A DNA stretch of 64,000 bases. Origin: Oculina patagonica (taxonomy: Eukaryota). The stretch lies in contig NC_135763.1 of NCBI RefSeq assembly GCF_052425735.1, positions 38,130,001 through 38,194,000 on the forward strand. The letters run 5' to 3'. Of this stretch, positions 1 to 64,000 are shown one piece after another (position 1 is the first letter of the stretch; every line of letters starts with the position of its first letter). The notes beneath the pieces are model-generated. The model was not told the origin of the DNA. It ran no database searches and was given only the letters and a program-made list of their open reading frames with translations. The position numbers and the translations under genes were made by a program.

Positions 1-324
1 TTGAACGTTGTCTATAAGAGAACCAATCCGATTCGCAAGAACCTCTTCCTCAAAAAATTTGGGAATAGTGTTTACCATAATTTTTCTTGTGTCTTGTTCT
101 CTAACAAGAAATAGTTTTGCAATAGCCTGCAAAAAAAACCCGAATCTATGTCTCGAAGAAATAAAGTGTCTTATCGGTAACGGCTACATTTTCTCCCTTT
201 CTGTGATAATGCATTGTTCAATACGTCAGCGACGTCTTTCCTTAAGCCTCGAGAATATCAATACAAATGAAGTTACAGTATACTAGGTGGCGGAGCAGGG
301 GGGGGGGGGGGGGGGGCAGTTACA

Positions 325-936
325 CTATATTTCACTGATATCCATTGTTTGCAACCTAGGCCTGTCTGGAAAATTAACATCCGCAATCATTTCACAGCTC
401 ATTTCACTTGAACTGTTGCTGGTAGAATATTGATAGTGGTGCGAGCTGTCTGGCTCGAAAGATGGGTTAACGAATTGATGATGTAATTGCATTTGCTCTT
501 AGCTGAAACCGGCTAACACCTGAAAGGTGCTCACTGTAGCAGGAGCCGAGGATACCAGCTCTTCACCAGGCCTGTTGTTTGGCGGACTGTCCTGGCCAGC
601 CTGAGGCCTTGATTCTGGTCTTGTCCAGGAGCATATGCCAGGAGCCGAGGGTACCGGCCCTTCACCAAGCCTGTTGTGTGGCGGACTGGCCTCGCCTGGT
701 CTTGGTTTTGGTCTTGTCCAGGAGCACGTGCCAGTTATTGGTTTGGCTGGTGGTATTGTAGACTCTTCTTTGCGAATGCTAATCAAACTGACTGGGTTGT
801 TACGGCTACTTGGCCTTTCCAACTCTACAATGTCTTTTCTTTGCTGCACGACGTACATCACTAGGATAATGACCACGATTATTAGAATAGTGACAAGCGC
901 CAAATTTAGGCAAATTAAACTTTCTACTGTCTCCAT
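325..936 (-). pseudogene. TM-adaptor-like paralog 1; near-identical to paralog 2 but with a premature stop (145 aa instead of 203 aa)
   Basis: Almost identical to 5173..5784. CAA (Gln) is TAA at 499-501, and the frame continues to the ancestral TAG at 325-327. Splice acceptor (tttag) at 968-970. Could be a truncated functional allele rather than a dead copy. Confidence 0.75.
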
Positions 937-3900
937 TGTTATGGATTGAAGGTTTCTTCTGTAGAAGCTAAAGAAGAGAGAAGAGAAATGAGAGGTTATA
1001 ATTATCAGTAATTACCTCAGTATCAGGAGTTATTGTTTTATTTTTATTTTTATTTTTTATCAATTGTAATTAAATTAGGTTATCCTTAGCGTATTTTTAT
1101 CTGATTGTAATTTAAATCGGGTTTTTATATTTTTACTTTTAATTTCAAATGTAAACGCACTGAGACGTATGTAAAGTGCGTGCTAAGAACTGTTATTATT
1201 ATTATTATGATCGAGCGGTCTGGATACGAGTCCGGGCTGGAGTCATTGGGAGGGGGGAAGACAGTAGAAATATTCGTAACCGCTTACGCCACGGGAACCT
1301 GGATAAGCTCCGGCCTGTTGGGCCACCAGGCTAGCACTCAGACTTTGCCTATTGTTTTCACTGCGCCGCAGTGAAAAAATGGGTAAGAGAATAGCGCAGT
1401 TCTAGAGGTCTGGGTCCAGGGCTGGCTTCAGTCCTTAATTGAACTGTGAATTCCAGCGAACTGTTGGGAAACCTGATAAAACGTTCCAGCCGCCACGCGC
1501 CGGGGACTAGCATCCCATTTAGGGTAATATCATGAATCCGAGCCGCTCCGTTCTACAGAAACAGCCCTCTTGAGCCACTACTCTTCTTCTAAAGGGTTTT
1601 ATTTATCAACTTTACCCAGGGATGTGGCTTGTTATGACCCCGGTTATGACAAACGTAAAACATCGTTACCCTTTTGCCCTTTTAGTCTATCAAATGTCCT
1701 TTCCCGTGCATGTAACTTGGATGTTATCAGTCCGTGCAAAAATACCCCTTCCCTTCAAGCTCTCGGCCTGTTTTGTATTCTGTCAAGTCCACTCTACTGT
1801 TCAATTCGGCTTTTTCGTTACTGTCTTGATGGCGAACCCGCCAGAAATTACTTTTTGACCTCCTTTTAGCAACCACTCAAAACAAGATAACAAATAATTT
1901 TAAGTCAGATTTGATAAAAAAGTAAATACTTCAAAATTACGCAATGTGCTGTAATCACCTTTGGTGCCTTTGTCTGTTCAAGTCACATCCCCGCATTACA
2001 TGTCCAACAGTGTTTCTTTTTGTAGACTGACGTCAATGGTTTTCAATGCAAAAAGTTGTAAACATAATTCGTTTCGAGAGTGAACAGCGCCAGAGGAAAT
2101 ACTTTTGGATATTAGACTCCTATTGCTTAACACTCCACAATATTTCTGGTATTTTTTAATACCACGACAAGCTGGCGTGGTATTTTATTTAACAGAGTAA
2201 GGAGGTCAATTTGATTGCGGAGCTGGAATTCTCTAACGGATGATCGAGCTAACAAATTTTTAGATCGACTAAAGGCTAACAGATGTCATATTTCCCTGTT
2301 GGCTTAGTTCTGAGTCTTAATGGGGTTCCTTTTAAAATACTATATCTCGAAATGAACCCGGAAATGAGCCCATTTGTGACGGCACAGTGGCCTATCCCGC
2401 GCAGCACTCGCACACTGGCGTGACGCAGGTCACATTACAGGTTCAGAGTTATCAGGCTACGTATCTAAATGTAGTGTTGTGATTGACAATAGATCTGATA
2501 GCTATTTATGGCTGGTGAATAATGGCTTCAATTTCATGTGCGGAAATGAAACGTAGAATATTTATACCTAGAACGTAGCAGCTATCCCCTGTCTTGTTAA
2601 ACAAATCAATTTACAATTGTGCGCATGAGTACGACCCTGAAATGTTTTGATTTTTGCCATGAATCAGTTGCGTCGTTTCTCGTGCGGAATTCTGTACATA
2701 TCATAGAAAATACCTAGCTCCTGAGGCTTTGACAACTTGTAAAGTCTAAAGGTTAAGAAAAAAAATCCAGCTTCTAATTTCACGGTACAGTAGTCTGTTA
2801 TTATTTGTGCGTATCACCAGTTTTAATTTCCAGCTGAATACCCAAAGTTAAATTCCTACCTTAAAGATGCAGAAGATTTGTTCACAGTTGGGGGAAAATA
2901 CTGTTCGTATAAAGATTTCCAACAACCTTTCCTACAATGACCGACATACTTCCATTGGGACGACAGTCAGGTCGCAGTGTGAGACACGACGACAGCTCCA
3001 AATACCGGCGCAAACTAATATATGTCACGTGACATGTGAAGCAGTTCGAGGTCACATTTTTGCGTCAAAGTAAAGTACCCCCTTTCGTCACTTCTGCTGT
3101 TGACGATCGTGCAGTGGGTTTTGAGAGAGACAGCAATTGTGGACTTTACTGATTTTTTAACATTACATTTTTTTGTTCGCTATTTATAGATGGATAAAAG
3201 AGATTGGTGCAGAAATAGCCAGCTGTAAAACTATGTGAATAGTCTTCTCAAGAAGCGCCTACTGTGAGGGCTCTTATACTTCTTGTTATCTTTTTCACCT
3301 AATTTACGCAGTTCTAATTTCTCCTCGGTCTTGTCCTTTGCGCATGCAACCAACTACTCTATAGACTACGCCTGCGTAGTACCGTGTAAGGTATAATTCA
3401 GTAAGGTTTAGCAAACAAAAATCATGTAACCAGTCATAACGCTGGATCAACGCTGAAACGGCAATACTGCTTATTCACTTAGATCTAAATAACTGTCAAC
3501 GGTCCGAATTTATTATGACCTTTTGTTGCCTCTGAAAAAATTGATATGTACACGCAATTTCTTAAAAAAGTTATCATTTTACTAGTATTTCAGCCTACAA
3601 AAAATACGACGACACAAGGCACGAAAAAGGCTTTAGAATGTTTTGTGTAGTGCAGTAAGCATTCAGAGTATCCTTGAGTCATAGCCATAGCAGTGATTCA
3701 GTTACATAGTCTGTTTACAGACGTTTCTTTTCTTCTCGCTGGCGTGTGCACGAGGACAGGCGCGAAGGGCAAAGTGTCTATTTTCCCTTTACTCGCCCCC
3801 ACCCCTCTTGCGTTCTCTTTCCATATACTTGTTGCGTTCTCTCAAAGAACTTTAAAGGAAAAAAGGATCTGTAAACAGACAACAGATGCCGAATGAGAGA

Positions 3901-5172
3901 GTACTGGTTAATTGTGATTCAGAATGGAGTTAATACTTCCCACGAAGCCATATTGGCACAGTTCTTCCAGATCCCGCTCCCGGTAAAACGAGTGAACTGG
4001 CAACAAATACGAAAACACCGGTTTGTCTCGTGGAATTCGTGTGATCGATGATTAAAGGGTGCCCAGTTGTCAAAAGTCTACAAATGCGATCTAGTACGAT
4101 CCCGAATAGTTTGTTAGTTACTATATCTGATCTGATCTGGACCGGTACCGAACCGACTGTTTGTAACTTACATCATTCCGGTTTGAACATGACCCAGGCC
4201 GAATAAAGTTCCTGTTTCGTAAAATCCGAAAAATGTAAAATAGTCATTTCATGCATTCCTAATCACGCGTGATAATTTTGATATACTAGAATGAGTCTCT
4301 TTCCGGATCTGGCTATGGCGATAAACTCATCAAGCCAGATCATAAATTCAAAATCTTATCACTCCTGTGAAAGGCATATCACAACCGCATGGTTGGAAGT
4401 AAAAGTGCTTAGTTAGTTGTGCGTTTCTTCTTAATACAACCAGATAAAAAACGATAATTAATATTTTCATGCAAATCAGTTTCAAAAGAAAAACATTTAT
4501 GATGTGATCCTAATACTGATTAGCATGCATAGGCTCTATTGCAAGATTGTTGAAATTTAGTAATAGCTTAACTGAATTTTTATTCTCGCAATGTTTTAGA
4601 ATAGGACAGCATATGTTTTAGAGATTTTTAAACAATTGGCCCACTCGCCCTCGTTTTGCATGAGCTGGAGAGCAAAAAAACTTTAGTTTCGTGTACCTTA
4701 AACCACAAATCAACAAAAAAATTTCTCTTTAAGGACAACGCTTGCGGGCTTGAACGTGGGTTGTAGAAGCGAACCAATCAGATTCGCAGATTTGCAACAA
4801 GATTTACGGAACTGACAATAAGATTTTTCTGGTCTGGCAAGGACAAAGTAAACCAGTCCAGTAACCTATGACGAAAAAAAGAACCTTAACCTCAGAACGT
4901 TTGGGAATAGTATTTGCCATACTTCTTCTCATGTCTTGTTTTCTAACAAGAAATAGTTTTGCAAATGCCTGCAACTGAGAAAAACCGAATCAATGTCTTG
5001 ACAGAAATAAAGTATCCCAAACGGTAACGGCTTCATTTTTTCCCTTTCTGTGATAATGCATTGTTCAATTACGTCATCGACTTCTTTCCTTAAGCCTCGA
5101 GAATATCAATACAAATGAGTTACAGTATACTAGGTGGCGGAGCAGGGGGAGGGGGGCGGGGGGGCAGTTACA

Positions 5173-5784
5173 CTATATTTCACTGATATCCATTGTTTGC
5201 AACCTAGGCCTGTCTGGAAAATTAACATCCGCAATCATTTCACAGCTCATTTCACTTGAACTGTTGCTCGTAGAATATTGATAGTGGTGCAAGCTGTCTG
5301 GCTCGAAAGATGGGTTAACGAATTGATGATGTAATTGCATTTGCTCTTGGCTGAAACCGGCTAACACCTGGAGGGTGCTCACTGTGGCAGGAGCCGAGGA
5401 TACCAGCTCTTCACCAGGCCTGTTGTTTGGCGGACTGTCCTGGCCAGCCTGAGGCCTTGATTCTGGTCTTGTCCAGGAGCATATGCCAGGAGCCGAGGGT
5501 ACCGGCCCTTCACCAAGCCTGTTGTGTGGCGGACTGGCCTCGCCTGGTCTTGGTTTTGGTCTTGTCCAGGAGCACGTGCCAGTTATTGGTTTGGCTGGTG
5601 GTATTGTAGACTCTTCTTTGCGAATGCTAATCAAACTGACTGGGTTGTTACGGCTACTTGGCCTTTCCAACTCTACAATGTCTTTTCTTAGCTGCACGAC
5701 GTACATCACTAGGATAATGACCACGATTATTAGAATAGTGACAAGCGCCAAATTTAGGCAAATTAAACTTTCTACCGTCTCCAT
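5173..5784 (-). CDS. TM-adaptor-like paralog 2: single-pass type III membrane protein, 203 aa, Pro-rich tail
   Basis: N-terminal hydrophobic run LICLNLALVTILIIVVIILVMYVV followed by RK. Two ~33-aa internal repeats (CSWTRP...SAP), an FVNPSF motif and C-terminus ISEI. Pyrimidine tract plus AG acceptor at 5816-5818; candidate upstream exon with donor at 6615. Confidence 0.85.
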   Translation of the reverse strand: METVESLICLNLALVTILIIVVIILVMYVVQLRKDIVELERPSSRNNPVSLISIRKEESTIPPAKPITGTCSWTRPKPRPGEASPPHNRLGEGPVPSAPGICSWTRPESRPQAGQDSPPNNRPGEELVSSAPATVSTLQVLAGFSQEQMQLHHQFVNPSFEPDSLHHYQYSTSNSSSEMSCEMIADVNFPDRPRLQTMDISEI

Positions 5785-8700
5785 TGTTATGGATTGAAGG
5801 TTTCTTCTGTAGAAGCTAAAGAAGAGAGAAGAGAAAAGAGAGGTTATAATTATCAGTAATTACCTCAGTATCAGGAGTCTGGATCGAGCGGTCAAAGTCC
5901 GGGTTCTAGGGTCATTGCGTTGTTTTTTGTTTTTTTTGTTTGTTTGTTTACTCTCACAATGCCTCTTTCCACCCAGGTGTATAAATGAGTACTGACAAAT
6001 TTAATTTTATCTTGCAAACCACTAGCACCTCATCAAGGGGGAGTAAAAATACTCGTAGCCGATTAATGCTGGTGAAACCTTGATAAGCTCCGGTCTGATG
6101 GGCCATTTGCCTCGCACGAGAATTTAACTTAATTTTCACTGCGGCAAGGAAATTCGCCGAGGTGTTATCTAGAGGTCTGGGTCAAGGGGTAGGAGCTTGG
6201 TAAACAAAATGTTTGTGTAATAACGTTCAGCAAATACTTTTTACTTAGAAAAAGTGTGTTCACCAACTTTTGCTCGAATTTGCCGACAGAAGTTCAATTT
6301 TCCAAAAGTTGCCCAGTCTATTGTGTGCGGAAATAACGGGTAAAAATAAACAGATAAAACAAATTAAAGCAGCTATTCCGCGCCTCGTTAAACAAAATCC
6401 ATTTACATTTGTGCTGAGTTCGACCCGGAAATGTTTTGATTTTTGCCATAAATGATCAGTTGCCGAGCCATTTCTCGTGCAAAATCCTGCACAGATTACC
6501 CAAGTCTAAACATTGAGAAAAAATTCAGCTTCTAGTTTTACAGTGCAGTAGTTTGTTATTATTTGCGCGTTACCACTTTTGATCTACAGCTGAATACCCA
6601 AAATTGAATTCCTACCTTAAAGATCTAGATATATTCACAGTTGGTGTAAAGAAGTGTTCTGTATAAAGGGATCCAACAACCTTTTTTACAATGCCCAACA
6701 TGCTTCCATTAGGACGACAGTAAGTTCGCAACACACAGTGAAAAACATGACGACAGCTCCAAACACCGGCGGAAACTAATACATGTCACGTGACATGCAA
6801 AACAGTTCGAGGTCGCTTTTTTGTGTCAAAGTTAATTATCTCCTCTTGTCATAATCCTCTGTTGAGGGTGTTGAGTTTTAAGAGAGGCATCCACTGTAGA
6901 CTCATCTGATTTTAAAGCCCGGCCAGATGGGGGGATACCAAATTTTTTCTTGATATACCTCATTTCTCTCCCCTAAGATACCAAAAAAGCAAAAACATTG
7001 ATAACAAATACCTAAAAATTATTGTAATACAGAACTGACAGAAAACCCTATACAGTAGAACCCCGATTTTACAATCGTCGATTAAACGATATCACGATTT
7101 GACGATACGATTTTTATGTCCCCTTGCCATATCGTAAAATCGGGTTCCACTGTACCTGAATTTTTTTGGCAAAAGCATACCGAATACCTTGGTAAAATGC
7201 ACCCAAGATACCGTAGGGTTCATAGGATAAGTGACGAAATAGAGAGCTGTAATACTTTGTATTTCAGGAGACGGAATTAGACGGAATTCCCCTGTCAGCG
7301 AACTGACAGGGGAATCTGCCAAAATGCTCTGGGCTGATAGTCTCCTTTGCTCATATTCAATCCAACAATGAAGGGAGTAGCTTGGACTTTTATGTGTTTT
7401 GTAGTCGCTTCTTGAGTTAAAACAACAGGTGTTAAGGGTTCACGTAGTAAAGCAGCTCTTGTAAGCTTGTAATTCTGCAAATCCTCTACTGTAGCAGTTG
7501 TTATTGTTTTGGGGACTAAAAAGGGAACTGTTCCTGTTGTATGCCGTGTTGCAACAATGATTGAAATTGTCCACAGACGTACGTTTCTCTGATCTCTCGA
7601 CGAACTTTAGAGAAAATAGGGGGTTGGGAAATTAAAGCCTATGATTGAGACAGCACTGGCTAATTAAAGATCTGATTCATGGTCATCATGGCCATATTTG
7701 GTATAATTATTCCACATCCCGCTCCCGGCCGGCCGCGGCGAAATGAGTGCGGAATCAGACACCAAACACGAAAGCAACCCGGCATTGTTATTAAAAGGGA
7801 TAATTTTAGGCATTAATTAGTTGTTAACATCATTTTGTCTCGTGGCAATCTTGTGATCAAAGGGTGCCCAGCAGTCAAGAGTAAGCCGAGACGTATGTCA
7901 TCCGTTAGTCCATAGTTAAGTCTCGATTAAGTCCTTTAACATAATTTTAACAATGGCTCTCATGCTGTTTACGATTTAGAGTTAATATGCCTGTCCATAG
8001 AGAAAAGTTTTGTCCTTTCACAAGCCGTCAAGCGACCCAGTGCGATCACGAATAGCTTTTTTTGCTTTCGGTCTGATCTGATCTGGACCGGTTACGAACC
8101 GACTGTTTGGACTATCTTACAGTGGAACAAAATTCAATCCGGTTTCGGAATGGGTAACATGAACCAGACAAAGTTCCTGTTTCGTAAACACTGAGACATG
8201 TCAATCAATCTTTACATTCCCGATCTGTGTGATAGTGTGGAACGAGAGTTTTTCCGGATCTTGTCCACTGAGCTAGCTAACGCGATAAGCTCACAAGCCA
8301 GATGAAATCCAAAACTGTATCACTCGGGTGAAAGCCATCAGTGACAACCGCATGACTGGAGGAAAAATGTTCAGTTGCTAACTTTTTTGTGCGTTTATTC
8401 TTAACATAACCAGATAAAATTACGTATAATTTTTAAGCATAATCAATTTCCAGTAGAAAAATATTTATGATACAATTCTAATACTGATTAGAGCGCATAT
8501 TGCTAGATTGTTAAAATCATCAACAGACTGACAAAAAATTATTTTCTGACAATATTTTACAGTAGACTATATCTGAGTGTTTATCTGGTACAACAGACTT
8601 AAAACGCACATGATTTAGAGAATATTAAACTGTTTGACTTACTCGCCCTCGTTTTGTTTGAGCGAAGAGAAAATATTAAAATTTAATGTACTGTATTTTA

Positions 8701-9117
8701 AGGCCCAAATCAACAAAAAAAGTTTTCATTTTAAAGGAGAACACATGGGGCTTGAACGTCAGTTTCTATCAGCGAATTATTAACGATGAGTGAACCAATA
8801 TATAAGATATGTAAATATATTTAAGATGTATAAATCAGATTCGCAGATGAAGGTAAGTTAGCCAGACCTGTAACCTATGATAGAAAAAAAGAACATTCTC
8901 TAAAAAAGTTAGGAAACAAAGTTTAACCATACTCTTCGTCAACTCTTGTTCTTTAACAAGAAATAGTTTTGCAATGAAAAAACCTAATTAATGTCTCAAA
9001 AAATAGTGTGTATTCCTGCAGTAACAGCTATATTCTCCCTTTCTGTGGCGATACATTGTTCGATTAATAATCGACGTCTTTTCGTAAAGCTCAGTCAATC
9101 TCATTTTATAACTGAAG

Positions 9118-9765
9118 CTACGCTATATCAGTAATATCCATTGTCTGTAATCTGGACCTTTCTGGGTTATTAAGAAACGCAAGTTCGCCCCTGTTCTGGT
9201 ACAGCGGTTCTTCTGTTGGATTGTTTTCGTATATTGGTTGTTCCTCCTCCTCATATGCCTCGTTGCTGTATATAGGTTGAGGATCACCTCTGATTTCACT
9301 TGAACTGTTGCTGGTAGAATCTCGATGATCTTGCGAACTGTCTGGATCGAAAGATCGGTTAACAAATTGATGTAACTCTATTTGCTCTTGGCTGGTACCA
9401 GCTACCTGAGAGGTGTTCACTGTAGCAGGGGCCGAGGGTGCCTCTTCGCCAGGTCTGGTGAGATAAGTGACAGTCTCTTCCGGGTCTTGGCGTACAGCAG
9501 ATCGCCTGTTTGCTGGCTTGGCTTGGCCAGGTTCTATGGTGTATCGCATTGCTGAGGAGCTTTCTCGCTTCCTTTTGTACTCGTCTTTAGTTTTCGTGTC
9601 TTGCCTGTTATCATTGGGATCAGTGTAGACAAGGTCTCCATTTCTTGTGAGCTTATTTAAGTCTCGACGAATTCGCCTCACTGTGACACAGAGATATATT
9701 ATGACAATGCAGAGGAGAACACAACAAGCGCACGCCGCCACTGTGAGGATTAATGACAAAGCCAT
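9118..9765 (-). CDS. TM-adaptor-like paralog 3: 215 aa, Cys-rich TM segment, three YxN motifs
   Basis: TM LILTVAACACCVLLCIVIIYLCVTV then RRIRR. Tail is homologous to paralog 2 (SAPATV, QFVNxSF, STSNSSSE, RLQTMDI) with added PIYSN, PIYEN, PLYQN. Acceptor ttttccttttcag 3 nt before the ATG. Confidence 0.88.
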   Translation of the reverse strand: MALSLILTVAACACCVLLCIVIIYLCVTVRRIRRDLNKLTRNGDLVYTDPNDNRQDTKTKDEYKRKRESSSAMRYTIEPGQAKPANRRSAVRQDPEETVTYLTRPGEEAPSAPATVNTSQVAGTSQEQIELHQFVNRSFDPDSSQDHRDSTSNSSSEIRGDPQPIYSNEAYEEEEQPIYENNPTEEPLYQNRGELAFLNNPERSRLQTMDITDIA

Positions 9766-11859
9766 GAGCTGAAAAGGAAAATTGCCCGATTAGCATCATC
9801 ATCATCATTATCATCATCATCATCATCAACTTTATTTAAGTGACAAAATTAAGCAATATTCATTTAAGCAACATTTGAACCTATGAATTGGTATGCTGTT
9901 GGTATATGTTGTGGCTGAATTTTATCCTTCATGGTCTACTTTCTATTTCCCTTTGTTGTTTGTGAATATATGAAAATTAATAAAATAAAGAAATATGTCA
10001 AGTCGCAGCGCCGCTTGCAACTGTACACTGAAGTAAATCTTGCTCCAGTCGCGTGAACGCATTAAAGCGTTCTAAAATAAGAAAATTACTTTTAAAGTTC
10101 TGTTCGGGCCAATATTGTACTGTTGCATCCACTAAGATATTTTTGGCAAAAAACTGTCAAAACGATGACGGCCACCACGTTTGTCCCGCCAAAATGACTC
10201 TGGTTCAAAATCTCTACTACTGGAAACTCTCGTAGTTATTTTAGTCGTTCTTTTACTAGAAAACGTACATGTCCTTTCAATATCAGATTTCTAGCTTTTG
10301 CATACTTCATTTGCATGTAGTGGAAGTTTCGGTTATAATTATAGCATGGGCAAATATTTTTAAAGTCAACGTACTTCGTGGGATTTTAGCTCAAAGAAAA
10401 ACATTAACCGGATTTGGTTTAAGTACTCCTTACTTCTTCAGGACATTTTGTATAACTTTGTTTGGAGAATTCCTTGTGGAATGAGCTGGTCTGTCTTTTT
10501 GAAATTGGTGTTGCTTATAGTAAAGAGAAGATAGCATGATCAGGCGCTGCAAGGCTTTGTGAAAATAAGACAAATCTATTTATCTGATTTATATACTGGC
10601 ATACTTGTTGCCTCTATGATCAATGTACACTGCGATTCCTAAACTTGTTCCAGTTCCGTACACAAAGTGGGAAGCTATAATTGAATGTCATTTGTTCAAG
10701 ATGCCGGCCTCTGAGTCTCAGTCAAAAGACAGAACGACAGAATGACAAGACTATTACTCTGGCCACGATAAAGAAAGCCATGACTTGACCCACTGTAATA
10801 ATAAAAAAGCTGCATTACTTAAATTGTAACATGGCGTCGTTAAGAGTAAAGCCGGAAAAAGTATTACTGCCACTGAAATTCGGCCGACGACTGCAAAAAA
10901 CTTTATCCGAGCTAATCACGAACATGATAAGCATTTTGTTTTTCAAGTCCAAAGCTAAAGCCGAACGAATATCAAACCGAGATAAACGAAAAGCCAGTCT
11001 TATATCATCAAAAGACCCGTTGTATATAATACAAGTGAAAAATATTGAAGATTGCAGACAAAAACAAGAATGCGGGTTCTTCATTTGGTAGGAATGGATC
11101 CGCTGTCCCTCGCCACGCGCTCTTGAGATTCTTCTCTCTTTCGAAAAGCACTTTTCTCTGAGCATATCTCTCAATATATGTTTGAGAATAACGGACGATA
11201 CTACTTTTTAAAGAAGAAAATTCAATTATAATAAATATTTCACTATCATTTCGTTGCACACCAAAAGGCACGGTAAGGTCTAGATGCAGGCAATGAAAGT
11301 CAACAATAAAGGAATAAGAATTGTCCACAAAAACACATCTATCTTTGTCTCTCTGAAAAAAACACTTTCGTGAAAACGTGGCCGTTTTTTTCGTGCGGAT
11401 GGACATGACATTGACATGGAGCCACCTCGAACGAGAAGCGGCTGACCATGTATAGTCACCATAACCAGTGGCGCTCTCTGAGGCCCATATATTAGAGATG
11501 TATGTGCAGCCCCCGGGTGCAGCCAAACAAGACAAGGAGTAAGTAAGTGATCAATGTTGAGAACTTTCTTGGTTGAGACGTGCAAGCATGCAACACGGCA
11601 CGCTGTGAAGACGGTCTTTACAAAAGCAATTGAGCGTAAAATATAAAAGTGATATTAGACTGTTCTTTGGATTTTAATATTCATACTGAGCGACGGCGGA
11701 AATGAGATTGGATAAGTTTCAAGCTCCATAAGGAAATAAGGCAAATCAGATTGATATTTTGACGCAACAATCTTGTCTGGCGGATAAAACGAATAAAGGG
11801 AAATATGGAGCGTAATGTACAACCCCTGTTTGATAAATAAAGATATTTTGTATACGTAC

Positions 11860-12345
11860 CTTGCTAAACGACTCAGCGAGTCACTCGAGGTGCTGTGTAC
11901 AGTTAGCCTCGTGGACGGTAACGGATTTTTTTTTCCTGTGACGCGTTCGTATGAACACTAAACTTGAACAGTGCTGTAGTAGGTGGCCCGACTGATTCTC
12001 GGACAATTGTGATTAAACAGCCTTGCCGTAGTGCGGCAGAGAAAGACTGTGAATTCAGCCTGAATTCTCTGGAGCTTGGATGTGAAGTGTGTTGTGCTGA
12101 GGCAGCTGTCTGTTGCCGACGGCGCTGTTAAGCGTGATCTTCAGTGACTGCCGGTTAGAATCTCAATGTTCTTCAAGACTCGGTGATTTTCTGACTCCTG
12201 CGAATTGCCTACCAATCTTCCACGCACGTTGCTTGTATTTGAGCGCAAACTTTTGCTAAGGCAGCAGACCTGGTCGCCTTTGTTGTCGCGAAATTCAAAG
12301 ATTGCGTTTGGGAATAACCCTTTGACACTAATAATATTTGGATTC
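11860..12345 (-). other. Candidate non-coding first exon (5' UTR) of paralog 3
   Basis: Minus-strand donor AAG|GTACGT at ~11859, preceded by ~485 nt in which I found no minus-strand ATG. The upstream boundary is unknown. Confidence 0.5.
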
Positions 12346-14898
12346 CATCAGTTACGCAACGGTGATAATGTATACAGTATAATCTCAAGTATGCATTTCA
12401 ATTGGATGAAGATTTAAGCGTGATTTCAACAGGAAGTCTTTCGAAATATTGAGCTTTATTCTGGCTACAGTGCAAGGAAACTACAAAAACTGAAATAGAT
12501 CGCGCCTTGCTTCCTTCTGTGTTAATAACCGTTCTTTTTTCTAAGCTTACTTCCAAATAAACGATAAAATTTTACAAATTCCCTTAGACATGTCAATATA
12601 GATTGTTGTTCACGCAATAACAATACCCGAATAGCCGGAAGGCCTAAAATAACTTGGCTTTAGTCGCAGTGCAATATCTGAATAAAAATTCTAAAGTTTA
12701 CTTGTCCAACTAAACACAGCTACTCGTGGCATCGTATTTTGAATCATCTCTGGTCATTTTCTCGGTGACAAAGACATGTTTTGACCAAACAAGAACTAAG
12801 GCATTTAATCCCTTAGAGCGAAACTGATAAAGGGGGTTTACCCTAATTTTGACCCTTTGCTGAAACGGGGTTGAAACCGCAAGTTGACAAAAAGCAAGTT
12901 GTTTTCGACATTGATGCAGCTTTGCATACATATGTCTTCAAATTATCACGAAATTCAAAGCTGTCACCGAAGACTTCTAATATAGTGTGTTGCATATGTG
13001 TGTGCTGTGCATAACGTTAAGAAACCAAGACAAATGTACAATTGTAAAAAAAAAAAGATGCCATTACCGGACATTACAAAATATGTCAAAATATCTAACC
13101 GGGAGCATGTAATATGTATTACATCTTTTTATTGTTTAAATTATAGTTTTAACATTTATTTTCTACCATATGCAGTGATTTGACTTGTATAATGATTGCT
13201 TAAGTTTCAACAAAGAATATAAATATTCAAACAACTATCAGCTGCACTGTCATGCAAAACCAGATCTGTCTCAACAAGCTCAAGAACACAAAGTACAGAA
13301 CCCATGTAGAGTAAACAGGATGCACATTCTTCAAGTAACACAAACCCGGAAGGTACTAAGCAGTGTTCAACACTTTCATAAGCAATCCCTTATCTCTGCA
13401 AATCTCGAGACCATGGTCATAACAAAATTTTTAGGCTCGTTTCAAAGAGTTTCGTTCTCTTTAAGCTAAGCAATTCTTGCGCGCTGAACCGCTTTGGAAA
13501 TTTCCTTCCTTGTAACTGATGAGCTTCTTAATAAATATGTCAACTGATGAGTCATGGCTTTAAACTGAATATAATTAAGTGTAGTGATTTCAGAATATCA
13601 CTGAAGCTGCTTGAAAGTGAAACTAGACGGTAATCAGTAAGGGACACCGGATTGACGTCATTAAACTTAAGGGAGTTTATGTAAAAACATGCCCCTTCAA
13701 TGAATCATCAATATTTTCGGTACAAGTGATTCTTTCTGTAAAAGAAAGAAGCACTATTGTTTAAATTAAAGGTTTCAATTTAAGCACTTTTTCTTTCGAA
13801 GTGCAAATGAGCCATTAGAAGTATGAATGTTATTCAATTATAATGATCTTTAGGGTGGGGGTTTGCCCCATCGTTTGACTGAGAGGCATTTTTTCCTTGT
13901 GCTCTTGAGAAAGGATATCTGAAGAAAGATCGACGCAATGTCTGTTATTTTCTGTGTTTTATTCAGAGCGACAAGTTACTACTGAGTTTACCCATTCGGT
14001 GTTCCTTGTGGGAATCGGCAAAAAGAAAATTACAAACTATTACAAACTTTATGTAGCGGTATTTCTCCGTAGCTTGAGTCTTCAGGACTCCCTTGCTATA
14101 GATAAGGCTCAACGTCACGTTTTATCACAGTCATGCTAGCGACTAAATGTTTTTTGAGAAACTTTTTAGGGGAATTTTATACAGCTTTCGAAACTTAAAA
14201 AAAAAGTTGCTGACGAAGTGACAAGAGACGAACCATAGCTAACCATCGCAAATTTGATGAGCAATATGACGCAATCATAAGCATAACAGATACGTGTAAC
14301 CCGGAATGATCAGTACAAGCCAAGCGAAGAAAAGAAAAGGAGATCTTTCCTTTTTATTGTGCCTGCACTTAAGCGTTGAAAACGGTATCCAGAAGTCAAG
14401 CCTCTCGGGGGCTTTGAAAGCGTATAAAAACGCCTCCAGCTAAAGCCAGCAATAGATCAAATATTGTAAGATACTGCACCCGAGTATGTTATGCTTACGA
14501 CATGCATATAAACCATCTCTCAATTGCAAACCGACTGTTGCACGATTACGAGTATTTAAGTATTTCACAAGCCTCTTGCTGACTTGGCAACAAGAGGTAT
14601 TCCTGTGATAATTTCAGAGGCAGGTAGCTCCTGAATGAGGCCGGGTACAAAGAAATCTTTTAATTTAATTTTAAGTACCCGGAACAATTCCCTGTTCCTT
14701 TACTTCCTTAACTTACATATTCTTATCAAACAGCCTATGTGTAGACGAACTCTCTTCCTTTCCTTGTCTTTTTTTCGTTGACATAGTGTTGTTAAAAAAT
14801 ACAAATTGTGTATACGCAAGTCACATATCAATGAATTCTTCCAGTCCCAGACCTTACTTAACCGGTGCACCGCATTTCACTGTTGACTGGCCAACTCT

Positions 14899-15276
14899 TT
14901 ATTCATTTAGCTCAAGTTCAAATCCTTCGTTACTTTCTTCCTTATGATGCCCCTCTGTCTTAGCACCTTCCCCTGAGCGTTCTCCTGTATTTACAAACTG
15001 TGTTGGTAAAGGAGGATGTGGGTTGCGATGCAGCACTGTGATCGTCTCACCAGCCACCGGTTCCGCTCGGAGAGGCAACAGTTCTCTCAGCGGTAGAAAC
15101 TCGGTGCTGTTACGGTTACAAGAATCGTTTACCATTTGACAAAGATGTTGGATTTTCTTTTGAACTCGTCTCTGGTGTATAAGAAGATAAATCACTGCAA
15201 TGCAAAGTAGCACTTGGCATACGCACCCCACCACCGACACGGCTAAAACGACGTACGTGAGATCCTGCAGCTCCAT
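14899..15276 (-). CDS. TM-adaptor-like paralog 4: 125 aa, tyrosine-free tail
   Basis: Likely start MELQD after the acceptor at 15294-15296. TM ...VLLCIAVIYLL matches paralog 3 VLLCIVIIYL. Tail contains QFVN. The leader AACCTTCAAT...ATGGAG is shared with paralogs 1 and 2. Confidence 0.75.
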   Translation of the reverse strand: MELQDLTYVVLAVSVVGCVCQVLLCIAVIYLLIHQRRVQKKIQHLCQMVNDSCNRNSTEFLPLRELLPLRAEPVAGETITVLHRNPHPPLPTQFVNTGERSGEGAKTEGHHKEESNEGFELELNE

Positions 15277-15518
15277 GAATAAAATTGAAGGTTCTGAAAA
15301 TGGAACAAGGGTACGTAGCATGTAATTTTATTAACGATGGATTAAAAACGATTAATGTGACCGACCTGACACTCAAGAAATGAAATACGGTCACCAACTG
15401 ACCAAGTATCAAGGCTTGAAGCGTTTTTTAAAACCGTTACAGCCGGAGGCCAAGGCAATAAATCATATTTGGCGCTGATTCCTTCAAGGGACATCATACA
15501 GCCAAACTGATTAAACAA

Positions 15519-15893
15519 TGCAAGTCATGAGCAAAAACGAAATATATAGCTGAAGTTTTACTTGCTAATATTTTACATGTAACGATTACTTGCTTAGCTG
15601 TAACCGACCTATCGTTTGCCAAGTTTAAAAGAACCCTATACGGTATTCAAAGAAGAAATCATTAACGTAACACGCCATTGTTAAATTAACATAGTCTAGA
15701 TAATACTGCAAGTCATAGGCAAAAACGAAATATGTAGTTGCGGTTTTACTAGCTATCATTTTGAATGTTATGATTACTTAATTAGCTGTAAACGTTCTAT
15801 CGTTTGCCAAGTTTAAAAGAACGCTTTATCTAAATTAGAAATCCTTGACGTAACACGCCGTTGCATTGTTACGTTTACACAGTCTAGATAATA
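15519..15893. repeat. Two-copy diverged tandem repeat (~190 bp unit) in the intron of paralog 4
   Basis: tgcaagtcat...ctatcgtttgccaagtttaaaagaac...agtctagataata occurs twice head-to-tail. Confidence 0.85.
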
Positions 15894-16521
15894 CAGATAC
15901 CTACTTACTATATTGCTTCAGCTTCTTCGGTATTGGTTAAACGACCAAGAAAGGTTCAGGAAATTTACATTGGTCCTTTTAACTTTCACCATGTCTTACA
16001 TTACATTCGGAGACCTCCATAAACCAAACTGAACTTGAGGTGTATTAATGTTCCCATCATAAGAAACAATTGCCTCCAGTGGCGACTGACGGCTTTTATG
16101 TTGTACCGCAGATAGAATTATTTACCTTGTGATTACTCATGCGTTTGAATTAAAAAACAGACTCTTGATCGATGTAATTAGCTTCCATTATTATTCTATT
16201 ATTCCAAACATCATCTATGTGTATTCACGTGATAAGTGTCACAGCGTTGAATCAGCCTTTTCAGTGATCTGGTTGACAGCCTTCAAAGTAATTGTCAGTG
16301 CAGTCTACAACAGCGGAAGCATAGTTGGCCGTAAATATCAAAACCTTTCTAACAGTTCATTGATATTAAAAACATACTTATCTAAGAAAAAGTTTTGCAC
16401 GAGGGTAATTTAAAAAACTAGTAACCTGTTTGGTCCTGTTTACATTAATTTTATGATGAGCAAACTGGAAAACCTTCTGATAATAAGCCAAAATGTACAA
16501 ATGAAAGGTTGCAAGAACATA

Positions 16522-16681
16522 CAGTTGAATTTTGATAACTCGAACCTTCAAGGGAAATCTAAAAAGATTCGAATTATCGGGGGTACGAGTTGGCGAGAGT
16601 AAAATTAGTAAGAAAATGACCTAAAGGGGCATCGAAAAAGGTTCGAGGTAGCGGGAGGTTCGATTTATCGGGATTCAACTG
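16522..16681. mobile_element. Tc1/mariner-type MITE
   Basis: TA|CAGTTGAAT ... ATTCAACTG|TA termini. Confidence 0.7.
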
Positions 16682-17388
16682 TAAATTATCTCGGTCTCTT
16701 CTCTTTCATTAAAGATTCTGTTGATTATAATTCTGTAGTTGGGGTCAATAAGCGCTCGATATTACCTTCGCTTCGGGCCTTATAGCACTGGGGTGCTCCT
16801 TATAGTGGACTATACGGGGAAGCTCCGCTGGAAAGGGGTTCCTTTTTCAACGGGAGATATATAAAGTGGTAGGCGTATCACGAGCTCTAGATAAGGATAG
16901 GGAAAACTGTCATTTAAGTATTTATGGGCCAAAACATCTTAAACAGACCCACCGAGTGGTCAGGATTCACCTTAGTATTTTAACGGTTATTCGAATAAGA
17001 AGTTTAGAAAAGGGATACGGTATCCTTACTGTAGAAAGGGGTACCATTTTCTTCCGTCCGTTTCTGTTAAAATGGTATGTAAAAGGATAAGGGGATGGAT
17101 CTTGGAGGGGAGACTCCCCGTATAAAATATTTTAGAACACCCCCCTCCTCCTTCAGGCCTTATCGTCTTCTTATTAGCTATCATATATGTTTCTTGTTGT
17201 AACGTGTTTATAGAGTCGGTTTTCGTAATCCGTTTGTATTGAAATTAACCTTGATGGGCAACTCCTGTTTACTAACGGCAAGCGTTCCCGATACCGCTCA
17301 CCAAAAAAGCCGTTAAAATTGACCTTGCTTCTAACGTTTTCCAATAAAATAAAAAATGTTCAAATTTAGATGCGATTGTTTTCTAGAA

Positions 17389-19344
17389 CTAAACATCAAT
17401 TATGTCATTACTATAGATCGCAAATTCGTTTTGACTTTCAAGTGCGGGATTGCCATTGCACGTAGCTGTTCCATGTCGAACGTTTATGTTGGCATATATA
17501 GGACAATTGTCAGAATATTCATCGCCAACGTTTTGAGCATTCTCCTGGTTGGCGTAAAACGCTTCTGGCTGCGCAGTAGCAGGTATTTCGCAGTATAAAT
17601 CATCATTGTCGCCATCAACGTTAGCGTAAATCTGCTCGGTGTTTTGATGTCCTTTGTCTACTACATCTCTTGTATTGGCGTGGTACTCCTCAACAGCGCA
17701 CTTTCCTTGAACTTTGTTTTCCTGTACAGCTGTTTCAAATCCAGCAGCGGATTTGTTGTCGCTGTCAGCATACTGTGCCGAGTCGCCTGTCCTCTTCTGA
17801 AGGAGGCTTCGGAGTTGTAAAACAATGCTAGAGGGCCTTTCTGTCACCTCTTGGGTAGTAGCATAGTCATACATGTACTGGTCTTGCTTCCCATCGCTTG
17901 GTTTCATTTTACCATTGCCTTCTAAAACACGTTCAACTTGATAATCAGGGGTCCTTGGAACGTTGGTGCGCGCTATATTAGCAAGCTGGTCCACTTGGTT
18001 GACAACTTCGTACTCGCTGTCATTTTGATCTTCATTCTTTGAGACTCCATTACTCTTCAAGTGTTCCCCTGAGCGTTCCTGAGTTTGCGTAAAGTCAGGA
18101 CCACCGTTAGGTCTGTTCTTCTCCAGCTGTTCTACGTGCTTGGTGATTACGTATCCATTTTTATCTACAGCTACATTATCCAGGGACGACATGCGTTCTT
18201 CGGTCTTCTTCGTCTCGTCGGCTTGTGTCCAACCAGTGCTTCTCTTCTTCTTGGTTCGTCGTTTCGCTTTTGGTCGCATTTCATTAGGGGTAACTTTTCC
18301 AGTCTCGTCGCCATTACGAGTTATCCCTTTCTCGGGGCCCTCTGATAAGATGGGTGATTCTTCAAAATTGAAAACCGCAGCAAAGTCACGTTCATTCTTA
18401 TTCGGTAGCATTTCACCATCCACGATTCCACTATTTGCAATAGCTTTGTTTTTCTCCGCTTCTTGGGACTCTTGTTTATTATTTCGTTGCTCGTCACTCT
18501 GGCTTTTCATCAAATTAGGTTGCCCTTTGTAGAAGGCAGCTTTTTGTTCCCTGTTCCCCTCAATCAAAACTACGCATTCAGGTTTGCCCGCGTCTGATCC
18601 CTTTTCAGCTTCTGAGATGTCTTTCTCCTTTGAACGGATTTGCACTGTATTTGTTTTATTTTTGCTGGAGATGTTTTCATTCTCGTCAGGACCCAAATCA
18701 CCCTTGTCATCTAAAGGCATCGTTTCAAGCTCCGTTTGGGTGGCATCTTCAAGGCGTTCCGTGTTGTTATCAACATCACCATCGGCACTGCTTACACTAA
18801 TGTAAATTCTTCTCTGGTCATGTTTTGTATCCTTTACAGGGCGATCACTCGAAGAGATTGCCACAATCGTTGAGTTACTATCAACTATTTGCAGGTATGA
18901 TGTGACTGGGACATCGGGAACGGGAGTTGGTTCTTCTTGCGTCTTTGCATCATCAACTGATGCTTTACCCTCTACTGGCGACATGGAAGCAGTTTCTTCC
19001 GAACTCGGGTGAGGTGCGACTACATCCGAACGGACTGATGCATAAGCAAAAGCTCTATGCATGTGTTTCCAGGAATTCACAATGTCTGAATCTGCAGCTT
19101 GCTGATTGTAAAATACCAAAGGAAGTGGCGAGGAAGGGCTTTCCACTTCTGGTTGATTTTCTTTGGTCACTGGTGTTTCTTCGCAGGAGACCAATCTGCA
19201 ATAAACGCTCCGTCTCTTGGATATGCTGTCTACTCGATGATGGATTTTTCCAAGCCAGAAAATGAGAAACAAAACGATTATCCATAGCAGTGATGACAAA
19301 CAAAGAAGAACCAGGGCAATTTTAGAGACAAAACCTTCATCCAT
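17389..19344 (-). CDS. TM-adaptor-like paralog 5: 651 aa, long acidic disordered tail with many Tyr motifs
   Basis: Uninterrupted 1956-nt ORF. TM IALVLLCLSSLLWIIVLFLIFWL. Motifs TSYLQI, SEYEVV, YDY, QIYAN, FYAN, PIYAN, AIYSN. Acceptor at 19379-19381. Confidence 0.92.
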   Translation of the reverse strand: MDEGFVSKIALVLLCLSSLLWIIVLFLIFWLGKIHHRVDSISKRRSVYCRLVSCEETPVTKENQPEVESPSSPLPLVFYNQQAADSDIVNSWKHMHRAFAYASVRSDVVAPHPSSEETASMSPVEGKASVDDAKTQEEPTPVPDVPVTSYLQIVDSNSTIVAISSSDRPVKDTKHDQRRIYISVSSADGDVDNNTERLEDATQTELETMPLDDKGDLGPDENENISSKNKTNTVQIRSKEKDISEAEKGSDAGKPECVVLIEGNREQKAAFYKGQPNLMKSQSDEQRNNKQESQEAEKNKAIANSGIVDGEMLPNKNERDFAAVFNFEESPILSEGPEKGITRNGDETGKVTPNEMRPKAKRRTKKKRSTGWTQADETKKTEERMSSLDNVAVDKNGYVITKHVEQLEKNRPNGGPDFTQTQERSGEHLKSNGVSKNEDQNDSEYEVVNQVDQLANIARTNVPRTPDYQVERVLEGNGKMKPSDGKQDQYMYDYATTQEVTERPSSIVLQLRSLLQKRTGDSAQYADSDNKSAAGFETAVQENKVQGKCAVEEYHANTRDVVDKGHQNTEQIYANVDGDNDDLYCEIPATAQPEAFYANQENAQNVGDEYSDNCPIYANINVRHGTATCNGNPALESQNEFAIYSNDIIDV

Positions 19345-22300
19345 CGAGATTCCAGGAGCCCTTTCCAGAAACGTGAGGCTAAAGACACAAAAAATATTGG
19401 TTAGAAGACCAAACGAGATCGATCTTTACTAGCGCGTGTTGCGCTACTTTATACTTATTTTGAGCCAATACACGAACCATAAACTATAACGTGGACTCAT
19501 GTTGGCAAGTGAGAATTTCCCATCCTTATAATCAATGGGAAATTGGTATAACCAGCAAAAGGAAAGTTCAGTGTCACGATATTTTCTCGCGTCAGAAGGC
19601 GTGACTCTTCTGTTGAAAACTGCAGGCTGAAACGATTTCCGAACAAAAAGGTGTTTTATGTTCTCTTCCGCATGTCCAAGAACCCAAGCCTCCTATGCTG
19701 GCTTTCTTTGGTCTCGTCGAGCCTAACGAGAGTCTGCATTGAAGGCCATAGAACAGTGTCTTTATTTTTGCACTTGTACATTGTTGAAATTTTTTGCCTG
19801 ACCCCAGTTCTTGCACTACATCGAAAGAAAATGCTATTATAATTTATCACTTCCAGCTTTTTAGCCGTCCTAGTCACCTGCCTAGTTTCTCCGTTATTTT
19901 TTGGTTTTTATTATTCATATAAAAGTATCTTTTCTTCGTCATTAGTCAAGAATGTAATAAGTGTCTTTTCTGTGCTATTCTTCTCACCGCATACAGACTT
20001 AAAGACTTTGAATGTTTGACCCCAACTGATTAGAAGAGCCTTAGCCTTGCGTGTATTCTTCCGCCAGCATAAATACGGGATTTGCATGGTCTTGACGAAA
20101 AGGTTAAGCGTTTTAAAAGCATTCTTCTGACAGATATTTGTTGGAGTAAAGTTGCACAAACCACGCAATAGAAACGCGAAAGGACGAGGAATAGAAATTC
20201 GTTTAACAGACATCTTTATCAGTTACATCATCAAACAAAAATGTAAAATCATAGGCCCAAGTACTGAGGAAGTCCTGTGAACCGGCTTTAGGATAGGATT
20301 TCACTATTTCGGGAAATTACTTGAAATAAATTAAACTTCAATGTAGTAAAGTTGACACACAACTCCAAAAGGTTTACAAATAGTCTTACTGCACTGTTAC
20401 AATTTCTTAATACATCAAAATGGAAGGCCCAAATTGTTCAAGGGAAGAATAACACTAACGGATGAATAACACTATCCAGTCGATAGTGCATATGTTTTCG
20501 TAAACACAGCTTATCCAATGGATAGCGATTTATCCAGTGGATGGTATTATGCACCCTTTGAGGAACCGGAGCCACATGGATTAATTATCAAGAAATGCGC
20601 CAGGACAGGCATTGCACCCATTGTGTGTACAGATCATTTTTTAACACTTTTGAAGTGAACATGGGCCACCAAATCGTCATTTCTCTAGAACGGTACTGTC
20701 ATTGTTATACAGTAAAATCCCGATTTCTCGAAGTTGTATTTTCACATTTCCCGATATCTCTAAGCGAATTTTTTTTATTTGGGAGTTTGGACCAAGCGAA
20801 CAAGCAACTCTACCCGACCAGGACCCCACTTAACGGACTTCCCATTTATCGAAAAACTTTTCGTTTCCTTTAAATGTTCGAGAGATTGAAATACCACTGC
20901 ATTTCTCGGCAAATGATTGTGATATGACAATAGCAAATCTAAGCTGTCGGATTTGTTATTTATCAGCAGGATGAATCAACAGACAAATCAAGTTACGTTT
21001 CGTCCACAGGCCTGTACTGATGTGTGAGTATGGAAGCGAGAAGTACACAGTGTGCTGACAGTAGCTTGAGATGCCTACCTTTTCCACTTGCTTTAATGAA
21101 TGAATGAATATAACGTGAATATAACGCCGTATCAACCAAATCGTGTCCTCGTTGCTCTGCTAAATAGTATGGAAGGTTAAAAATAAGGGATTAAAATTTA
21201 CTGCGTAATTGGAACACGGAACTTTAAGCTTGCGGTTCACAGGGTCAACTGGCATTGCATAACAGTAGCCAGTTGCATTGTGTAATCAATATTGCGGGAT
21301 TCTTACTAAGACATTGCTTACATATTTGGTACAAAATCAACTAAGATAACCATGTAACGTACGGTTGTAACAACAGATGCTGTCGCCTGCAGTCCACCAG
21401 TAAAGCGAGTGGTGGAGTGGTGGGCTGCTGGCGAGCACTCAGATTCTGGTAAACCTGGATTCCAGATATTCAATTTAAGGGAAACGACGAAGAAAGTAAT
21501 GGGACCGATTACGCCTTTCAATGCTTAAAAACAAGGAAGGGGAAAACGTTTTGCTCTTTCGAGCGGCCTAGTTGCACTTTTTCAACAAATAGATCCGTAA
21601 TTGCATGGTAGTATTCCATATTGGCTAGTCTTAAATGACCTTGCATGTGCGCCTGGCATGTAAGATGCAACCCCGGCCCTTTGGAGAAGAAACCGCGTTT
21701 TTCTCGTGGCTGAGCTGTTTCTGCTTGTAGTTTGACGTTTTTGTGTAAAGTGGGTATTTTTTCTTCCATTTTATGGATGCATGGAGAAACGTGTTCTCGT
21801 CCCGGTTCTTGTCTGTTAAATTGACAATAGTTGCTAAACAAACAAGTTGGATAGCTGCGTATCTGGGTTAGTTGAAGCCATAAAATATCTCTTATTTTAT
21901 TAACTGATCTCAAATTTTAATTACAATTCTGAGGTTAACTTTAATTTTATTTAACTAAATATATATTATATATACAAATCTGTGATCAATGTTTATAGTT
22001 CATGTAAGATATAGTTTTTTTATTATTTTATTGGATCTTTCTTGGCTTAAAGTCCTTTGCAGAATCTTAAGCTTCAGATGTATATATGATTGTTCGTACA
22101 TTCCTTTATATTCTTGGCAGTTTCCCACAGTTATTTTTCCAGTACATACAATATTTGTCATGCCGGTTTCGAAATTTGTGGCGGTATAAGTACTAACAAA
22201 ATGGCCATGTTGCATGTTGTCTTCTTAAGTTAGGTGGCTTTAAAAATCGCTTACACTTTCATGAATGTAAAATTCTGAACGCATTAAAACTCGTTTTGGA

Positions 22301-22667
22301 TACTCGGGCAAAACGAAACTTTTTTATATATATTTATATGTTCGACCTATATATGAAGTGTTCAAGACGCGAATATTAAAATATACCAGGTGAGTGCCTC
22401 TTGTTCAATTGGACGATGACCAATTTTGACCTTTTCAAACGCTCAGTTGCCAGCTATATTGGCAATTTATATACAACTTTAGAGTCCATTATTTACAAAC
22501 GGGTTTATGAAAGATCAGTGCTTCTCGCCTTAGATCATCTAAGGCGAGAAGCATGATATTATGTACTGGCAGCATATGATTCTTGACGGCTAAAATTATT
22601 AAAAAATCTTTTGGAAAACCAACTGTTTTTGGCTAAATTGGAATGCTTTTAGACCCTTTTAACTGCA

Positions 22668-24323
22668 CTAAACATTCATCATATTGTTGTTGTCGTAAAT
22701 CGGACTTTCGCTGTAAACGAAAGGATTGTCGTTACACATAGAAGATTCCTGTTGAACTTCTCTATTGGCATAAATTGGGACATCATCGGGATAATCAACA
22801 CTGGCACCAACATTTGCGACAATCTCCTGGTTGACATAAATCACTTCTGATTGAGTCTCAGCGTTGTCATTACTATTGTTGTCATTGATATTAGCGTAAA
22901 TCTGGTCAGTGGTGTTTTTCCTCTCTGTTGTTAACTGGGAATCCTTGCTGTCAGTGTCTTTCGCCTCATTCGCTCTTTCGTGGATTACAGTGAGATTGTC
23001 ATGGCAACCTTCAGTGGAGGACTCGGCGCCAGGCTCAGCTCTACCAGTGACGTAGTTTGTCTGCAGCTTAGCAGCATCACTAACAGGTGATCTGGACCAG
23101 TCTTTCACCTCTCGGGCTGTGATGTAGTCGTAGCTGTTTTCATCTTCATAACTTGGATCAACTGGCCCACCGCTTTCTGAATTACCTCCAGCCTGGGACC
23201 TGTACACTGGAGTATCGTTGTTAGCAGCTGCGTCTTCCACGTGTTGTACAATGAGATATCCATAGCCATCTTCATCGGCACTCTTTGAGATTCCATTACG
23301 TTTCATCTTTTCACCAGGATGAGTTTGTTGGAAATCAGAAACAACGTGCGCGTTATGTCCAAACGTTGTTAATGTGCCAACTTGCTGACTAGAAAGGTAG
23401 CCGTATTTGTCTTCTTCTAGATTATCCAGGGGTGATACATGGCCATCTTTATTGTATACACCATCTGCCTTGACCCTTCCATCGGAGTGCGTCTCAGCTC
23501 TCTTCTCCTCGTTGTGAAGCCGTTTCTCTTCCGACTCAGTTTTAATGGGAATAAGGTATAAGGACTCGTCTTCATGAGGAGGAATCTCATTCTCAGTTGA
23601 TATGTCAGAATGGATAACCACGAGGTATCCGTGGTCATCTTTATTTGTCCTGTCTTTTTGCCCCTCTTGGGAAGACTTTTCTCTTTGGCGCCTGTCACCC
23701 TTCATTTCAGTCACATCTCCGTCAACAGAGGACTCTCCTTGACAAAACTGCACTTGTGATGAGTCAACACAGGGTTGTGCGTAGGTGTTATCTTTGGCGC
23801 TCTTTAAACTCATGTACGTCTTCCTCAGTTTGCCATTTGTGACATGTCTTTCAGGGTGATCACAAGAGGACTGTTGTGTTGTTGAGCTGTCATCGACGTT
23901 TTGAAGGTATGCTGCATCCTCTATGTCACTGGATGTTGTTTTCTCTTGTGTTTTTGAGCCATGATCTGATTTTCCATCCTCTCCTTGTGCCACAGAACTG
24001 ACAAATGAGGTTTCTTGTAAATCTGAACGCGGTTCATCTCCATCGAAACCCAGCGGTCCATACGCAGCAGCACCAGTAAAATGATTCCAGGAATTTATTT
24101 TGTTTAAATCTGAAGGCGCTTCCTTGTTGGAGATGACCAGAGGGAGTGAGCAGGTGTTCTTGGATACGTTATCAACTCGATGTTTTATTTTTCTCAGCCA
24201 AAAAATGAGAAACAAAATCAACAGCAATAAGGAAGAAAAGAAACATAAAAGAACCACTGAGGCTTGGAAGACAAAATCTTCATCAATGGAAATTCCAAAA
24301 GGGTTCTCCACACAGGACTTCAT
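22668..24323 (-). CDS. TM-adaptor-like paralog 6: 551 aa, paralog of 17389..19344
   Basis: Start MKSC lies 1 nt after the acceptor ctttag (24325-24327); the ORF-track extension to 24428 is intronic. TM VVLLCFFSSLLLLILFLIFWL. Collinear Tyr motifs QIYAN, VIYVN, PIYAN, PIYDN and YDY. Confidence 0.92.
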   Translation of the reverse strand: MKSCVENPFGISIDEDFVFQASVVLLCFFSSLLLLILFLIFWLRKIKHRVDNVSKNTCSLPLVISNKEAPSDLNKINSWNHFTGAAAYGPLGFDGDEPRSDLQETSFVSSVAQGEDGKSDHGSKTQEKTTSSDIEDAAYLQNVDDSSTTQQSSCDHPERHVTNGKLRKTYMSLKSAKDNTYAQPCVDSSQVQFCQGESSVDGDVTEMKGDRRQREKSSQEGQKDRTNKDDHGYLVVIHSDISTENEIPPHEDESLYLIPIKTESEEKRLHNEEKRAETHSDGRVKADGVYNKDGHVSPLDNLEEDKYGYLSSQQVGTLTTFGHNAHVVSDFQQTHPGEKMKRNGISKSADEDGYGYLIVQHVEDAAANNDTPVYRSQAGGNSESGGPVDPSYEDENSYDYITAREVKDWSRSPVSDAAKLQTNYVTGRAEPGAESSTEGCHDNLTVIHERANEAKDTDSKDSQLTTERKNTTDQIYANINDNNSNDNAETQSEVIYVNQEIVANVGASVDYPDDVPIYANREVQQESSMCNDNPFVYSESPIYDNNNMMNV

Positions 24324-27300
24324 TCTAAAGAAAGAAAAAGCAGAAAGTTTGTTAGAAAGATCACGTCTGGACAAAGCCGACCCGTAACAACCATTGATAA
24401 GTAAGTGGATCAATACTTTCATGCCCACGCTATGATAAGAAGGTTTAGTTTTAACCCATTGTAAATTTTAACAGCGTTAAATTTGAACCCTTTATCCTGT
24501 TGAATTAAAGTACTCTGGGTTTTAGCAATCTTAGCCTATTACCAAACTATTTATCGAATAAAGCATGATCATGATCATGATCATGAAATTTGCAGCCCCC
24601 TTTTTACCCCATTTTTACCATTTCCCAATCTCGTAAATGCTACTTTTATTTCTTTCCTGCCATCAAGGGTGCATGAGTACTTTAATGGATGGATTTAACG
24701 TGAAAACGTGTAATACCTCTCATACGTATTACGCATTTAGCAATGAGGAAAAATAAGGCGCAGACGTCAGGTATTTTACTCCTGCCAAAAAAATAAGGTA
24801 ATTTTCTACCATACATTGACCCCAACATGTTAATGCGATTTGAAATGACTCCAAAACGTAATGTATCTTTTTAATCCAGCTTGCAGTCTAGATTGTACTG
24901 ACAGGATATCTGCGGGCTCCACGTCTCGCTGACAGTACATAACATACATACTTAAAACTTTATTTAAACTCGAATGAAACAGTACGACAGTACGATTAAA
25001 ACGAAGGTGAGGACAGAAAATACCAATGACCAATTTGCTCTCACATGAGCTACGGTCCCGAGCTAGCTTGGTCAATACAAGATTTATTACACGACTAATG
25101 TTTTGTATTCCAATTAAACCATTCTTTGGGAAAATTTCAAAAAATGAGCATTACGTTGCTGTTAATTAAAATATGAATTTAAACTACTTACTTGCACGTA
25201 CTGCTTAGAAATAATTTAAAACAATTACCTGTCACGCCTTTTTTACATTGAAAAGCTTGCACAGATGAACAGTTTGCAGCATACGTTACTAATGGAAAGA
25301 TTGCCGACAATTTATCGAAAGAGGAAAGTTTTGAATTTTGGTATGCGAGAAACCAAACAAGTGCAGTGATGATAGTTGTCATTTTAAAACCAATCAGCAG
25401 TCAGGCTGGGAACACGATAACCAAGACATGCTGATAGGGCTAAAAACTGAAATCAGCCAATCATAGTGTTTTATTCCTGATCCAATATTTTGTTAAGTAC
25501 CATATTTCGAATCTATTCTTAAAACATATCGAGTAAGGTATTTTCCCGTGCAAATGGATCGCTCTATTATATCAGCAGATTATATTAATCAGAGACAGGT
25601 TTGAGAAGCATTAATATGACTCGCCTGAGTTATATTGCTGTGTTCGATTGTGTGTTTTAATTGGTCACTGCAGTCTGCCGAGACAGTACTTCTTATTTAG
25701 ACATTTCCATGAATGTTGTGAAGTTCGATCTTAAGCTGCGAGGTGTTTGAACACGTATCATTTACTCCTTTGACCAACGAGCGTTTGCAAAATTTTTGCT
25801 CTCATCGTAAACCTAGTATTTTACTGATTTTGATTTCTTTTCATAGCAACGCATCCTCCGGATGTTCATGTTTAGTAAGGAGATGATCTGACCGCCAAAG
25901 TGGAACCGCCGTTACTAGAAAACATTACGGAAATTCTATGGGGATCAGCAGTGAGAATTTAATTTAATTGCGGAGTGGAGCTATTGAATTTTAACTCAAA
26001 TTTATCATCGGTTTCATGGCAGAAGAACTGACAAGTGTTAAGTCAAATTACGCTTACCAAATCCGACATAAGATTTAAAAAATAAGAAGCCCTTTTCGAA
26101 GAAACACAGGAAGTTTGTATAAACAAGTAGCTTCCTCGGCACGGGCGATACCTGTGTAGACGTAAGCTCTCTTATCAAATACATCATCGTCAAAATATGT
26201 GATAACCATTGCCCCACAGCTGGGCGCTGGTCTGACTTCAGTACATTGGGTCAATAGAATTTCCGTACGCGGAAAAATTCACTAAAACGAAACATATTGT
26301 GCCAAAGTACAACTATAAAACCAAATTTAACCGTCTTTCTAAATAAGAAAATGTTTTTTTGTAAACAATTACGCTTATAGTTACATCAACGTCTGCAACG
26401 TTGCCGTTTATGTAATCGTATGGAAATCGTAGGAAGTATAAATTGATAAACATATACAAATAGAGAGCTAAGCCCACATTTTAAGTCACGTTTTTGAGCG
26501 TTCGACAGAGGATTGTCAGGGTAGATAGCTTAGATGATCTAACAAGATTTGAGCGGAACGTACAAGGCGGCATTCCAAACAAAGGACAATTTAAGCTTGT
26601 ACCCCAATAATCCCGAATCTCAAAGTTGTTGTCTTATTGTGTCATATCGTTGCTACCGTCATCTAACGGGTTATTTTTCTGTGCTTTGTGATGTTTATGC
26701 AAGATAAAATGTGTCGACAGTTGTTTCATGTACCAACCTGTATTCAGTCTAAAGGCAGATATTTAGTGGATTCGTCTCCGCCTGTAAAACCGAACTCACG
26801 GTCCTTCCTGTGCCTGTTAATCCTCGCAACATTTAATACTGATTTGTTATTGTCGGCGCGAGAGGGAATTTATACAGGTTCATAAGGTCGACGCAGTACA
26901 CGTCATAATTAATTTGGGTCAAATCTTATGACTGCAGGCGCTGGCTAGCAGAACTCAGAGTGACTGATGGGAAACTCGATCTGAAGATGTTTCAGTAAGA
27001 GGCAATTGGAGTTCCACGTTAACATCATACCACATTTATTATGCATAAGATTTTACACAGTGAAGCTCCAGACTGAGTACTTCACTGAAGAGTATTTGGT
27101 CTTTGGCTTAAAGAATAGGAATAGAAATTTTATTGAACACTCCTAAAATAGGTTTTTTTTAGTAATCAGTACAATACATAAAGAAATGATAAAATTTCTA
27201 TATATAAATTTTATATATAAAATATATTTTATAAATAAATAGAAATAACGGAGAAATAAGAAAAAAATAAAATATTTGTATACTACCCTTGTTTTAAAAA

Positions 27301-27607
27301 CTCGCGCCAAGCAGCCTTGTCTTCAGAGTTCATGACTTTTGCAAAATTATTCAGCTATGGTACTACGAGACGACAGCCATAATTTTGCAACCCGAATGCC
27401 CCAGTGACGGAATACTTTTCGAATCGTGTTGCAGCGGTATGGCATTTCCTTTCAATCAAATTTAAAACAGAGCCATCACAACTTGAGCTCACTCGCGCTC
27501 GGTCTCCAGAAAAGTTATCGACACTCGCTTAATGCATATTTGTGACATTTGTAACTTTGTGTCACTAATACTCGAACTTTTTCGAACTTAATCGTGCTTT
27601 GATGGCG

Positions 27608-28603
27608 TAGCCTGCGTTGCAGACGAACAAAACCCCGGACTATACCGGGGTTTTGTACACCCCTCTGTAACAGACCCAGTGGAATCTTTATCCTCACCGG
27701 GTTTTCCGTTAAAAAATCACTGGGTTGGCCAAATTCCCACTGGGTCGGCTTTTGCTAGGTTTTTGTAACAGGTTTATTTCAGGAGGGACTCCTGGTTTAT
27801 ATTCGATAAAAACATGGCCAATTGTGGAAAATGCGGGATTTTCTATTACTTTTCCGTTATCCGCCCGCAAAGTGGCTGCTTTATAGTGACTAAACTGAAG
27901 TGAGAAAAGAAGAGTGTTGCAATTTAAACAGTAGCGTAGCCAGGATTTTTTTCAGAGGTACGCACAGTTATTAAAACCCCCCTCTACTGCCCCCCTCAAA
28001 TCTGGACGCTATTCCTTTGCAGTATTTTCTTTATCATTAGCCTAACGACACTATGTTGTATACTGAAGGCCTGTAGGAACGAATTTGAACTGAGGGCCCC
28101 AAAGTTTGCATCGTGATGAGCTATTATGGGCCGAAAGGCTTGGCGATGTCCGAGGGGGCATCCTCCCCTGAAAATGTTTTAAAATTTGGATACGTTCTAA
28201 TGCCATTCGTCGCATTATGGAAACCCCTCCGAAGTTCTTTTTCTTGACAATTTCGATCCCTTTTCGAGTGTGATAATCATCATAATGCGACGAGGATGAA
28301 TGGCTTTCCGTTGCGGAACTAGAACTGCTGGTAGAACTTTCTATAGTTTTCGACTTTTGTAGTAGCTGTTGTTTTATTTTTATTATTTTTTTGTTGGTTT
28401 ATTCGTTTGCAAAAATACGCTGGGTTTTTCAACTAACACTGCACAGTCACTGGGGAAGCATAAAAATAGCTGGGTAAAATCAAAATATTCGCTGGGTACT
28501 GGGGAGGCTAAATTTTGAATGGGTAGGGGAAAATAATCCTCTGGGTCGGGTTCCGCTGGGTCTGTTACAGAGGGGTGTTTTTGTTCGTCTGTAACTCAGG
28601 CTA
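27608..28603. mobile_element. Nested MITEs: ~70-bp hairpin hAT-like element (8-bp TSD TGATGGCG) interrupted by a ~920-bp TIR element (27657..28578)
   Basis: Outer TIRs TAGCCTGCGTTGCAGACGAACAAAA / TTTTGTTCGTCTGTAACTCAGGCTA are flanked by TGATGGCG on both sides. Inner perfect TIR ACACCCCTCTGTAACAGACCCAG is flanked by a TTTTGT duplication. Confidence 0.85.
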
Positions 28604-28852
28604 TGATGGCGCGGCTTTCCTGGAAACAAACCTTTACGTGTACTTTTAGATAAATTCCATGTTAACTGTCAAAAAGGGGTTAGAAAGCAGAGAGAGTGGA
28701 GGGATAAAATGTACCCACAAGCTACGTCAACCCTCGTTTTTAATATTTCTTCTTTTTTGCGTAATCTTTACTCATTTCCGGTTTTTTCCCGCTTGTTTTT
28801 CTCTTTAAACAATGTCAAACTGGTATAGACTCGAATTTTTACTGAAAAGCTT

Positions 28853-29193
28853 GGGAAAACTCCGGATTGACGTCAATCGCCTTTCGAGGCGGTCCTAATT
28901 TGGAATGAAGCTAAATGTAAGATAATGACTCTAAAACTGAGCAGATACCGATACAACGTATTAAATGTACTATTATCCCGCTCTTATCACCCAAAAGAAA
29001 ACTTTGTACTTGACTTTAAAAGACTTAATCTAGTGGCCACTGTTTCTATTTGTATCTGAATAGTCTAAATACTGCGATACTGCACGTTCCCGATTCCACG
29101 TTCCTCATTCCCAGTCCCTCCGCTATATTCAAGATGGCGCCGGCCGCCCAAAAGACTTGTGTGATTGGGAAAGACCCTGGAGGGGAATACCCC
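28853..29193 (+). promoter_or_regulatory. Caspase proximal promoter with CRE, YY1-like and kappaB-like motifs
   Basis: GGGAAAACTCC 28853-28863; palindrome GATTGACGTCAATC 28865-28878; CAAGATGGCG 29130-29139; GGGAAAGACCC 29167-29177; GGGGAATACCCC 29182-29193. Confidence 0.5.
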
Positions 29194-29299
29194 GGTTATG
29201 TCATCAAATTCGTTCGCTTTCATCGAAAAACTTCCCGATTCCTTCGACAACAATTATGTTGTAAAGAAAATGTGGCTTTTTTGAAGAATCCCTAATACG

Positions 29300-32200
29300 A
29301 TGGCGGCTCCAAACTACAGATACAGACTTAAGAAAAACCATGGAAAGATTCTGCGAGATATTGAGCCGAGAAAAATCGTAAACATTCTGTACCAGGATGA
29401 TGTTTTCGATTTGGAGGACATGGACGACGTTAGGTCCGAGAAATCGAGGAAAAGACAAGCCGAGGTGCTCCTTGACAAAGTAACTCGTTCAGGAGATGGA
29501 GGTATTGCTATATTTGTAAACGCTTTATGGCAAACTCAGAGACATTTGTACCAGCTGCTACAAGAAAAAATACAGGGAGAAGAAATACAGGCGCAAATAG
29601 ACGCACAAGTGCAAGCAAGTTCAGGTTTGTGCCCAGTATTTTTGTAATTGACCTATGAAACTCGATAATAATTATGTTGGAAAGCGGCGTCTATTTTGAT
29701 CAAAGGCGATTTGGCTTATTTAGCAACTTTTAGGGAGCGCACAGGCTACTTCCCAGCATGCATTAGGTTGTGATTCCTTCCAGGGGGAGTAATCACAACC
29801 TAGGTGTATTGGAGTTCACTTTAATGGCCTTTATGCATCAGTCAATTGAAACCCTGGCCCCCCGACCCCCGGGACTTACCGGGAAATTTAACATTTGCCA
29901 AGCGTTAAAACCCGGCTCATTACCCCGCCCTAGGGGCCAAGACATCTGTTAAAAGCCCCGCATAGCGGGGACATCCTAACCAAATAAAGCAACAACTCAA
30001 GAGCGATATTCTGGAAAAACCGGTGAAAATCTTGATTTCGTTCCAGAAGTTAAAATCCTGTTTCTTTCATTTATTGTCCAGCTATAAGGTGGGAAAGAAA
30101 CCTGATGTAGTTTGTTTCCGCCAAAAGCCTTTTACATTGAGAAAACTAAGAAATCATTTTTCGTAGTCAGAGTCACAATTGCCAAATTTCTAACCCGAAA
30201 TAAGCTATTATGAACACACCTGTCGGAAGACCCATAATATCGGGGTGTGATTGCCCTACAGAACGTATTTCAGCTTTTGTTGACCATCTACTTCAGCCGA
30301 TAGCACAGAAACAAGCTTCATGTGACAGACTTTTATAACCTCATTGAGAAGATTACACTGCCCAAACAGTCTAAAAAAGCCTTCCTTGTCTCAAACCTAC
30401 AGAGCTGTTCCAATACACCGATTGCTATTCGTGTCATCTGCTAGGCGTCACGAATGGCTTTATCATGGGAGAAGCGTTAAGACATCTTAGAACAAATTCC
30501 TCACAATGTACATTTGAGGAAAACATTGGTCCTTCATGTTAAATCCCGGCTGTCGTCCCCGCTTCAGGTGATTGCGTGCTGTTAAATCACAACTCCACGG
30601 CCCCGATCTACTGACATTTTGTTAAATCTACCGCCCACAGGGGCCAACGCGCCGTTAAAAGTGCGTTAAATCCCGGCTTTGGACGCGTTAAATCCCCGGT
30701 AAGTCCTGGGGGTCGGGGGGCCGGGGTTTCCATTGACTAATGCATTAGGAAATGAGCTTAATAAACACCAGGGCTGCAAATAATTTTTTTTTCACTTGAA
30801 AGGACATTTGTCTTACTAAGACACCATCTTGGTCCGCCAAAATAAAATTGTGGTCGGACATCACCAAATACAAAAGGGTGAATTTTATTCATCGTTGCCG
30901 TAAAATGATTTACAATCAAAAAGTTGTCCGGACATCATGTCCGACCACACTTGGGATTTTGTCGGACATGAGCATATTTTGATCAGCCAATGTCCGATGA
31001 TCGACTGTTATTTGCAGCCCTGAACATGCACTGTACATATCTTTATTTGTTCAAGCATATTCACTTTTATACATGTAAATTATGTTCATCTGACTTCAGT
31101 GATTTGTAAAAAATAGTAATCCTAATTCACGTTTTGTTTTTGTAGGTTCAGGAAATATGGGAATTGCAAACATCACAAATCAGATGGCTGTCACACACGT
31201 ACATGAAGAACATCCCACTTACATAAACAAAGGTATTTCTATATATAGGCTCTTTTGATCGTACATACAAATCTTAAGTGTCTAGATCTTAAGGGAGATA
31301 AAATAGGTACATGGTGAACAGAAAGGTGCCTGTAATGATATTCGGTGACTACTTAAAAGATGAGACGGATTCAACAAGGATTACTAAACACAACTTTACT
31401 CGTACAGTAATCCAAGATGGAGGCAAACTGTCTGACATGCGCAGAGACCATGCGGTCCATAAGTAGCTAGGGAACTGGTGACTAGCCATATCATGACATC
31501 CCCCTTATAATACAAAATAAAATAACAAATATAATAAAACTGTTCAGCAATGTTCGGTAAACAAGATGCCTTGAATATTGTCCGTTTAGAACAGTGTTCA
31601 GACCATTGGCAATGCAAAGTCACTTGTGAAACTTAAACTATACTATATCTGAAAACAGGAACACGAAACTAGTTGAATAAATGTTACTCGGCAAAACGAG
31701 CGGGTCTGGTCACTGTGCGTCCACTCCTGGTCCGGACAGGCTCAGGACCCTGATTGGCATTGGGAAGGGTGGTCTCCATGGAGACCTGTGTCGGATTCAC
31801 AGAAGCAGCAGTAGCACCACTTAGCAGACTGGGCATAGGGGCAGACTGTAATGCTTCTGTAGATTCAGGAACACTTGGGTGAGCTTCTGAAACTGTGTTC
31901 TCATCTGTGGGGCCCATCTCGATGTGTTGTGCACCGGCGGGGCGAAGGTGGCACCTGTTGCGTCGTAGGGTTGAGCCATTCTGTGTCTGTACCTCATAAG
32001 AGCGGGGTTCTGGTCTCTTGCAACTTACGGTTCCTGGAAACCATTTCTTGGTGCGTTGGTCCTGTATGCGTACATGTTGTCCAGTTGCCAGGGGACTTAG
32101 ATCATGCGCATTCCTATCATGGTAATATTTCATGCTTTGTTGTCGTTCTGTTAGCCTCTGGGAAATCTGGTCTCTATTAGGCATTTGATTCTCTATTCTG

Positions 32201-35200
32201 ATGGGAAGATTTGATTTGAGCTTTCGCTGATACAGCAGTTCAGCTGGAGATGGAAGCTGTGAATCAATAGGAGTAGATCTTAGACAGAGCATTGCCATAG
32301 TGAGGTCTTTACCAGATTTCTCAGCCTTGTTGAGAGTGTTTTTAACAGTCTGAACTTGGCGTTCAATAAACCCGTTAGACTTTGGGTATCTTGGGCTGGA
32401 AGTTATGTGCTGAAAACCCCAATCCTTGGAGAACTGCTTGTAACTTTGACAGTCATATTGTGGACCATTGTCCGAGATAATGACCTCGGGTACTCCTTGT
32501 TCCGACAGTACGCACTTGGTGAGACCAACGACAGTTTCTCCTGTGGACTGTCCACTTGGGATTTTCCTGACGATGGGGAATTTAGAGTAATAATCACATA
32601 TTAGCAGATATTCATCTCCTTTCCAGAAGAATAGATCAGTTCCAATGACCTGCCAAGGCCTTGTGGGTACTTCATGGGGCTCCAATGTTTCCTTGGCTTG
32701 TGTATTGTGACTTTCTTGACATATTTCACATCTCTGGACTCTGGACTCAATGTCCTTGTTAATAGTTGGCCAAAACACACAAGACTTAGCTCGCAGCCTG
32801 CATTTCTCGAAACCTTGGTGAGCCTGATGAATTCTCTCTATGACATCACTCCTTTGTGACTCTGGGATAACGACTCTTTCCCCTTTTAAGATTAGACCAT
32901 TTTCAACAGAAAGTTCATCTCGGTAAGCCCAATACTTTCTCAAGTGCACTGGAACCTGTTTCTGCTTGTCTGGCCAGCCAGAGTAGATGATTTCTCTCAG
33001 GCCTGATAGTTCAGGATCTGCAGAGGTGTCTTGTTTAAGGGAGTCGAACCTCGTGTCAGTGAACTGGACGAGACACACCTTGTGTAGGTCTAATGTGCCT
33101 TCACTGGGTAGGGGATTTAGCCTTGACAAAGGATCAGCCAGATGCATTTCTGTGCCTGGTTTGTACTTGATTGCCATGTCGTACCCTTGCAATCTGAGCA
33201 GCATTTTTTGAAGCCTTGGAGGGGCAGCTGTTAAATTCTTCAAGTGGATCATTTCGAGGGGCTTATGATCAGACTCCACAATGAACTTCTTTCCAAACAC
33301 ATAAGAATGAAACTTCTCACAAGCCACAATAACTGCAAGCATCTCACGCTCGATATTTGCATACCGTTTCTCAGTGTCAGTAAGTGCTCTAGATGCAAAG
33401 GCGACAACCTTGCCATCTTGTATGAGGGCACTTCCAAGGCCCCGCAGGGATGCGTCAACCTGGATGACTGTTTCCTTTTTAGGATCAAAGTACGTAAGCG
33501 ATACTTCCTGACAAATTGCTTCCTTGATGTTTTCAAAAGCTGTACTGTGAGACGAGGACCATTGGAAATCAGTGTCCTTCTTGAGTAGGTTTCTCAAAGG
33601 CTCTGACATTGCAGACAAATTTGGAATGAAGGGGGCCATGTAAGTTGCTATGCCAAGGAAGGTTTGGAGTTCCTGGGCATCCTGTGGCTCCTGAATGGCC
33701 TTGACGGCCTCAATTTTCTTGGGATCCGGGTGAACCCCTTCTGCATCGAACAACATTCCGAAGAATGTAATCTTTGGCTGCTTGATACTGCATTTGTCCA
33801 GGTTGAAGACCAGACCATGTTGCCTTGCTACTAGCATTAGATTATGCAAATTGGCATCATGTTCCTCTGTGGTAGGGCCATGCACTGCGATGTCATCGGC
33901 AATACCGACAGTTCCCGGGCATTTCTCAAGAATAAAATCCATTTTCTGTTGAAAGATATCTTGACTCACACACAATCCAAAGGGAAGGCAAGTAAATCGG
34001 AATCTGCCGAACGGACTGTTGAAGGTTGTAAGGAAGGAAGACTCTTCATCTAGTACTACAGACCAGTAACCATGATGGGCATCCAACTTTGAGAATACTG
34101 AGCTGCCCTTGAACTTGTGTGTGATTTCTTCTAGAGTTGGGGTATGGTGATGACTTCTCTTCACAGCCTGGTTGAGATCTTTGGGATCTAAACACACCCT
34201 CCATCTCCCATTTGACTTTTGGGAGTATGCAACACTTGAAACCCAGTCGGTGGGTTCAGTCACTGGTTTAATCACACCAAGACCAATCATTTCATCAAGT
34301 TCCTTTCTTATGTCGTCCTTGATGTGAATGGGACACTTCCTTGGTGCATGTACCACAGGGGCATCAGGGTCAACGACAATGTGATACTCTCCTTCAAATT
34401 TGCCAATACCATTAAAACGATCTGGATAGAGCTTCTGGAGGTCATCTATGCTGTGAATTGCAGGAACTTGGCAGTGCACACCGTCATTGCTTGTGTTTAT
34501 CTCGCAGTGTAACTCCACTAACTTGAGTTTTCATGAAGTGGGCAGGCCACAAATAGCAGGGCCATCAACATCAGCAACATAAAACTTGGCCTCAGTTTCA
34601 CTGGAATCATATGAACATTGGATAGAACACACACCATGCTGGGGTATTGATGTACCATTGTATGCAGTCAGCTTCGTTTGGCTCGGTGTTGTGTCTTTCG
34701 GAAGGCCATTTTCGTCCAGGCAATCTGGGAACATTTTTCCATAGATTCTTAATGGCAGAATGTTTCCTTGTGCTCCAGTATCCACCTTCACTTTCAGCAG
34801 AGCATTTGGATTGCCAAGTTTCGGCAGTTTTACTTTAACATGTGCATAAGCTTCATCTCTCTCCACATCAGCACCAGTGCTATCAATTTTGATGCTCTCG
34901 AATAGCAACTGCTCGAAGTTAGAACTTGTTTCTTCTACCATATGTACCTTGCTCTGCTTTGCTTTGTCATATTTCTTTCGGCCATCAAATTGCGGTGGTC
35001 TGGTTTGTCGGCCCTGTGTCTGCTTATTTCTGCTGCACACTTGCTCCCAATGATTGTACTGCTTACATTTCCGACATCTTGTACCATATGCTGGGCATTT
35101 TTTTCCATGGTTGAGTCCACATTTCCCACATTGTGGGTTGGAATCTTCTCTGACAGCATCAATATTTGTTTCATCAGTACCAGCAGAGGCACCTTGCAGC

Positions 35201-37085
35201 TCTAGGGATTTCATGTCATTGACCGTTGCTTCTCTTGTTCGAGCAATGTCCATTGCCTTGTCGAGCTTTAGCTTCTCATCCTTTCCAAGGAGGTTTTCTT
35301 GTACTTTCCGCTCTCGAGTACCAATAATTAACTGTTCAATTAAACGTTCTTCCATCTCGGTTTCACTGAAACGGCATTTCTGAGCTTGTAGCTTGCACCT
35401 AGCCATGAATGAATCGACAGACTCGTCCTTGGTTTGTCTGAAGCCTTGCAATTGGAAACGAGCAATTCGAAAATTCGACTTGGGCTCCAGATACTTTGTA
35501 AACTTGTCGAAAATCGTATCAGTTTTCGCTTTTTCTTCATCACTCAATTCGAAGGAGTTGAAGACTTTAAGGCCTTCTTCGCCGATCCAAAGTAGAACAT
35601 ATGTGGCCTTCTCTTTCTCTGCTTTCTTGTTCAACGGCCCGTCAAAAATGAGCTGACAGTACTGTTTGAAAGTTTTAAACGCGGTTGGCAAGTCGGTGTC
35701 ATTCCAATCCATATGGGGCGGCTTAATTCCAGATAACTCGCCCATACTTGTAAAGTGAAGTGATGACTCGTCTTGTAAACCAGCTGCACGCTACGAACAG
35801 TAGATGTCAAAATCCATGTCCATCGGGTTTATTCAATGTTCTGCCTGTCCAAAACAATGCTGGCTGTGGTTGTCCTTGTCACCGCTGCCACCATGTAATG
35901 ATATTCGGTGACTACTTAAAAGATGAGACGGATTCAACAAGGATTACTAAACACAACTTTACTCGTACAGTAATCCAAGATGGAGGCAAATTGTCTGACA
36001 TGCGCAGAGACCATGCGGTCCATAAGTAGCTAGGGAACTGGTGACTAGCCATATCATGACAGTGCCTTTAAGTAATAAGTGTATTTGTTTTTTTTTTTGC
36101 AGCTCTTAGCCCAACAGCACCTGGATATCCTCAACAGCTTGGTAACACAGACAAGGGTGCTGTTTTCTGTCAAAATTCAGAGGATCACACACTTGAAGAT
36201 GAAATGCCACCCTTTGTTACACCAACTGACCTGACAAAACTTCCCCCTCACATTCACCCAGAATCTGAGTATGTGTACCCCATGAGATCAAAACCACGAG
36301 GGATTACATTGATCATAAATAATGAATTTTCTGGTAATAATCCAGAGGCCACAAAGAAAGAGAAAGAACAAGAAGAATTGGATGTACGCCTCGGATCAAC
36401 TGAAGATGTCAAAGCACTTGAGAAGTTGTTTGAAGCACTCGATTTTAAAGTGAAAACTGAAAGAAATAAGGGAAGGAGTGAGATTCTGACGATCTTAGAT
36501 GATGTCGCACATGAGGATCACACTAGCTATGACTGCTTTGTTTTGTGTCTTATGAGTCATGGCCAGGATGGACAGTTCTACGGAGCTGATGGAGAAACTG
36601 TCCCCATTGAAACCATCCGGGATTTTTTCAGCAATGCAAACTGTCCATCATTAAGGGGCAAGCCAAAAATCATTTTCATACAGGCATGCAGAGGTCGCGA
36701 GAAGGAAAAAGGTGTGGTAGCTGATGCACCAATTAGCCCCACCCGGCAGCCATCAACTCATGACGACTTAACAGGTGAAGGAGGGGAGAGCAGTGACACA
36801 GGCTTTAACTTTGCACTTAGTAAGACTATTCCAGAGCATGCAGATATTCTGATTGCCAATTCAACTATCAGTGGTTACGCATCTTTTAGAAATCCACGTA
36901 ATGGAAGTCGTTTTGTCCGGTGCATTGTGGAGGTTTTTAAGGAATTTGCCGGCCACGAGGATCTTCTTAGCATGCTCACAATGGTGAATCAGAGGATCGG
37001 CGAAATGGGTGAAATAACCACTAAGCAGGTGTCTGAGCCGACAACAACCTTGACAAAAAAGTTGTTCTTTTGGCCTGGACTGTAA
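29300..37085 (+). CDS. CARD-domain caspase, 464 aa; exons 29300-29624, 31146-31232, 36103-37085
   Basis: Exon 1 is a CARD-like fold (IVNILYQDDVF...RKRQAEVLLD). Phase-1 GT/AG joins keep the frame. Exon 3 has YPMRSKPRG, LIINN, LMSHG, KPKIIFIQACRG, ADILIANST, SFRN and TTLTKKLFF. Confidence 0.93.
29832..30747. mobile_element. Non-autonomous DNA transposon in caspase intron 1
   Basis: ~50-bp imperfect TIRs (ATGCATCAGTCAATTGAAACCC...GGACTTACCGGG and its reverse complement) with subterminal GTTAAATCCC repeats. Confidence 0.8.
30769..31022. mobile_element. hAT-like MITE
   Basis: TIR CAGGGCTGCAAATAA / TTATTTGCAGCCCTG. Confidence 0.75.
31684..34530 (-). CDS. pol: Retrotransposon Pol (RT, RNase H, integrase), same frame as gag
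   Basis: LPFG and IADD (RT); QVDAS, NIERE, DHKPL (RNase H); HQAH..CEIC, SDNGPQY, SNGFIER (integrase). Domain order RT-RH-INT. Confidence 0.95.
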   Translation of the reverse strand, partial: KLKLVELHCEINTSNDGVHCQVPAIHSIDDLQKLYPDRFNGIGKFEGEYHIVVDPDAPVVHAPRKCPIHIKDDIRKELDEMIGLGVIKPVTEPTDWVSSVAYSQKSNGRWRVCLDPKDLNQAVKRSHHHTPTLEEITHKFKGSSVFSKLDAHHGYWSVVLDEESSFLTTFNSPFGRFRFTCLPFGLCVSQDIFQQKMDFILEKCPGTVGIADDIAVHGPTTEEHDANLHNLMLVARQHGLVFNLDKCSIKQPKITFFGMLFDAEGVHPDPKKIEAVKAIQEPQDAQELQTFLGIATYMAPFIPNLSAMSEPLRNLLKKDTDFQWSSSHSTAFENIKEAICQEVSLTYFDPKKETVIQVDASLRGLGSALIQDGKVVAFASRALTDTEKRYANIEREMLAVIVACEKFHSYVFGKKFIVESDHKPLEMIHLKNLTAAPPRLQKMLLRLQGYDMAIKYKPGTEMHLADPLSRLNPLPSEGTLDLHKVCLVQFTDTRFDSLKQDTSADPELSGLREIIYSGWPDKQKQVPVHLRKYWAYRDELSVENGLILKGERVVIPESQRSDVIERIHQAHQGFEKCRLRAKSCVFWPTINKDIESRVQRCEICQESHNTQAKETLEPHEVPTRPWQVIGTDLFFWKGDEYLLICDYYSKFPIVRKIPSGQSTGETVVGLTKCVLSEQGVPEVIISDNGPQYDCQSYKQFSKDWGFQHITSSPRYPKSNGFIERQVQTVKNTLNKAEKSGKDLTMAMLCLRSTPIDSQLPSPAELLYQRKLKSNLPIRIENQMPNRDQISQRLTERQQSMKYYHDRNAHDLSPLATGQHVRIQDQRTKKWFPGTVSCKRPEPRSYEVQTQNGSTLRRNRCHLRPAGAQHIEMGPTDENTVSEAHPSVPESTEALQSAPMPSLLSGATAASVNPTQVSMETTLPNANQGPEPVRTRSGRTVTRPARFAE
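34531..35745 (-). CDS. gag: Retrotransposon Gag-protease
   Basis: Zn knuckles CGKCGLNHGKKC and CRKCKQYNHWEQVC; aspartic protease VDTGA; ends at an in-frame TGA. Confidence 0.92.
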   Translation of the reverse strand: MGELSGIKPPHMDWNDTDLPTAFKTFKQYCQLIFDGPLNKKAEKEKATYVLLWIGEEGLKVFNSFELSDEEKAKTDTIFDKFTKYLEPKSNFRIARFQLQGFRQTKDESVDSFMARCKLQAQKCRFSETEMEERLIEQLIIGTRERKVQENLLGKDEKLKLDKAMDIARTREATVNDMKSLELQGASAGTDETNIDAVREDSNPQCGKCGLNHGKKCPAYGTRCRKCKQYNHWEQVCSRNKQTQGRQTRPPQFDGRKKYDKAKQSKVHMVEETSSNFEQLLFESIKIDSTGADVERDEAYAHVKVKLPKLGNPNALLKVKVDTGAQGNILPLRIYGKMFPDCLDENGLPKDTTPSQTKLTAYNGTSIPQHGVCSIQCSYDSSETEAKFYVADVDGPAICGLPTS

Positions 37086-37587
37086 CTTACAGTTATTAAA
37101 AGTCATCTCAGAATGTTAGAATATTAAATATAAAACTGACAATTTCTTAGTAGAATATTACATTTAAGACAAACTGCAAGCATGTTTTATACAGTGAAAT
37201 CCCAAGTTCTTGTAGGGCAATGAGAATTGGTTTGAGAAATCAGTGGTAGAATTGCAGTGTTCAGCAGAGTAAAGCAAATCCATGGAAACAAATTTCCATT
37301 CCAGTCAGGAGGTTTGGGAAATATTTAACTGTTCGAGAATTTAGGATTCCATCATACATGTGGCTTCGGCATATAGAATTTTTCAGCACCGTACATGTAC
37401 ATCTAAAATGTCTGGGATTCGAGAATGGTCATGGCATACAATGAATAAGGGAGACTCGATCTCCCAACCTATTATGCAGTAGTCAACCTTAATATGTACA
37501 GCTATACAGATCAAAAGTCATACAAAATGTTGATAGGAGGCAACCAATACAGTCAAACAGCTTAAATAGAGAAACTTGAGATCTTAA

Positions 37588-38035
37588 GGAGGGGGACATG
37601 GGGGTTTGCACTGTTTCTAATTTTTTTTTATGCGGTGCTGCGGTGAATAAAATCCCATCTTGCAGTGTTGCGGTGATCTCAAACCCTGCGGTGTGCATAC
37701 ATGTGCGATGTTTGTGTTTTTAAACCTATGGTGTTCGGTGAAACGAAATAATTGGCGGTGTTACGGTTTCTTGTCTGACACTTGCAGAACTAAATTTAGC
37801 TCTGCTATCTTTGTTAATCCGTTCCTTAATAATACTAGCATAATTTTTGTAACAAAATACTGTCAAATATTGTCTAGTTGATCATTAATACGTTTTAGCT
37901 GCCAATATCAAGCTGTTTTCATTCATAAGTAACTTGATTATATTGCGGTGGCGGTGTTTCATCAAATTTTCTTGCAGTGATGCGGTGTTTGTGTATTATT
38001 TTTGCGGTGTTCAGGGTGCCCCCATGTCCCCCTCA
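37588..38035. mobile_element. TTAA-flanked MITE downstream of the caspase
   Basis: TTAA|GGAGGGGGGACATGGGGG ... CCCCCATGTCCCCCTCA|TTAA with many internal TGCGGTG repeats. Confidence 0.7.
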
Positions 38036-39806
38036 TTAAGATAATTATAATGCTTCAAAGCCTTTGTTAAAAACAACTGCATGGTAGTTAAGTTTGGCAC
38101 CCTTTTGCAACAGGGTGGCAAAGAAAATTGATTTTCCAGGTTGCAGCCTTTATGTGCTAAACTGAAGGCCTTTCTCAGTGACCTTATTTCATCTACCAAC
38201 AAAAAGTCCATAAATGTCACTTGCTTATTATATTGAGCAAGTGATGGATTGTCAGGATAATCCACTAGACCCAGGCTACTGAACAGGAGTCTCAAGTCAG
38301 TGTTTTTTTTATTATTATTACACCAATCCTTAGATTAATTTGGCTGGAAAGCTGTGAAAATGTCTTTGCAGTTTAGGAACATTGAATTGTTTGCATGTGT
38401 GTTAAGTGAATAGCTTAGTAGGTTTACAGGACCTGTCTGGTTCTACACATCACCTAGCAGTGCAGGTTTTCACAAATAAGCTATTTGATATGATATAGTA
38501 GGAAATTTGTTCATTACTTTGTAATAAGATTGCAAATCGGTTTCATCATGCTAGTATATTTGCCATGCTTATTGTCAAAATTATAATCATCATGGAGTTC
38601 TGGTTTAAAGTATATATCATTTACATGCATGTTCATAAAGCAAGATAAATTGATTAAGAAGAAGAAGAACTTCAGTTATCAACAAGTTGTAAATTAGTCA
38701 GAGCATTTTTTACTGTGGCCCGGGGTAAAAACAAAGCTGTCATTAAAAGTAATTTTTTGTTGACTTTCTAAGTTGATCAGATCTTTTAATGTCATTAGAC
38801 AGAGATTAATTAGTGATTAATCACAAGTTTTTCTTGTGATTAAATATGCCTGAGATTCATTGAAGATTAGAGTCCTGAGAAGTTTGAAAAAAATGGTACC
38901 ATATTTCCTTAATTTTTAACGCTCCCAGGGACTTTTTATCTTAGGTTGAAGATAGGGGGCTTTGACTAAATAAGGGAGCTAAATGGAGGGTAATACAGTA
39001 AAAGTTGATTTGATTTACGGTAGCTATGTATCAATAGCTTCTCAACTGGAGTTGCTAGAATTTACATCAATGACTTTTTGTGTGCAGATATTGATTTGAT
39101 TGTAAACTGCATGATGTGCAAAATAAATTATTACGCTTTGTAAACAAACATGAGTTCATCAAGATCATGAGTTGTGACCGTCTCGTGGTCACTTAGTGAT
39201 GTTGTGGCAAACTCAAGAAGACTGGAGCATTCAACTTTGTCATTAATGTTTGGAAAAATGGCTCATGTTTAGCCAAGAAGGATTACTAATATGAAGTAAC
39301 GGTTGAGTTATTTTGTTATTTTAACAACTCGACCTTTGAAAATGCAACATTTGCAACATTTATATTTTAATTTAATATGTACTGGTAATAATTGCGGATT
39401 ATAAAATTAATCATGAGAGATGAAGTAACAATCAATTTCTGAAAGAAGATGACCGTGTTATGACCAGAATTATGGGTATGTGTGCCCCTGGCCTGCAAAC
39501 CATGATCCTAATCCCCCTTCCCCTCCAACTCCCTGTATCCAGCAAATCGCTACAGATGCAAAACACTCCCTTTTTAGCCTCATAAATTACAAAAAACCTA
39601 ATTCTATTGATTTTTACGAGGGCTTTTTTTGAAAACAATTACAGTTCCAAGTCTATTCTGTTAAAAAGCAAACCTTTTTGTCATCACAAAATATAAATGT
39701 CAGGTTGAGTGACATCATGAAATTTTTTAATATTTTTCAGTTTAGTAAGTAGGCTTTTCCAGCAATTAAAACCCTGCAAACAAACAAAAAAGACCAAAAG
39801 TACTTC

Positions 39807-40247
39807 TCAAAAGCCCAGCAATACGTCAGGATTGAGGTACTCTCTATGAACTCCACGGTTCGGATGGCAGAAACGTTGTGACAAACTGTGTATTCTTTCA
39901 TGAAGTGGTTCATAGATATTCCCATGATGCATCAGAATCTTATTATTACGTACGCATATATTTCGTAGGGTAAACCGCTGAGTAAAACCTCCATAGTTTG
40001 CAACGTGGCGACTTCGCCGACAAGGAATTATACAGAATTTTGATCTTTCTGTTACATCTAATAGGTGACTGCAAAGTTCAACACATTCTGAGCATAGGTA
40101 AGTTTTAGATGAGTATGAATAACAGGGAAAATTTGAGATCATACGTTTGTAATGTGTTTGTTTTTGCAGAAGTTCTTTGATTGTGTTCAAATTCAGTTCC
40201 GGTATGTTTCGTGATTTCAATGATCGCCGATCGACAGCTGTATACAT
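39807..40247 (-). CDS. Hypothetical 146-aa protein (unrecognised)
   Basis: Long open frame in AT-rich non-repetitive DNA between the caspase and RER1; no recognisable domain. Confidence 0.25.
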   Translation of the reverse strand: MYTAVDRRSLKSRNIPELNLNTIKELLQKQTHYKRMISNFPCYSYSSKTYLCSECVELCSHLLDVTERSKFCIIPCRRSRHVANYGGFTQRFTLRNICVRNNKILMHHGNIYEPLHERIHSLSQRFCHPNRGVHREYLNPDVLLGF

Positions 40248-41591
40248 TTTTCTTTGTGAATATCCAACCAAATTAATGTACTCTATCAAAAGATCTTAGA
40301 TTATTCCACAGCAGTTTATGATCTTATTAATTTACAGCAATAAACACGTTTATAAAGTGATATGTTACAAGATACCGGTATATTTCTTGTATGTTTCATT
40401 TGACAAATTATGTCTGCCAGTTATTTTCTAGGTAATTTCCCGGCTTCGTGCTATTGTAGGTATCAAAGATCTCATTTTTGGCTAAATTGTTAATTCTCTT
40501 TTTTTCTGTATCTTTCCTGTCAGATTTATGTTTGTGTATCACGTAAACTAAAAGCTCTAAATAATAATATAACTTTTTGAAAGGTTGTTGTCAGACTACG
40601 TCAGCATTTCAATAGTGCATCATCAAAGATAGTTGTTCTAGTTACAAAACCTTTCCTTATGACCCTGTATTAACACTGAGACAATGCCAGATGTATGAAG
40701 AAATCATTCCAAATTTGTCAGGAAAGATTATGTCTATAGTATAAAAGGAGTTTAAGCCTTCGAGTGAAACTCCATGACATGATGAGGATAGTAAGTACAT
40801 TGTATAAAGGGGGTTATTTATAATAATACATGTCTTGCCGAATTGCGGTCAGACCACTTCTTGGTCAGATCGCTCCCAGTCAGATTGCTCCCAACCAAAG
40901 TCAGATCGCTCCATCGAAAAAGTTAGAAGTTACAAGATAGTCACAAGTATAAAGAATTAACTTTTTCAATTCGTTTTTGACAGCTTGGTCAGGAGCAAGG
41001 AACAATTGGAAACAATTATTTTGACACTACCATGTTTGACAGTTTATTTAGCGTGTCATCGCACGCAACAATTGACCGATTTATAATTTTGGCTGGATTA
41101 TCTACAATTCTGAGAAAATGTTCGATGGCTTTTTTATGGCAAAACAAACAACAAAATAACATGTTGGTCTGTATTTGATTCAACTTTTACTTCGGACTTT
41201 TAGTTGTAACAAAGTTATAACTTGATCATCGTGATACACCTTGAACAATCTCTAGTAAGTAAATAAAGTTAAAACATGGAGCGATCGAAAGTTACGAGCA
41301 AAACTAAGTACTTGATCATCTGGATAGACCCTTTATGGGTCGAAGTCACTTCAGTTTAGAGCAATCTGACCATAGAGCGATCTGACCGGTGACTGTCTGG
41401 TCAGCAAATGAGTACTTGTCCAATGAGAACTTGTTACAGGCAGTGGTGTGATCATGTTTCCTCCAAGCCATAAGTTTTTGTGTCCTATAAAGTAGCCAAA
41501 GTCATTGTTGTACTGTCATGAAACTCACTGAGCATTTGGAAACACAAGAGAAATTTCAAAAAGCATAAACCATTGGTTTGTGTTTTTGGAT

Positions 41592-42334
41592 CATGTGTAC
41601 TGTAGGTGGTCTTGGTCGATATGTCGGTCGATAGTCGACCGATATATCGGTCGAATGTCGGTCGACTATCGACCGATAGTCAACCGACAGTCGACCAATA
41701 GTTGGCTGACATTTGCCAGACAGTCGACCGATATATCAGCCGATATGTAGCGATTGCCTGCCGGTGAAGTATCGGTCAAGTATCGATGGACTAACTACTC
41801 ACTAAGACTATATAGGTCAACGCATTCATTGATCGACTATCGGCCGATATATCGGTTGACAGTATATTGAGTTCACTAGATACAGACGTTCCCATTTGTC
41901 GTTATACCTCAAACTCGAGGTTTTTAACCCTTTGAATAGTCAAACTGTGTGCTCTTTATCGACAGACGGTGATACTTTATTTTAATAATAATGACAGCAG
42001 CAATAAAGCTTGATATTATGCATTTAATGGAAACTCGGAAATAAATTTGGAGCTCCAGATGGGTGCTCCAGCTCCAGCAGCGGGAAAAAAAAAAAGCTAA
42101 AATGCCATTCATTGAAATCATGGATTATTGGTGAAGTATCGATGAGGTGTTGCTCAGGTGTTGGTCAAGTGTCAGTCAAGTATCGGCCAAGTATCGGTCG
42201 AGTATCGATGGACTAAGACTAAGACTAATACATATTCATCGATCGACTATCGGCCGATAGTCGGTCGTTAGTCGGTCGATAATCGGCGGACATATTGAGC
42301 GACATATTGACCGAGACTACCTATAGTACACATG
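41592..42334. mobile_element. TIR element rich in GGTCGA/TCGACC subterminal repeats, just upstream of the first RER1 coding exon
   Basis: CATGTGTACTGTAGGTGGTCTTGGTC ... GACCGAGACTACCTATAGTACACATG. Confidence 0.8.
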
Positions 42335-42420
42335 GTCCGTGTTTTTTACATTATCCAAGTGTGTGTTTTTTAAAACTGAACGCAAATGGATGGTAATTTT
42401 TATTCTGTAGGAGGTGAAAG

Positions 42421-45400
42421 ATGGATGACGCTTCAGAAGACAGCCGGCCAGCTCAACCTGGCTTTGTTAAAAAAATTTATTTAACAATATCACAGGTAAA
42501 AGCTTTGAATAAAGTACTTATACCTTATGAAGGATTTCGCATTTGGTAATATTTTAGAACTACACAAATTATATACATGGTAGTACATGTACATGTATAA
42601 AGGAACTTTGATATTGTGATCTCGTAGTGTTTTATAATAAAATTGTACAATTAAAAAGTGAAATCATATGGCTGTAATCCACCTTACCCAGGGCATAAAG
42701 TTTTTGACTGTATGCTAAATTGATTATACAGCTGCATGTGGATAATTTCACTGACAATTTAATTTTACCTTCCTTCATGGCAGAGATACCAGAAGTTTCT
42801 TGACAGCACAGTACCACATCTGCCACTGAGATGGATTGCAACACTCGTCATGACACTGTTGTTTCTTCTGAGGGTATTTTTTCTACAGGTATGTGAACAC
42901 AAGAACATGCTCATCGTTGCTGTTTTTTCAGTTCAGCTTTCTGTGTACAAGACCAATGATTGGAGAGGTATAAACAAGAGCTGTCAATTGCCAAAAGTAC
43001 TGTGTTACATCAATTTGCCATCTTATTTCTCTGAAACTGATAACTTTCTAGTCATAAAGTTATTAAACTTCCATAAACCTCCTTTTTTTTGCCTACTTTA
43101 AGCAGGACTACTCAACTCCCCCCCCCCCCCTAAAAAAAATCCCTTTCCAAACTGCCATTCATGCATGTAACCCAAACCTGAGCCTACTCACAACATACAG
43201 AGTAAGAAAATGAGCATGCAAAGAATGTCAATCATCTCTTTACTTACACTACATGTATGTTCAGTTATAAATACAGTCTGACCTGTATTAAGTGGCCACC
43301 TATTAAGCGGCCACCCTCCATTAAGCGGCCACTTTCCAAAGTCCCGGTTTATTTGTCACTGAACTGCTGTATTTGAAACCTCTATTCAACGGCCACCTCT
43401 ATTAAGCGGCCGTGACCACCTTTTTGCTCTCGCAAGTGTATTATTTATATGGGTTTTCACCTCCGTTAAGCGGCCACCAAATTATCTTTCCAAGATAATT
43501 GGTGACAGCTAAATTTCTTTACATACTAACTGTTGATGCAAAAAGGCCAACGATGTTTTTCATATTTTTCTGTTCATTTTCAATCTGAAGAAATACTGTA
43601 CATTTCAACTATGTGCCCTCTGTGTTAGAGCTAGAACTATGCATGGGCTGAAAATACACTGGACATTGTGTTTTGTTACAATAAATTTTGGATTTATCTT
43701 TATATATGTTCACTTTTTTAAAGCATTTTGCTATATAGAGTTTATAAAATCATGTTTACTGCCATTCCTATCCAATTTATATTGTATTTCTATTAAGCGG
43801 CCAACCTCTATTTAGCGGCCACTTTTCAAAGTCCCGAGGGTGGCCGCTAAATAGAGGTCGGACTGTATATATCTTTTTTGACAAAAACATGTTTTGGCAC
43901 ATTTTTTATATATATATATATTGTCTTTACAGGGCTGGTACATAGTAACCTATGCACTTGGTATCTACCATCTTAATCTGTTTATTGCATTCCTGACACC
44001 TAAAATTGATCCAGCTTTAGAAGAATTAGGTGAGGAGGACATAGGTGTGTTCCTTCTTTGTTACTGAGTACGTTATGTATATAACATGGTTATACTGGTG
44101 GGAGGTACAATATGTAAGGCCTTATATGCTAGATGTGTGGGGAGGATAGGTGATACGGTGACTGGCCATGGTACGATGAACAATGGTGAAATGGTTAATG
44201 CACTAGACTCTGAATCTAACAGTTTGGGTTTGAGCCATAGTTGACTGGGGCCACTGTGTTGTGTTCTTGGGCAATTCGGTCTACTCTCACAATGCTTCTG
44301 TCCATTATGCTGTAGAAATAGGAACCAGTAAACTTAATGCAAGGGGTAACCCTACCATAGAATAGCATCCCATCCAGGGGGGAGTAGAAATACTCCCAGT
44401 TGCTTCATGCTACTGAAACTGGGAAAAGCTCCGGCCTGATGAGCCACTAGGCTCAAACACAGACTTTACCTACCTTGTTTCATTTGCTTGTATACGTGTA
44501 CTGTATGTACCCTTATTGATACTTGATTTAAAATAACTCTCCCCTACCCCTCTCAAAAGGCCTTGAAAAGAAAAAGGCCCCCCTTATAGAGCTTTAATGG
44601 TACTCATAGCTACCCCATAAGTCACAGACATTTATAAATGTAGTCTGTTTTGTCAATTATTGTTGTCTTGTGGTTTTACAGAAGAAGATGGTCCAGAACT
44701 CCCTACCAAAGCTGATCAAGAGTTCAGACCATTTATCAGAAGATTACCAGAGTTTAAATTCTGGTAAGTACTCTTTAGAAAGTTTAACATGCAGGTTCGG
44801 GAAATTACCACGCTGTTACTTTCACTGTTTAAGCAGAATGCTTCCGTGTGATCTTATTTTTTCTGCCCCATAGTGTGTATCTGTATGAAACACAACCTTG
44901 AATAGGTGAAATTAACCAATAAATTATTTTTAAGCCAAAGTGATTGTGATAAATTGAAACTGAGCTGTCCTGGGCTAAACCTCTGCAAAGGAACGTGGTT
45001 TAGTTTTTCAGCAGCCTTTAGTAGGAGAATCTTTGCATGACAACCAAAATAGATGCTACAAGGTAGATATTATGTACATGTTGTATTTTAAGGTAGAAAA
45101 GTTGTATTGAATACAATTTACAAACTGTATTTTCTGTTCTTTGTCCTTGCAGGTATGGAGCTACAAGGGCTGTTGTTATTGCTATAACATGTACATTTTT
45201 TGAATTTTTTAACATCCCTGTGTTCTGGCCCATCCTAGTCATGTACTTCATTGTTCTTTTTATCATCACAATGAAGAGGCAAATAAAGGTGAGAAAAAGA
45301 ACGTAATCATACAAACTTAGCTTAGCAAACAACTGGATTGTACATGCAAAACAAATCTTTTCATTCCAACCATTGCTTATTAAGATGTTAACCAGACTTG

Positions 45401-46213
45401 AATTTTCACATGAACAATGAACCCAGATTACCTTATTTTAGGAATATAACGAAGCATTTTAATGTTCAACGCGAACAAAATGTACGCGTAATAAAATTAA
45501 TGTGAATTTAAGCATAGTTCTGGTTAGATGCTTATAGTAAACGTGTTAACATAAATAAAGTTAATGCAAATTTTTGAAATTCGCGTTAATAACATGTATC
45601 GTTAATTTCCTATAATAAAGTAACATGTAATTTGAATTATATTTTGAGGCATGGTGGCTAATGGTGAGTGTGCTAGAGTCAGGATCAAGCCAACCAGGTT
45701 TAAGTCTTGTCCTGGGTCATAATTGTGTTGCGTTCTTGGAGAAGATACTTTTCTCTCACAGTGCCTCTCTCCACCTAGTTGTATGAGTAAACTGTTTTGA
45801 CCAGTATTACTGCTAGGACAACATGACAAAGTGCATGAGGAGCTCAGCTCCTTCTTAAATCCATTGAAAATTCAACTCCTTTGTTTTACGAGGGTTGCAC
45901 ATAACAGTCTTTCGCTGACAACCTTGCCCTCGTTTCGTCGTTATTTTTGTTTTTTGGGGGGGGGGAAACGGGAAACGGGAAGGGGGGGAAAAAAAAAAAA
46001 AAGGGGAGCGGGGGGAGGCCCCCCCCCCCTCCAGCTCTGTTTCCCTGCAGAAACAAATTCTTAAGGTGATATGTTTCCTCATTAGTTTGGACTATTTCTG
46101 ACAGTTTTTCTTTACATTTTCAGCATATGATAAGGTACCGATATATACCATTCACCTACGGAAAACAGAAATACAGAGGCAAGGAGGATAGCGGTGATGT
46201 GATGAAATCTTAA
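42421..46213 (+). CDS. RER1: Protein RER1 (Golgi-to-ER retrieval receptor), ~194 aa; exons 42421-42495, 42784-42888, 43933-44029, 44682-44763, 45153-45288, 46124-46213
   Basis: Spliced translation contains [52 protein letters not shown] and [21 protein letters not shown]. Confidence 0.96.
43274..43865. mobile_element. Tc1/mariner-type MITE in a RER1 intron
   Basis: TA|CAGTC ... GACTG|TA with repeated ATTAAGCGGCCAC. Confidence 0.8.
44180..44470 (+). mobile_element. tRNA-derived SINE-like element; related fragments at ~1250-1350, ~5870-6120 and ~45650-45790
   Basis: Degenerate tRNA-like head, then TGTGTTGTGTTCTTGGG, TAGCATCCCATCCAGGGGGGAGTAGAAATACTC and AAGCTCCGGCCTGATG, which recur elsewhere in the window. 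Confidence 0.6.
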
Positions 46214-47813
46214 GTCTAAAAGGACAGAAAGTTATTGTTACAAAGTTGTACAGTAATATTTTTAGTTATGGTACTGGATTTGTATCTGTGAAATTATGAA
46301 AGAGACCATTGTTAGTTTGTCACTAAAGTTTTCTTTTGATTTGTAATTACTTTCTTATCAGTGTATTACTGTTGATTTAGATTACAACAGGCTTTGGTAG
46401 GCAGATGGAGAATTTTATTTGAGGCCTTTCATGAAATTAAATAATAAATATGCTTTTCATAATCAACTAGGAAAGATAACCTGTATTACAGTAATATATA
46501 ATATTCATAACACCACACACTTTACTTTGTATTTCACTGCATAATTTATGCATTATAGTTATGGCTGTGCAACTGTATATGTCTGGAAAATATCCAAGCC
46601 AGGTTCATGGCCAACTATTAAAGGATACTGTTTTCTTTAAAAAGAAAGTTATTCCTTTATTAAAGTGCGTTTCTGTTGTGTCTGTATCTGTGTTTTTGGA
46701 AATGCAGTGCGCTGAAAATATTAACTCATGGAGATACATGTAAGAACTGTACAGCAAAGCGTCATCCTTGCCAAGAGGTCTCGCAGTGCAATAAATTTCA
46801 CAACCTCTTCCTGAATTAACATGTGCTAATTGGACAAAAGCATTTTATCAAAGTTAACAATGGCCTATTCGAATTCTACTGGATGTAATCCTTTACCACG
46901 GTATTGCTTGCCACGGCAAACCTAGATGTTGATAAAACATGTTGGTCAAGGCAATAACATGATATCCATCTGAGGCAAAAACTTCGGAAAGTGAGTAAAT
47001 ATTTTCTGGCAGTGTTTTATCAGAGTCAACAAGGTGGGAAACTTTGTAAATTTGTAGTATCCTCTTGATGGCACATTTAAAGGAAGGTGCTAGCCTTGTA
47101 CAGTAAAAAAAATACAATTGCTGACAGACATGGCATTTTGGGGATGTAATTTCTTATTCGTAACACTTGTGTAAAACTCAATTAAGATTTTCTTTATAAA
47201 GAAAAAACAATACACAGATGATTTCCATCGTATGCATACAACTTTTATCAAGATAAAGGTAGGACCTTTTTTAGATTGCAGACCTCTTCAGTGTCTGTGG
47301 TGGTTCGCTTTTTGAAACATCTTTAAAAGGGTCCCTGGAAAAATTTGTCAAATTATTCACTTGGTAATACTGAGGAACAAAGTAAATTACAACATTTGAA
47401 CTTCTGAACTTTTTTAATACTTTAAGGAATCGTTCATTGTTACAACATAACTTTGTTTTCTGACTGCTAATTATAACCCTTATGGGCTCACATGTCGTAG
47501 CTATTGAAACCAGGCCCCCTCATAAACTGTTTCCAGTCCTCTCTCTATGAGTGGCAAGTGTTAGTCACCAGTGAAGGGGGATGGTTTCTAAGGTTATTCA
47601 AAATACGTTATTTTCATTTAAACAGTTAGGAAGATACCTCTTGCAGTCAGTGATTCCGTTAGAATCTCGTTTTCTTTTCAAATTATATTAAATTATTGCG
47701 CCTATCTACAAAGCAAATATTAACAAGAAAACTAAAACTTAGAAAAACTCCAAGGATTATTTGTCATTATTCAATTTATCTACAAAACATACATTCACAA
47801 TGGGTAATCATTA

Positions 47814-48904
47814 CAGTGCGACTACTCGGACCGGGGCACCCTGAACATTTTTAACCAATCACAGTGTTAATTGAAAACAAAGGATAGGGACATTTTTTTG
47901 TAACGGACCAATAACGATTTAGAACGTAAACAAAAGATTACCTACAAAATTTGAACTGTCAACAGCGTTACAAACAGATGCGGACCTCTCAGGAAACTTG
48001 CCTTCTATTTGATTGGTTACTTTCGAACCTTAGTTTTCCAAAGGTCATGGGGTTCTCGCGATTACATGTAAAAAGTTTACGAATCAAACCATGAATCGTG
48101 AAATTTTGTTCACGGTCCCAGGAGGTGTGAATTGAGATTCACGCTGTGTTTACCCTTGCTTACAAAAAAATTCACTTGGGTGAAAATGAAGACCGTAATG
48201 CCGTAACTATTTTTTTTTCACTCCGTCTTTGCCGTAAAATTGATGCGAGTCGCAGTAAATTACAAATATTTGTGTTCACGGACTTTTCTTTAGCTACTTT
48301 ATATTTAAGTAAATGTTTCGTAAAAGAGAAATTTTCGTACCAATGAGTCTTAATTTTGTTTTAAATCAAGACTAAAACTCATTTCAAGCAGCGAAGCAAA
48401 ATGTCCCTTTATAAGGTAAATTTCGCTCCGGCGGCACCCAAATTTTTCTTTTTCGTCAAAAACAAAAAATAATCACATCAAACACGAGCTATAATAAGAG
48501 TGATGACTTCAAAAGAATCCGAATAGTCATGTCTGCTCACAGATGCCATCCCGTTTCGCGCGTGAATAAAAAGTCAAAAGCGTTCCTCGTTATTCTTTCT
48601 GTACTACACCAAAGAAGAGATTTCATTCCCTAAATTTAGCCCGGATAGACTTTTGATAGGTTTTGATCAAATAATAAAACGAGCGGAAATTCGGAACGTA
48701 ATTAGGATCAAAGTAACCAATCAAATAGAAGAGTCTGGAGGCCGCATTTGTAACGTTGTTGACAGTTCAAATTTTGTAGGTAATTTTTGTTTACGTTCTA
48801 AATCGTTATTGGTCCGTTGCAAAAAAATGTCCCTATCCTTTTTTTCAATTAGCACGTGATTGGTTAAAAATGTTCAGGGTGCCCCGGTTCGAGTAGGCGC
48901 ACTG
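47814..48904. mobile_element. Non-autonomous DNA transposon with ~170-bp TIRs and TA TSD, between the RER1 and chordin 3' ends
   Basis: 47814-~47990 is the reverse complement of ~48738-48904. Confidence 0.88.
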
Positions 48905-49787
48905 TAAGTTACGTCAAATTTGATTTCAATAAATAAGAAGAGAACAACCTTCATCTGACCGCTAACCAGACAATATTTTTCTTACTGTAATATTTACCCG
49001 CCTGATAAAACAAGTATCTCATGACACGCACATATCCATGAAACGTCCGAATATCAAATAGAAAACTTCACTTCTGATGACGTTGCACTGCAGACATCCG
49101 CGTTGTCTCTGATTGGTTGTTACTGTTGCGTAGGAATCGTTGCCAAGTAACAGCCAATCAAAGACAGTCTCAGACAACGCAGCGAATAGAAATCAGGGCA
49201 TGAAGAAAATAATCTGTTTTAGGCTATGTCTTACTTGTCGAGTTCCTATAACGGCCCACAGGATAGGCCCTCGTTTCCAACATAGCAAAACTGCCTTAGA
49301 TGGTGGCCTTTAAATCTTCGCACCTTTTTGCATCGTCTTCTGGTAGGGAACGAAGTGATTGTGAACAGTCTCCTTCCCAGGGTCTTGCCTCTTTCTTTGA
49401 GAAGCGGGAAGACTGGCGCAAAATCGCAGTGGCCAGTGACGTCATATAGAGAAGAAAGAAGAAGCAAGCATCTGGGAGGAGACTGGAAACTAGCTATTAT
49501 AAATAGCTAGCTATATTTAAGGTTGTCGTATAATCAAGCACTCTAGGGCTGTACGGACCTTTCGTTACAGCGGAAGTATAATTTAAATCAATGTACAATA
49601 TATCTATTCAATTTCTTTGACAATTTACAAAAGAGTTAAGTTGTCGGTGTTCTTTAGTGTTCTTGTCCGCAGTAGAATGTACTCATTCGTCAAGTTTTTG
49701 ATTGAGGACCGTTTGATGAAATTTTTGTTTTTTGCAGTCAGGATGCCTCACTCCAACTTCAACCTTTTTTTTCTCTGGAAGTCAGTT

Positions 49788-52700
49788 TTAAGATCCTGAA
49801 CATGGGACACAACAACTTTTCATGGCGCCACCAATAGAGTTTCTACACTGTCCTTTCGGGCATGTTGCATGCTTACAGGTCGTTTTTCCATTCTGAAAAG
49901 AAAAACAAATAGTTAACGCTTATAACTTGAAGTGGTGCAGAGGAATTCCTCGTATAACCTTACGAGTAATTTAGATCGTAACTTACGTCCGAGCGTGAAG
50001 TCGGCCAGGGCCGTACCTAAGATTTTTTGTCTGCGGAGGCAAGTTTTCCTGGCGGGGGCTACTGTTTTTTTTTTTAATTAAGTTTTTCTTTTTTTCTTTA
50101 GTTTTCTTAGTTTTTTAGTTTTCCTGGCGGGGGCAACTGCCCCCTCTGCCCCCCTCCTCCCCCTCCCCCCCCCCCCCCCCGCTAGGTACGGCCCTACTCG
50201 CAAGTCACAGTGTTTCGGAACTGTGTTAGGATCGGCTTACATAGAAACTGTCTTATTCCCCTCTTCACCTTGATACAACTATAATCTTACTGAAGCCTAC
50301 TTTTTAGTTTTAAGGGCAAAATCTGTTGCTTCCCAATTACACAAACTTGACAAGTACCAGCCTTAGTCTTGCTTTCTTGCGGATTTCACTCACAAAATAC
50401 GGAATTGACAAATTCTAAGAGATCTGAGATGCAACAGTAAATCGTGTTTACCTCACACTTGCACGTTATGCATCTGGAGGGACCGAACAGTGGGAAATAT
50501 GGCTTCCATGTTTGACCGTCTTTGTATTCACTTCCACGAAAATTGCACCCTACAGATGGAAAATAGACCTATCAGGTTATACCATTATAAAATCCTAATA
50601 TTTTTGGCTGATATCCAGTACGCGTCCGTGGAAGTACAAAAGTCATATTTTGTTTTACCTTTTTTAACGGCCTTGTCGTCATCCGATTGTCCATCCTCTT
50701 CATCTGCGAACAGAAAAAAGCGAAAAATGTGAATTTTTATTCGAGGCGGGCAGTTTAAACATTGAGAGAAGCACTTTTAGTTTCCAAGGGCGAGACTCTT
50801 TAAAAGAATAGACACGACAAGACTTGATCGATTCTATCTTTATTTCTATTTTTATAGATATAGAGATAGAAAAAGAAAGAAATCGTTTATTCAAAAATCA
50901 ACACTTGGTAGTCTACGTGACTGAATTACGTGCGCTAAAATAACAGACAATGCAAAATATAATATCCGTAGAACATGTATCCGTATAGTAGCTTTTGTAC
51001 ACGTTTTCTTCTTTCTATCTTTGTCAACCAATCACATTTCAACCTTTTTATTAGCATCGCATTGTGCCCGTTTATTTCCATTTTTTGCTTTTTGCAGCCC
51101 CTGAAGAAGGCTAGTTTTGTCGGACCGAAATATTGGGCAATAAAATTACCCTTTTAGCTGTTCGATCAGCCTTGCATTTGGACTGTATTTGGTTTTACGT
51201 TTTGTACATTATTGCTGATCCTGATCTACGCAAAGATCCGGCTTCACTCCCCTGCTGTTTTTCCAAGTGGCCTTGCATTATTCAGTTATATCTAGGTTGT
51301 TCTGCATTGGTTCTTCTCGCAAAAATTACAAAAGGAATGCTTCTTTCTTACACAATTTGGGAAACAGTCACATTTACTTTCTTTCCAACACTGAACTATT
51401 GGACATATCCAACAAAAAAATAAATCTCCTTTTTTGTTGAAATAACTGTCAAATTTATCATTATTGGCTCGTTTTCGTCGGCAGTTTTCGTAATCAACAC
51501 TTCGTTTTGATTAGTTGAAAGTGAAGCCTGTTCTTATGTCACCAAGTTTTGTCGTGCTAAAATTTGATAACCGGTTGCAAATTACTGAACTTCTTACCAG
51601 GGCACCGCATACAGCAGTCAGTCAGGCGTAGTTTGATTGGATATTTGCAATGAAGATCTGGACATTTTACTTTGGTGCATGATATATCCTCTGATTTTGC
51701 CTGCGGAAAGGATAAATTGAGTCAAAATAAGGTTAAAAAAAACACATTCAACAACTTTGATCAGATCCCGCTAGTCACTAACTAGTAAGTTATCGTATTA
51801 TTCATTCTCGTCCCCAGAGCTCTCGTTAATTTTGGTCACGTGTTCGGCGAAATGAGAGGTGCTGAGGTCGGTGCTGAGAAATATGCATCTCCTCAACGCG
51901 CGCGCTTCTGATTATTTGTTCGGTCGCTTACCAGGCATGTGCAGGCGTGACATCTCATGTAACCGAATGGCTGTACAAAAGGATGCCACACGGCTCCAGC
52001 GGGATAAACTTTCCTGTCTCTTTTCACGTAACATCCTTTCATGGATGGTCGATTCTTCTTCTCGTAATATATGACAACTTTTTCCTCAACGGCTGGAAAA
52101 GAATGAAAAATAATTTTATTTATACATTGGATAGTTCAGCTACGTTTTGATAGCTGATATGTGAGTATTTAAGACGTTTGAAATAACTAACTCAGTGCAA
52201 ACAAAGCAAAGTCCAAAATACCTGGACAAACAGGGCAGCACAAATGAGGTAATAAGATAGGTGCTTCGCTGCAGTTTAACCGCTGACACTGGAGTGGCGC
52301 ACAAACTATTTCAGAGTCCTGCAAGGAGAAAGACAGAAAAATCAGCAACTAACAGTCAAGGTTTATTGATTGACAAGTTAAATTTACCTGGCAAGTGCAC
52401 GAGGAACATTTGTCATCTTCAGAAACCCATGTCTGTCCATTAAAGTATTCTTTGTCGTCATGGTAACACGAGCCATGCATCGGACCTCCCTGCTGTAAAT
52501 CAGGAAACCGCTTTCTACAAATATCGCTGTTCACCAAGACCTGGCTCCTCAGCTCCCCTTGAGGAACCTCTTCGCTGCTTACTTGCAAATAGACCAATCC
52601 ACGGACGAGATTACTGAGGAAGGCTGAGTCTAGGTTGCGTGCGGATCCCGAGACCTACAATAGAACAGGAATAGTTTGATTGCGATTTATTCAAATATAG

Positions 52701-55700
52701 GAGAACCAATCAGATTCGCAGATTTACAATAGACCAAGATGACCGTTAACTTAAGTCTGTTGGAACGTTCCTTGATTAATGCAACAAAACTGACTTGTTA
52801 TTATATATCTGTTAAGGACTTGATTTCCGGGACAAGAATACGTACCGTTTCTCCTTCAAAAGAACGTAAGAAGTGCACGTGCTCATCATACGGCTGTGGA
52901 ACCTCGCCATAATCTGCAAAGCCCTGGAGTTCCGCTGTCATCAAATTCTTGCGCCCACGGTCCATTCCACTGAACATCAGGTGATAGTGTAACGCGCAGT
53001 TTTTGTCCAGTGAGAACCAGGCCTGCCCGGCTGCACCTGTCTGGATCCTGGGAACAACTTCGTTACCAGACAGCAGAACCGGTGGATCTGGTAAAAGATC
53101 GGAAATTCAGTAGGGATTTAACAAAGGGGGCTTGTAAAAGACATATAAGTAAGGTCTTTTCTAGTTCTGGGGTTTGAAGAACTCTATCACTCTAGGGTTT
53201 GAAGACTAGGAGTATTTTTGCTACTCCCTTTTGACGGATGGATAGTCCAGTCCCTAAACTCTCTCTTTAGCGCGGCCTTTATAGGGGTTTAACCCACCTG
53301 GGTTTAACCCTATAATTAAAGAGTGCGTGGAAAAGAGAGTTCAGGGACTGGACTAGGCGGATGGAATGCTAGTACATTAAAGGTTACCTCAGCATTTAAT
53401 CAAGTTTACGTTACAATCCTTCAGTAATCATTTAGCTGGCGCATGGAAAGGGTGTGAGAGTAAAGGTTAAAGTGTGAGGGTAAAGAGTCTTGGTCGACAA
53501 CACAACGTAACTATCTGAGCTAAGGCTAAGGCTTTAAGTATGAAAAGTTATATTGTTCGTACCATGATATGACAGATGATGTCCCCTGTATGGAAACTGC
53601 TTTAGTTGACCGTGTATTTCGCCATTCTTGTTGGCCGTGGTTCGAACATTGATGAACGTGTTTCCACTGAAAAGCCAGCAAATGTCTTTAAACGATGGTC
53701 TCTCCCAAACACCTTTTACCTGCAACATAATCATAAACTTTTGTTTATAATTGTAACTACAGTCAACTCTCTCTTAACGGACACCTCCATAAGACGGGCA
53801 CCCAAGACAGACACCTGGTGTTGGTCCCGCCCCGCCGTGTCAGTCATACAAACAAACTCCGAAAGACGGACACCCCTAAGACGGACAGATGGAGCCGGCC
53901 CGACGGTGTCCGTTTTAGAGAGAGTTGACTGTATAGTCAGTTTTACAACACGACTTTCAAAAATTTAAAGCGACCATGAATGTTAAACGACTTAAAATGG
54001 CATTTATTTAGATAAAGCAAGCAACACCCCCTCCCCCCAAATTCAATGCGAATTATTTTCCTTATAAAAACGCCGTAAAAAGAACGAAAACATCCTTGAT
54101 AAAGAGTGATATTTTTGTGAGAGTTTCAAGTCTATTTCTGCACATATTGTACGGAAACAAACTTATTTACTTATTTAAGTACAAGTGTTTCCAGGGAGTG
54201 GTCAGACGGTATTTTTTTATACATTTTTATTCATATTCGGCCGTTTCAGATCAGTTTCAGCTGAAAACAATCTATTTCTGTCAAGTGTAGATCCCAGAGA
54301 CGTGCACGATATTTTTTTTAATTTTTTTTTTTAAAGTCTTGTTAATAAGTGGCGGTGCAATTTTTTTAAAAATTTGGAAGACAAGCTGTATTCCCGATCA
54401 ACACTCAACATGTATTTTTGTCTATTACCCGACTAATTTTTGTAAACAAACAAACCTCAGCTTGTCCGTGTTCATCAGCAGTCACAGAACGAGAAAGTCT
54501 TTTAACATTTTGTCTGCGACTTGTTGCTTGAAGACTGATTTCTGTCACAGAGTTCATCAGTCCCGACAGAAAAATCTGCAATAAACAGAATTATGTGTTT
54601 AAAATTTGAGAAAAGCGGTACTTTAGAAGTATTTAAAGTATCACGGAGGGCTAACTCGGTCCAAAGTGTAAATGTTAAAATCTACGAGGGAGTTACCATT
54701 TACATTCTTCATTTATAATAAAAGTCCTTATGAGTTGCACTTCATTCCATGATAAAAGTTACTTTTGAAACTTCCCCTCCCCCTTTCTGAATAAAAAAAA
54801 AATTAAGGGATCGCCTTTGGCTGGCCAGTTGGTCTAAGACAGCCTCGTTCCCAGGGCTTTTCCCTTCCGTTCTAAATTACCAAGGGAAAAGCCCTGGGAA
54901 CGAGGTTAGATCTAAAAGGGGCAAAAAAGGTGGAACCAATGAAAAGTGTAACAGCTATGTAACGAAGTTCTATAACCAAAATGATTTAAAAAAACAGAAG
55001 TCGACGTGTACCTGATAGTGTATTTGACCATTATTAGCGAATTCAAAAGAGGCATAACCGCTGGCTCCTGTCATTGTGGGCCTAGGAGCGTCTCGACCGG
55101 AAAGCTGAGAGACGATGGCTGTAGGAGAAAAGTAAAACCGTTTTAATCTTACTATGATGATAAGTGCTAACATTTCAAGCCATAACTGATTTGAAGCAGA
55201 GTCCTCAAAGGCAACGTTAGTTCATCTGATTCGTTGTTACCAGCACGTGAGAACGTTGTGTATCTGTGATATTAGCTGGTTGCGTTTTCTCCCAAAAACG
55301 TCCTGAACAGAAGTGTTGTCGTTTGATGATCAAAGACAACTATTTGAGCTTGAAGGGTAATCATCTAAAGAAGAGTGAAATCGGAAAAACATTCTAAAGA
55401 ATGTTTTTTTATTTAACTTACTATTGCAAGTCCTTTTGATGCCTATTCGACCAGTGAGTTTCGTTGTTTGATCAGCGGTGTTCAGTATCACTGTAATATT
55501 TAAATGACCACGTGACAGCCACTTAAGAGCATGCTCAGCTGGGTTCGACCATACCGTTTTAAAATCGGAATTCTGCAAGAGAAGAAATGGCCATTAATGT
55601 GGTCACTAACTGATGGTCGAGGTATTGATTTCAGTCAAATTTGAGACTTTCAAGTTGTTACTTAGTAGGTACGGATGTTAAAGTTGCAGTGTCTCGGAGA

Positions 55701-58700
55701 TATTAGCTAACAGCTACTCNNNNNNNNNNNNNNNNNNNNNNNNNNNNNNNNNNNNNNNNNNNNNNNNNNNNNNNNNNNNNNNNNNNNNNNNNNNNNNNNN
55801 NNNNNNNNNNNNNNNNNNNNNNNNNNNNNNNNNNNNNNNNNNNNNNNNNNNNNNNNNNNNNNNNNNNNNNNNNNNNNNNNNNNNNNNNNNNNNNNNNNNN
55901 NNNNNNNNNNNNNNNNNNNCACCTTTTGGGCCATTTGTTAGTTGTCATTCTGTTACAACAGTCTTTCAGCGGTCAGTAACGCCACCGAAACGCCATTTTA
56001 AAGTTAAAAATACTCAGCCATTTGCCAGATGCTAGCCTGTTCTAGGTGCTCGGTAAATTGGGGATAAGTGCGAAAAACAGCGAGTAGGAGGGGCCGCTTC
56101 CCTAGATCCGTCACTGCTCAAAACTTGCATTGACGGGCAGGAAAAAACAAAGACTTTGCACGAGGTATAGCACGTTTAGCAAAAGTTGTCCTTGTAGTCT
56201 TTTAGCTTTCAGCTAGCTTTAGGGTCACTGGAAGCCAGTCGCCTAAACAAATTAACCAAAACATAAAAGATGCTATGAGTGACTTACCTCTCTCTTCACT
56301 TGTGATGCACTGATTACTTTCACCACACGGGCACCTTTGCTATTGGTGGGATTTTTAATCAGCTTAATCGTCACTTGAGTTCCTGAACCTTTGGGGAGAA
56401 AAACGCATCAACTTTACACCTTACAACTTAAGGTGTGTATTCCTACCCTACCCTACTGGCATATGGTTTGAGATTCCGCCCCAACCCACTGGCTAAGGTG
56501 CGTCATCCCACCCCACCCCACCTCTCTCAAGTATGCACTCCACCCCACCCCACTGACCTAAGCTGTGTGATCCACTGTAGCGGAGATATATCCTGAGAAG
56601 TTTTCCACTTCTGGCAAAGTTGAAAGATGCTAGCGCACTGGATGTTTCATCATCAGATGACAGCAATGCTTCAAAGCTCTCTGAAAATAGAATTGAGTGT
56701 AAAAAGAGTTAAAATATTCGTCTTTAAACAAGATGATTTATCAAAAGTGTTTCAATTGATGTTATTCACGATATATTAACTGTGAGCCATTTTTCGCGCG
56801 CCGAAGAAACTTAGCTTCATATCGACATAAACCACGAAGTAATAATTTACTTTGACAGAAATACAGGAAAGATAAAATGTTTAACCAAAAAGGAACAAGA
56901 TGATTAAGTTTGAGGAAGATTAAATAAGTTTAGAAACAAAGAAGTTTCGGCTAAACAAAGTTTTCGGCTAAACTTTGCAAGGTGCGTGATCCGTGTTGTA
57001 GCCGATCTTAAACTCTCGTGTAATCACTGCTGTATTGCTTTTTAGCATTGTCACTTATAGTGCCCTGGGCACACAAACCCAGATATTGCGCTTCCTACTT
57101 CCTACAGATTAACATGGATTAATACAATAAAACAGTGGTAAAACTACTAATACTAACACAATAACATTCACCAATTGAACCACTATCACTACTAACACGA
57201 TACAATACTTATAAAGGCTTGTTTAACACCACAATGTCGTCTTTCAATATCTAGAATTGATAGCAGGCATCCTTATGACTCGAAATACCATTTTATAAGC
57301 GCCATTTAGAGGACATTTATTTTTGTTTGGAGTCTTGCATGATAGAATCAGAGACTGTTATAATTATTACAAGTAAATGCACGCTTTAGTCCTTTCTGGT
57401 TGAATTTTGTCATTTTCTTGTCACTTCCTACACCATACAAATCAATTTTGATCTCGTGTTCTCCTTTAAATCCAGCCTGATTACTCTTTGATTATTACCG
57501 TGATGCTGTTGACGCCTAAGAGAGCCAGGCAATCGTCTGTGGCTAATAAGACTACTTAAGAGAACATTCATTTTCCATGTTTAAATATAGAACTATGTTA
57601 ACTTTAAAAGAGGCTATTCGAAAAAAACTAAGAAATGCCGCGAGTATTTCCAATTCTGTTTTCAGTTTTTCTAAACTTTGGAGGAAGTGCAGAATCTAAT
57701 TTAATTTGGCTTTAATTTGCAAGCGCAACTTTTGTGTACGTTGTTTTCTGACAGACTAAGTAAACAGTCTTCTTTCTCCTTTATTTAGTTTCTCATAAAA
57801 ACAATTAAAGAATAAGACGTTAACATTTTAACTTTATACTACTCAGCTTCCGTGTCAATAAACTTACCTTCCGAGTAAGATTTGTACAATACAATGTCTC
57901 CTTTAAGGCCTGCTGCGTGCTGTTTTTTGAGTTTCAATGCTAAGCTAACTTTTCCTTGCTTGAAAGATTCAATTTGCTTGTTATTCATTTGATTCCAAAC
58001 AAGACACACCTGGAAAATGCAAAAATAAGCATCCACATAAAACTTCTCCTTACTGTACTCAATACGTTTCTTCTATTATTGGTTGGGAGAATAGAGCATC
58101 AATTATAAGGATCATCGACGGCAATAGGCATTAGCAAAACGATGTATGCAGCATCATTTCTAGATGAACAAAAATATACGCGCAGTTCATAGAAAATCCA
58201 AAAATAATGGTTTGATTTTGTAAAGCAGTTCTCGTCAAATGATAGGAACCCATTAGGAAGTGAGGATGACTACGGATGGCAAGGATGGAAATGGATTACA
58301 ATATGGACAAACTTAAAAACAAATGTAACAGGACTAACCTGAGATCCATTGATGGATTTACGCTGAATGTTTATTTCCTTAAGCAGCGAGCCTTTAGAAT
58401 CCATAAAGGACGCCATGCGAAGTTTTCGAGGCCTATTAATTAGAATAAAATCAAACAAGTTAAAAATGATTTTCATTAAAAAAATATAAATTGATTTCAT
58501 GTTTTAATTATCAGGGATGGCTTTTTTCCTTACCCTTCATAACGAATTGAAATGCTTAGCGTGCTCCGCACAAGTGAAAAGTGCGCACGCCCGAGACCGT
58601 TTTGGCGGGAAATCGAAGCTTTCGGTGTCGTCAGCAAAGATATGAACTCTGAAAAAAGTAAAACAAGAACTAGTCTAGAAAGATCACATGTAATAGTGAG

Positions 58701-60666
58701 TCAAATTTTAAGGTATTAAATACCAATCTATTCATTTCAGATTTACAAGAGAGAAGAAACAGATTCATCGTATTTTTCTCACCGTCCGGGCAAGATGGAC
58801 AACAATGCCCTTGTTCGACCTTGGGTCTTGCGCACGCTGTTGCTGGGCAGCGGTGTCGTATGTTACGACATGTCACTTTCCCTGTTGTCTCTGTATCTGA
58901 AACCTGCGATAAGAAAGAATTTTTGTTAATTATGTTCAGGAAAAACCTGCGGTGGACTAGCACTCCGTCCAGGAAGTGGAGTTAAGCACCAAATCAAAGA
59001 TCTGCTTGGTTCAGACTGGACCTTAGCCTATAAGCTATTGATGGTGAAGCAAAAAACTTTACATGGAACGGTATAAGAGAGGTGGCGCAGCCGTACAGCT
59101 TGCGGTCTTCATAACAATACATCATTGAGACAAGCTCGCATTGTTTCTGGTTTAGTCTATTCTTGGAGAAATACTGCTAGTACGAGATCATTTTATATAA
59201 TACAAGAGTTTTTAAATGTGGGGCATCTAGTGTCTAATCAGTAAACAGCTAAAAAACTTTTTTATATAGTCAGTAGACTGTTCAGTCAGTGAACAGCAAA
59301 AAAGGAGATAAGTCAGTTAATTTGTACCATTTTATGACGTTTAAGAGCTGTAGATGATTTGTTTCATTATATACAGAGAAAGAGAGTTAAAATTCTTTCA
59401 TGTTCTCTATGCATGGGCATAGACACTTTGCGTGTTCGACACATTGTCAATAAACATACATAAACAACTGTCTGCAAAGAAAATCAATTAACATTTCAGT
59501 GTTTGCATTCCATATCGCCCGTCCGACATTTTCCCTCAATATAAGGACAGTAAGAGTTTTGATTCAGTGCCAACGCCGTACACTGAACTTTTGATAAACC
59601 TTTTTCTTCGCTTTTGCTTTGCGTGTGGTACCTAAAGAATCTCTTTGTTCTCTTGAATGTAAAGTTTGTTAGCGCTACAAGGGCTAATCAATTCAAGAGA
59701 TAAATGCTAGGCCAGTTTTGAACTCACTATCAAATTGATCTACAAAAGTAGGTCACGTTTTCAACGACAGATTTCTAGATAAAAACGTTTCAAAACATAT
59801 TATCGAAAGTAACTTTAAGAAACTTCCAAAAAGCTACAAGTTATCCAGGTTTGGCTTATCTTGGCTCTTTCAAATGCAGAGTCCGTTTGGGGGTTAAGTC
59901 GGATATATACGTTAATTACAAAGTCTTTCTGAATAACATACAAAGCCTTTTGTCAGTGCTTGTATTTGGGATTACTTTAATTGGCGATTGAATACTTTTC
60001 CAAACAAATAAACGCTGTGCTGTTAATTTTCCATACAAACAGCCACACGGGGCGAAACGTTGGGAAAAATCACTTACTTCCGAAAACATCAACTGGAAGA
60101 AAACATTCCAACGGTCCACAAAACTGCTAAAGAAACAAGTTGCGAGAATTTCATTTCAGTCATCATAGGTTTTGTACTAAAAAGGAGCTTTCATATTTAA
60201 GATAAAGGAGGATGGAGATTGTACAACTGCGGAGACGGAGAGAGACCAACGCTATGACTGTCATTTCACAAAGTCTTTTATTCAGCAGGTGTTGCAGGTT
60301 CAATTCAACCAACAACTCATCCTTCACAATAAGAGATATTTGCCCCCAAAAAAAGAAAGCAACTACACTCTTTATACATTTTTTTTTATATGAAACTCCA
60401 GACGATTCATTATTAATCTCGGAATTATAAGTAAAATCATTTATAAATATAGAATAGAACAACTTCTAATACATATAAACCAGCTATCTAACAACTTCTT
60501 CGCCTTCTCCTATGTTAGTATTGTCTTTATTTTTAGTAAAGATTTCCACCGCTTCTTATATTATTGTATTTTGATCCGTTGCCACTGTTTGTGAATGTAA
60601 ATAGTATTTTGTAAATAGCGTTGTATATGTAAGTATTTTTTTTGTGTGTTATTTCTAAATGAATGA

Positions 60667-60706
<40 letters not shown>

Positions 60707-62510
60707 GAATAAGAACAAAAAAGAAGGAGTAAGCGTAGAACTTACTTCGATTCATTAGGTACCACACGGAGAGATCAACGCCACAATCGGGTGTTAATTG
60801 CATCATTGCCGATACAAAACCGATTAAAGTCTTCTACAATCTTGAGTTAAAAATGCTTACAAACTGGCTTTCTGTGGGGTCGTTTTCTGAGCAAGAAAGA
60901 TAGCATCAAACCACTTGAAACACAAAAAGCTTCGGTATAACGAGGCTTTGATCTTAACAAATGGAGTTATCTTTTACTTTTATCCCGGAGCTTATCTTTT
61001 GATTTACTATTTATTTCGATTCTAGTATAAAAGACGAAGCATGGTATGTTTTACTTTTAGAAGAACCCAACAAAATGCGTATTTAAATCACCTTATCGCA
61101 TGTGCAGATAACACAGAACATGACTCCAAAAGGAGTGATGTCTGGGTGCCAGCTATCGCCAATATTGTAGTGAAGAAAGCCAAAGTTGCAGCCTGTCAAA
61201 AGAAAAAAAATTGAAATAAAATTGGTCAGTAACACCCCACTTGAATGTCGCCTGCTTTTGCAGGTTTTGTTTTAATAAACAATTGTGCATTAGCGACGCG
61301 ATCTGACGATCTTATATCCACGTTTGTTTTGTTAGCTAGATTTAAAAGATAGTTAACTGATTTAATGGTACTCGATAATTTCAAGCACATTTGTGATACA
61401 AGATCAATCCACTAACATCAAGAAAAGCCTCTCCGTGTTGTTTCCGTGAAGGAATGAGAAGGATTTTTAGCTTTCTAGATCATTAAATCAAATAAGAATG
61501 TTTAAGGGTGGCTGTATATAGCACTAAGTCCAAAAGTACGCGATTATCTGCACTTCAGTTAACTCTGTCCAATACCAGCTAAAACAAATTTATAACCTTT
61601 TAAGAAATTGCTAGTACAAAGCGCGTCCCAGCTGCTTATATATCAACGGTCGAATAAGGTTATTTACGGAGTTTTATTCTAGGGAATAACCTCTTTATGT
61701 TTTGCACAATTTTGCATGCTTGTTCGTTATCTCTAATGGATGCTGAGAGCCTGTCTGGGAACGCGCCTAATTTGAAAATTTGTGGTCCGGGAATTTTCAC
61801 GCTATTTGAGTTGCTCAGTAGTGCGTGGTGGCTAAAATTAAACTTGAATGCGGAAAGTTAACATTTTTACCGCGCAAGCTAGATATTCAAAGGAATGCGA
61901 ACAAATGGGGCCGCGAATCTCATAGCTAAAGCATGACGTCTTCATCTCCGTCACTTCCATCCGTTTTCACTCAGTTCTCGAGACGTAGTAACGAGGAAAA
62001 ATAAAAATTCACTTTAGAAAATTGAGCATTAATTCCGCCTGTTTCTCATAATATTCAGTAAAAATCAATTTCTAAGTTGAGCTTAAAAGATCTACCGCAG
62101 CCCAAAGTTGCTTGTGTTAGCTGTGTTTTGGATGTAAATAAAAGGCACATGACTGCCCACCCCGGGTGATTTTTCATGGTGTGTTTGACACTTGCTTGAG
62201 AGTAAAGCGGTAAAATACCTTAAGTAAAGATCGACTAACTTATAAACATCTTCTCATGTTTAACTCAACGGCTAGAAAAATGCCTAAAAAGCGCTTAACC
62301 GAACAGTAAATGCAGCAAAGAATTGGTTGTGACAGGAACACAAGTAAACTGACGTTTGGCACAACACTCACCTTCAGAGTTGGTAGAAATTGGTTGATAT
62401 TCACTGCCCACTGGTCTGAGAACCAACTCCGCTGAATTCGACGGCGTACAAAGAGTTAAAAATAATAAAATCAAAATTTCCAGTCCAAAGGAATCCTTCG
62501 TGCGTCCCAT
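49788..62510 (-). CDS. chrd: Chordin (BMP antagonist): signal peptide, CR1, CHRD domains, CR2-CR4; 20 exons: 62510-62372, 61192-61092, 58903-58783, 58648-58534, 58432-58339, 58009-57868, 56680-56558, 56388-56288, 55572-55422, 55118-55012, 54575-54456, 53719-53563, 53087-52846, 52654-52388, 52318-52222, 52092-51932, 51700-51598, 50703-50659, 50549-50452, 49892-49788
   Basis: Spliced translation gives GCNFG..WHPDITPFGVMFCVICTC..GHCCPSC (CR1), CHRD motifs (LLSGNEVVPRIQTGAAGQAWFSLDKNCALHYHL, GELRSQV) and three C-terminal vWC repeats (WHPFVQPFGYMRCHACTC, WKPYFPLFGPSRCITCKC). Confidence 0.95.
53760..53931. mobile_element. Tc1/mariner-type MITE in a chordin intron
   Basis: TA|CAGTCAACTCTCTCTTAACGGACACC ... 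GGTGTCCGTTTTAGAGAGAGTTGACTG|TA. Confidence 0.85.
54841..54907. repeat. Short hairpin MITE
   Basis: CCTCGTTCCCAGGGCTTTTCCCTT ... AAGGGAAAAGCCCTGGGAACGAGG. Confidence 0.75.
55720..55919. other. Assembly gap (200 N) inside a chordin intron
   Basis: Run of N; flanking exons join in frame. Confidence 0.99.
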
Positions 62511-64000
62511 CGTAGCGAACCTCGAGTCGGCACTGCTTGTTAGTTGTGAGAGTTCGAAAGCGTGAGAATATATGGCAATACGTCACAATTCTGCCGGCTA
62601 GTCAAACAACCGCACGCCAACTTAAACAGAATACAAACAGGCACCTGATTTGCACCACGGACAATATTTACTATTTTCATTGTTCTATTGCTGGATTTGC
62701 TTGTTTTCGCCCCCCTTGGACGTATTTGTTCTTTATAACCTAATATCATCACTTTACTATTGAGTTGTGACTTCCTCAGGTTAATAAGTTTCATCGCACG
62801 TGATTGAAAATGAGTGACATCGGCAGAGGTAACTTCACTTCGTGTACGTGCGATATCATCTCTTCACGTGACCACGGACACTCAAACTGCGGTTCGGCTG
62901 ACTTTTAGTAACCGATCCTTACTTGACTTCACCATACCGGGCGTATTTTGTAGGTTTGTAGCCGAGGTTTTTGGGGTTCCGCTGGCGCGATTTATCAGTG
63001 TTTATATAGAATTATATTGCTTGTTGACTCAATTAGCTTGATTGTTCTTCTAATCATTGTTTTGTGCCTGACGCTGCGTTCATTGAAGTCTCATTGTACT
63101 GTGCTGTATTCCTGCACATTCGCTCGATAATCCCACCCAACAATAAGTTTCACACTCTCCACGAGAAAGTAAACAATTGCGCAGAGGAGGTCTTTTTGAC
63201 AATGAAGAAACAACCAAATTCCAACCTTTCACTTTGTTTACATAATATTGACGGGTATTTTGTAAACATTTCTATCGTGTTAAGCGATTTGAGCTAAACT
63301 CAATCCTTGTTTAGTTTTCGTGCTCAGACCTGCTATCAAGTAAAGACTTTTTGCAGTGTGACTTTCTCAAAACCCAACGTGCTACGCGCTACCTTAAAAG
63401 ACAAATCGCACGCGAACTATTTTAATTGTATACTGTCGAGCCAATGGTCTCGTCAGTTTGCTCGAATGTATACCAGTTATTTGTTTAATGATAACTTGTC
63501 GGTTCTTCTTCAGTATGTCGAGTCATCCTTTCGCTATATAGCTACCAAAAGTTCAATACAAACCGAAAAGCGGTAATTCACTGTTGAACGTAAGTTTTTG
63601 ACGTACAGCATGCTTGGTGTTGGTTCGGTATGGAAGGAATTTTTTCCAGACTGTACTGTAAGAGTGCCGGCTCGGCATCGCGGTCCTAAGCACGTCAGAA
63701 ACACGAGACCCTAGGCAATCGATGACTACGAGTTTCGTTTTGAAAAAAAACCGCTTTAAGAGTATTTTCGCCGTCTCTTGGGAATAGAGATAAAAAGGTT
63801 GTTCTAGACCAAAGTACAGAATGAGCGCACAAGAAGACATTTAAGCCCTAGCGGACGCCGATACTTGCTAAAAACCACGACAGATTCCTCTACTGAATGA
63901 GAAAAAATGATCGCATTAAACGTTGTGTTCGTCGACCAATATGTGTACTTAAGACGCTGAAAACCAGATAAAGGCCTAACTCTTCGAACTGCTCCTCCTT

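Follow-up and report, generated by a model that had tools for sequence, protein, structure and literature searches.

Can a stony coral assemble phosphotyrosine signaling complexes on membrane scaffolds of its own? Such scaffolds have been described mainly from vertebrate immune cells, the phosphotyrosine parts Src, Csk, Syk, Grb2, and Shp2 are old, and the transmembrane adaptor class is, to our knowledge, usually taken to be an innovation of vertebrates. Grb2, Crkl, Sos, and Shp2 are older than animals and are found, and expressed, in Hydra (PMC7260276), so potential partners for such scaffolds are available within the phylum. The question is raised by 64,000 nucleotides of Oculina patagonica chromosome CM126640.1 (the window), in which a preliminary description had pointed to six same-strand genes for LAT/PAG-like proteins within positions 325 to 24323; all six open reading frames (ORFs; P1 to P6) were found there, on the minus strand.

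Layout and architecture of the gene cluster

The six minus-strand ORFs occupy positions 499 to 936 (P1), 5173 to 5784 (P2), 9118 to 9765 (P3), 14899 to 15276 (P4, starting MELQDL), 17389 to 19344 (P5), and 22668 to 24323 (P6). As had been proposed, a polypyrimidine-AG splice acceptor lies 1 to 34 nucleotides upstream of the ATG in all six, and every protein consists of a stub of 4 to 22 residues, one transmembrane (TM) helix, a basic juxtamembrane helix, and a disordered tail. Close to the N terminus, a single strongly hydrophobic segment (Kyte-Doolittle 19-mer score, 2.8 to 3.4) is found in each, with Cys in or near it, and every one of the basic juxtamembrane strings named earlier (RKDIVELER, RRIRRDLNKL, RRVQKKIQHL, KIHHRVDSI, and KIKHRVDNV) is present. 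The tails bear out the claim that they hold no folded domain: AlphaFold2 returned a single helix, at residues 2 to 42 of P3 and 3 to 44 of P5, with low confidence over the remainder (pLDDT mostly <60 in P3 and <50 in P5), no Pfam domain was found in P1 to P6, and no PDB match was obtained for the cluster proteins.

In all of P1 to P6, a neutral or acidic stub precedes the TM segment and basic residues follow it, and the proteins are predicted to be type III (N-out, C-in) single-pass membrane proteins. None of the six hydrophobic segments contains D, E, K, or R. The proteins may be acylated: a conserved YLCV stands four residues ahead of RRIRR in the P3 family, and P5 and P6 have a conserved Cys about 15 residues past the TM segment (VYCRL and NTCSLP, respectively); P1 and P2 have no cytosolic-side Cys near the membrane.

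Single coding exons or terminal exons of receptor genes

The splice acceptor before every ORF is also what would be seen if P1 to P6 were terminal exons of larger receptor genes, with upstream ectodomain exons that are possibly shared and alternatively spliced. No stop codon interrupts the frame between acceptor and ATG in P1, P2, P3, and P5, so the earlier claim that the whole coding sequence lies in one exon is not readable from the DNA alone. A RefSeq model of P2 adds an upstream coding exon, and database calls for P6, P4, and P3 (566, 135, and 416 amino acids [aa], respectively) span introns. However, such additions amount to only about 5 to 39 residues and bring neither signal peptide nor domain, and the 416-aa call is apparently a P3-P2 fusion, a Porites evermanni model fusing neighbors likewise. 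The RefSeq P2 model (P0041, LOC144657782, 242 aa) includes the P2 coding exon (5173 to 5815, minus strand; acceptor at ∼5815, ATG at 5784) and has 39 extra N-terminal residues, 28 of them from an exon that tblastn with the model N terminus placed at 6618 to 6701 (minus strand). These 28 residues contain no signal peptide or domain, and the exon is probably 5′ untranslated region because the matching stretch upstream of P1 (2868 to 2938) is frame-shifted. For P5, a minus-strand block at 21079 to 21250, conserved in two other corals, ends at a conserved donor (AAAG/GTAGG), has no conserved ATG, and has stops in the phase joining exon 2; it is a candidate non-coding first exon or promoter of P5.

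Comparison across corals also bears on the terminal-exon alternative. The initiator Met falls in one alignment column in nearly all relatives, 4 to 22 residues before the TM segment, and RefSeq/GenBank models start at the stub in Pocillopora (204 aa), Acropora (227 aa), Orbicella (509 aa), Desmophyllum (209 aa), and Porites harrisoni (231 aa). Among 1.84 billion proteins, a profile search picked out only 18 short relatives, with cluster-like architecture and, where names were recovered, all coral; the match begins within the first 8 residues in 15 of them and after a short N-terminal extension in P0047 and P0050, while P0046 is an N-terminally incomplete copy. An ectodomain was found in none of the relatives from that search and in none of the independent gene models from the five other coral genera, which agrees with the proposed lack of one. 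Moreover, the interval between P6 and a divergently transcribed caspase gene is only 4.9 kb and holds no long ORF. All Logan/ENA contigs examined for these loci were genomic. With a start Met conserved across genera, we regard an origin of these ORFs as receptor terminal exons as very improbable.

Two families in stony corals

The six proteins had been described as one family; instead, they form two, P1 to P4 and P5 to P6, between which only the TM and juxtamembrane region aligns (hhalign, 77%), the tails having in common only a 7- to 12-residue P-I-Y-x-N match. Relatives occur in Acropora, Porites, Pocillopora, Orbicella, and Desmophyllum (13 found for P5, 28 for P3, and 29 for P6), with Acropora millepora LOC114960020, Pocillopora damicornis LOC113682560, and Orbicella faveolata LOC110063674 among the named counterparts. 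The gene order P4-P3-P2-like is kept in Desmophyllum, and the P. evermanni model, which joins a P4-like tail to a P3-like gene, implies P4-P3 adjacency there too. Together with dN/dS values of 0.2 to 0.55 against other corals, these comparisons indicate that the cluster genes are real, constrained, and scleractinian-wide; they are also uncharacterized, and no paper mentioning any of the loci was found in the literature. The label "cnidarian" in the preliminary description can be kept only for stony corals, the named sequences being coral only.

P1 and P2 form a near-identical pair. P2 (203 aa) has the stub METVESL, the TM helix, the RKDIVELER segment, and a proline-rich tail with an internal repeat of ∼33 aa, no YxN, and the C terminus RLQTMDISEI. 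The P1 counterpart (325 to 936, minus strand) has a 145-codon ORF ended by an in-frame TAA at 499 to 501, past which the frame stays intact to a P2-type C terminus with a stop at 325 to 327; one CAA-to-TAA difference from P2, at codon 146, accounts for the early stop. The twins are 99% identical, and 95.5% identical over 1 kb, with a dS of 0.03 before and after the stop alike, and by this comparison P1 is a recently truncated, nonsense-bearing duplicate of P2.

P3 (215 aa; 9118 to 9768 with acceptor, minus strand) has the stub MALS, a Cys-rich TM helix ending in YLCV, RRIRRDLNKL, and a disordered acidic tail with three YxN motifs (Y166, Y179, and Y189) followed by GELAFLNNPE and RLQTMDITDIA. 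P4 (125 aa from MELQDL; 14899 to 15293 with acceptor, minus strand) has a stub, a TM helix with three Cys, RRVQKKIQHL, and a short tail in which the P3-type ETITVL and QFVN motifs are kept and the tyrosine cassette is absent; its dN/dS is 0.31, and in Desmophyllum its counterpart begins with MDLQDL and is placed upstream of that of P3, the order seen in Oculina.

P5 (651 aa, identical to database protein P0001; 17389 to 19378 with acceptor, minus strand) has the stub MDEGFVSK, the TM helix, KIHHRVDSI, and a tail of ∼600 disordered residues that ends with an immunoreceptor-like (ITAM-like) pair, Y573-x2-V-x7-Y584-x2-I, and YxN motifs at 597, 617, and 644. P6 (551 aa from MKSC; 22668 to 24324 with acceptor, minus strand) has a conserved 22-residue stub, the TM helix, KIKHRVDNV, and a disordered tail with the invariant sites GYLVV (Y233), LYLIP (Y256), and GYLIV (Y356) and YxN motifs at 476, 496, 518, and 543.

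Tyrosine motifs and proposed role

The reported counts of three, four, and four YxN motifs in P3, P5, and P6 were exact. Tyrosine motifs had been ascribed to all six proteins; cassettes occur only in these three, and their absence from P1 (itself nonsense-truncated), P2, and P4, i.e., three of the six paralogs, counts against a scaffold role. Against shuffled sequences, YxN clustering in the last 80 residues gave P values of 0.001 (P3) and 5e-5 (P5) and was matched by 0 of 20,000 shuffles for P6. Loss of the tyrosines in orthologs, which had been named as grounds for rejection, was looked for, and the YxN motifs of P3, P5, and P6 are kept across coral relatives: the C-terminal YxN tyrosines and Asn are 92 to 100% conserved, versus a tail background of 54 to 58%. 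In P5 and P6 relatives, the tyrosines are kept in 92 to 100% and the +2 Asn in 100%, except at the first YxN of P5 (Asn in only 36%), and P3 Y189 is kept in 16/16 relatives, with Asn at +2 every time. Six sites have Asn at +2 in 100% of relatives, five of them with a non-hydrophobic +3, which points to a +2-Asn reader; reading of +2 Asn is a hallmark of Grb2-family SH2 domains. Residue −1 is aliphatic in most of the tyrosine motifs, which fits the preference of Src-family kinases and points to Src-type rather than Syk/ZAP-70-type kinases.

Given the established reality, architecture, disorder, conservation, and motif content of these genes, we assign a probability of roughly 50% to the reading that P3, P5, and P6 are membrane-anchored phosphotyrosine scaffolds, encoded by independent, ectodomain-less genes of two stony-coral-specific families. 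Each cluster gene would comprise a short 5′ exon and one coding exon. A membrane-proximal tyrosine kinase would phosphorylate the conserved tyrosines of P3, P5, and P6. A Grb2-type SH2 adaptor would then dock at the pYxN sites, and other SH2 proteins (PLC-gamma, SHP2, or Syk type) would dock at the Y-[LV]-x-[VI] and YLIP sites and at the P5 ITAM-like pair. For P2 and P4, which lack the cassette, a role as regulators or as proline-motif scaffolds is possible. Phosphorylation, partners, and biological role are predictions from sequence, and a function in immunity, symbiosis, or allorecognition is speculation.

Disordered tails can also use short tyrosine motifs to engage partners of other kinds, which counts against the scaffold reading. 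The conserved tail motifs (PIYxN, GELAxxNNPE, TMDIS.I, and YxxV/I of the YxxPhi type) could instead serve trafficking, sorting, or phosphorylation-independent binding; the proteins would then be cargo, or else regulatory subunits in channels, transporters, or adhesion complexes. YxxPhi is indeed matched by several motifs of P5 and P6 (YANV, YCEI, and YANI), the conserved C-terminal blocks reach well past the tyrosine itself, P2 and P4 have no YxN yet retain the TM, juxtamembrane, and C-terminal blocks, and opalin, FAM163, and stannin are also among the language-model look-alikes. The P3 motifs (YSN-E, YEN-N, and YQN-R), however, are not YxxPhi, and the invariant +2 Asn with its mostly non-hydrophobic +3 likewise speaks against this explanation, which we consider unlikely.

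The P5 pair suggests another possibility, namely, that the cluster proteins are signaling subunits that associate non-covalently with separate ligand-binding receptors, as do DAP12, FcR-gamma, and CD3-zeta, which are likewise ectodomain-less and single-pass. The proteins would then not be LAT-type scaffolds acting on their own, and the functional elements would be the conserved stub of P6 and the ITAM-like pair of P5. Y-x-x-V, seven residues, and Y-x-x-I recur in 11/11 sequences of the P5 family (P5 included), and the P6 stub is unusually conserved (F9, G10, and D14 invariant; Cys4 near-invariant), with a Cys that could form disulfide dimers. Nevertheless, DAP12-type subunits pair with receptors through a charged TM residue, and no coral TM helix has one; under the ITAM definition used (YxxL/I, 6 to 8 residues, YxxL/I), the first half-site deviates in having Val, not Leu or Ile, at +3. 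In addition, the pair is absent from the P1-to-P4 family and from P6, which has lost the second tyrosine, and tails of 500 to 600 residues with many other motifs are far longer than those of ITAM subunits. We consider this pairing improbable.

If stony corals evolved such scaffolds independently as adaptors of the LAT/PAG type, P3, P5, and P6 would be the first of this class outside vertebrates and a handle on coral cell-surface signaling, including immunity or symbiont recognition. A coral-wide family with a shared layout and invariant Grb2-type motifs offers concrete candidates for the assembly of plasma-membrane signaling complexes, and the genes, being small and having a single coding exon, are easy to clone and have counterparts in model corals. 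Confirmation of the role would provide a clear instance of an adaptor class that evolved convergently; otherwise, a well-defined family of conserved disordered membrane proteins remains.

Comparison with known adaptor systems

The Pfam families of vertebrate adaptors (LAT, LAT2, PAG, LIME1, SCIMP, GAPT, SIT, and LAX) matched none of P1 to P6 at an E value of ≤1 and none of the 23 + 21 relatives at ≤0.1. Because the searches yielded no homology to Pfam families, PDB entries, or vertebrate adaptors, the likeness to LAT/PAG is one of architecture only, and the convergence proposed earlier fits the absence of LAT, PAG, LIME, SCIMP, and GAPT homology in Pfam. The language-model look-alikes, SCIMP, GAPT, LIME1, PAG, and poxvirus A36R, have scores of 0.81 to 0.88, which are leads only. 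PAG1/Cbp, LIME1, SCIMP, and GAPT, among the nearest of these clusters, share the overall layout but differ in that no profile match was obtained and no Csk-type or SLP-type docking site is assignable in the coral proteins. Vaccinia A36R (OPG164), the top look-alike of P3 and P5, has a short stub and a single TM segment, and its tyrosines, once phosphorylated by Src, bring in Nck and Grb2; it is viral, its homology to the coral proteins is undetectable, and the likeness is in composition and architecture only.

LAT differs from the coral proteins in several respects: the Pfam LAT profile matches 0/44 family members, the corals have an aliphatic instead of an acidic residue at −1, the tails of P5 and P6 are 2 to 3 times longer, and the coral family is limited to stony corals as far as named sequences go. 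The CxxC palmitoylation motif of LAT at the membrane border is also absent from the cluster proteins, which counts against their being scaffolds. Nonetheless, LAT and NTAL/LAT2 share with them a stub of a few residues, one TM helix, a disordered acidic tail, and several C-terminal YxN motifs, and the upstream Y-L-V-V and Y-L-I-P sites of P6 resemble the PLC-gamma site type of LAT, whose specificity is established SH2 knowledge. We tentatively suggest, as a possibility held with less confidence than the scaffold role, that stony corals independently evolved their own LAT/PAG-type adaptors, which would couple surface receptors to Grb2-Sos-Ras and PLC-gamma/Syk-type pathways.

Layout of the six genes

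Six minus-strand ORFs were located in the window between positions 325 and 24323, namely, P1 (499-936, 145 aa), P2 (5173-5784, 203 aa), P3 (9118-9765, 215 aa), P4 (14899-15276, 125 aa counted from MELQDL), P5 (17389-19344, 651 aa, for which an identical database protein exists), and P6 (22668-24323, 551 aa counted from MKSC), and a polypyrimidine-AG acceptor lies 1 to 34 nt before the ATG in all six, as proposed in the preliminary description. Each protein has a single strongly hydrophobic segment beginning 4 to 22 residues from the N terminus, with cysteine in or near it and a basic stretch after it; from the positive-inside rule, we infer an N-out, C-in topology. AlphaFold2 models built on family alignments contained one long helix (residues 2 to 42 in P3 and 3 to 44 in P5), outside which pLDDT was mostly <60 in P3 and <50 in P5, and Pfam searches with the six proteins returned no match and no catalytic or binding domain. 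Hydrophobicity, AlphaFold2, and the blank Pfam result thus bear out the proposed arrangement of a short N-terminal stub, one transmembrane (TM) helix, a basic juxtamembrane segment, and a disordered tail. The counts of YxN motifs (the Grb2-SH2 type) were also exact, with three in P3, four in P5, and four in P6, all inside the last 80 residues, and this clustering exceeded that in shuffled tails (P = 0.001 for P3, 5e-5 for P5, and 0/20000 shuffles for P6). Given the ORFs, their layout, the motif counts, and the shuffling outcome, the earlier description of the layout is accurate and the YxN clustering is not a product of chance.

Probable absence of an ectodomain

The preliminary description placed each whole coding sequence in one exon. 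The frame is open from acceptor to ATG in P1, P2, P3, and P5, so that the DNA alone is indecisive about upstream coding exons, and the ORFs could in principle be terminal exons of larger receptor genes. We consider such receptors very improbable, and the proposed absence of an ectodomain is supported indirectly, by a conserved start methionine, stub-starting models, short relatives, and tiny model additions. Relatives of P3, P5, and P6, drawn from at least five other genera, nearly all have the start methionine at one and the same alignment position, and the stub residues after it are kept as well (MD/ME in the families of P3 and P5 and MK[ST]CEE.LFGISIDE in that of P6). Models from Pocillopora damicornis (XP_027055523.1, 204 aa), Acropora millepora and A. 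muricata (227 aa), Orbicella faveolata (LOC110063674, 509 aa), Desmophyllum pertusum (OS493_006577, 209 aa), and Porites harrisoni (231 aa) all begin at the stub. When a P3-type family HMM was run without length limit against 1.84 billion representative proteins, only 18 relatives were recovered, of 138 to 260 aa apart from one of 553 aa, and the match began within the first 8 residues in 15 of them. In the database relatives P0047 and P0050, short N-terminal extensions lacking a signal peptide or domain preceded the match, which started at residues 24 and 39, respectively, while another relative, P0046, is an N-terminally incomplete copy beginning in the basic juxtamembrane segment.

Upstream sequence in the window likewise argues against receptor genes. 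The RefSeq model of P2 (LOC144657782) adds merely 28 residues (exon 6618-6701) plus 11 between acceptor and ATG, with no signal peptide, and the DNA upstream of P1 that matches this exon is frame-shifted. Two other corals share a block that lies 1.7 kb upstream of P5 and closes with a conserved donor, but this block has no conserved ATG, and stop codons interrupt the phase in which it would be spliced to exon 2. A signal peptide for P5 was considered and rejected: the hydrophobic in-frame extension of two database relatives (P0003 and P0008) is an intron polypyrimidine tract read through, and O. patagonica has no ATG there. Only 4.9 kb, holding no long ORF, separates P6 from the divergently transcribed caspase gene. 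Spliced transcripts were sought in Logan, ENA, and NCBI contigs for the O. patagonica proteins and their relatives, and the readable contigs were either collinear with the genome through the acceptor or broken at an ATA microsatellite. Longer database calls appear to be fusions of neighboring genes, such as Porites evermanni CAH3026109.1 (P0056, 336 aa), an annotation artifact in which a P4-like tail is fused to a P3-like gene; a 416-aa call is probably a fusion of P3 and P2.

Conservation of the tyrosine motifs

Conservation was scored on 16 full-length sequences for P3, 11 for P5, and 21 for P6. Loss of the tyrosines in orthologs had been named as an outcome that would count against the proposal; they are instead kept, against a tail background in which mean identity to the reference is 54 to 58%. 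In P3, Y189 (EP-I/L/V-YxN-R/T-GELA) is present in 16/16 sequences, with Asn at +2 in all, and Y166 in 12/16. In P5, Y597, Y617, and Y644 are conserved at 91 to 100%, again with Asn at +2 in all, and Y573 and Y584 form a Y-x-x-V, seven residues, Y-x-x-I pair found in 11/11; Y573 keeps Val at +3 and has Asn at +2 in just 36%, so the conserved content of P5 comprises three YxN motifs and an ITAM-like pair. In P6, Y496, Y518, and Y543 are 100% conserved with Asn at +2 in all, and Y233 (DHGYLVVIHSD), Y256 (ESLYLIPI), Y356 (GYLIVQHVE), Y170, Y181, and Y398 are also invariant. The residue at -1 is aliphatic at nearly every YxN site.

Family structure, constraint, and taxonomic spread

P1 to P4 are mutually alignable, sharing the TM and juxtamembrane pattern, ETVTYL/ETITVL, QFVN, a serine-rich acidic patch, and RLQTMDI, and P5 and P6 align along their whole length, with homologous tails (hhalign, 99.2%). 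Comparison of the P3-family and P5-family profiles with hhalign gave 77% probability over the TM and juxtamembrane helix only, and tail-only profiles matched over 7 to 12 residues at PIYxN with 3 to 19% probability. The proteins thus form two groups rather than the single six-member family proposed earlier; the membrane part aligns across the groups, and the tails have just the short PIYxN match in common. Because both groups have the same gene structure and strand and lie side by side, they may have arisen from a common origin by tandem duplication.

Compared with other corals, dN/dS was 0.23 for P3, 0.31 for P4, 0.40 for P2, 0.55 for P5, and 0.45 for P6, as expected of real genes under constraint. 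Desmophyllum keeps the order P4-like, P3-like, P2-like; a P6-like gene followed by a P5-like gene also occurs on another coral contig, and the P0056 fusion model implies P4-P3 adjacency in Porites, of the Complexa clade. The named relatives, all annotated "uncharacterized" or "hypothetical," span both major scleractinian clades, so the "cnidarian" scope first given to the cluster stands for stony corals but is not extendable beyond them from these relatives. This is a genuine, well-conserved, and previously undescribed coral protein family. More divergent members include P0050, P0051, and P0054. In an ENA genome (L018), an ORF that also encodes an N-terminal TM helix followed by basic juxtamembrane residues is found 6.4 kb upstream of P0050 (L018:2411-3586 and L018:10001-10660); genes of this kind may be clustered in tandem beyond the named corals.

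P1 and P2

P1 and P2 share 95.5% DNA identity across 1 kb (dS, 0.03), by which P1 is evidently a recent duplicate of P2. A single CAA-to-TAA change ends P1 at codon 146, and the frame beyond it is intact to a P2-type C terminus ending at 325. The 168-aa P0047 stops at the same GFS position as the truncated P1 and differs at two residues and in its first exon; the same endpoint together with the two differences shows that the truncation is not a read error, and P0047 probably represents a second truncated copy or haplotype outside the window. Both genes contain an internal tandem repeat of ~100 nt (~33 aa) around GTCSWTRP-x-PRP (5385-5582 in P2 and 540-734 in P1), and P0040, from a related species, has a single copy of this unit. 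At 6761-6801, 60 nt before the first exon of the RefSeq P2 model, O. patagonica and Desmophyllum share a 41-nt element with 93% identity, likely a core promoter or 5' UTR element.

Genomic neighborhood

The caspase, RER1, and chordin neighbors listed in the preliminary description were all found, as plus-strand CARD (29300-29647) and caspase C14 (36204-37085) exons of a gene opposite in orientation to P1 to P6, a plus-strand Rer1-family exon (42763-43098), and a minus-strand CHRD (chordin) domain exon (52804-53106). Within the caspase-gene intron between the CARD and C14 exons lie a minus-strand 944-aa ORF (within 31684-35745) with reverse transcriptase, RNase H, and integrase domains, i.e., an LTR-retrotransposon pol, and an adjoining 404-aa ORF with no Pfam match. 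A 200-base run of N (55720-55919) marks an assembly gap. Between P4 and P3, a 1.4-kb block (12188-13622) is 67.5% identical to the corresponding intergenic sequence of Desmophyllum pertusum (L006:6234-7629), and part of it matches a second place there (L006:4402-4776). Comparison with Desmophyllum for a hidden coding exon in this block revealed no conserved ORF; conserved regulatory sequence, the first exon of P3, and an old repeat are possible explanations for the block.

Putative scaffold role and relation to known adaptors

Phosphorylated YxN is a ligand of Grb2-family SH2 domains, pY-L/I/V-x-V/I and pY-L-I-P resemble ligands of PLC-gamma and SHP2, a YxxV-x7-YxxI pair could bind the tandem SH2 domains of a Syk-type kinase, and an aliphatic -1 residue fits Src-family kinases better than Syk/ZAP-70. 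Judged by these motif specificities, the proteins would most likely serve as membrane-anchored phosphotyrosine scaffolds. P6, combining PLC-gamma-type and Grb2-type sites, would be the most LAT-like, P5 a scaffold with an added ITAM-like unit, and P3 a minimal Grb2-type adaptor, while P2 and P4, which keep the membrane part and C-terminal block and have no tyrosine cassette, might act as regulators or proline-motif scaffolds; P1 is a truncated copy. The conserved stub of P6, with its near-invariant Cys4, hints at dimerization or contact with a partner receptor. No charged residue occurs in the TM helices of the six proteins, which argues against DAP12-style pairing. Candidate partners are ancient, as Hydra possesses and expresses Grb2, Crkl, Sos, and Shp2, all of which originated before animals (PMC7260276). 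The immune, symbiosis, or allorecognition signaling suggested in the preliminary description is speculative. Single-pass proteins with tyrosine motifs are unsurprising in themselves; the functional hypothesis for this coral family is specific and testable.

A literature search found nothing on cnidarian transmembrane adaptors, and these loci and accessions are named nowhere in it. Pfam searches extended to 44 family sequences gave no match, a PDB sequence-profile search gave no relative, and a profile search of the full database (1.84 billion proteins) gave nothing outside the short family, whose named members are all coral. In a language-model atlas, the nearest clusters of P3 and P5 include poxvirus A36R, SCIMP, GAPT, LIME1, and PAG, at scores of 0.81 to 0.88, which by the atlas's own rating make them no more than leads, and opalin, FAM163, and stannin score similarly. 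The LAT/PAG-like character claimed for the cluster therefore holds for architecture but not for sequence: the layout of P1 to P6 matches that of the vertebrate transmembrane adaptors (LAT, NTAL, PAG1, LIME1, SCIMP, and GAPT), whereas by sequence the coral proteins fall outside those families. On these comparisons, the coral family belongs to no known adaptor family, is built like a transmembrane adaptor, and perhaps works like one.

Follow-up and report, generated by a model that had tools for sequence, protein, structure and literature searches.

The ectodomain of LAT, a protein of vertebrate immune cells, is very short; a single transmembrane helix connects it to a domain-free tail, in which a membrane-proximal Y-L-V-V precedes several YxN motifs. 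YLVV is the PLC-gamma1 site of LAT, and YxN is the Grb2-binding motif (PMC3342071). NTAL/LAT2, LAX, GAPT and SCIMP, vertebrate-only proteins of ∼150-400 aa, share this architecture and have clusters of Grb2-type YxN sites. A juxtamembrane CxxC palmitoylation motif is found in LAT, NTAL and PAG. LAX does not have it (PMC3342071). PAG1/Cbp combines an ectodomain of 16-20 residues and a transmembrane helix with a tail of ∼400 aa carrying 9-10 tyrosines, some in Src-SH2-type motifs, and acts as a scaffold recruiting Csk (PMC3492796; PMC3342071). Vaccinia A36 (OPG164), a viral protein of ∼220 aa, also has a short ectodomain, a transmembrane helix and a disordered tail; its phosphotyrosines recruit Nck and Grb2 (PMC9333988). 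In cnidarians, the Alr family of Hydractinia comprises membrane proteins with large Ig-like ectodomains and cytoplasmic tails with tyrosine signalling motifs, including ITAM and ITIM (PMC9546547).

We analyzed a window of 64,000 nucleotides of the Oculina patagonica genome (NC_135763.1, 38,130,001 to 38,194,000), which contains two paralogous genes, P5 and P6. Their sequences indicate a preferential retention of short tyrosine motifs by selection in both proteins, which resemble vertebrate LAT/PAG-type scaffolds and look like their equivalent in corals.

P5 and P6 are adjacent, expressed, two-exon stony-coral genes with a non-coding first exon (Table 1); the coding coordinates given for both in the sequence-only reading were exact. 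In run X2, an RNA-type contig connects 21153-21079 with the beginning of P5 exon 2 (joint 21079->19378), the intron occupying 19379-21078 with GT..AG ends; individuals differ by a 1-nt indel at 19375/19376, which accounts for four letters placed between the two parts at this joint. RNA-type contigs from X1, X2 and X6 span 21868-24326 of P6 and end with a loose end, a 17-mer of which (from 24326) matches 26740-26756 with one mismatch; the P6 intron is 24325-26737, likewise GT..AG. These three runs are confined to the exons, and DNA-type run X12 extends over every bin. An in-frame stop lies upstream of the ATG in both mRNAs (TAA before the ATG at 19344 in the spliced P5 mRNA, TAG in P6), the P6 orthologs share the same start Met (MK[T/S]CE..FGISID), and one ortholog is represented by a full transcript contig with the identical ORF layout, transmembrane helix first.

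Table 1. Features of the P5 and P6 genes and proteins (positions in the window)
Feature	Position	Strand	Basis or conservation
P5 CDS	17389..19344	-	ORF; 651 aa, wholly in exon 2
P5 exon 1 (5' UTR)	21079..21153	-	RNA-type contig; only the 3' part seen
P5 transmembrane helix, residues 9-31	19252..19320	-	translation; aligns with P6 helix
P5 SYLQIVD (Y150), earlier called ITSM	18880..18900	-	16 P5-type sequences
P5 SEYEVV (Y445), earlier called ITIM	18001..18018	-	family alignment; aligned to P6 GYLIV
P5 YDYA (Y492/Y494), counterpart of P6 YDYI	17860..17871	-	family Tyr 17/21 and 15/21
P5 C-terminal cassette QIYANV, LYCEIP, FYANQ, PIYANI, IYSN; four YxN	17407..17640	-	P5-clade alignment
P5 C-terminus DIIDV	17392..17406	-	conservation 0.7-0.8 in P5 clade
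P6 CDS	22668..24323	-	ORF; 551 aa, wholly in exon 2
P6 exon 1 (5' UTR; 5' end provisional)	26738..26790	-	loose-end match; 3' end at 26738, then GT donor
P6 exon 2 as transcribed, with ∼800 nt 3' UTR	21868..24324	-	RNA-type contigs
P6 transmembrane helix, residues 21-43	24195..24263	-	AF2 helix 15-56, pLDDT 89-98
P6 AAY88 (P5: FAYA)	24060..24068	-	Tyr 38/41
P6 RKTYMSLK (Y170), counterpart of P5 RRIYISV	23802..23825	-	Tyr 34/41, Phe 5
P6 TYAQP (Y181, YAxP), P6 lineage only	23772..23786	-	31/41, +3 Pro 22; 25/25 P6 orthologs
P6 YLVV (Y233), inside DDHGYLVVIHSD	23616..23627	-	25/25 P6 orthologs
P6 ESLYLIP (Y256)	23547..23567	-	E, S, P near-invariant family-wide despite Tyr loss
P6 GYLIVQHV (Y356), second copy of a Y-L-x-V-x-H type motif	23238..23261	-	31/41
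P6 YDYI (Y398/Y400)	23121..23132	-	37/41 and 36/41
P6 C-terminal cassette QIYANI, IYVNQ, PIYANR, PIYDN; four YxN	22689..22910	-	family alignment

Both proteins start with a tiny ectodomain of 8 (P5) or 20 residues (P6), 7-20 overall, and have no signal peptide. An AF2 model of P6 built with 41 sequences is confident in its helix alone, the tail having pLDDT below 50 and no secondary structure; the cytoplasmic tail of 500-620 residues is thus predicted to be disordered. A Pfam search with P5 and P6 returned no match at E <= 1, and hence neither a recognisable domain nor homology to a transmembrane adaptor (TRAP) family. The likeness to LAT is one of layout: P6 has an exact YLVV followed by four YxN sites. 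The YLVV is preceded by Gly, as it is in LAT. Unlike LAT, both coral proteins lack the juxtamembrane CxxC and have a tail more than twice as long; P6 has additional conserved motifs (ESxYLIP, YDYI, AAY and K-x-Y-M-S-L-K), and P5 lacks the tyrosine of YLVV. They are likewise unrelated in sequence to NTAL/LAT2, LAX, GAPT and SCIMP, which are much shorter, and to PAG1, from which they also differ in having no palmitoylation cysteine next to the helix; we noted no proline-rich SH3 sites in them.

The membrane end of the proteins raises the question of whether they serve as signalling subunits of multi-chain receptors, as DAP10, DAP12, FcR-gamma or CD3-zeta do, and not as free-standing raft adaptors; each would then associate with a distinct ligand-binding chain through the membrane or the short ectodomain. 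The ectodomain is short, with a cysteine (Cys4) conserved in the P6 clade, among P6 orthologs no other long segment is kept as well as the helix and juxtamembrane region (0.55; tail 0.47), and corals often carry surface-receptor genes in tandem arrays. However, the helix contains no charged residue, the usual pairing device of DAP12/CD3-type subunits, P5 and P6 have no ITAM, their tails exceed such subunits in length by a factor of 10-20, and no partner chain was identified. We consider a role of this kind quite unlikely.

BLASTP aligns P5 and P6 in two collinear HSPs (29% identity over 373 aa, 6e-21; 37% over 192 aa, 1e-14). Relatives come, so far, from coral data only and form a small family of four well-supported clades. 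Our alignments comprise 41 relatives overall, a 21-member family set, 25 P6 orthologs and 15 P5 orthologs (16 P5-type sequences); thirteen P5-type relatives were found. The tandem pair, a P6-type gene followed by a P5-type gene, is syntenic in four other assemblies (L007, L008, L012 and L013) and is therefore old.

The ten P5/P6 motif pairs listed in the sequence-only reading are all real, collinear and mutually aligned in the family alignment. Between the paralogs, no other residue type is kept as well as tyrosine, which is identical in 12/20 and 12/22 cases, compared with 25% and 31% over the whole tail (p = 0.0007 and 0.014 by permutation). Tyrosine conservation is 0.44-0.46 against 0.27-0.29 among the 21 family members (z 3.2-4.2) and 0.66 against 0.47 among the 25 P6 orthologs (p = 0.004), where non-tyrosine flanks within 3 residues are also better kept (0.57 against 0.46, p = 0.002). 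In the 15 P5 orthologs the flanks stand above background (0.53 against 0.44, p = 0.004), but the excess of the tyrosine itself is not significant (0.53 against 0.445, p = 0.12). Near-invariant columns of the 41-sequence alignment are W42, Y88, E253, S254, P259, Y398, Y518, N520, Y543 and N545. W42 is at the membrane, and all the others are tyrosines or lie at most 3 residues from one. In the family and P6-ortholog alignments, conservation peaks at the tyrosine and its -2, -1 and +2 neighbours. Synonymous and nonsynonymous rates (NG86), with islands defined as every tyrosine ±3 residues, conserved or not, agree: dN/dS is 0.14-0.43 in the islands and 0.56-0.81 in the rest of the tail, the island/rest ratio of dN is 0.33-0.87, and permutation p <= 0.037 in 7/8 comparisons. 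The proposed selection on short linear motifs is thus borne out in a fast-evolving, predicted-disordered tail.

Could such a pattern arise from alignment and composition in neutrally drifting, low-complexity ORFs? Aligners reward tyrosine-tyrosine matches, D, E, S and N abound in the tails, and dN/dS taken as a whole is high (0.46-0.62; 0.58-0.59 in the P5 tail). Yet dN/dS stays below 1 throughout and is lower in islands set without regard to conservation, the genes are transcribed and spliced, and these motifs reappear across 41 sequences that represent four clades and five syntenic assemblies. Moreover, C, H and F, which also score high, rank among the least conserved residues in the P5/P6 and family alignments. 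We regard the artefact as largely refuted and highly improbable.

The earlier description of the tails as highly diverged except around tyrosines, and as conserving mainly these islands, is overstated. Islands make up 21% of the tail and hold 46 of 156 P5/P6 identities, which leaves 71% outside them; conservation near tyrosines is preferential. Similarly, of the positions with a conservation of 0.8 or more, only 42% in P6 and 33% in P5 are near a tyrosine, and 7-9 tyrosines per protein show no conservation at all. Well-kept tyrosine-free islands include the juxtamembrane HRVDxxSK, LPLV.xN, NSW, TQE and FQQT, and in P5 also PECVVLIE, a basic cluster and SSIVLQLR. The tails are thus under other constraints as well, involving acidic/Ser clusters, the basic cluster and the tyrosine-free PECVVLIE.

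The conserved motifs include three or four C-terminal YxN sites (Grb2 class) and Y[D/E]YI (Src class). In the P6 cassette, Asn at +2 is kept in 31/32, 39/40 and 37/37 sequences at the last three sites, and P5 Y573, Y584, Y597, Y617 and Y644 are retained in 13-15/16. Y[D/E]YI has an acidic D/E at +1 in 36/37 sequences and I/V at +3 in 31/37, and the earlier comparison with the p130Cas Src-SH2 site (YDYV) holds at the motif level; the SH3 and substrate domains of the Cas family are absent from P5 and P6. YLVV, ESxYLIP and GYL[I/L]V are conserved in the P6 lineage, with +1 L in 28/30, +2 V in 25/30 and +3 V in 28/30 at the YLVV site. The P5 lineage has Cys at this site (PECVVLIE) and Gln, Lys or Asp in place of the ESxYLIP tyrosine.

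The sequence-only reading saw in these tails an ITSM, an ITIM and EPIYA-like Src sites. Indeed, P5 has one TxYxxI and two [SIVL]xYxx[IVL] matches, it contains EQIYA, PIYA and ESPIYD resemble the 'EPIYA-related' variants of bacterial effectors (PMC3593179), and the genome encodes SHP2 and Csk. The defining residues drift, however. At Y150, the 16 P5-type sequences have Y 16, +1 L 16, +2 Q 15 and +3 I 16, but -2 is Thr in 7 and Ala in 9, and only 5/25 P6 orthologs have the tyrosine; one match to the ITSM pattern in a tail is near chance (expected 0.14, P = 0.13). At Y445, about half of the relatives retain the tyrosine and -2 is variable (Ser in 5/8 aligned orthologs); ITIM matches number 2 against 0.75 expected in P5 (P = 0.17) and none in P6. 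The tyrosine motifs of CagA and Pragmin likewise lie in disordered regions and share with PIYA and QIYA an Ile at -1 and an Ala at +1, but strict EPIYA is found in neither P5 nor P6. The conserved pattern is [P/Q][I/V]Y-x-N, and its invariant +2 Asn is the signature of Grb2-class pY-x-N sites and not of EPIYA. P5 and P6 also have no receptor ectodomain, and differ in this and in the lack of an ITAM or conserved ITIM from Alr proteins. Immunoreceptor-style hubs with ITIM/ITSM switches and EPIYA-type Src sites are therefore very unlikely, and the proposed mixing of activating and inhibitory docking loses its sole basis, ITIM/ITSM.

Conserved tyrosines might instead act chiefly without phosphorylation, as sorting signals such as YxxPhi for clathrin adaptors or as structural elements such as aromatic 'stickers', in proteins that are trafficking cargo or regulators. 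YxxPhi matches are enriched (8 per tail against ∼3.8 expected, P ∼0.02), acidic clusters adjoin several motifs, and the Y170/Y181 site tolerates Phe and His (Y170 has His in 9/16 of the P5 clade). The best-kept sites, however, are YxN with a non-hydrophobic +3 (YVNQ, YAN[N/S/R], YDN[P/N]), unlike YxxPhi, and most of the conserved tyrosines follow an I/V/L at -1, with acidic residues further upstream, as in tyrosine-kinase substrates. In 15 tyrosine-majority tail columns, Phe accounts for only 10/71 replacements, no more than N, C, H and S, the other single-nucleotide neighbours of Tyr codons, which fits a need for the hydroxyl group. Overall, we find the sorting explanation unlikely. The individual YxxPhi matches in the tails could equally be sorting signals.

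A multi-site docking scaffold, as proposed earlier, appears the best reading of the predicted disorder, tyrosine-centred conservation and lower dN/dS near tyrosines. Specifically, P5 and P6 are probably TRAP-like phosphotyrosine scaffolds, LAT/PAG-like in architecture and not in sequence. Published SH2 classes, defined on vertebrate motifs, distinguish pY-hydrophilic-hydrophilic-hydrophobic (IA), pY-x-N (IC: GRB2, GADS, CSK) and pY-hydrophobic-x-hydrophobic (IIA: PLC-gamma, SHP, VAV) (PMC9783222 Table 2). In the mechanism we propose, a membrane-bound Src-family kinase would phosphorylate tail tyrosines, and pY-[D/E]-Y-I, a putative Src-class docking site, could retain it for further phosphorylation; the three or four C-terminal pY-x-N sites would recruit Grb2-class SH2 adaptors, and pYLVV, pYLIP and pYL[I/L]V of the P6 lineage may bind proteins of the PLC-gamma/SHP/Vav class. 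P5 has lost several mid-tail tyrosines and retains the YxN cassette with lineage-specific YLQI and LYCEIP, which suggests that the paralogs probably assemble different complexes. A Csk-type site, Y-[A/S]-x-[I/V], at Y476/Y573 is a guess at the motif level.

SH2 exon matches number at least 52 in the genome, which also encodes a Src-family kinase (HCK/SRC as the best PDB matches, 4.6e-40), Csk (3.8e-15) and SHP2 (5e-31) and has three Grb2-like loci with SH2-then-SH3 order on C12, although the PDB search with the Grb2-like SH2 exon did not separate Grb2-like from SHP2-type.

In a language-model feature search, the nearest neighbours of P6 were vaccinia A36 (0.90) and the SCIMP, LIME1, PAG and GAPT clusters, with scores of 0.82-0.90 that provide a lead only. 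These neighbours are a viral TRAP-like protein and TRAPs. The number of features shared by A36 and P6 is below the level typical for true relatives, and the likeness is one of class, not ancestry.

The C-terminus of PAG is a PDZ-type ligand, and the conserved DIIDV end of the P5 clade might be similar, a possible PDZ-type ligand. In the P6 clade, most sequences end straight after YDNP.

Six minus-strand open reading frames in the window start with a hydrophobic helix, and the neighbouring paralogs 5 and 6 (P5 and P6) are the last two of them. The sequence-only reading had treated 17389-24323 as one unit, and these limits are exactly the outer bounds of the two coding sequences. Both genes are transcribed and spliced. 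We compared contigs from four public sequencing runs with positions 19001-25000: three runs (X1, X2 and X6) behave as RNA, since their coverage is confined to discrete blocks, and the fourth (X12) behaves as DNA, since every bin is covered. The RNA-type contigs of P6 span 21868-24326 and then run into genomically non-adjacent sequence. This loose end, 30 nt long, has no match in the window at two mismatches or fewer; the RNA runs come from other individuals, which differ in the UTR of P6 exon 1. A 17-mer from the loose end was placed at 26740-26756 with one mismatch, and the minus strand at exon 1 reads ...GACTGAATACAG, followed by a GT donor. This places the end of P6 exon 1 at 26738 and the intron at 24325-26737; exon 2 holds the entire coding sequence and ∼800 nt of 3' UTR. 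For P5, an X2 contig links 21153-21079 to the start of exon 2 at 19378. A 1-nt insertion polymorphism at 19375/19376, present in X12 too, accounts for four letters left unplaced where the two exons meet.

In both spliced mRNAs an in-frame stop lies a few codons 5' of the first ATG. Translation therefore starts at 19344 in P5 and at 24323 in P6, which bears out the start codons assumed at the outset. The P6 orthologs share the start methionine (MK[T/S]CE..FGISID), and the complete transcript contig of a relative has the identical layout, with the transmembrane (TM) helix first. A search for ectodomain exons upstream of P5 and P6 was negative: when minus-strand stop-to-stop frames in 1-29300 were compared all against all by BLASTP, no upstream exon common to the two genes emerged, and in the RNA contigs the first exons prove to be untranslated.

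Two features of the P5 locus were apparent in the same contigs. A segment of the intron, 20510-20561, is a high-copy dispersed repeat: contig depth there sums to ∼10,300 in the DNA-type run, compared with ∼100 in its surroundings, and each of the three RNA-type runs contains it too, with many different loose ends. Across 19019-19431, comprising the P5 N-terminus and 5' UTR, 17 positions in ∼410 nt distinguish X12 from the window, compared with one position for the X2 contig and 0-5 per 500-800 nt for the P6 contigs. The 5' end of P5 may have a divergent haplotype, or the X12 contig may derive from a related species.

The encoded proteins have a simple architecture. Only 8 residues precede the TM helix in P5, where the helix is a hydrophobic stretch of 23 residues, and 20 precede it in P6. 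In the AlphaFold2 model of P6, built with an alignment of 41 sequences, the sole confident part is a helix at residues 15-56 (pLDDT 89-98), after which pLDDT falls below 50 with no secondary structure. A search of P5 and P6 against Pfam-A with hmmscan returned no families at E ≤ 1. The short N-terminus, single helix and domain-free tail mark both as single-pass membrane proteins of type III; almost nothing of them is extracellular, and the long cytoplasmic tail is predicted to be disordered. A cysteine is conserved within the 20-residue ectodomain of P6-type proteins (Cys4, 24312-24314; MK[T/S]C) and is lacking in P5-type proteins; it could link two P6 chains by a disulfide, an arrangement found in several vertebrate signalling chains.

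All detected relatives come from coral data. An exhaustive HMMER scan of 1.84 billion representatives recovered 22, and a 5.8-billion set added 29 P6-type and 13 P5-type proteins at 40-99% identity. The sole database name among them is 'uncharacterized protein LOC110063674 [Orbicella faveolata]', and two originate from a Tara metagenome of a coral sample. Searching with a profile of the 41-sequence alignment brought up no members beyond known P6-type proteins; being word-limited, this search is uninformative on sea anemones and other cnidarians. The maximum-likelihood tree has four well-supported clades (P5, P6 and two further ones) and gives no supported order for clades B, C and D. Gene order and motif content, rather than the tree, suggest that clade C corresponds to P6 and clade B to P5. 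In two other assemblies (L007 and L008) a P5-type gene lies 3.4-4 kb downstream of a P6-type gene, and in another two (L012 and L013) a third-clade gene is followed by a fourth-clade gene. This conserved gene order indicates that the duplication behind the pair is old within corals.

The P5 and P6 tails are preferentially conserved at tyrosines. The ten motif pairs that had been listed as shared all align with each other, and all are collinear. Between the two proteins tyrosine is the best-kept residue type, identical at 12/20 and 12/22 positions, compared with overall tail identities of 25% and 31% (permutation p = 0.0007 and 0.014). Among 21 family members the mean identity at reference tyrosine positions is 0.44-0.46 against 0.27-0.29, and the conservation profile around tyrosine peaks at -2, -1, 0 and +2. 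In 25 P6 orthologs both the tyrosines (0.66 against 0.47, p = 0.004) and their non-tyrosine flanks within three residues (0.57 against 0.46, p = 0.002) are elevated. The flanks are likewise elevated in 15 P5 orthologs (p = 0.004), where tyrosine itself is not significantly raised (0.53 against 0.445, p = 0.12). The only nearly invariant columns of the 41-sequence alignment are W42, Y88, E253, S254, P259, Y398, Y518, N520, Y543 and N545 (P6 numbering); each of them other than the membrane W42 is a tyrosine or lies within three residues of one. Where a conserved tyrosine is lost, phenylalanine takes its place in 10 of 71 replacements, no more often than the other single-nucleotide neighbours Asn, Cys, His and Ser. 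That phenylalanine is not favoured fits a need for the hydroxyl group and not for the aromatic ring.

The same constraint is visible at the codon level. Using the coding DNA of four orthologs per paralog, and defining islands as every tyrosine ±3 residues whether conserved or not, we obtained a dN/dS of 0.14-0.43 in islands against 0.56-0.81 in the remaining tail, with 0.46-0.62 for whole tails. The ratio of island dN to that of the rest is 0.33-0.87, with permutation p ≤ 0.037 in seven of eight comparisons, which are not independent because the reference is shared. The surroundings of tyrosines are thus better kept than the background in orthologs, and purifying selection acts preferentially on tyrosine-centred motifs. 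The suggestion that the paralogs conserve mainly their tyrosine islands is correct as to this preference and too strong as to the share: the islands make up 21% of the P5/P6 tail and hold only 46 of the 156 P5/P6 identities, and only 42% (P6) and 33% (P5) of positions conserved at ≥ 0.8 are close to a tyrosine. Conserved islands free of tyrosine comprise HRVDxxSK, LPLVxxN, NSW and FQQT and, in P5, PECVVLIE, a Lys/Arg cluster and SSIVLQLR. Each protein also has 7-9 non-conserved tyrosines.

Coding features of P5 and P6, and conserved tyrosine sites of the tails as logo patterns from 41 sequences (residue numbers are those of P6)
Feature	Coordinates or pattern	Strand	Remark
P5 CDS	17389-19344	minus	651 aa
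P6 CDS	22668-24323	minus	551 aa
P5 intron	19379-21078	minus	GT..AG, from X2 contig
Y88 site	A-A-Y88-[G/A]		logo
Y170 site	K-[K/R]-x-Y170-[M/I]-S-[L/V]-K		Phe tolerated; His in most of P5 clade
Y181 site	T-Y181-A-x-P		P6 lineage
Y233 site	[D/E]-D-x-x-Y233-L-V-V-I-H		logo
Y256 site	E-D-E-S-x-Y256-L-I-P		logo
Y309 site	K-Y-G-Y309-L		logo
Y356 site	D-x-G-Y356-L-[I/L]-V-Q-H		logo
Y398/Y400 site	N-x-Y398-[D/E]-Y400-I-T		logo
Y443 site	H-x-Y443-L-T-V-V-H		Asn in P6 itself
Y476 site	[D/E]-Q-I-Y476-[S/A]-x-[I/V]		+2 Asn in 13/33
Y496 site	E-V-x-Y496-V-N-Q		+2 Asn in 31/32
Y518 site	D-x-P-[V/I]-Y518-A-N		+2 Asn in 39/40
Y543 site	E-S-P-[I/L]-Y543-D-N		+2 Asn in 37/37

Tyrosine is the majority residue in 15 tail columns of the 41 sequences, and the motifs include three to four YxN sites, YLVV, YLIP and Y[D/E]YI. 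Sites of the pY-x-N type number four in each protein, against 1.6 expected from shuffles of the tails, and the Asn stands at +2 of conserved tyrosines, as in the Grb2 class. Published SH2 specificity classes (PMC9783222 Table 2) comprise class IC, pY-x-N, recognized by GRB2, GADS, CSK and others; class IIA, pY-hydrophobic-x-hydrophobic, recognized by PLC-gamma, SHP-1/2, VAV and p85; and class IA, pY-hydrophilic-hydrophilic-hydrophobic, recognized by the Src family, Abl, Syk and Nck. Judged by their residues, the C-terminal YxN sites would belong to class IC, Y[D/E]YI to class IA, and YLVV, YLIP, YL[I/L]V, YLTV and the YLQI of P5 to class IIA. YxN is the Grb2-binding motif used in the discovery of NTAL and LAX, and YLVV is the docking site of LAT for PLC-gamma1 (PMC3342071). 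ITAM, NPxY and YxxM motifs are absent from both tails.

Several more specific labels had been attached to these tyrosines. For the ITIM pattern [S/I/V/L]xYxx[I/V/L], P5 has two regular-expression matches against 0.75 expected from shuffles of its tail (P = 0.17), for the ITSM pattern TxYxx[V/I] one against 0.14 (P = 0.13), and P6 has none of either. At -2 of the putative ITSM TSYLQI (Y150 of P5), 7 of 16 P5-type sequences have Thr and 9 have Ala, while Y-L-Q-I is invariant; the site is a tyrosine in only 5 of 25 P6 orthologs. The -2 Ser of the putative ITIM SEYEVV (Y445 of P5) is not kept in P5-type orthologs. The chance-level counts, the variable -2 residues and the missing ectodomain all speak against membership in the ITIM/ITSM class. 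EPIYA denotes the pentapeptide Glu-Pro-Ile-Tyr-Ala (PMC4946704, PMC3593179), of which neither tail has a strict match; a looser 'EPIYA-related' set, with members such as ESIYE and EHIYD (PMC3593179), would take in EQIYA and ESPIYD. With chance-level counts, -2 residues that are not kept and no strict EPIYA, the ITIM, ITSM and EPIYA labels are unsupported, and so is the mixture of activating and inhibitory docking that was built on them. The likeness of YDY to the Src SH2 site of p130Cas, pY-[D/E]-Y-[V/I], holds at the level of the motif only: Y398 is kept in 37 of 41 sequences, with D/E at +1 in 36/37 and I/V at +3 in 31/37. Cas proteins also possess an SH3 domain and a substrate domain of YxxP repeats, and a Pfam search finds neither in P5 or P6.

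The genome also encodes candidate partners, with at least 52 matches to SH2 exons across the assembly. Single-exon translations identify a Src-family kinase (best PDB matches HCK/SRC, 4.6e-40), Csk (3.8e-15) and SHP2 (5e-31). Candidate Src-family kinase loci lie at C3:12.21 and 12.34 Mb, Csk at C1:30.18 Mb and SHP2 at C6:24.36 Mb. Three loci on another contig, C12, have an SH2 exon followed 2-8 kb downstream by an SH3 exon, a Grb2-like arrangement. In a PDB search, PTPN11 and GRB2 reach similar scores with one half-SH2 exon, at C12:27267187, and the SH3 exon 2.6 kb downstream favours a Grb2-like gene. The three loci, each a half-SH2 exon and an SH3 exon on the same strand, lie within 130 kb (G000:C12:27161535-27289108), which suggests a local expansion of Grb2/Gads-type adaptors in Oculina patagonica.

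In vertebrates, immune and growth-factor signalling is organised by LAT, NTAL, PAG, LAX and related transmembrane adaptor proteins (TRAPs), which to our knowledge are generally treated as vertebrate-specific. TRAPs are a functional class (PMC3342071) whose tyrosines are phosphorylated by Src/Syk-family kinases and then recruit SH2 proteins. P5 and P6 share several of its traits: an ectodomain of a few residues with neither signal peptide nor ligand-binding domain, one TM helix with a tail that matches no Pfam family and, across the family, several conserved tyrosine motifs of the SH2-binding type. We consider that P5 and P6 probably work like TRAPs. P6 repeats the logic of LAT, with one YLVV site followed by distal YxN sites. 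Homology to LAT or PAG is not supported: hmmscan against Pfam-A at E ≤ 1 finds no homology to the LAT, LAT2, PAG, LIME1, SCIMP, GAPT or LAX families, and a CxxC palmitoylation motif is absent after the TM helix in both proteins, the closest cytoplasmic cysteines lying 14-18 residues from the helix (C57 in P6, C49 in P5). CxxC is found in LAT, NTAL and PAG and is absent from LAX, hence not universal among TRAPs (PMC3342071). A language-model feature search places P6 beside vaccinia A36 and clusters of SCIMP, LIME1, PAG and GAPT (scores 0.82-0.90); these neighbours share few features and are a lead, not evidence of kinship. The relation to TRAPs is more likely one of convergence.

We tentatively propose that stony corals independently evolved LAT/PAG-like transmembrane scaffolds without an ectodomain as an ancient tandem pair, one with a PLC-gamma-type YLVV and a distal Grb2-type YxN cassette and the other with mainly the YxN cassette. 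As TRAP-like proteins, P5 and P6 would nucleate signalling complexes and presumably differ in output; their tail tyrosines would be phosphorylated, and particular SH2 proteins would bind particular sites. A full-text literature search found no description of a cnidarian or invertebrate TRAP; the tyrosine-motif receptors known from cnidarians, Hydractinia Alr, belong to the IgSF and carry ITAM/ITIM (PMC9546547). If the proposal is true, signalosome-building transmembrane adaptors are not a vertebrate invention, and represent a convergent solution wherever Src/Csk/Grb2/PLC-gamma signalling needs a membrane platform. If confirmed, a coral-restricted family with TRAP architecture and motif logic, and with synteny kept across deep coral lineages, would provide a clean case of convergent short linear motif evolution. 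It would also offer a handle on phosphotyrosine signal assembly at cnidarian membranes in immunity, symbiosis and allorecognition, and experiments could address about 8-10 specified tyrosines together with candidate SH2 readers that this genome encodes.

Other paralogs in the window show features of their own. Paralogs 1 (328-1011) and 2 (5176-5859) share ∼98% protein identity. Their match runs through 502-1011 of paralog 1 in one reading frame and through 328-498 in another, which implies a frame break in paralog 1 relative to paralog 2: paralog 1 is a very recent duplicate, either decaying or with a new C-terminus. The C-terminus of paralog 3 (9118-9765, minus strand) has three close P-[I/L]-Y-x-N motifs (PIYSN, PIYEN and PLYQN) of the same type as the C-terminal cassette of P5 and P6, to which BLASTP finds no similarity at 1e-3.

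A run of 200 N at 55720-55919 is an assembly gap or masked sequence. On the plus strand, a CARD exon (PF00619, 2e-16; 29300-29647) and a caspase-domain exon (PF00656, 3.6e-52; 36204-37085) lie 6.5 kb apart. Between them, on the minus strand at 31684-35745, is an apparently intact Ty3/gypsy-type element with a 944-aa reading frame encoding RT, RNase H, integrase zinc-binding and integrase core domains, preceded by a 404-aa frame without Pfam match that is gag-like by position. This looks like a retrotransposon inside an intron of a CARD-caspase gene.
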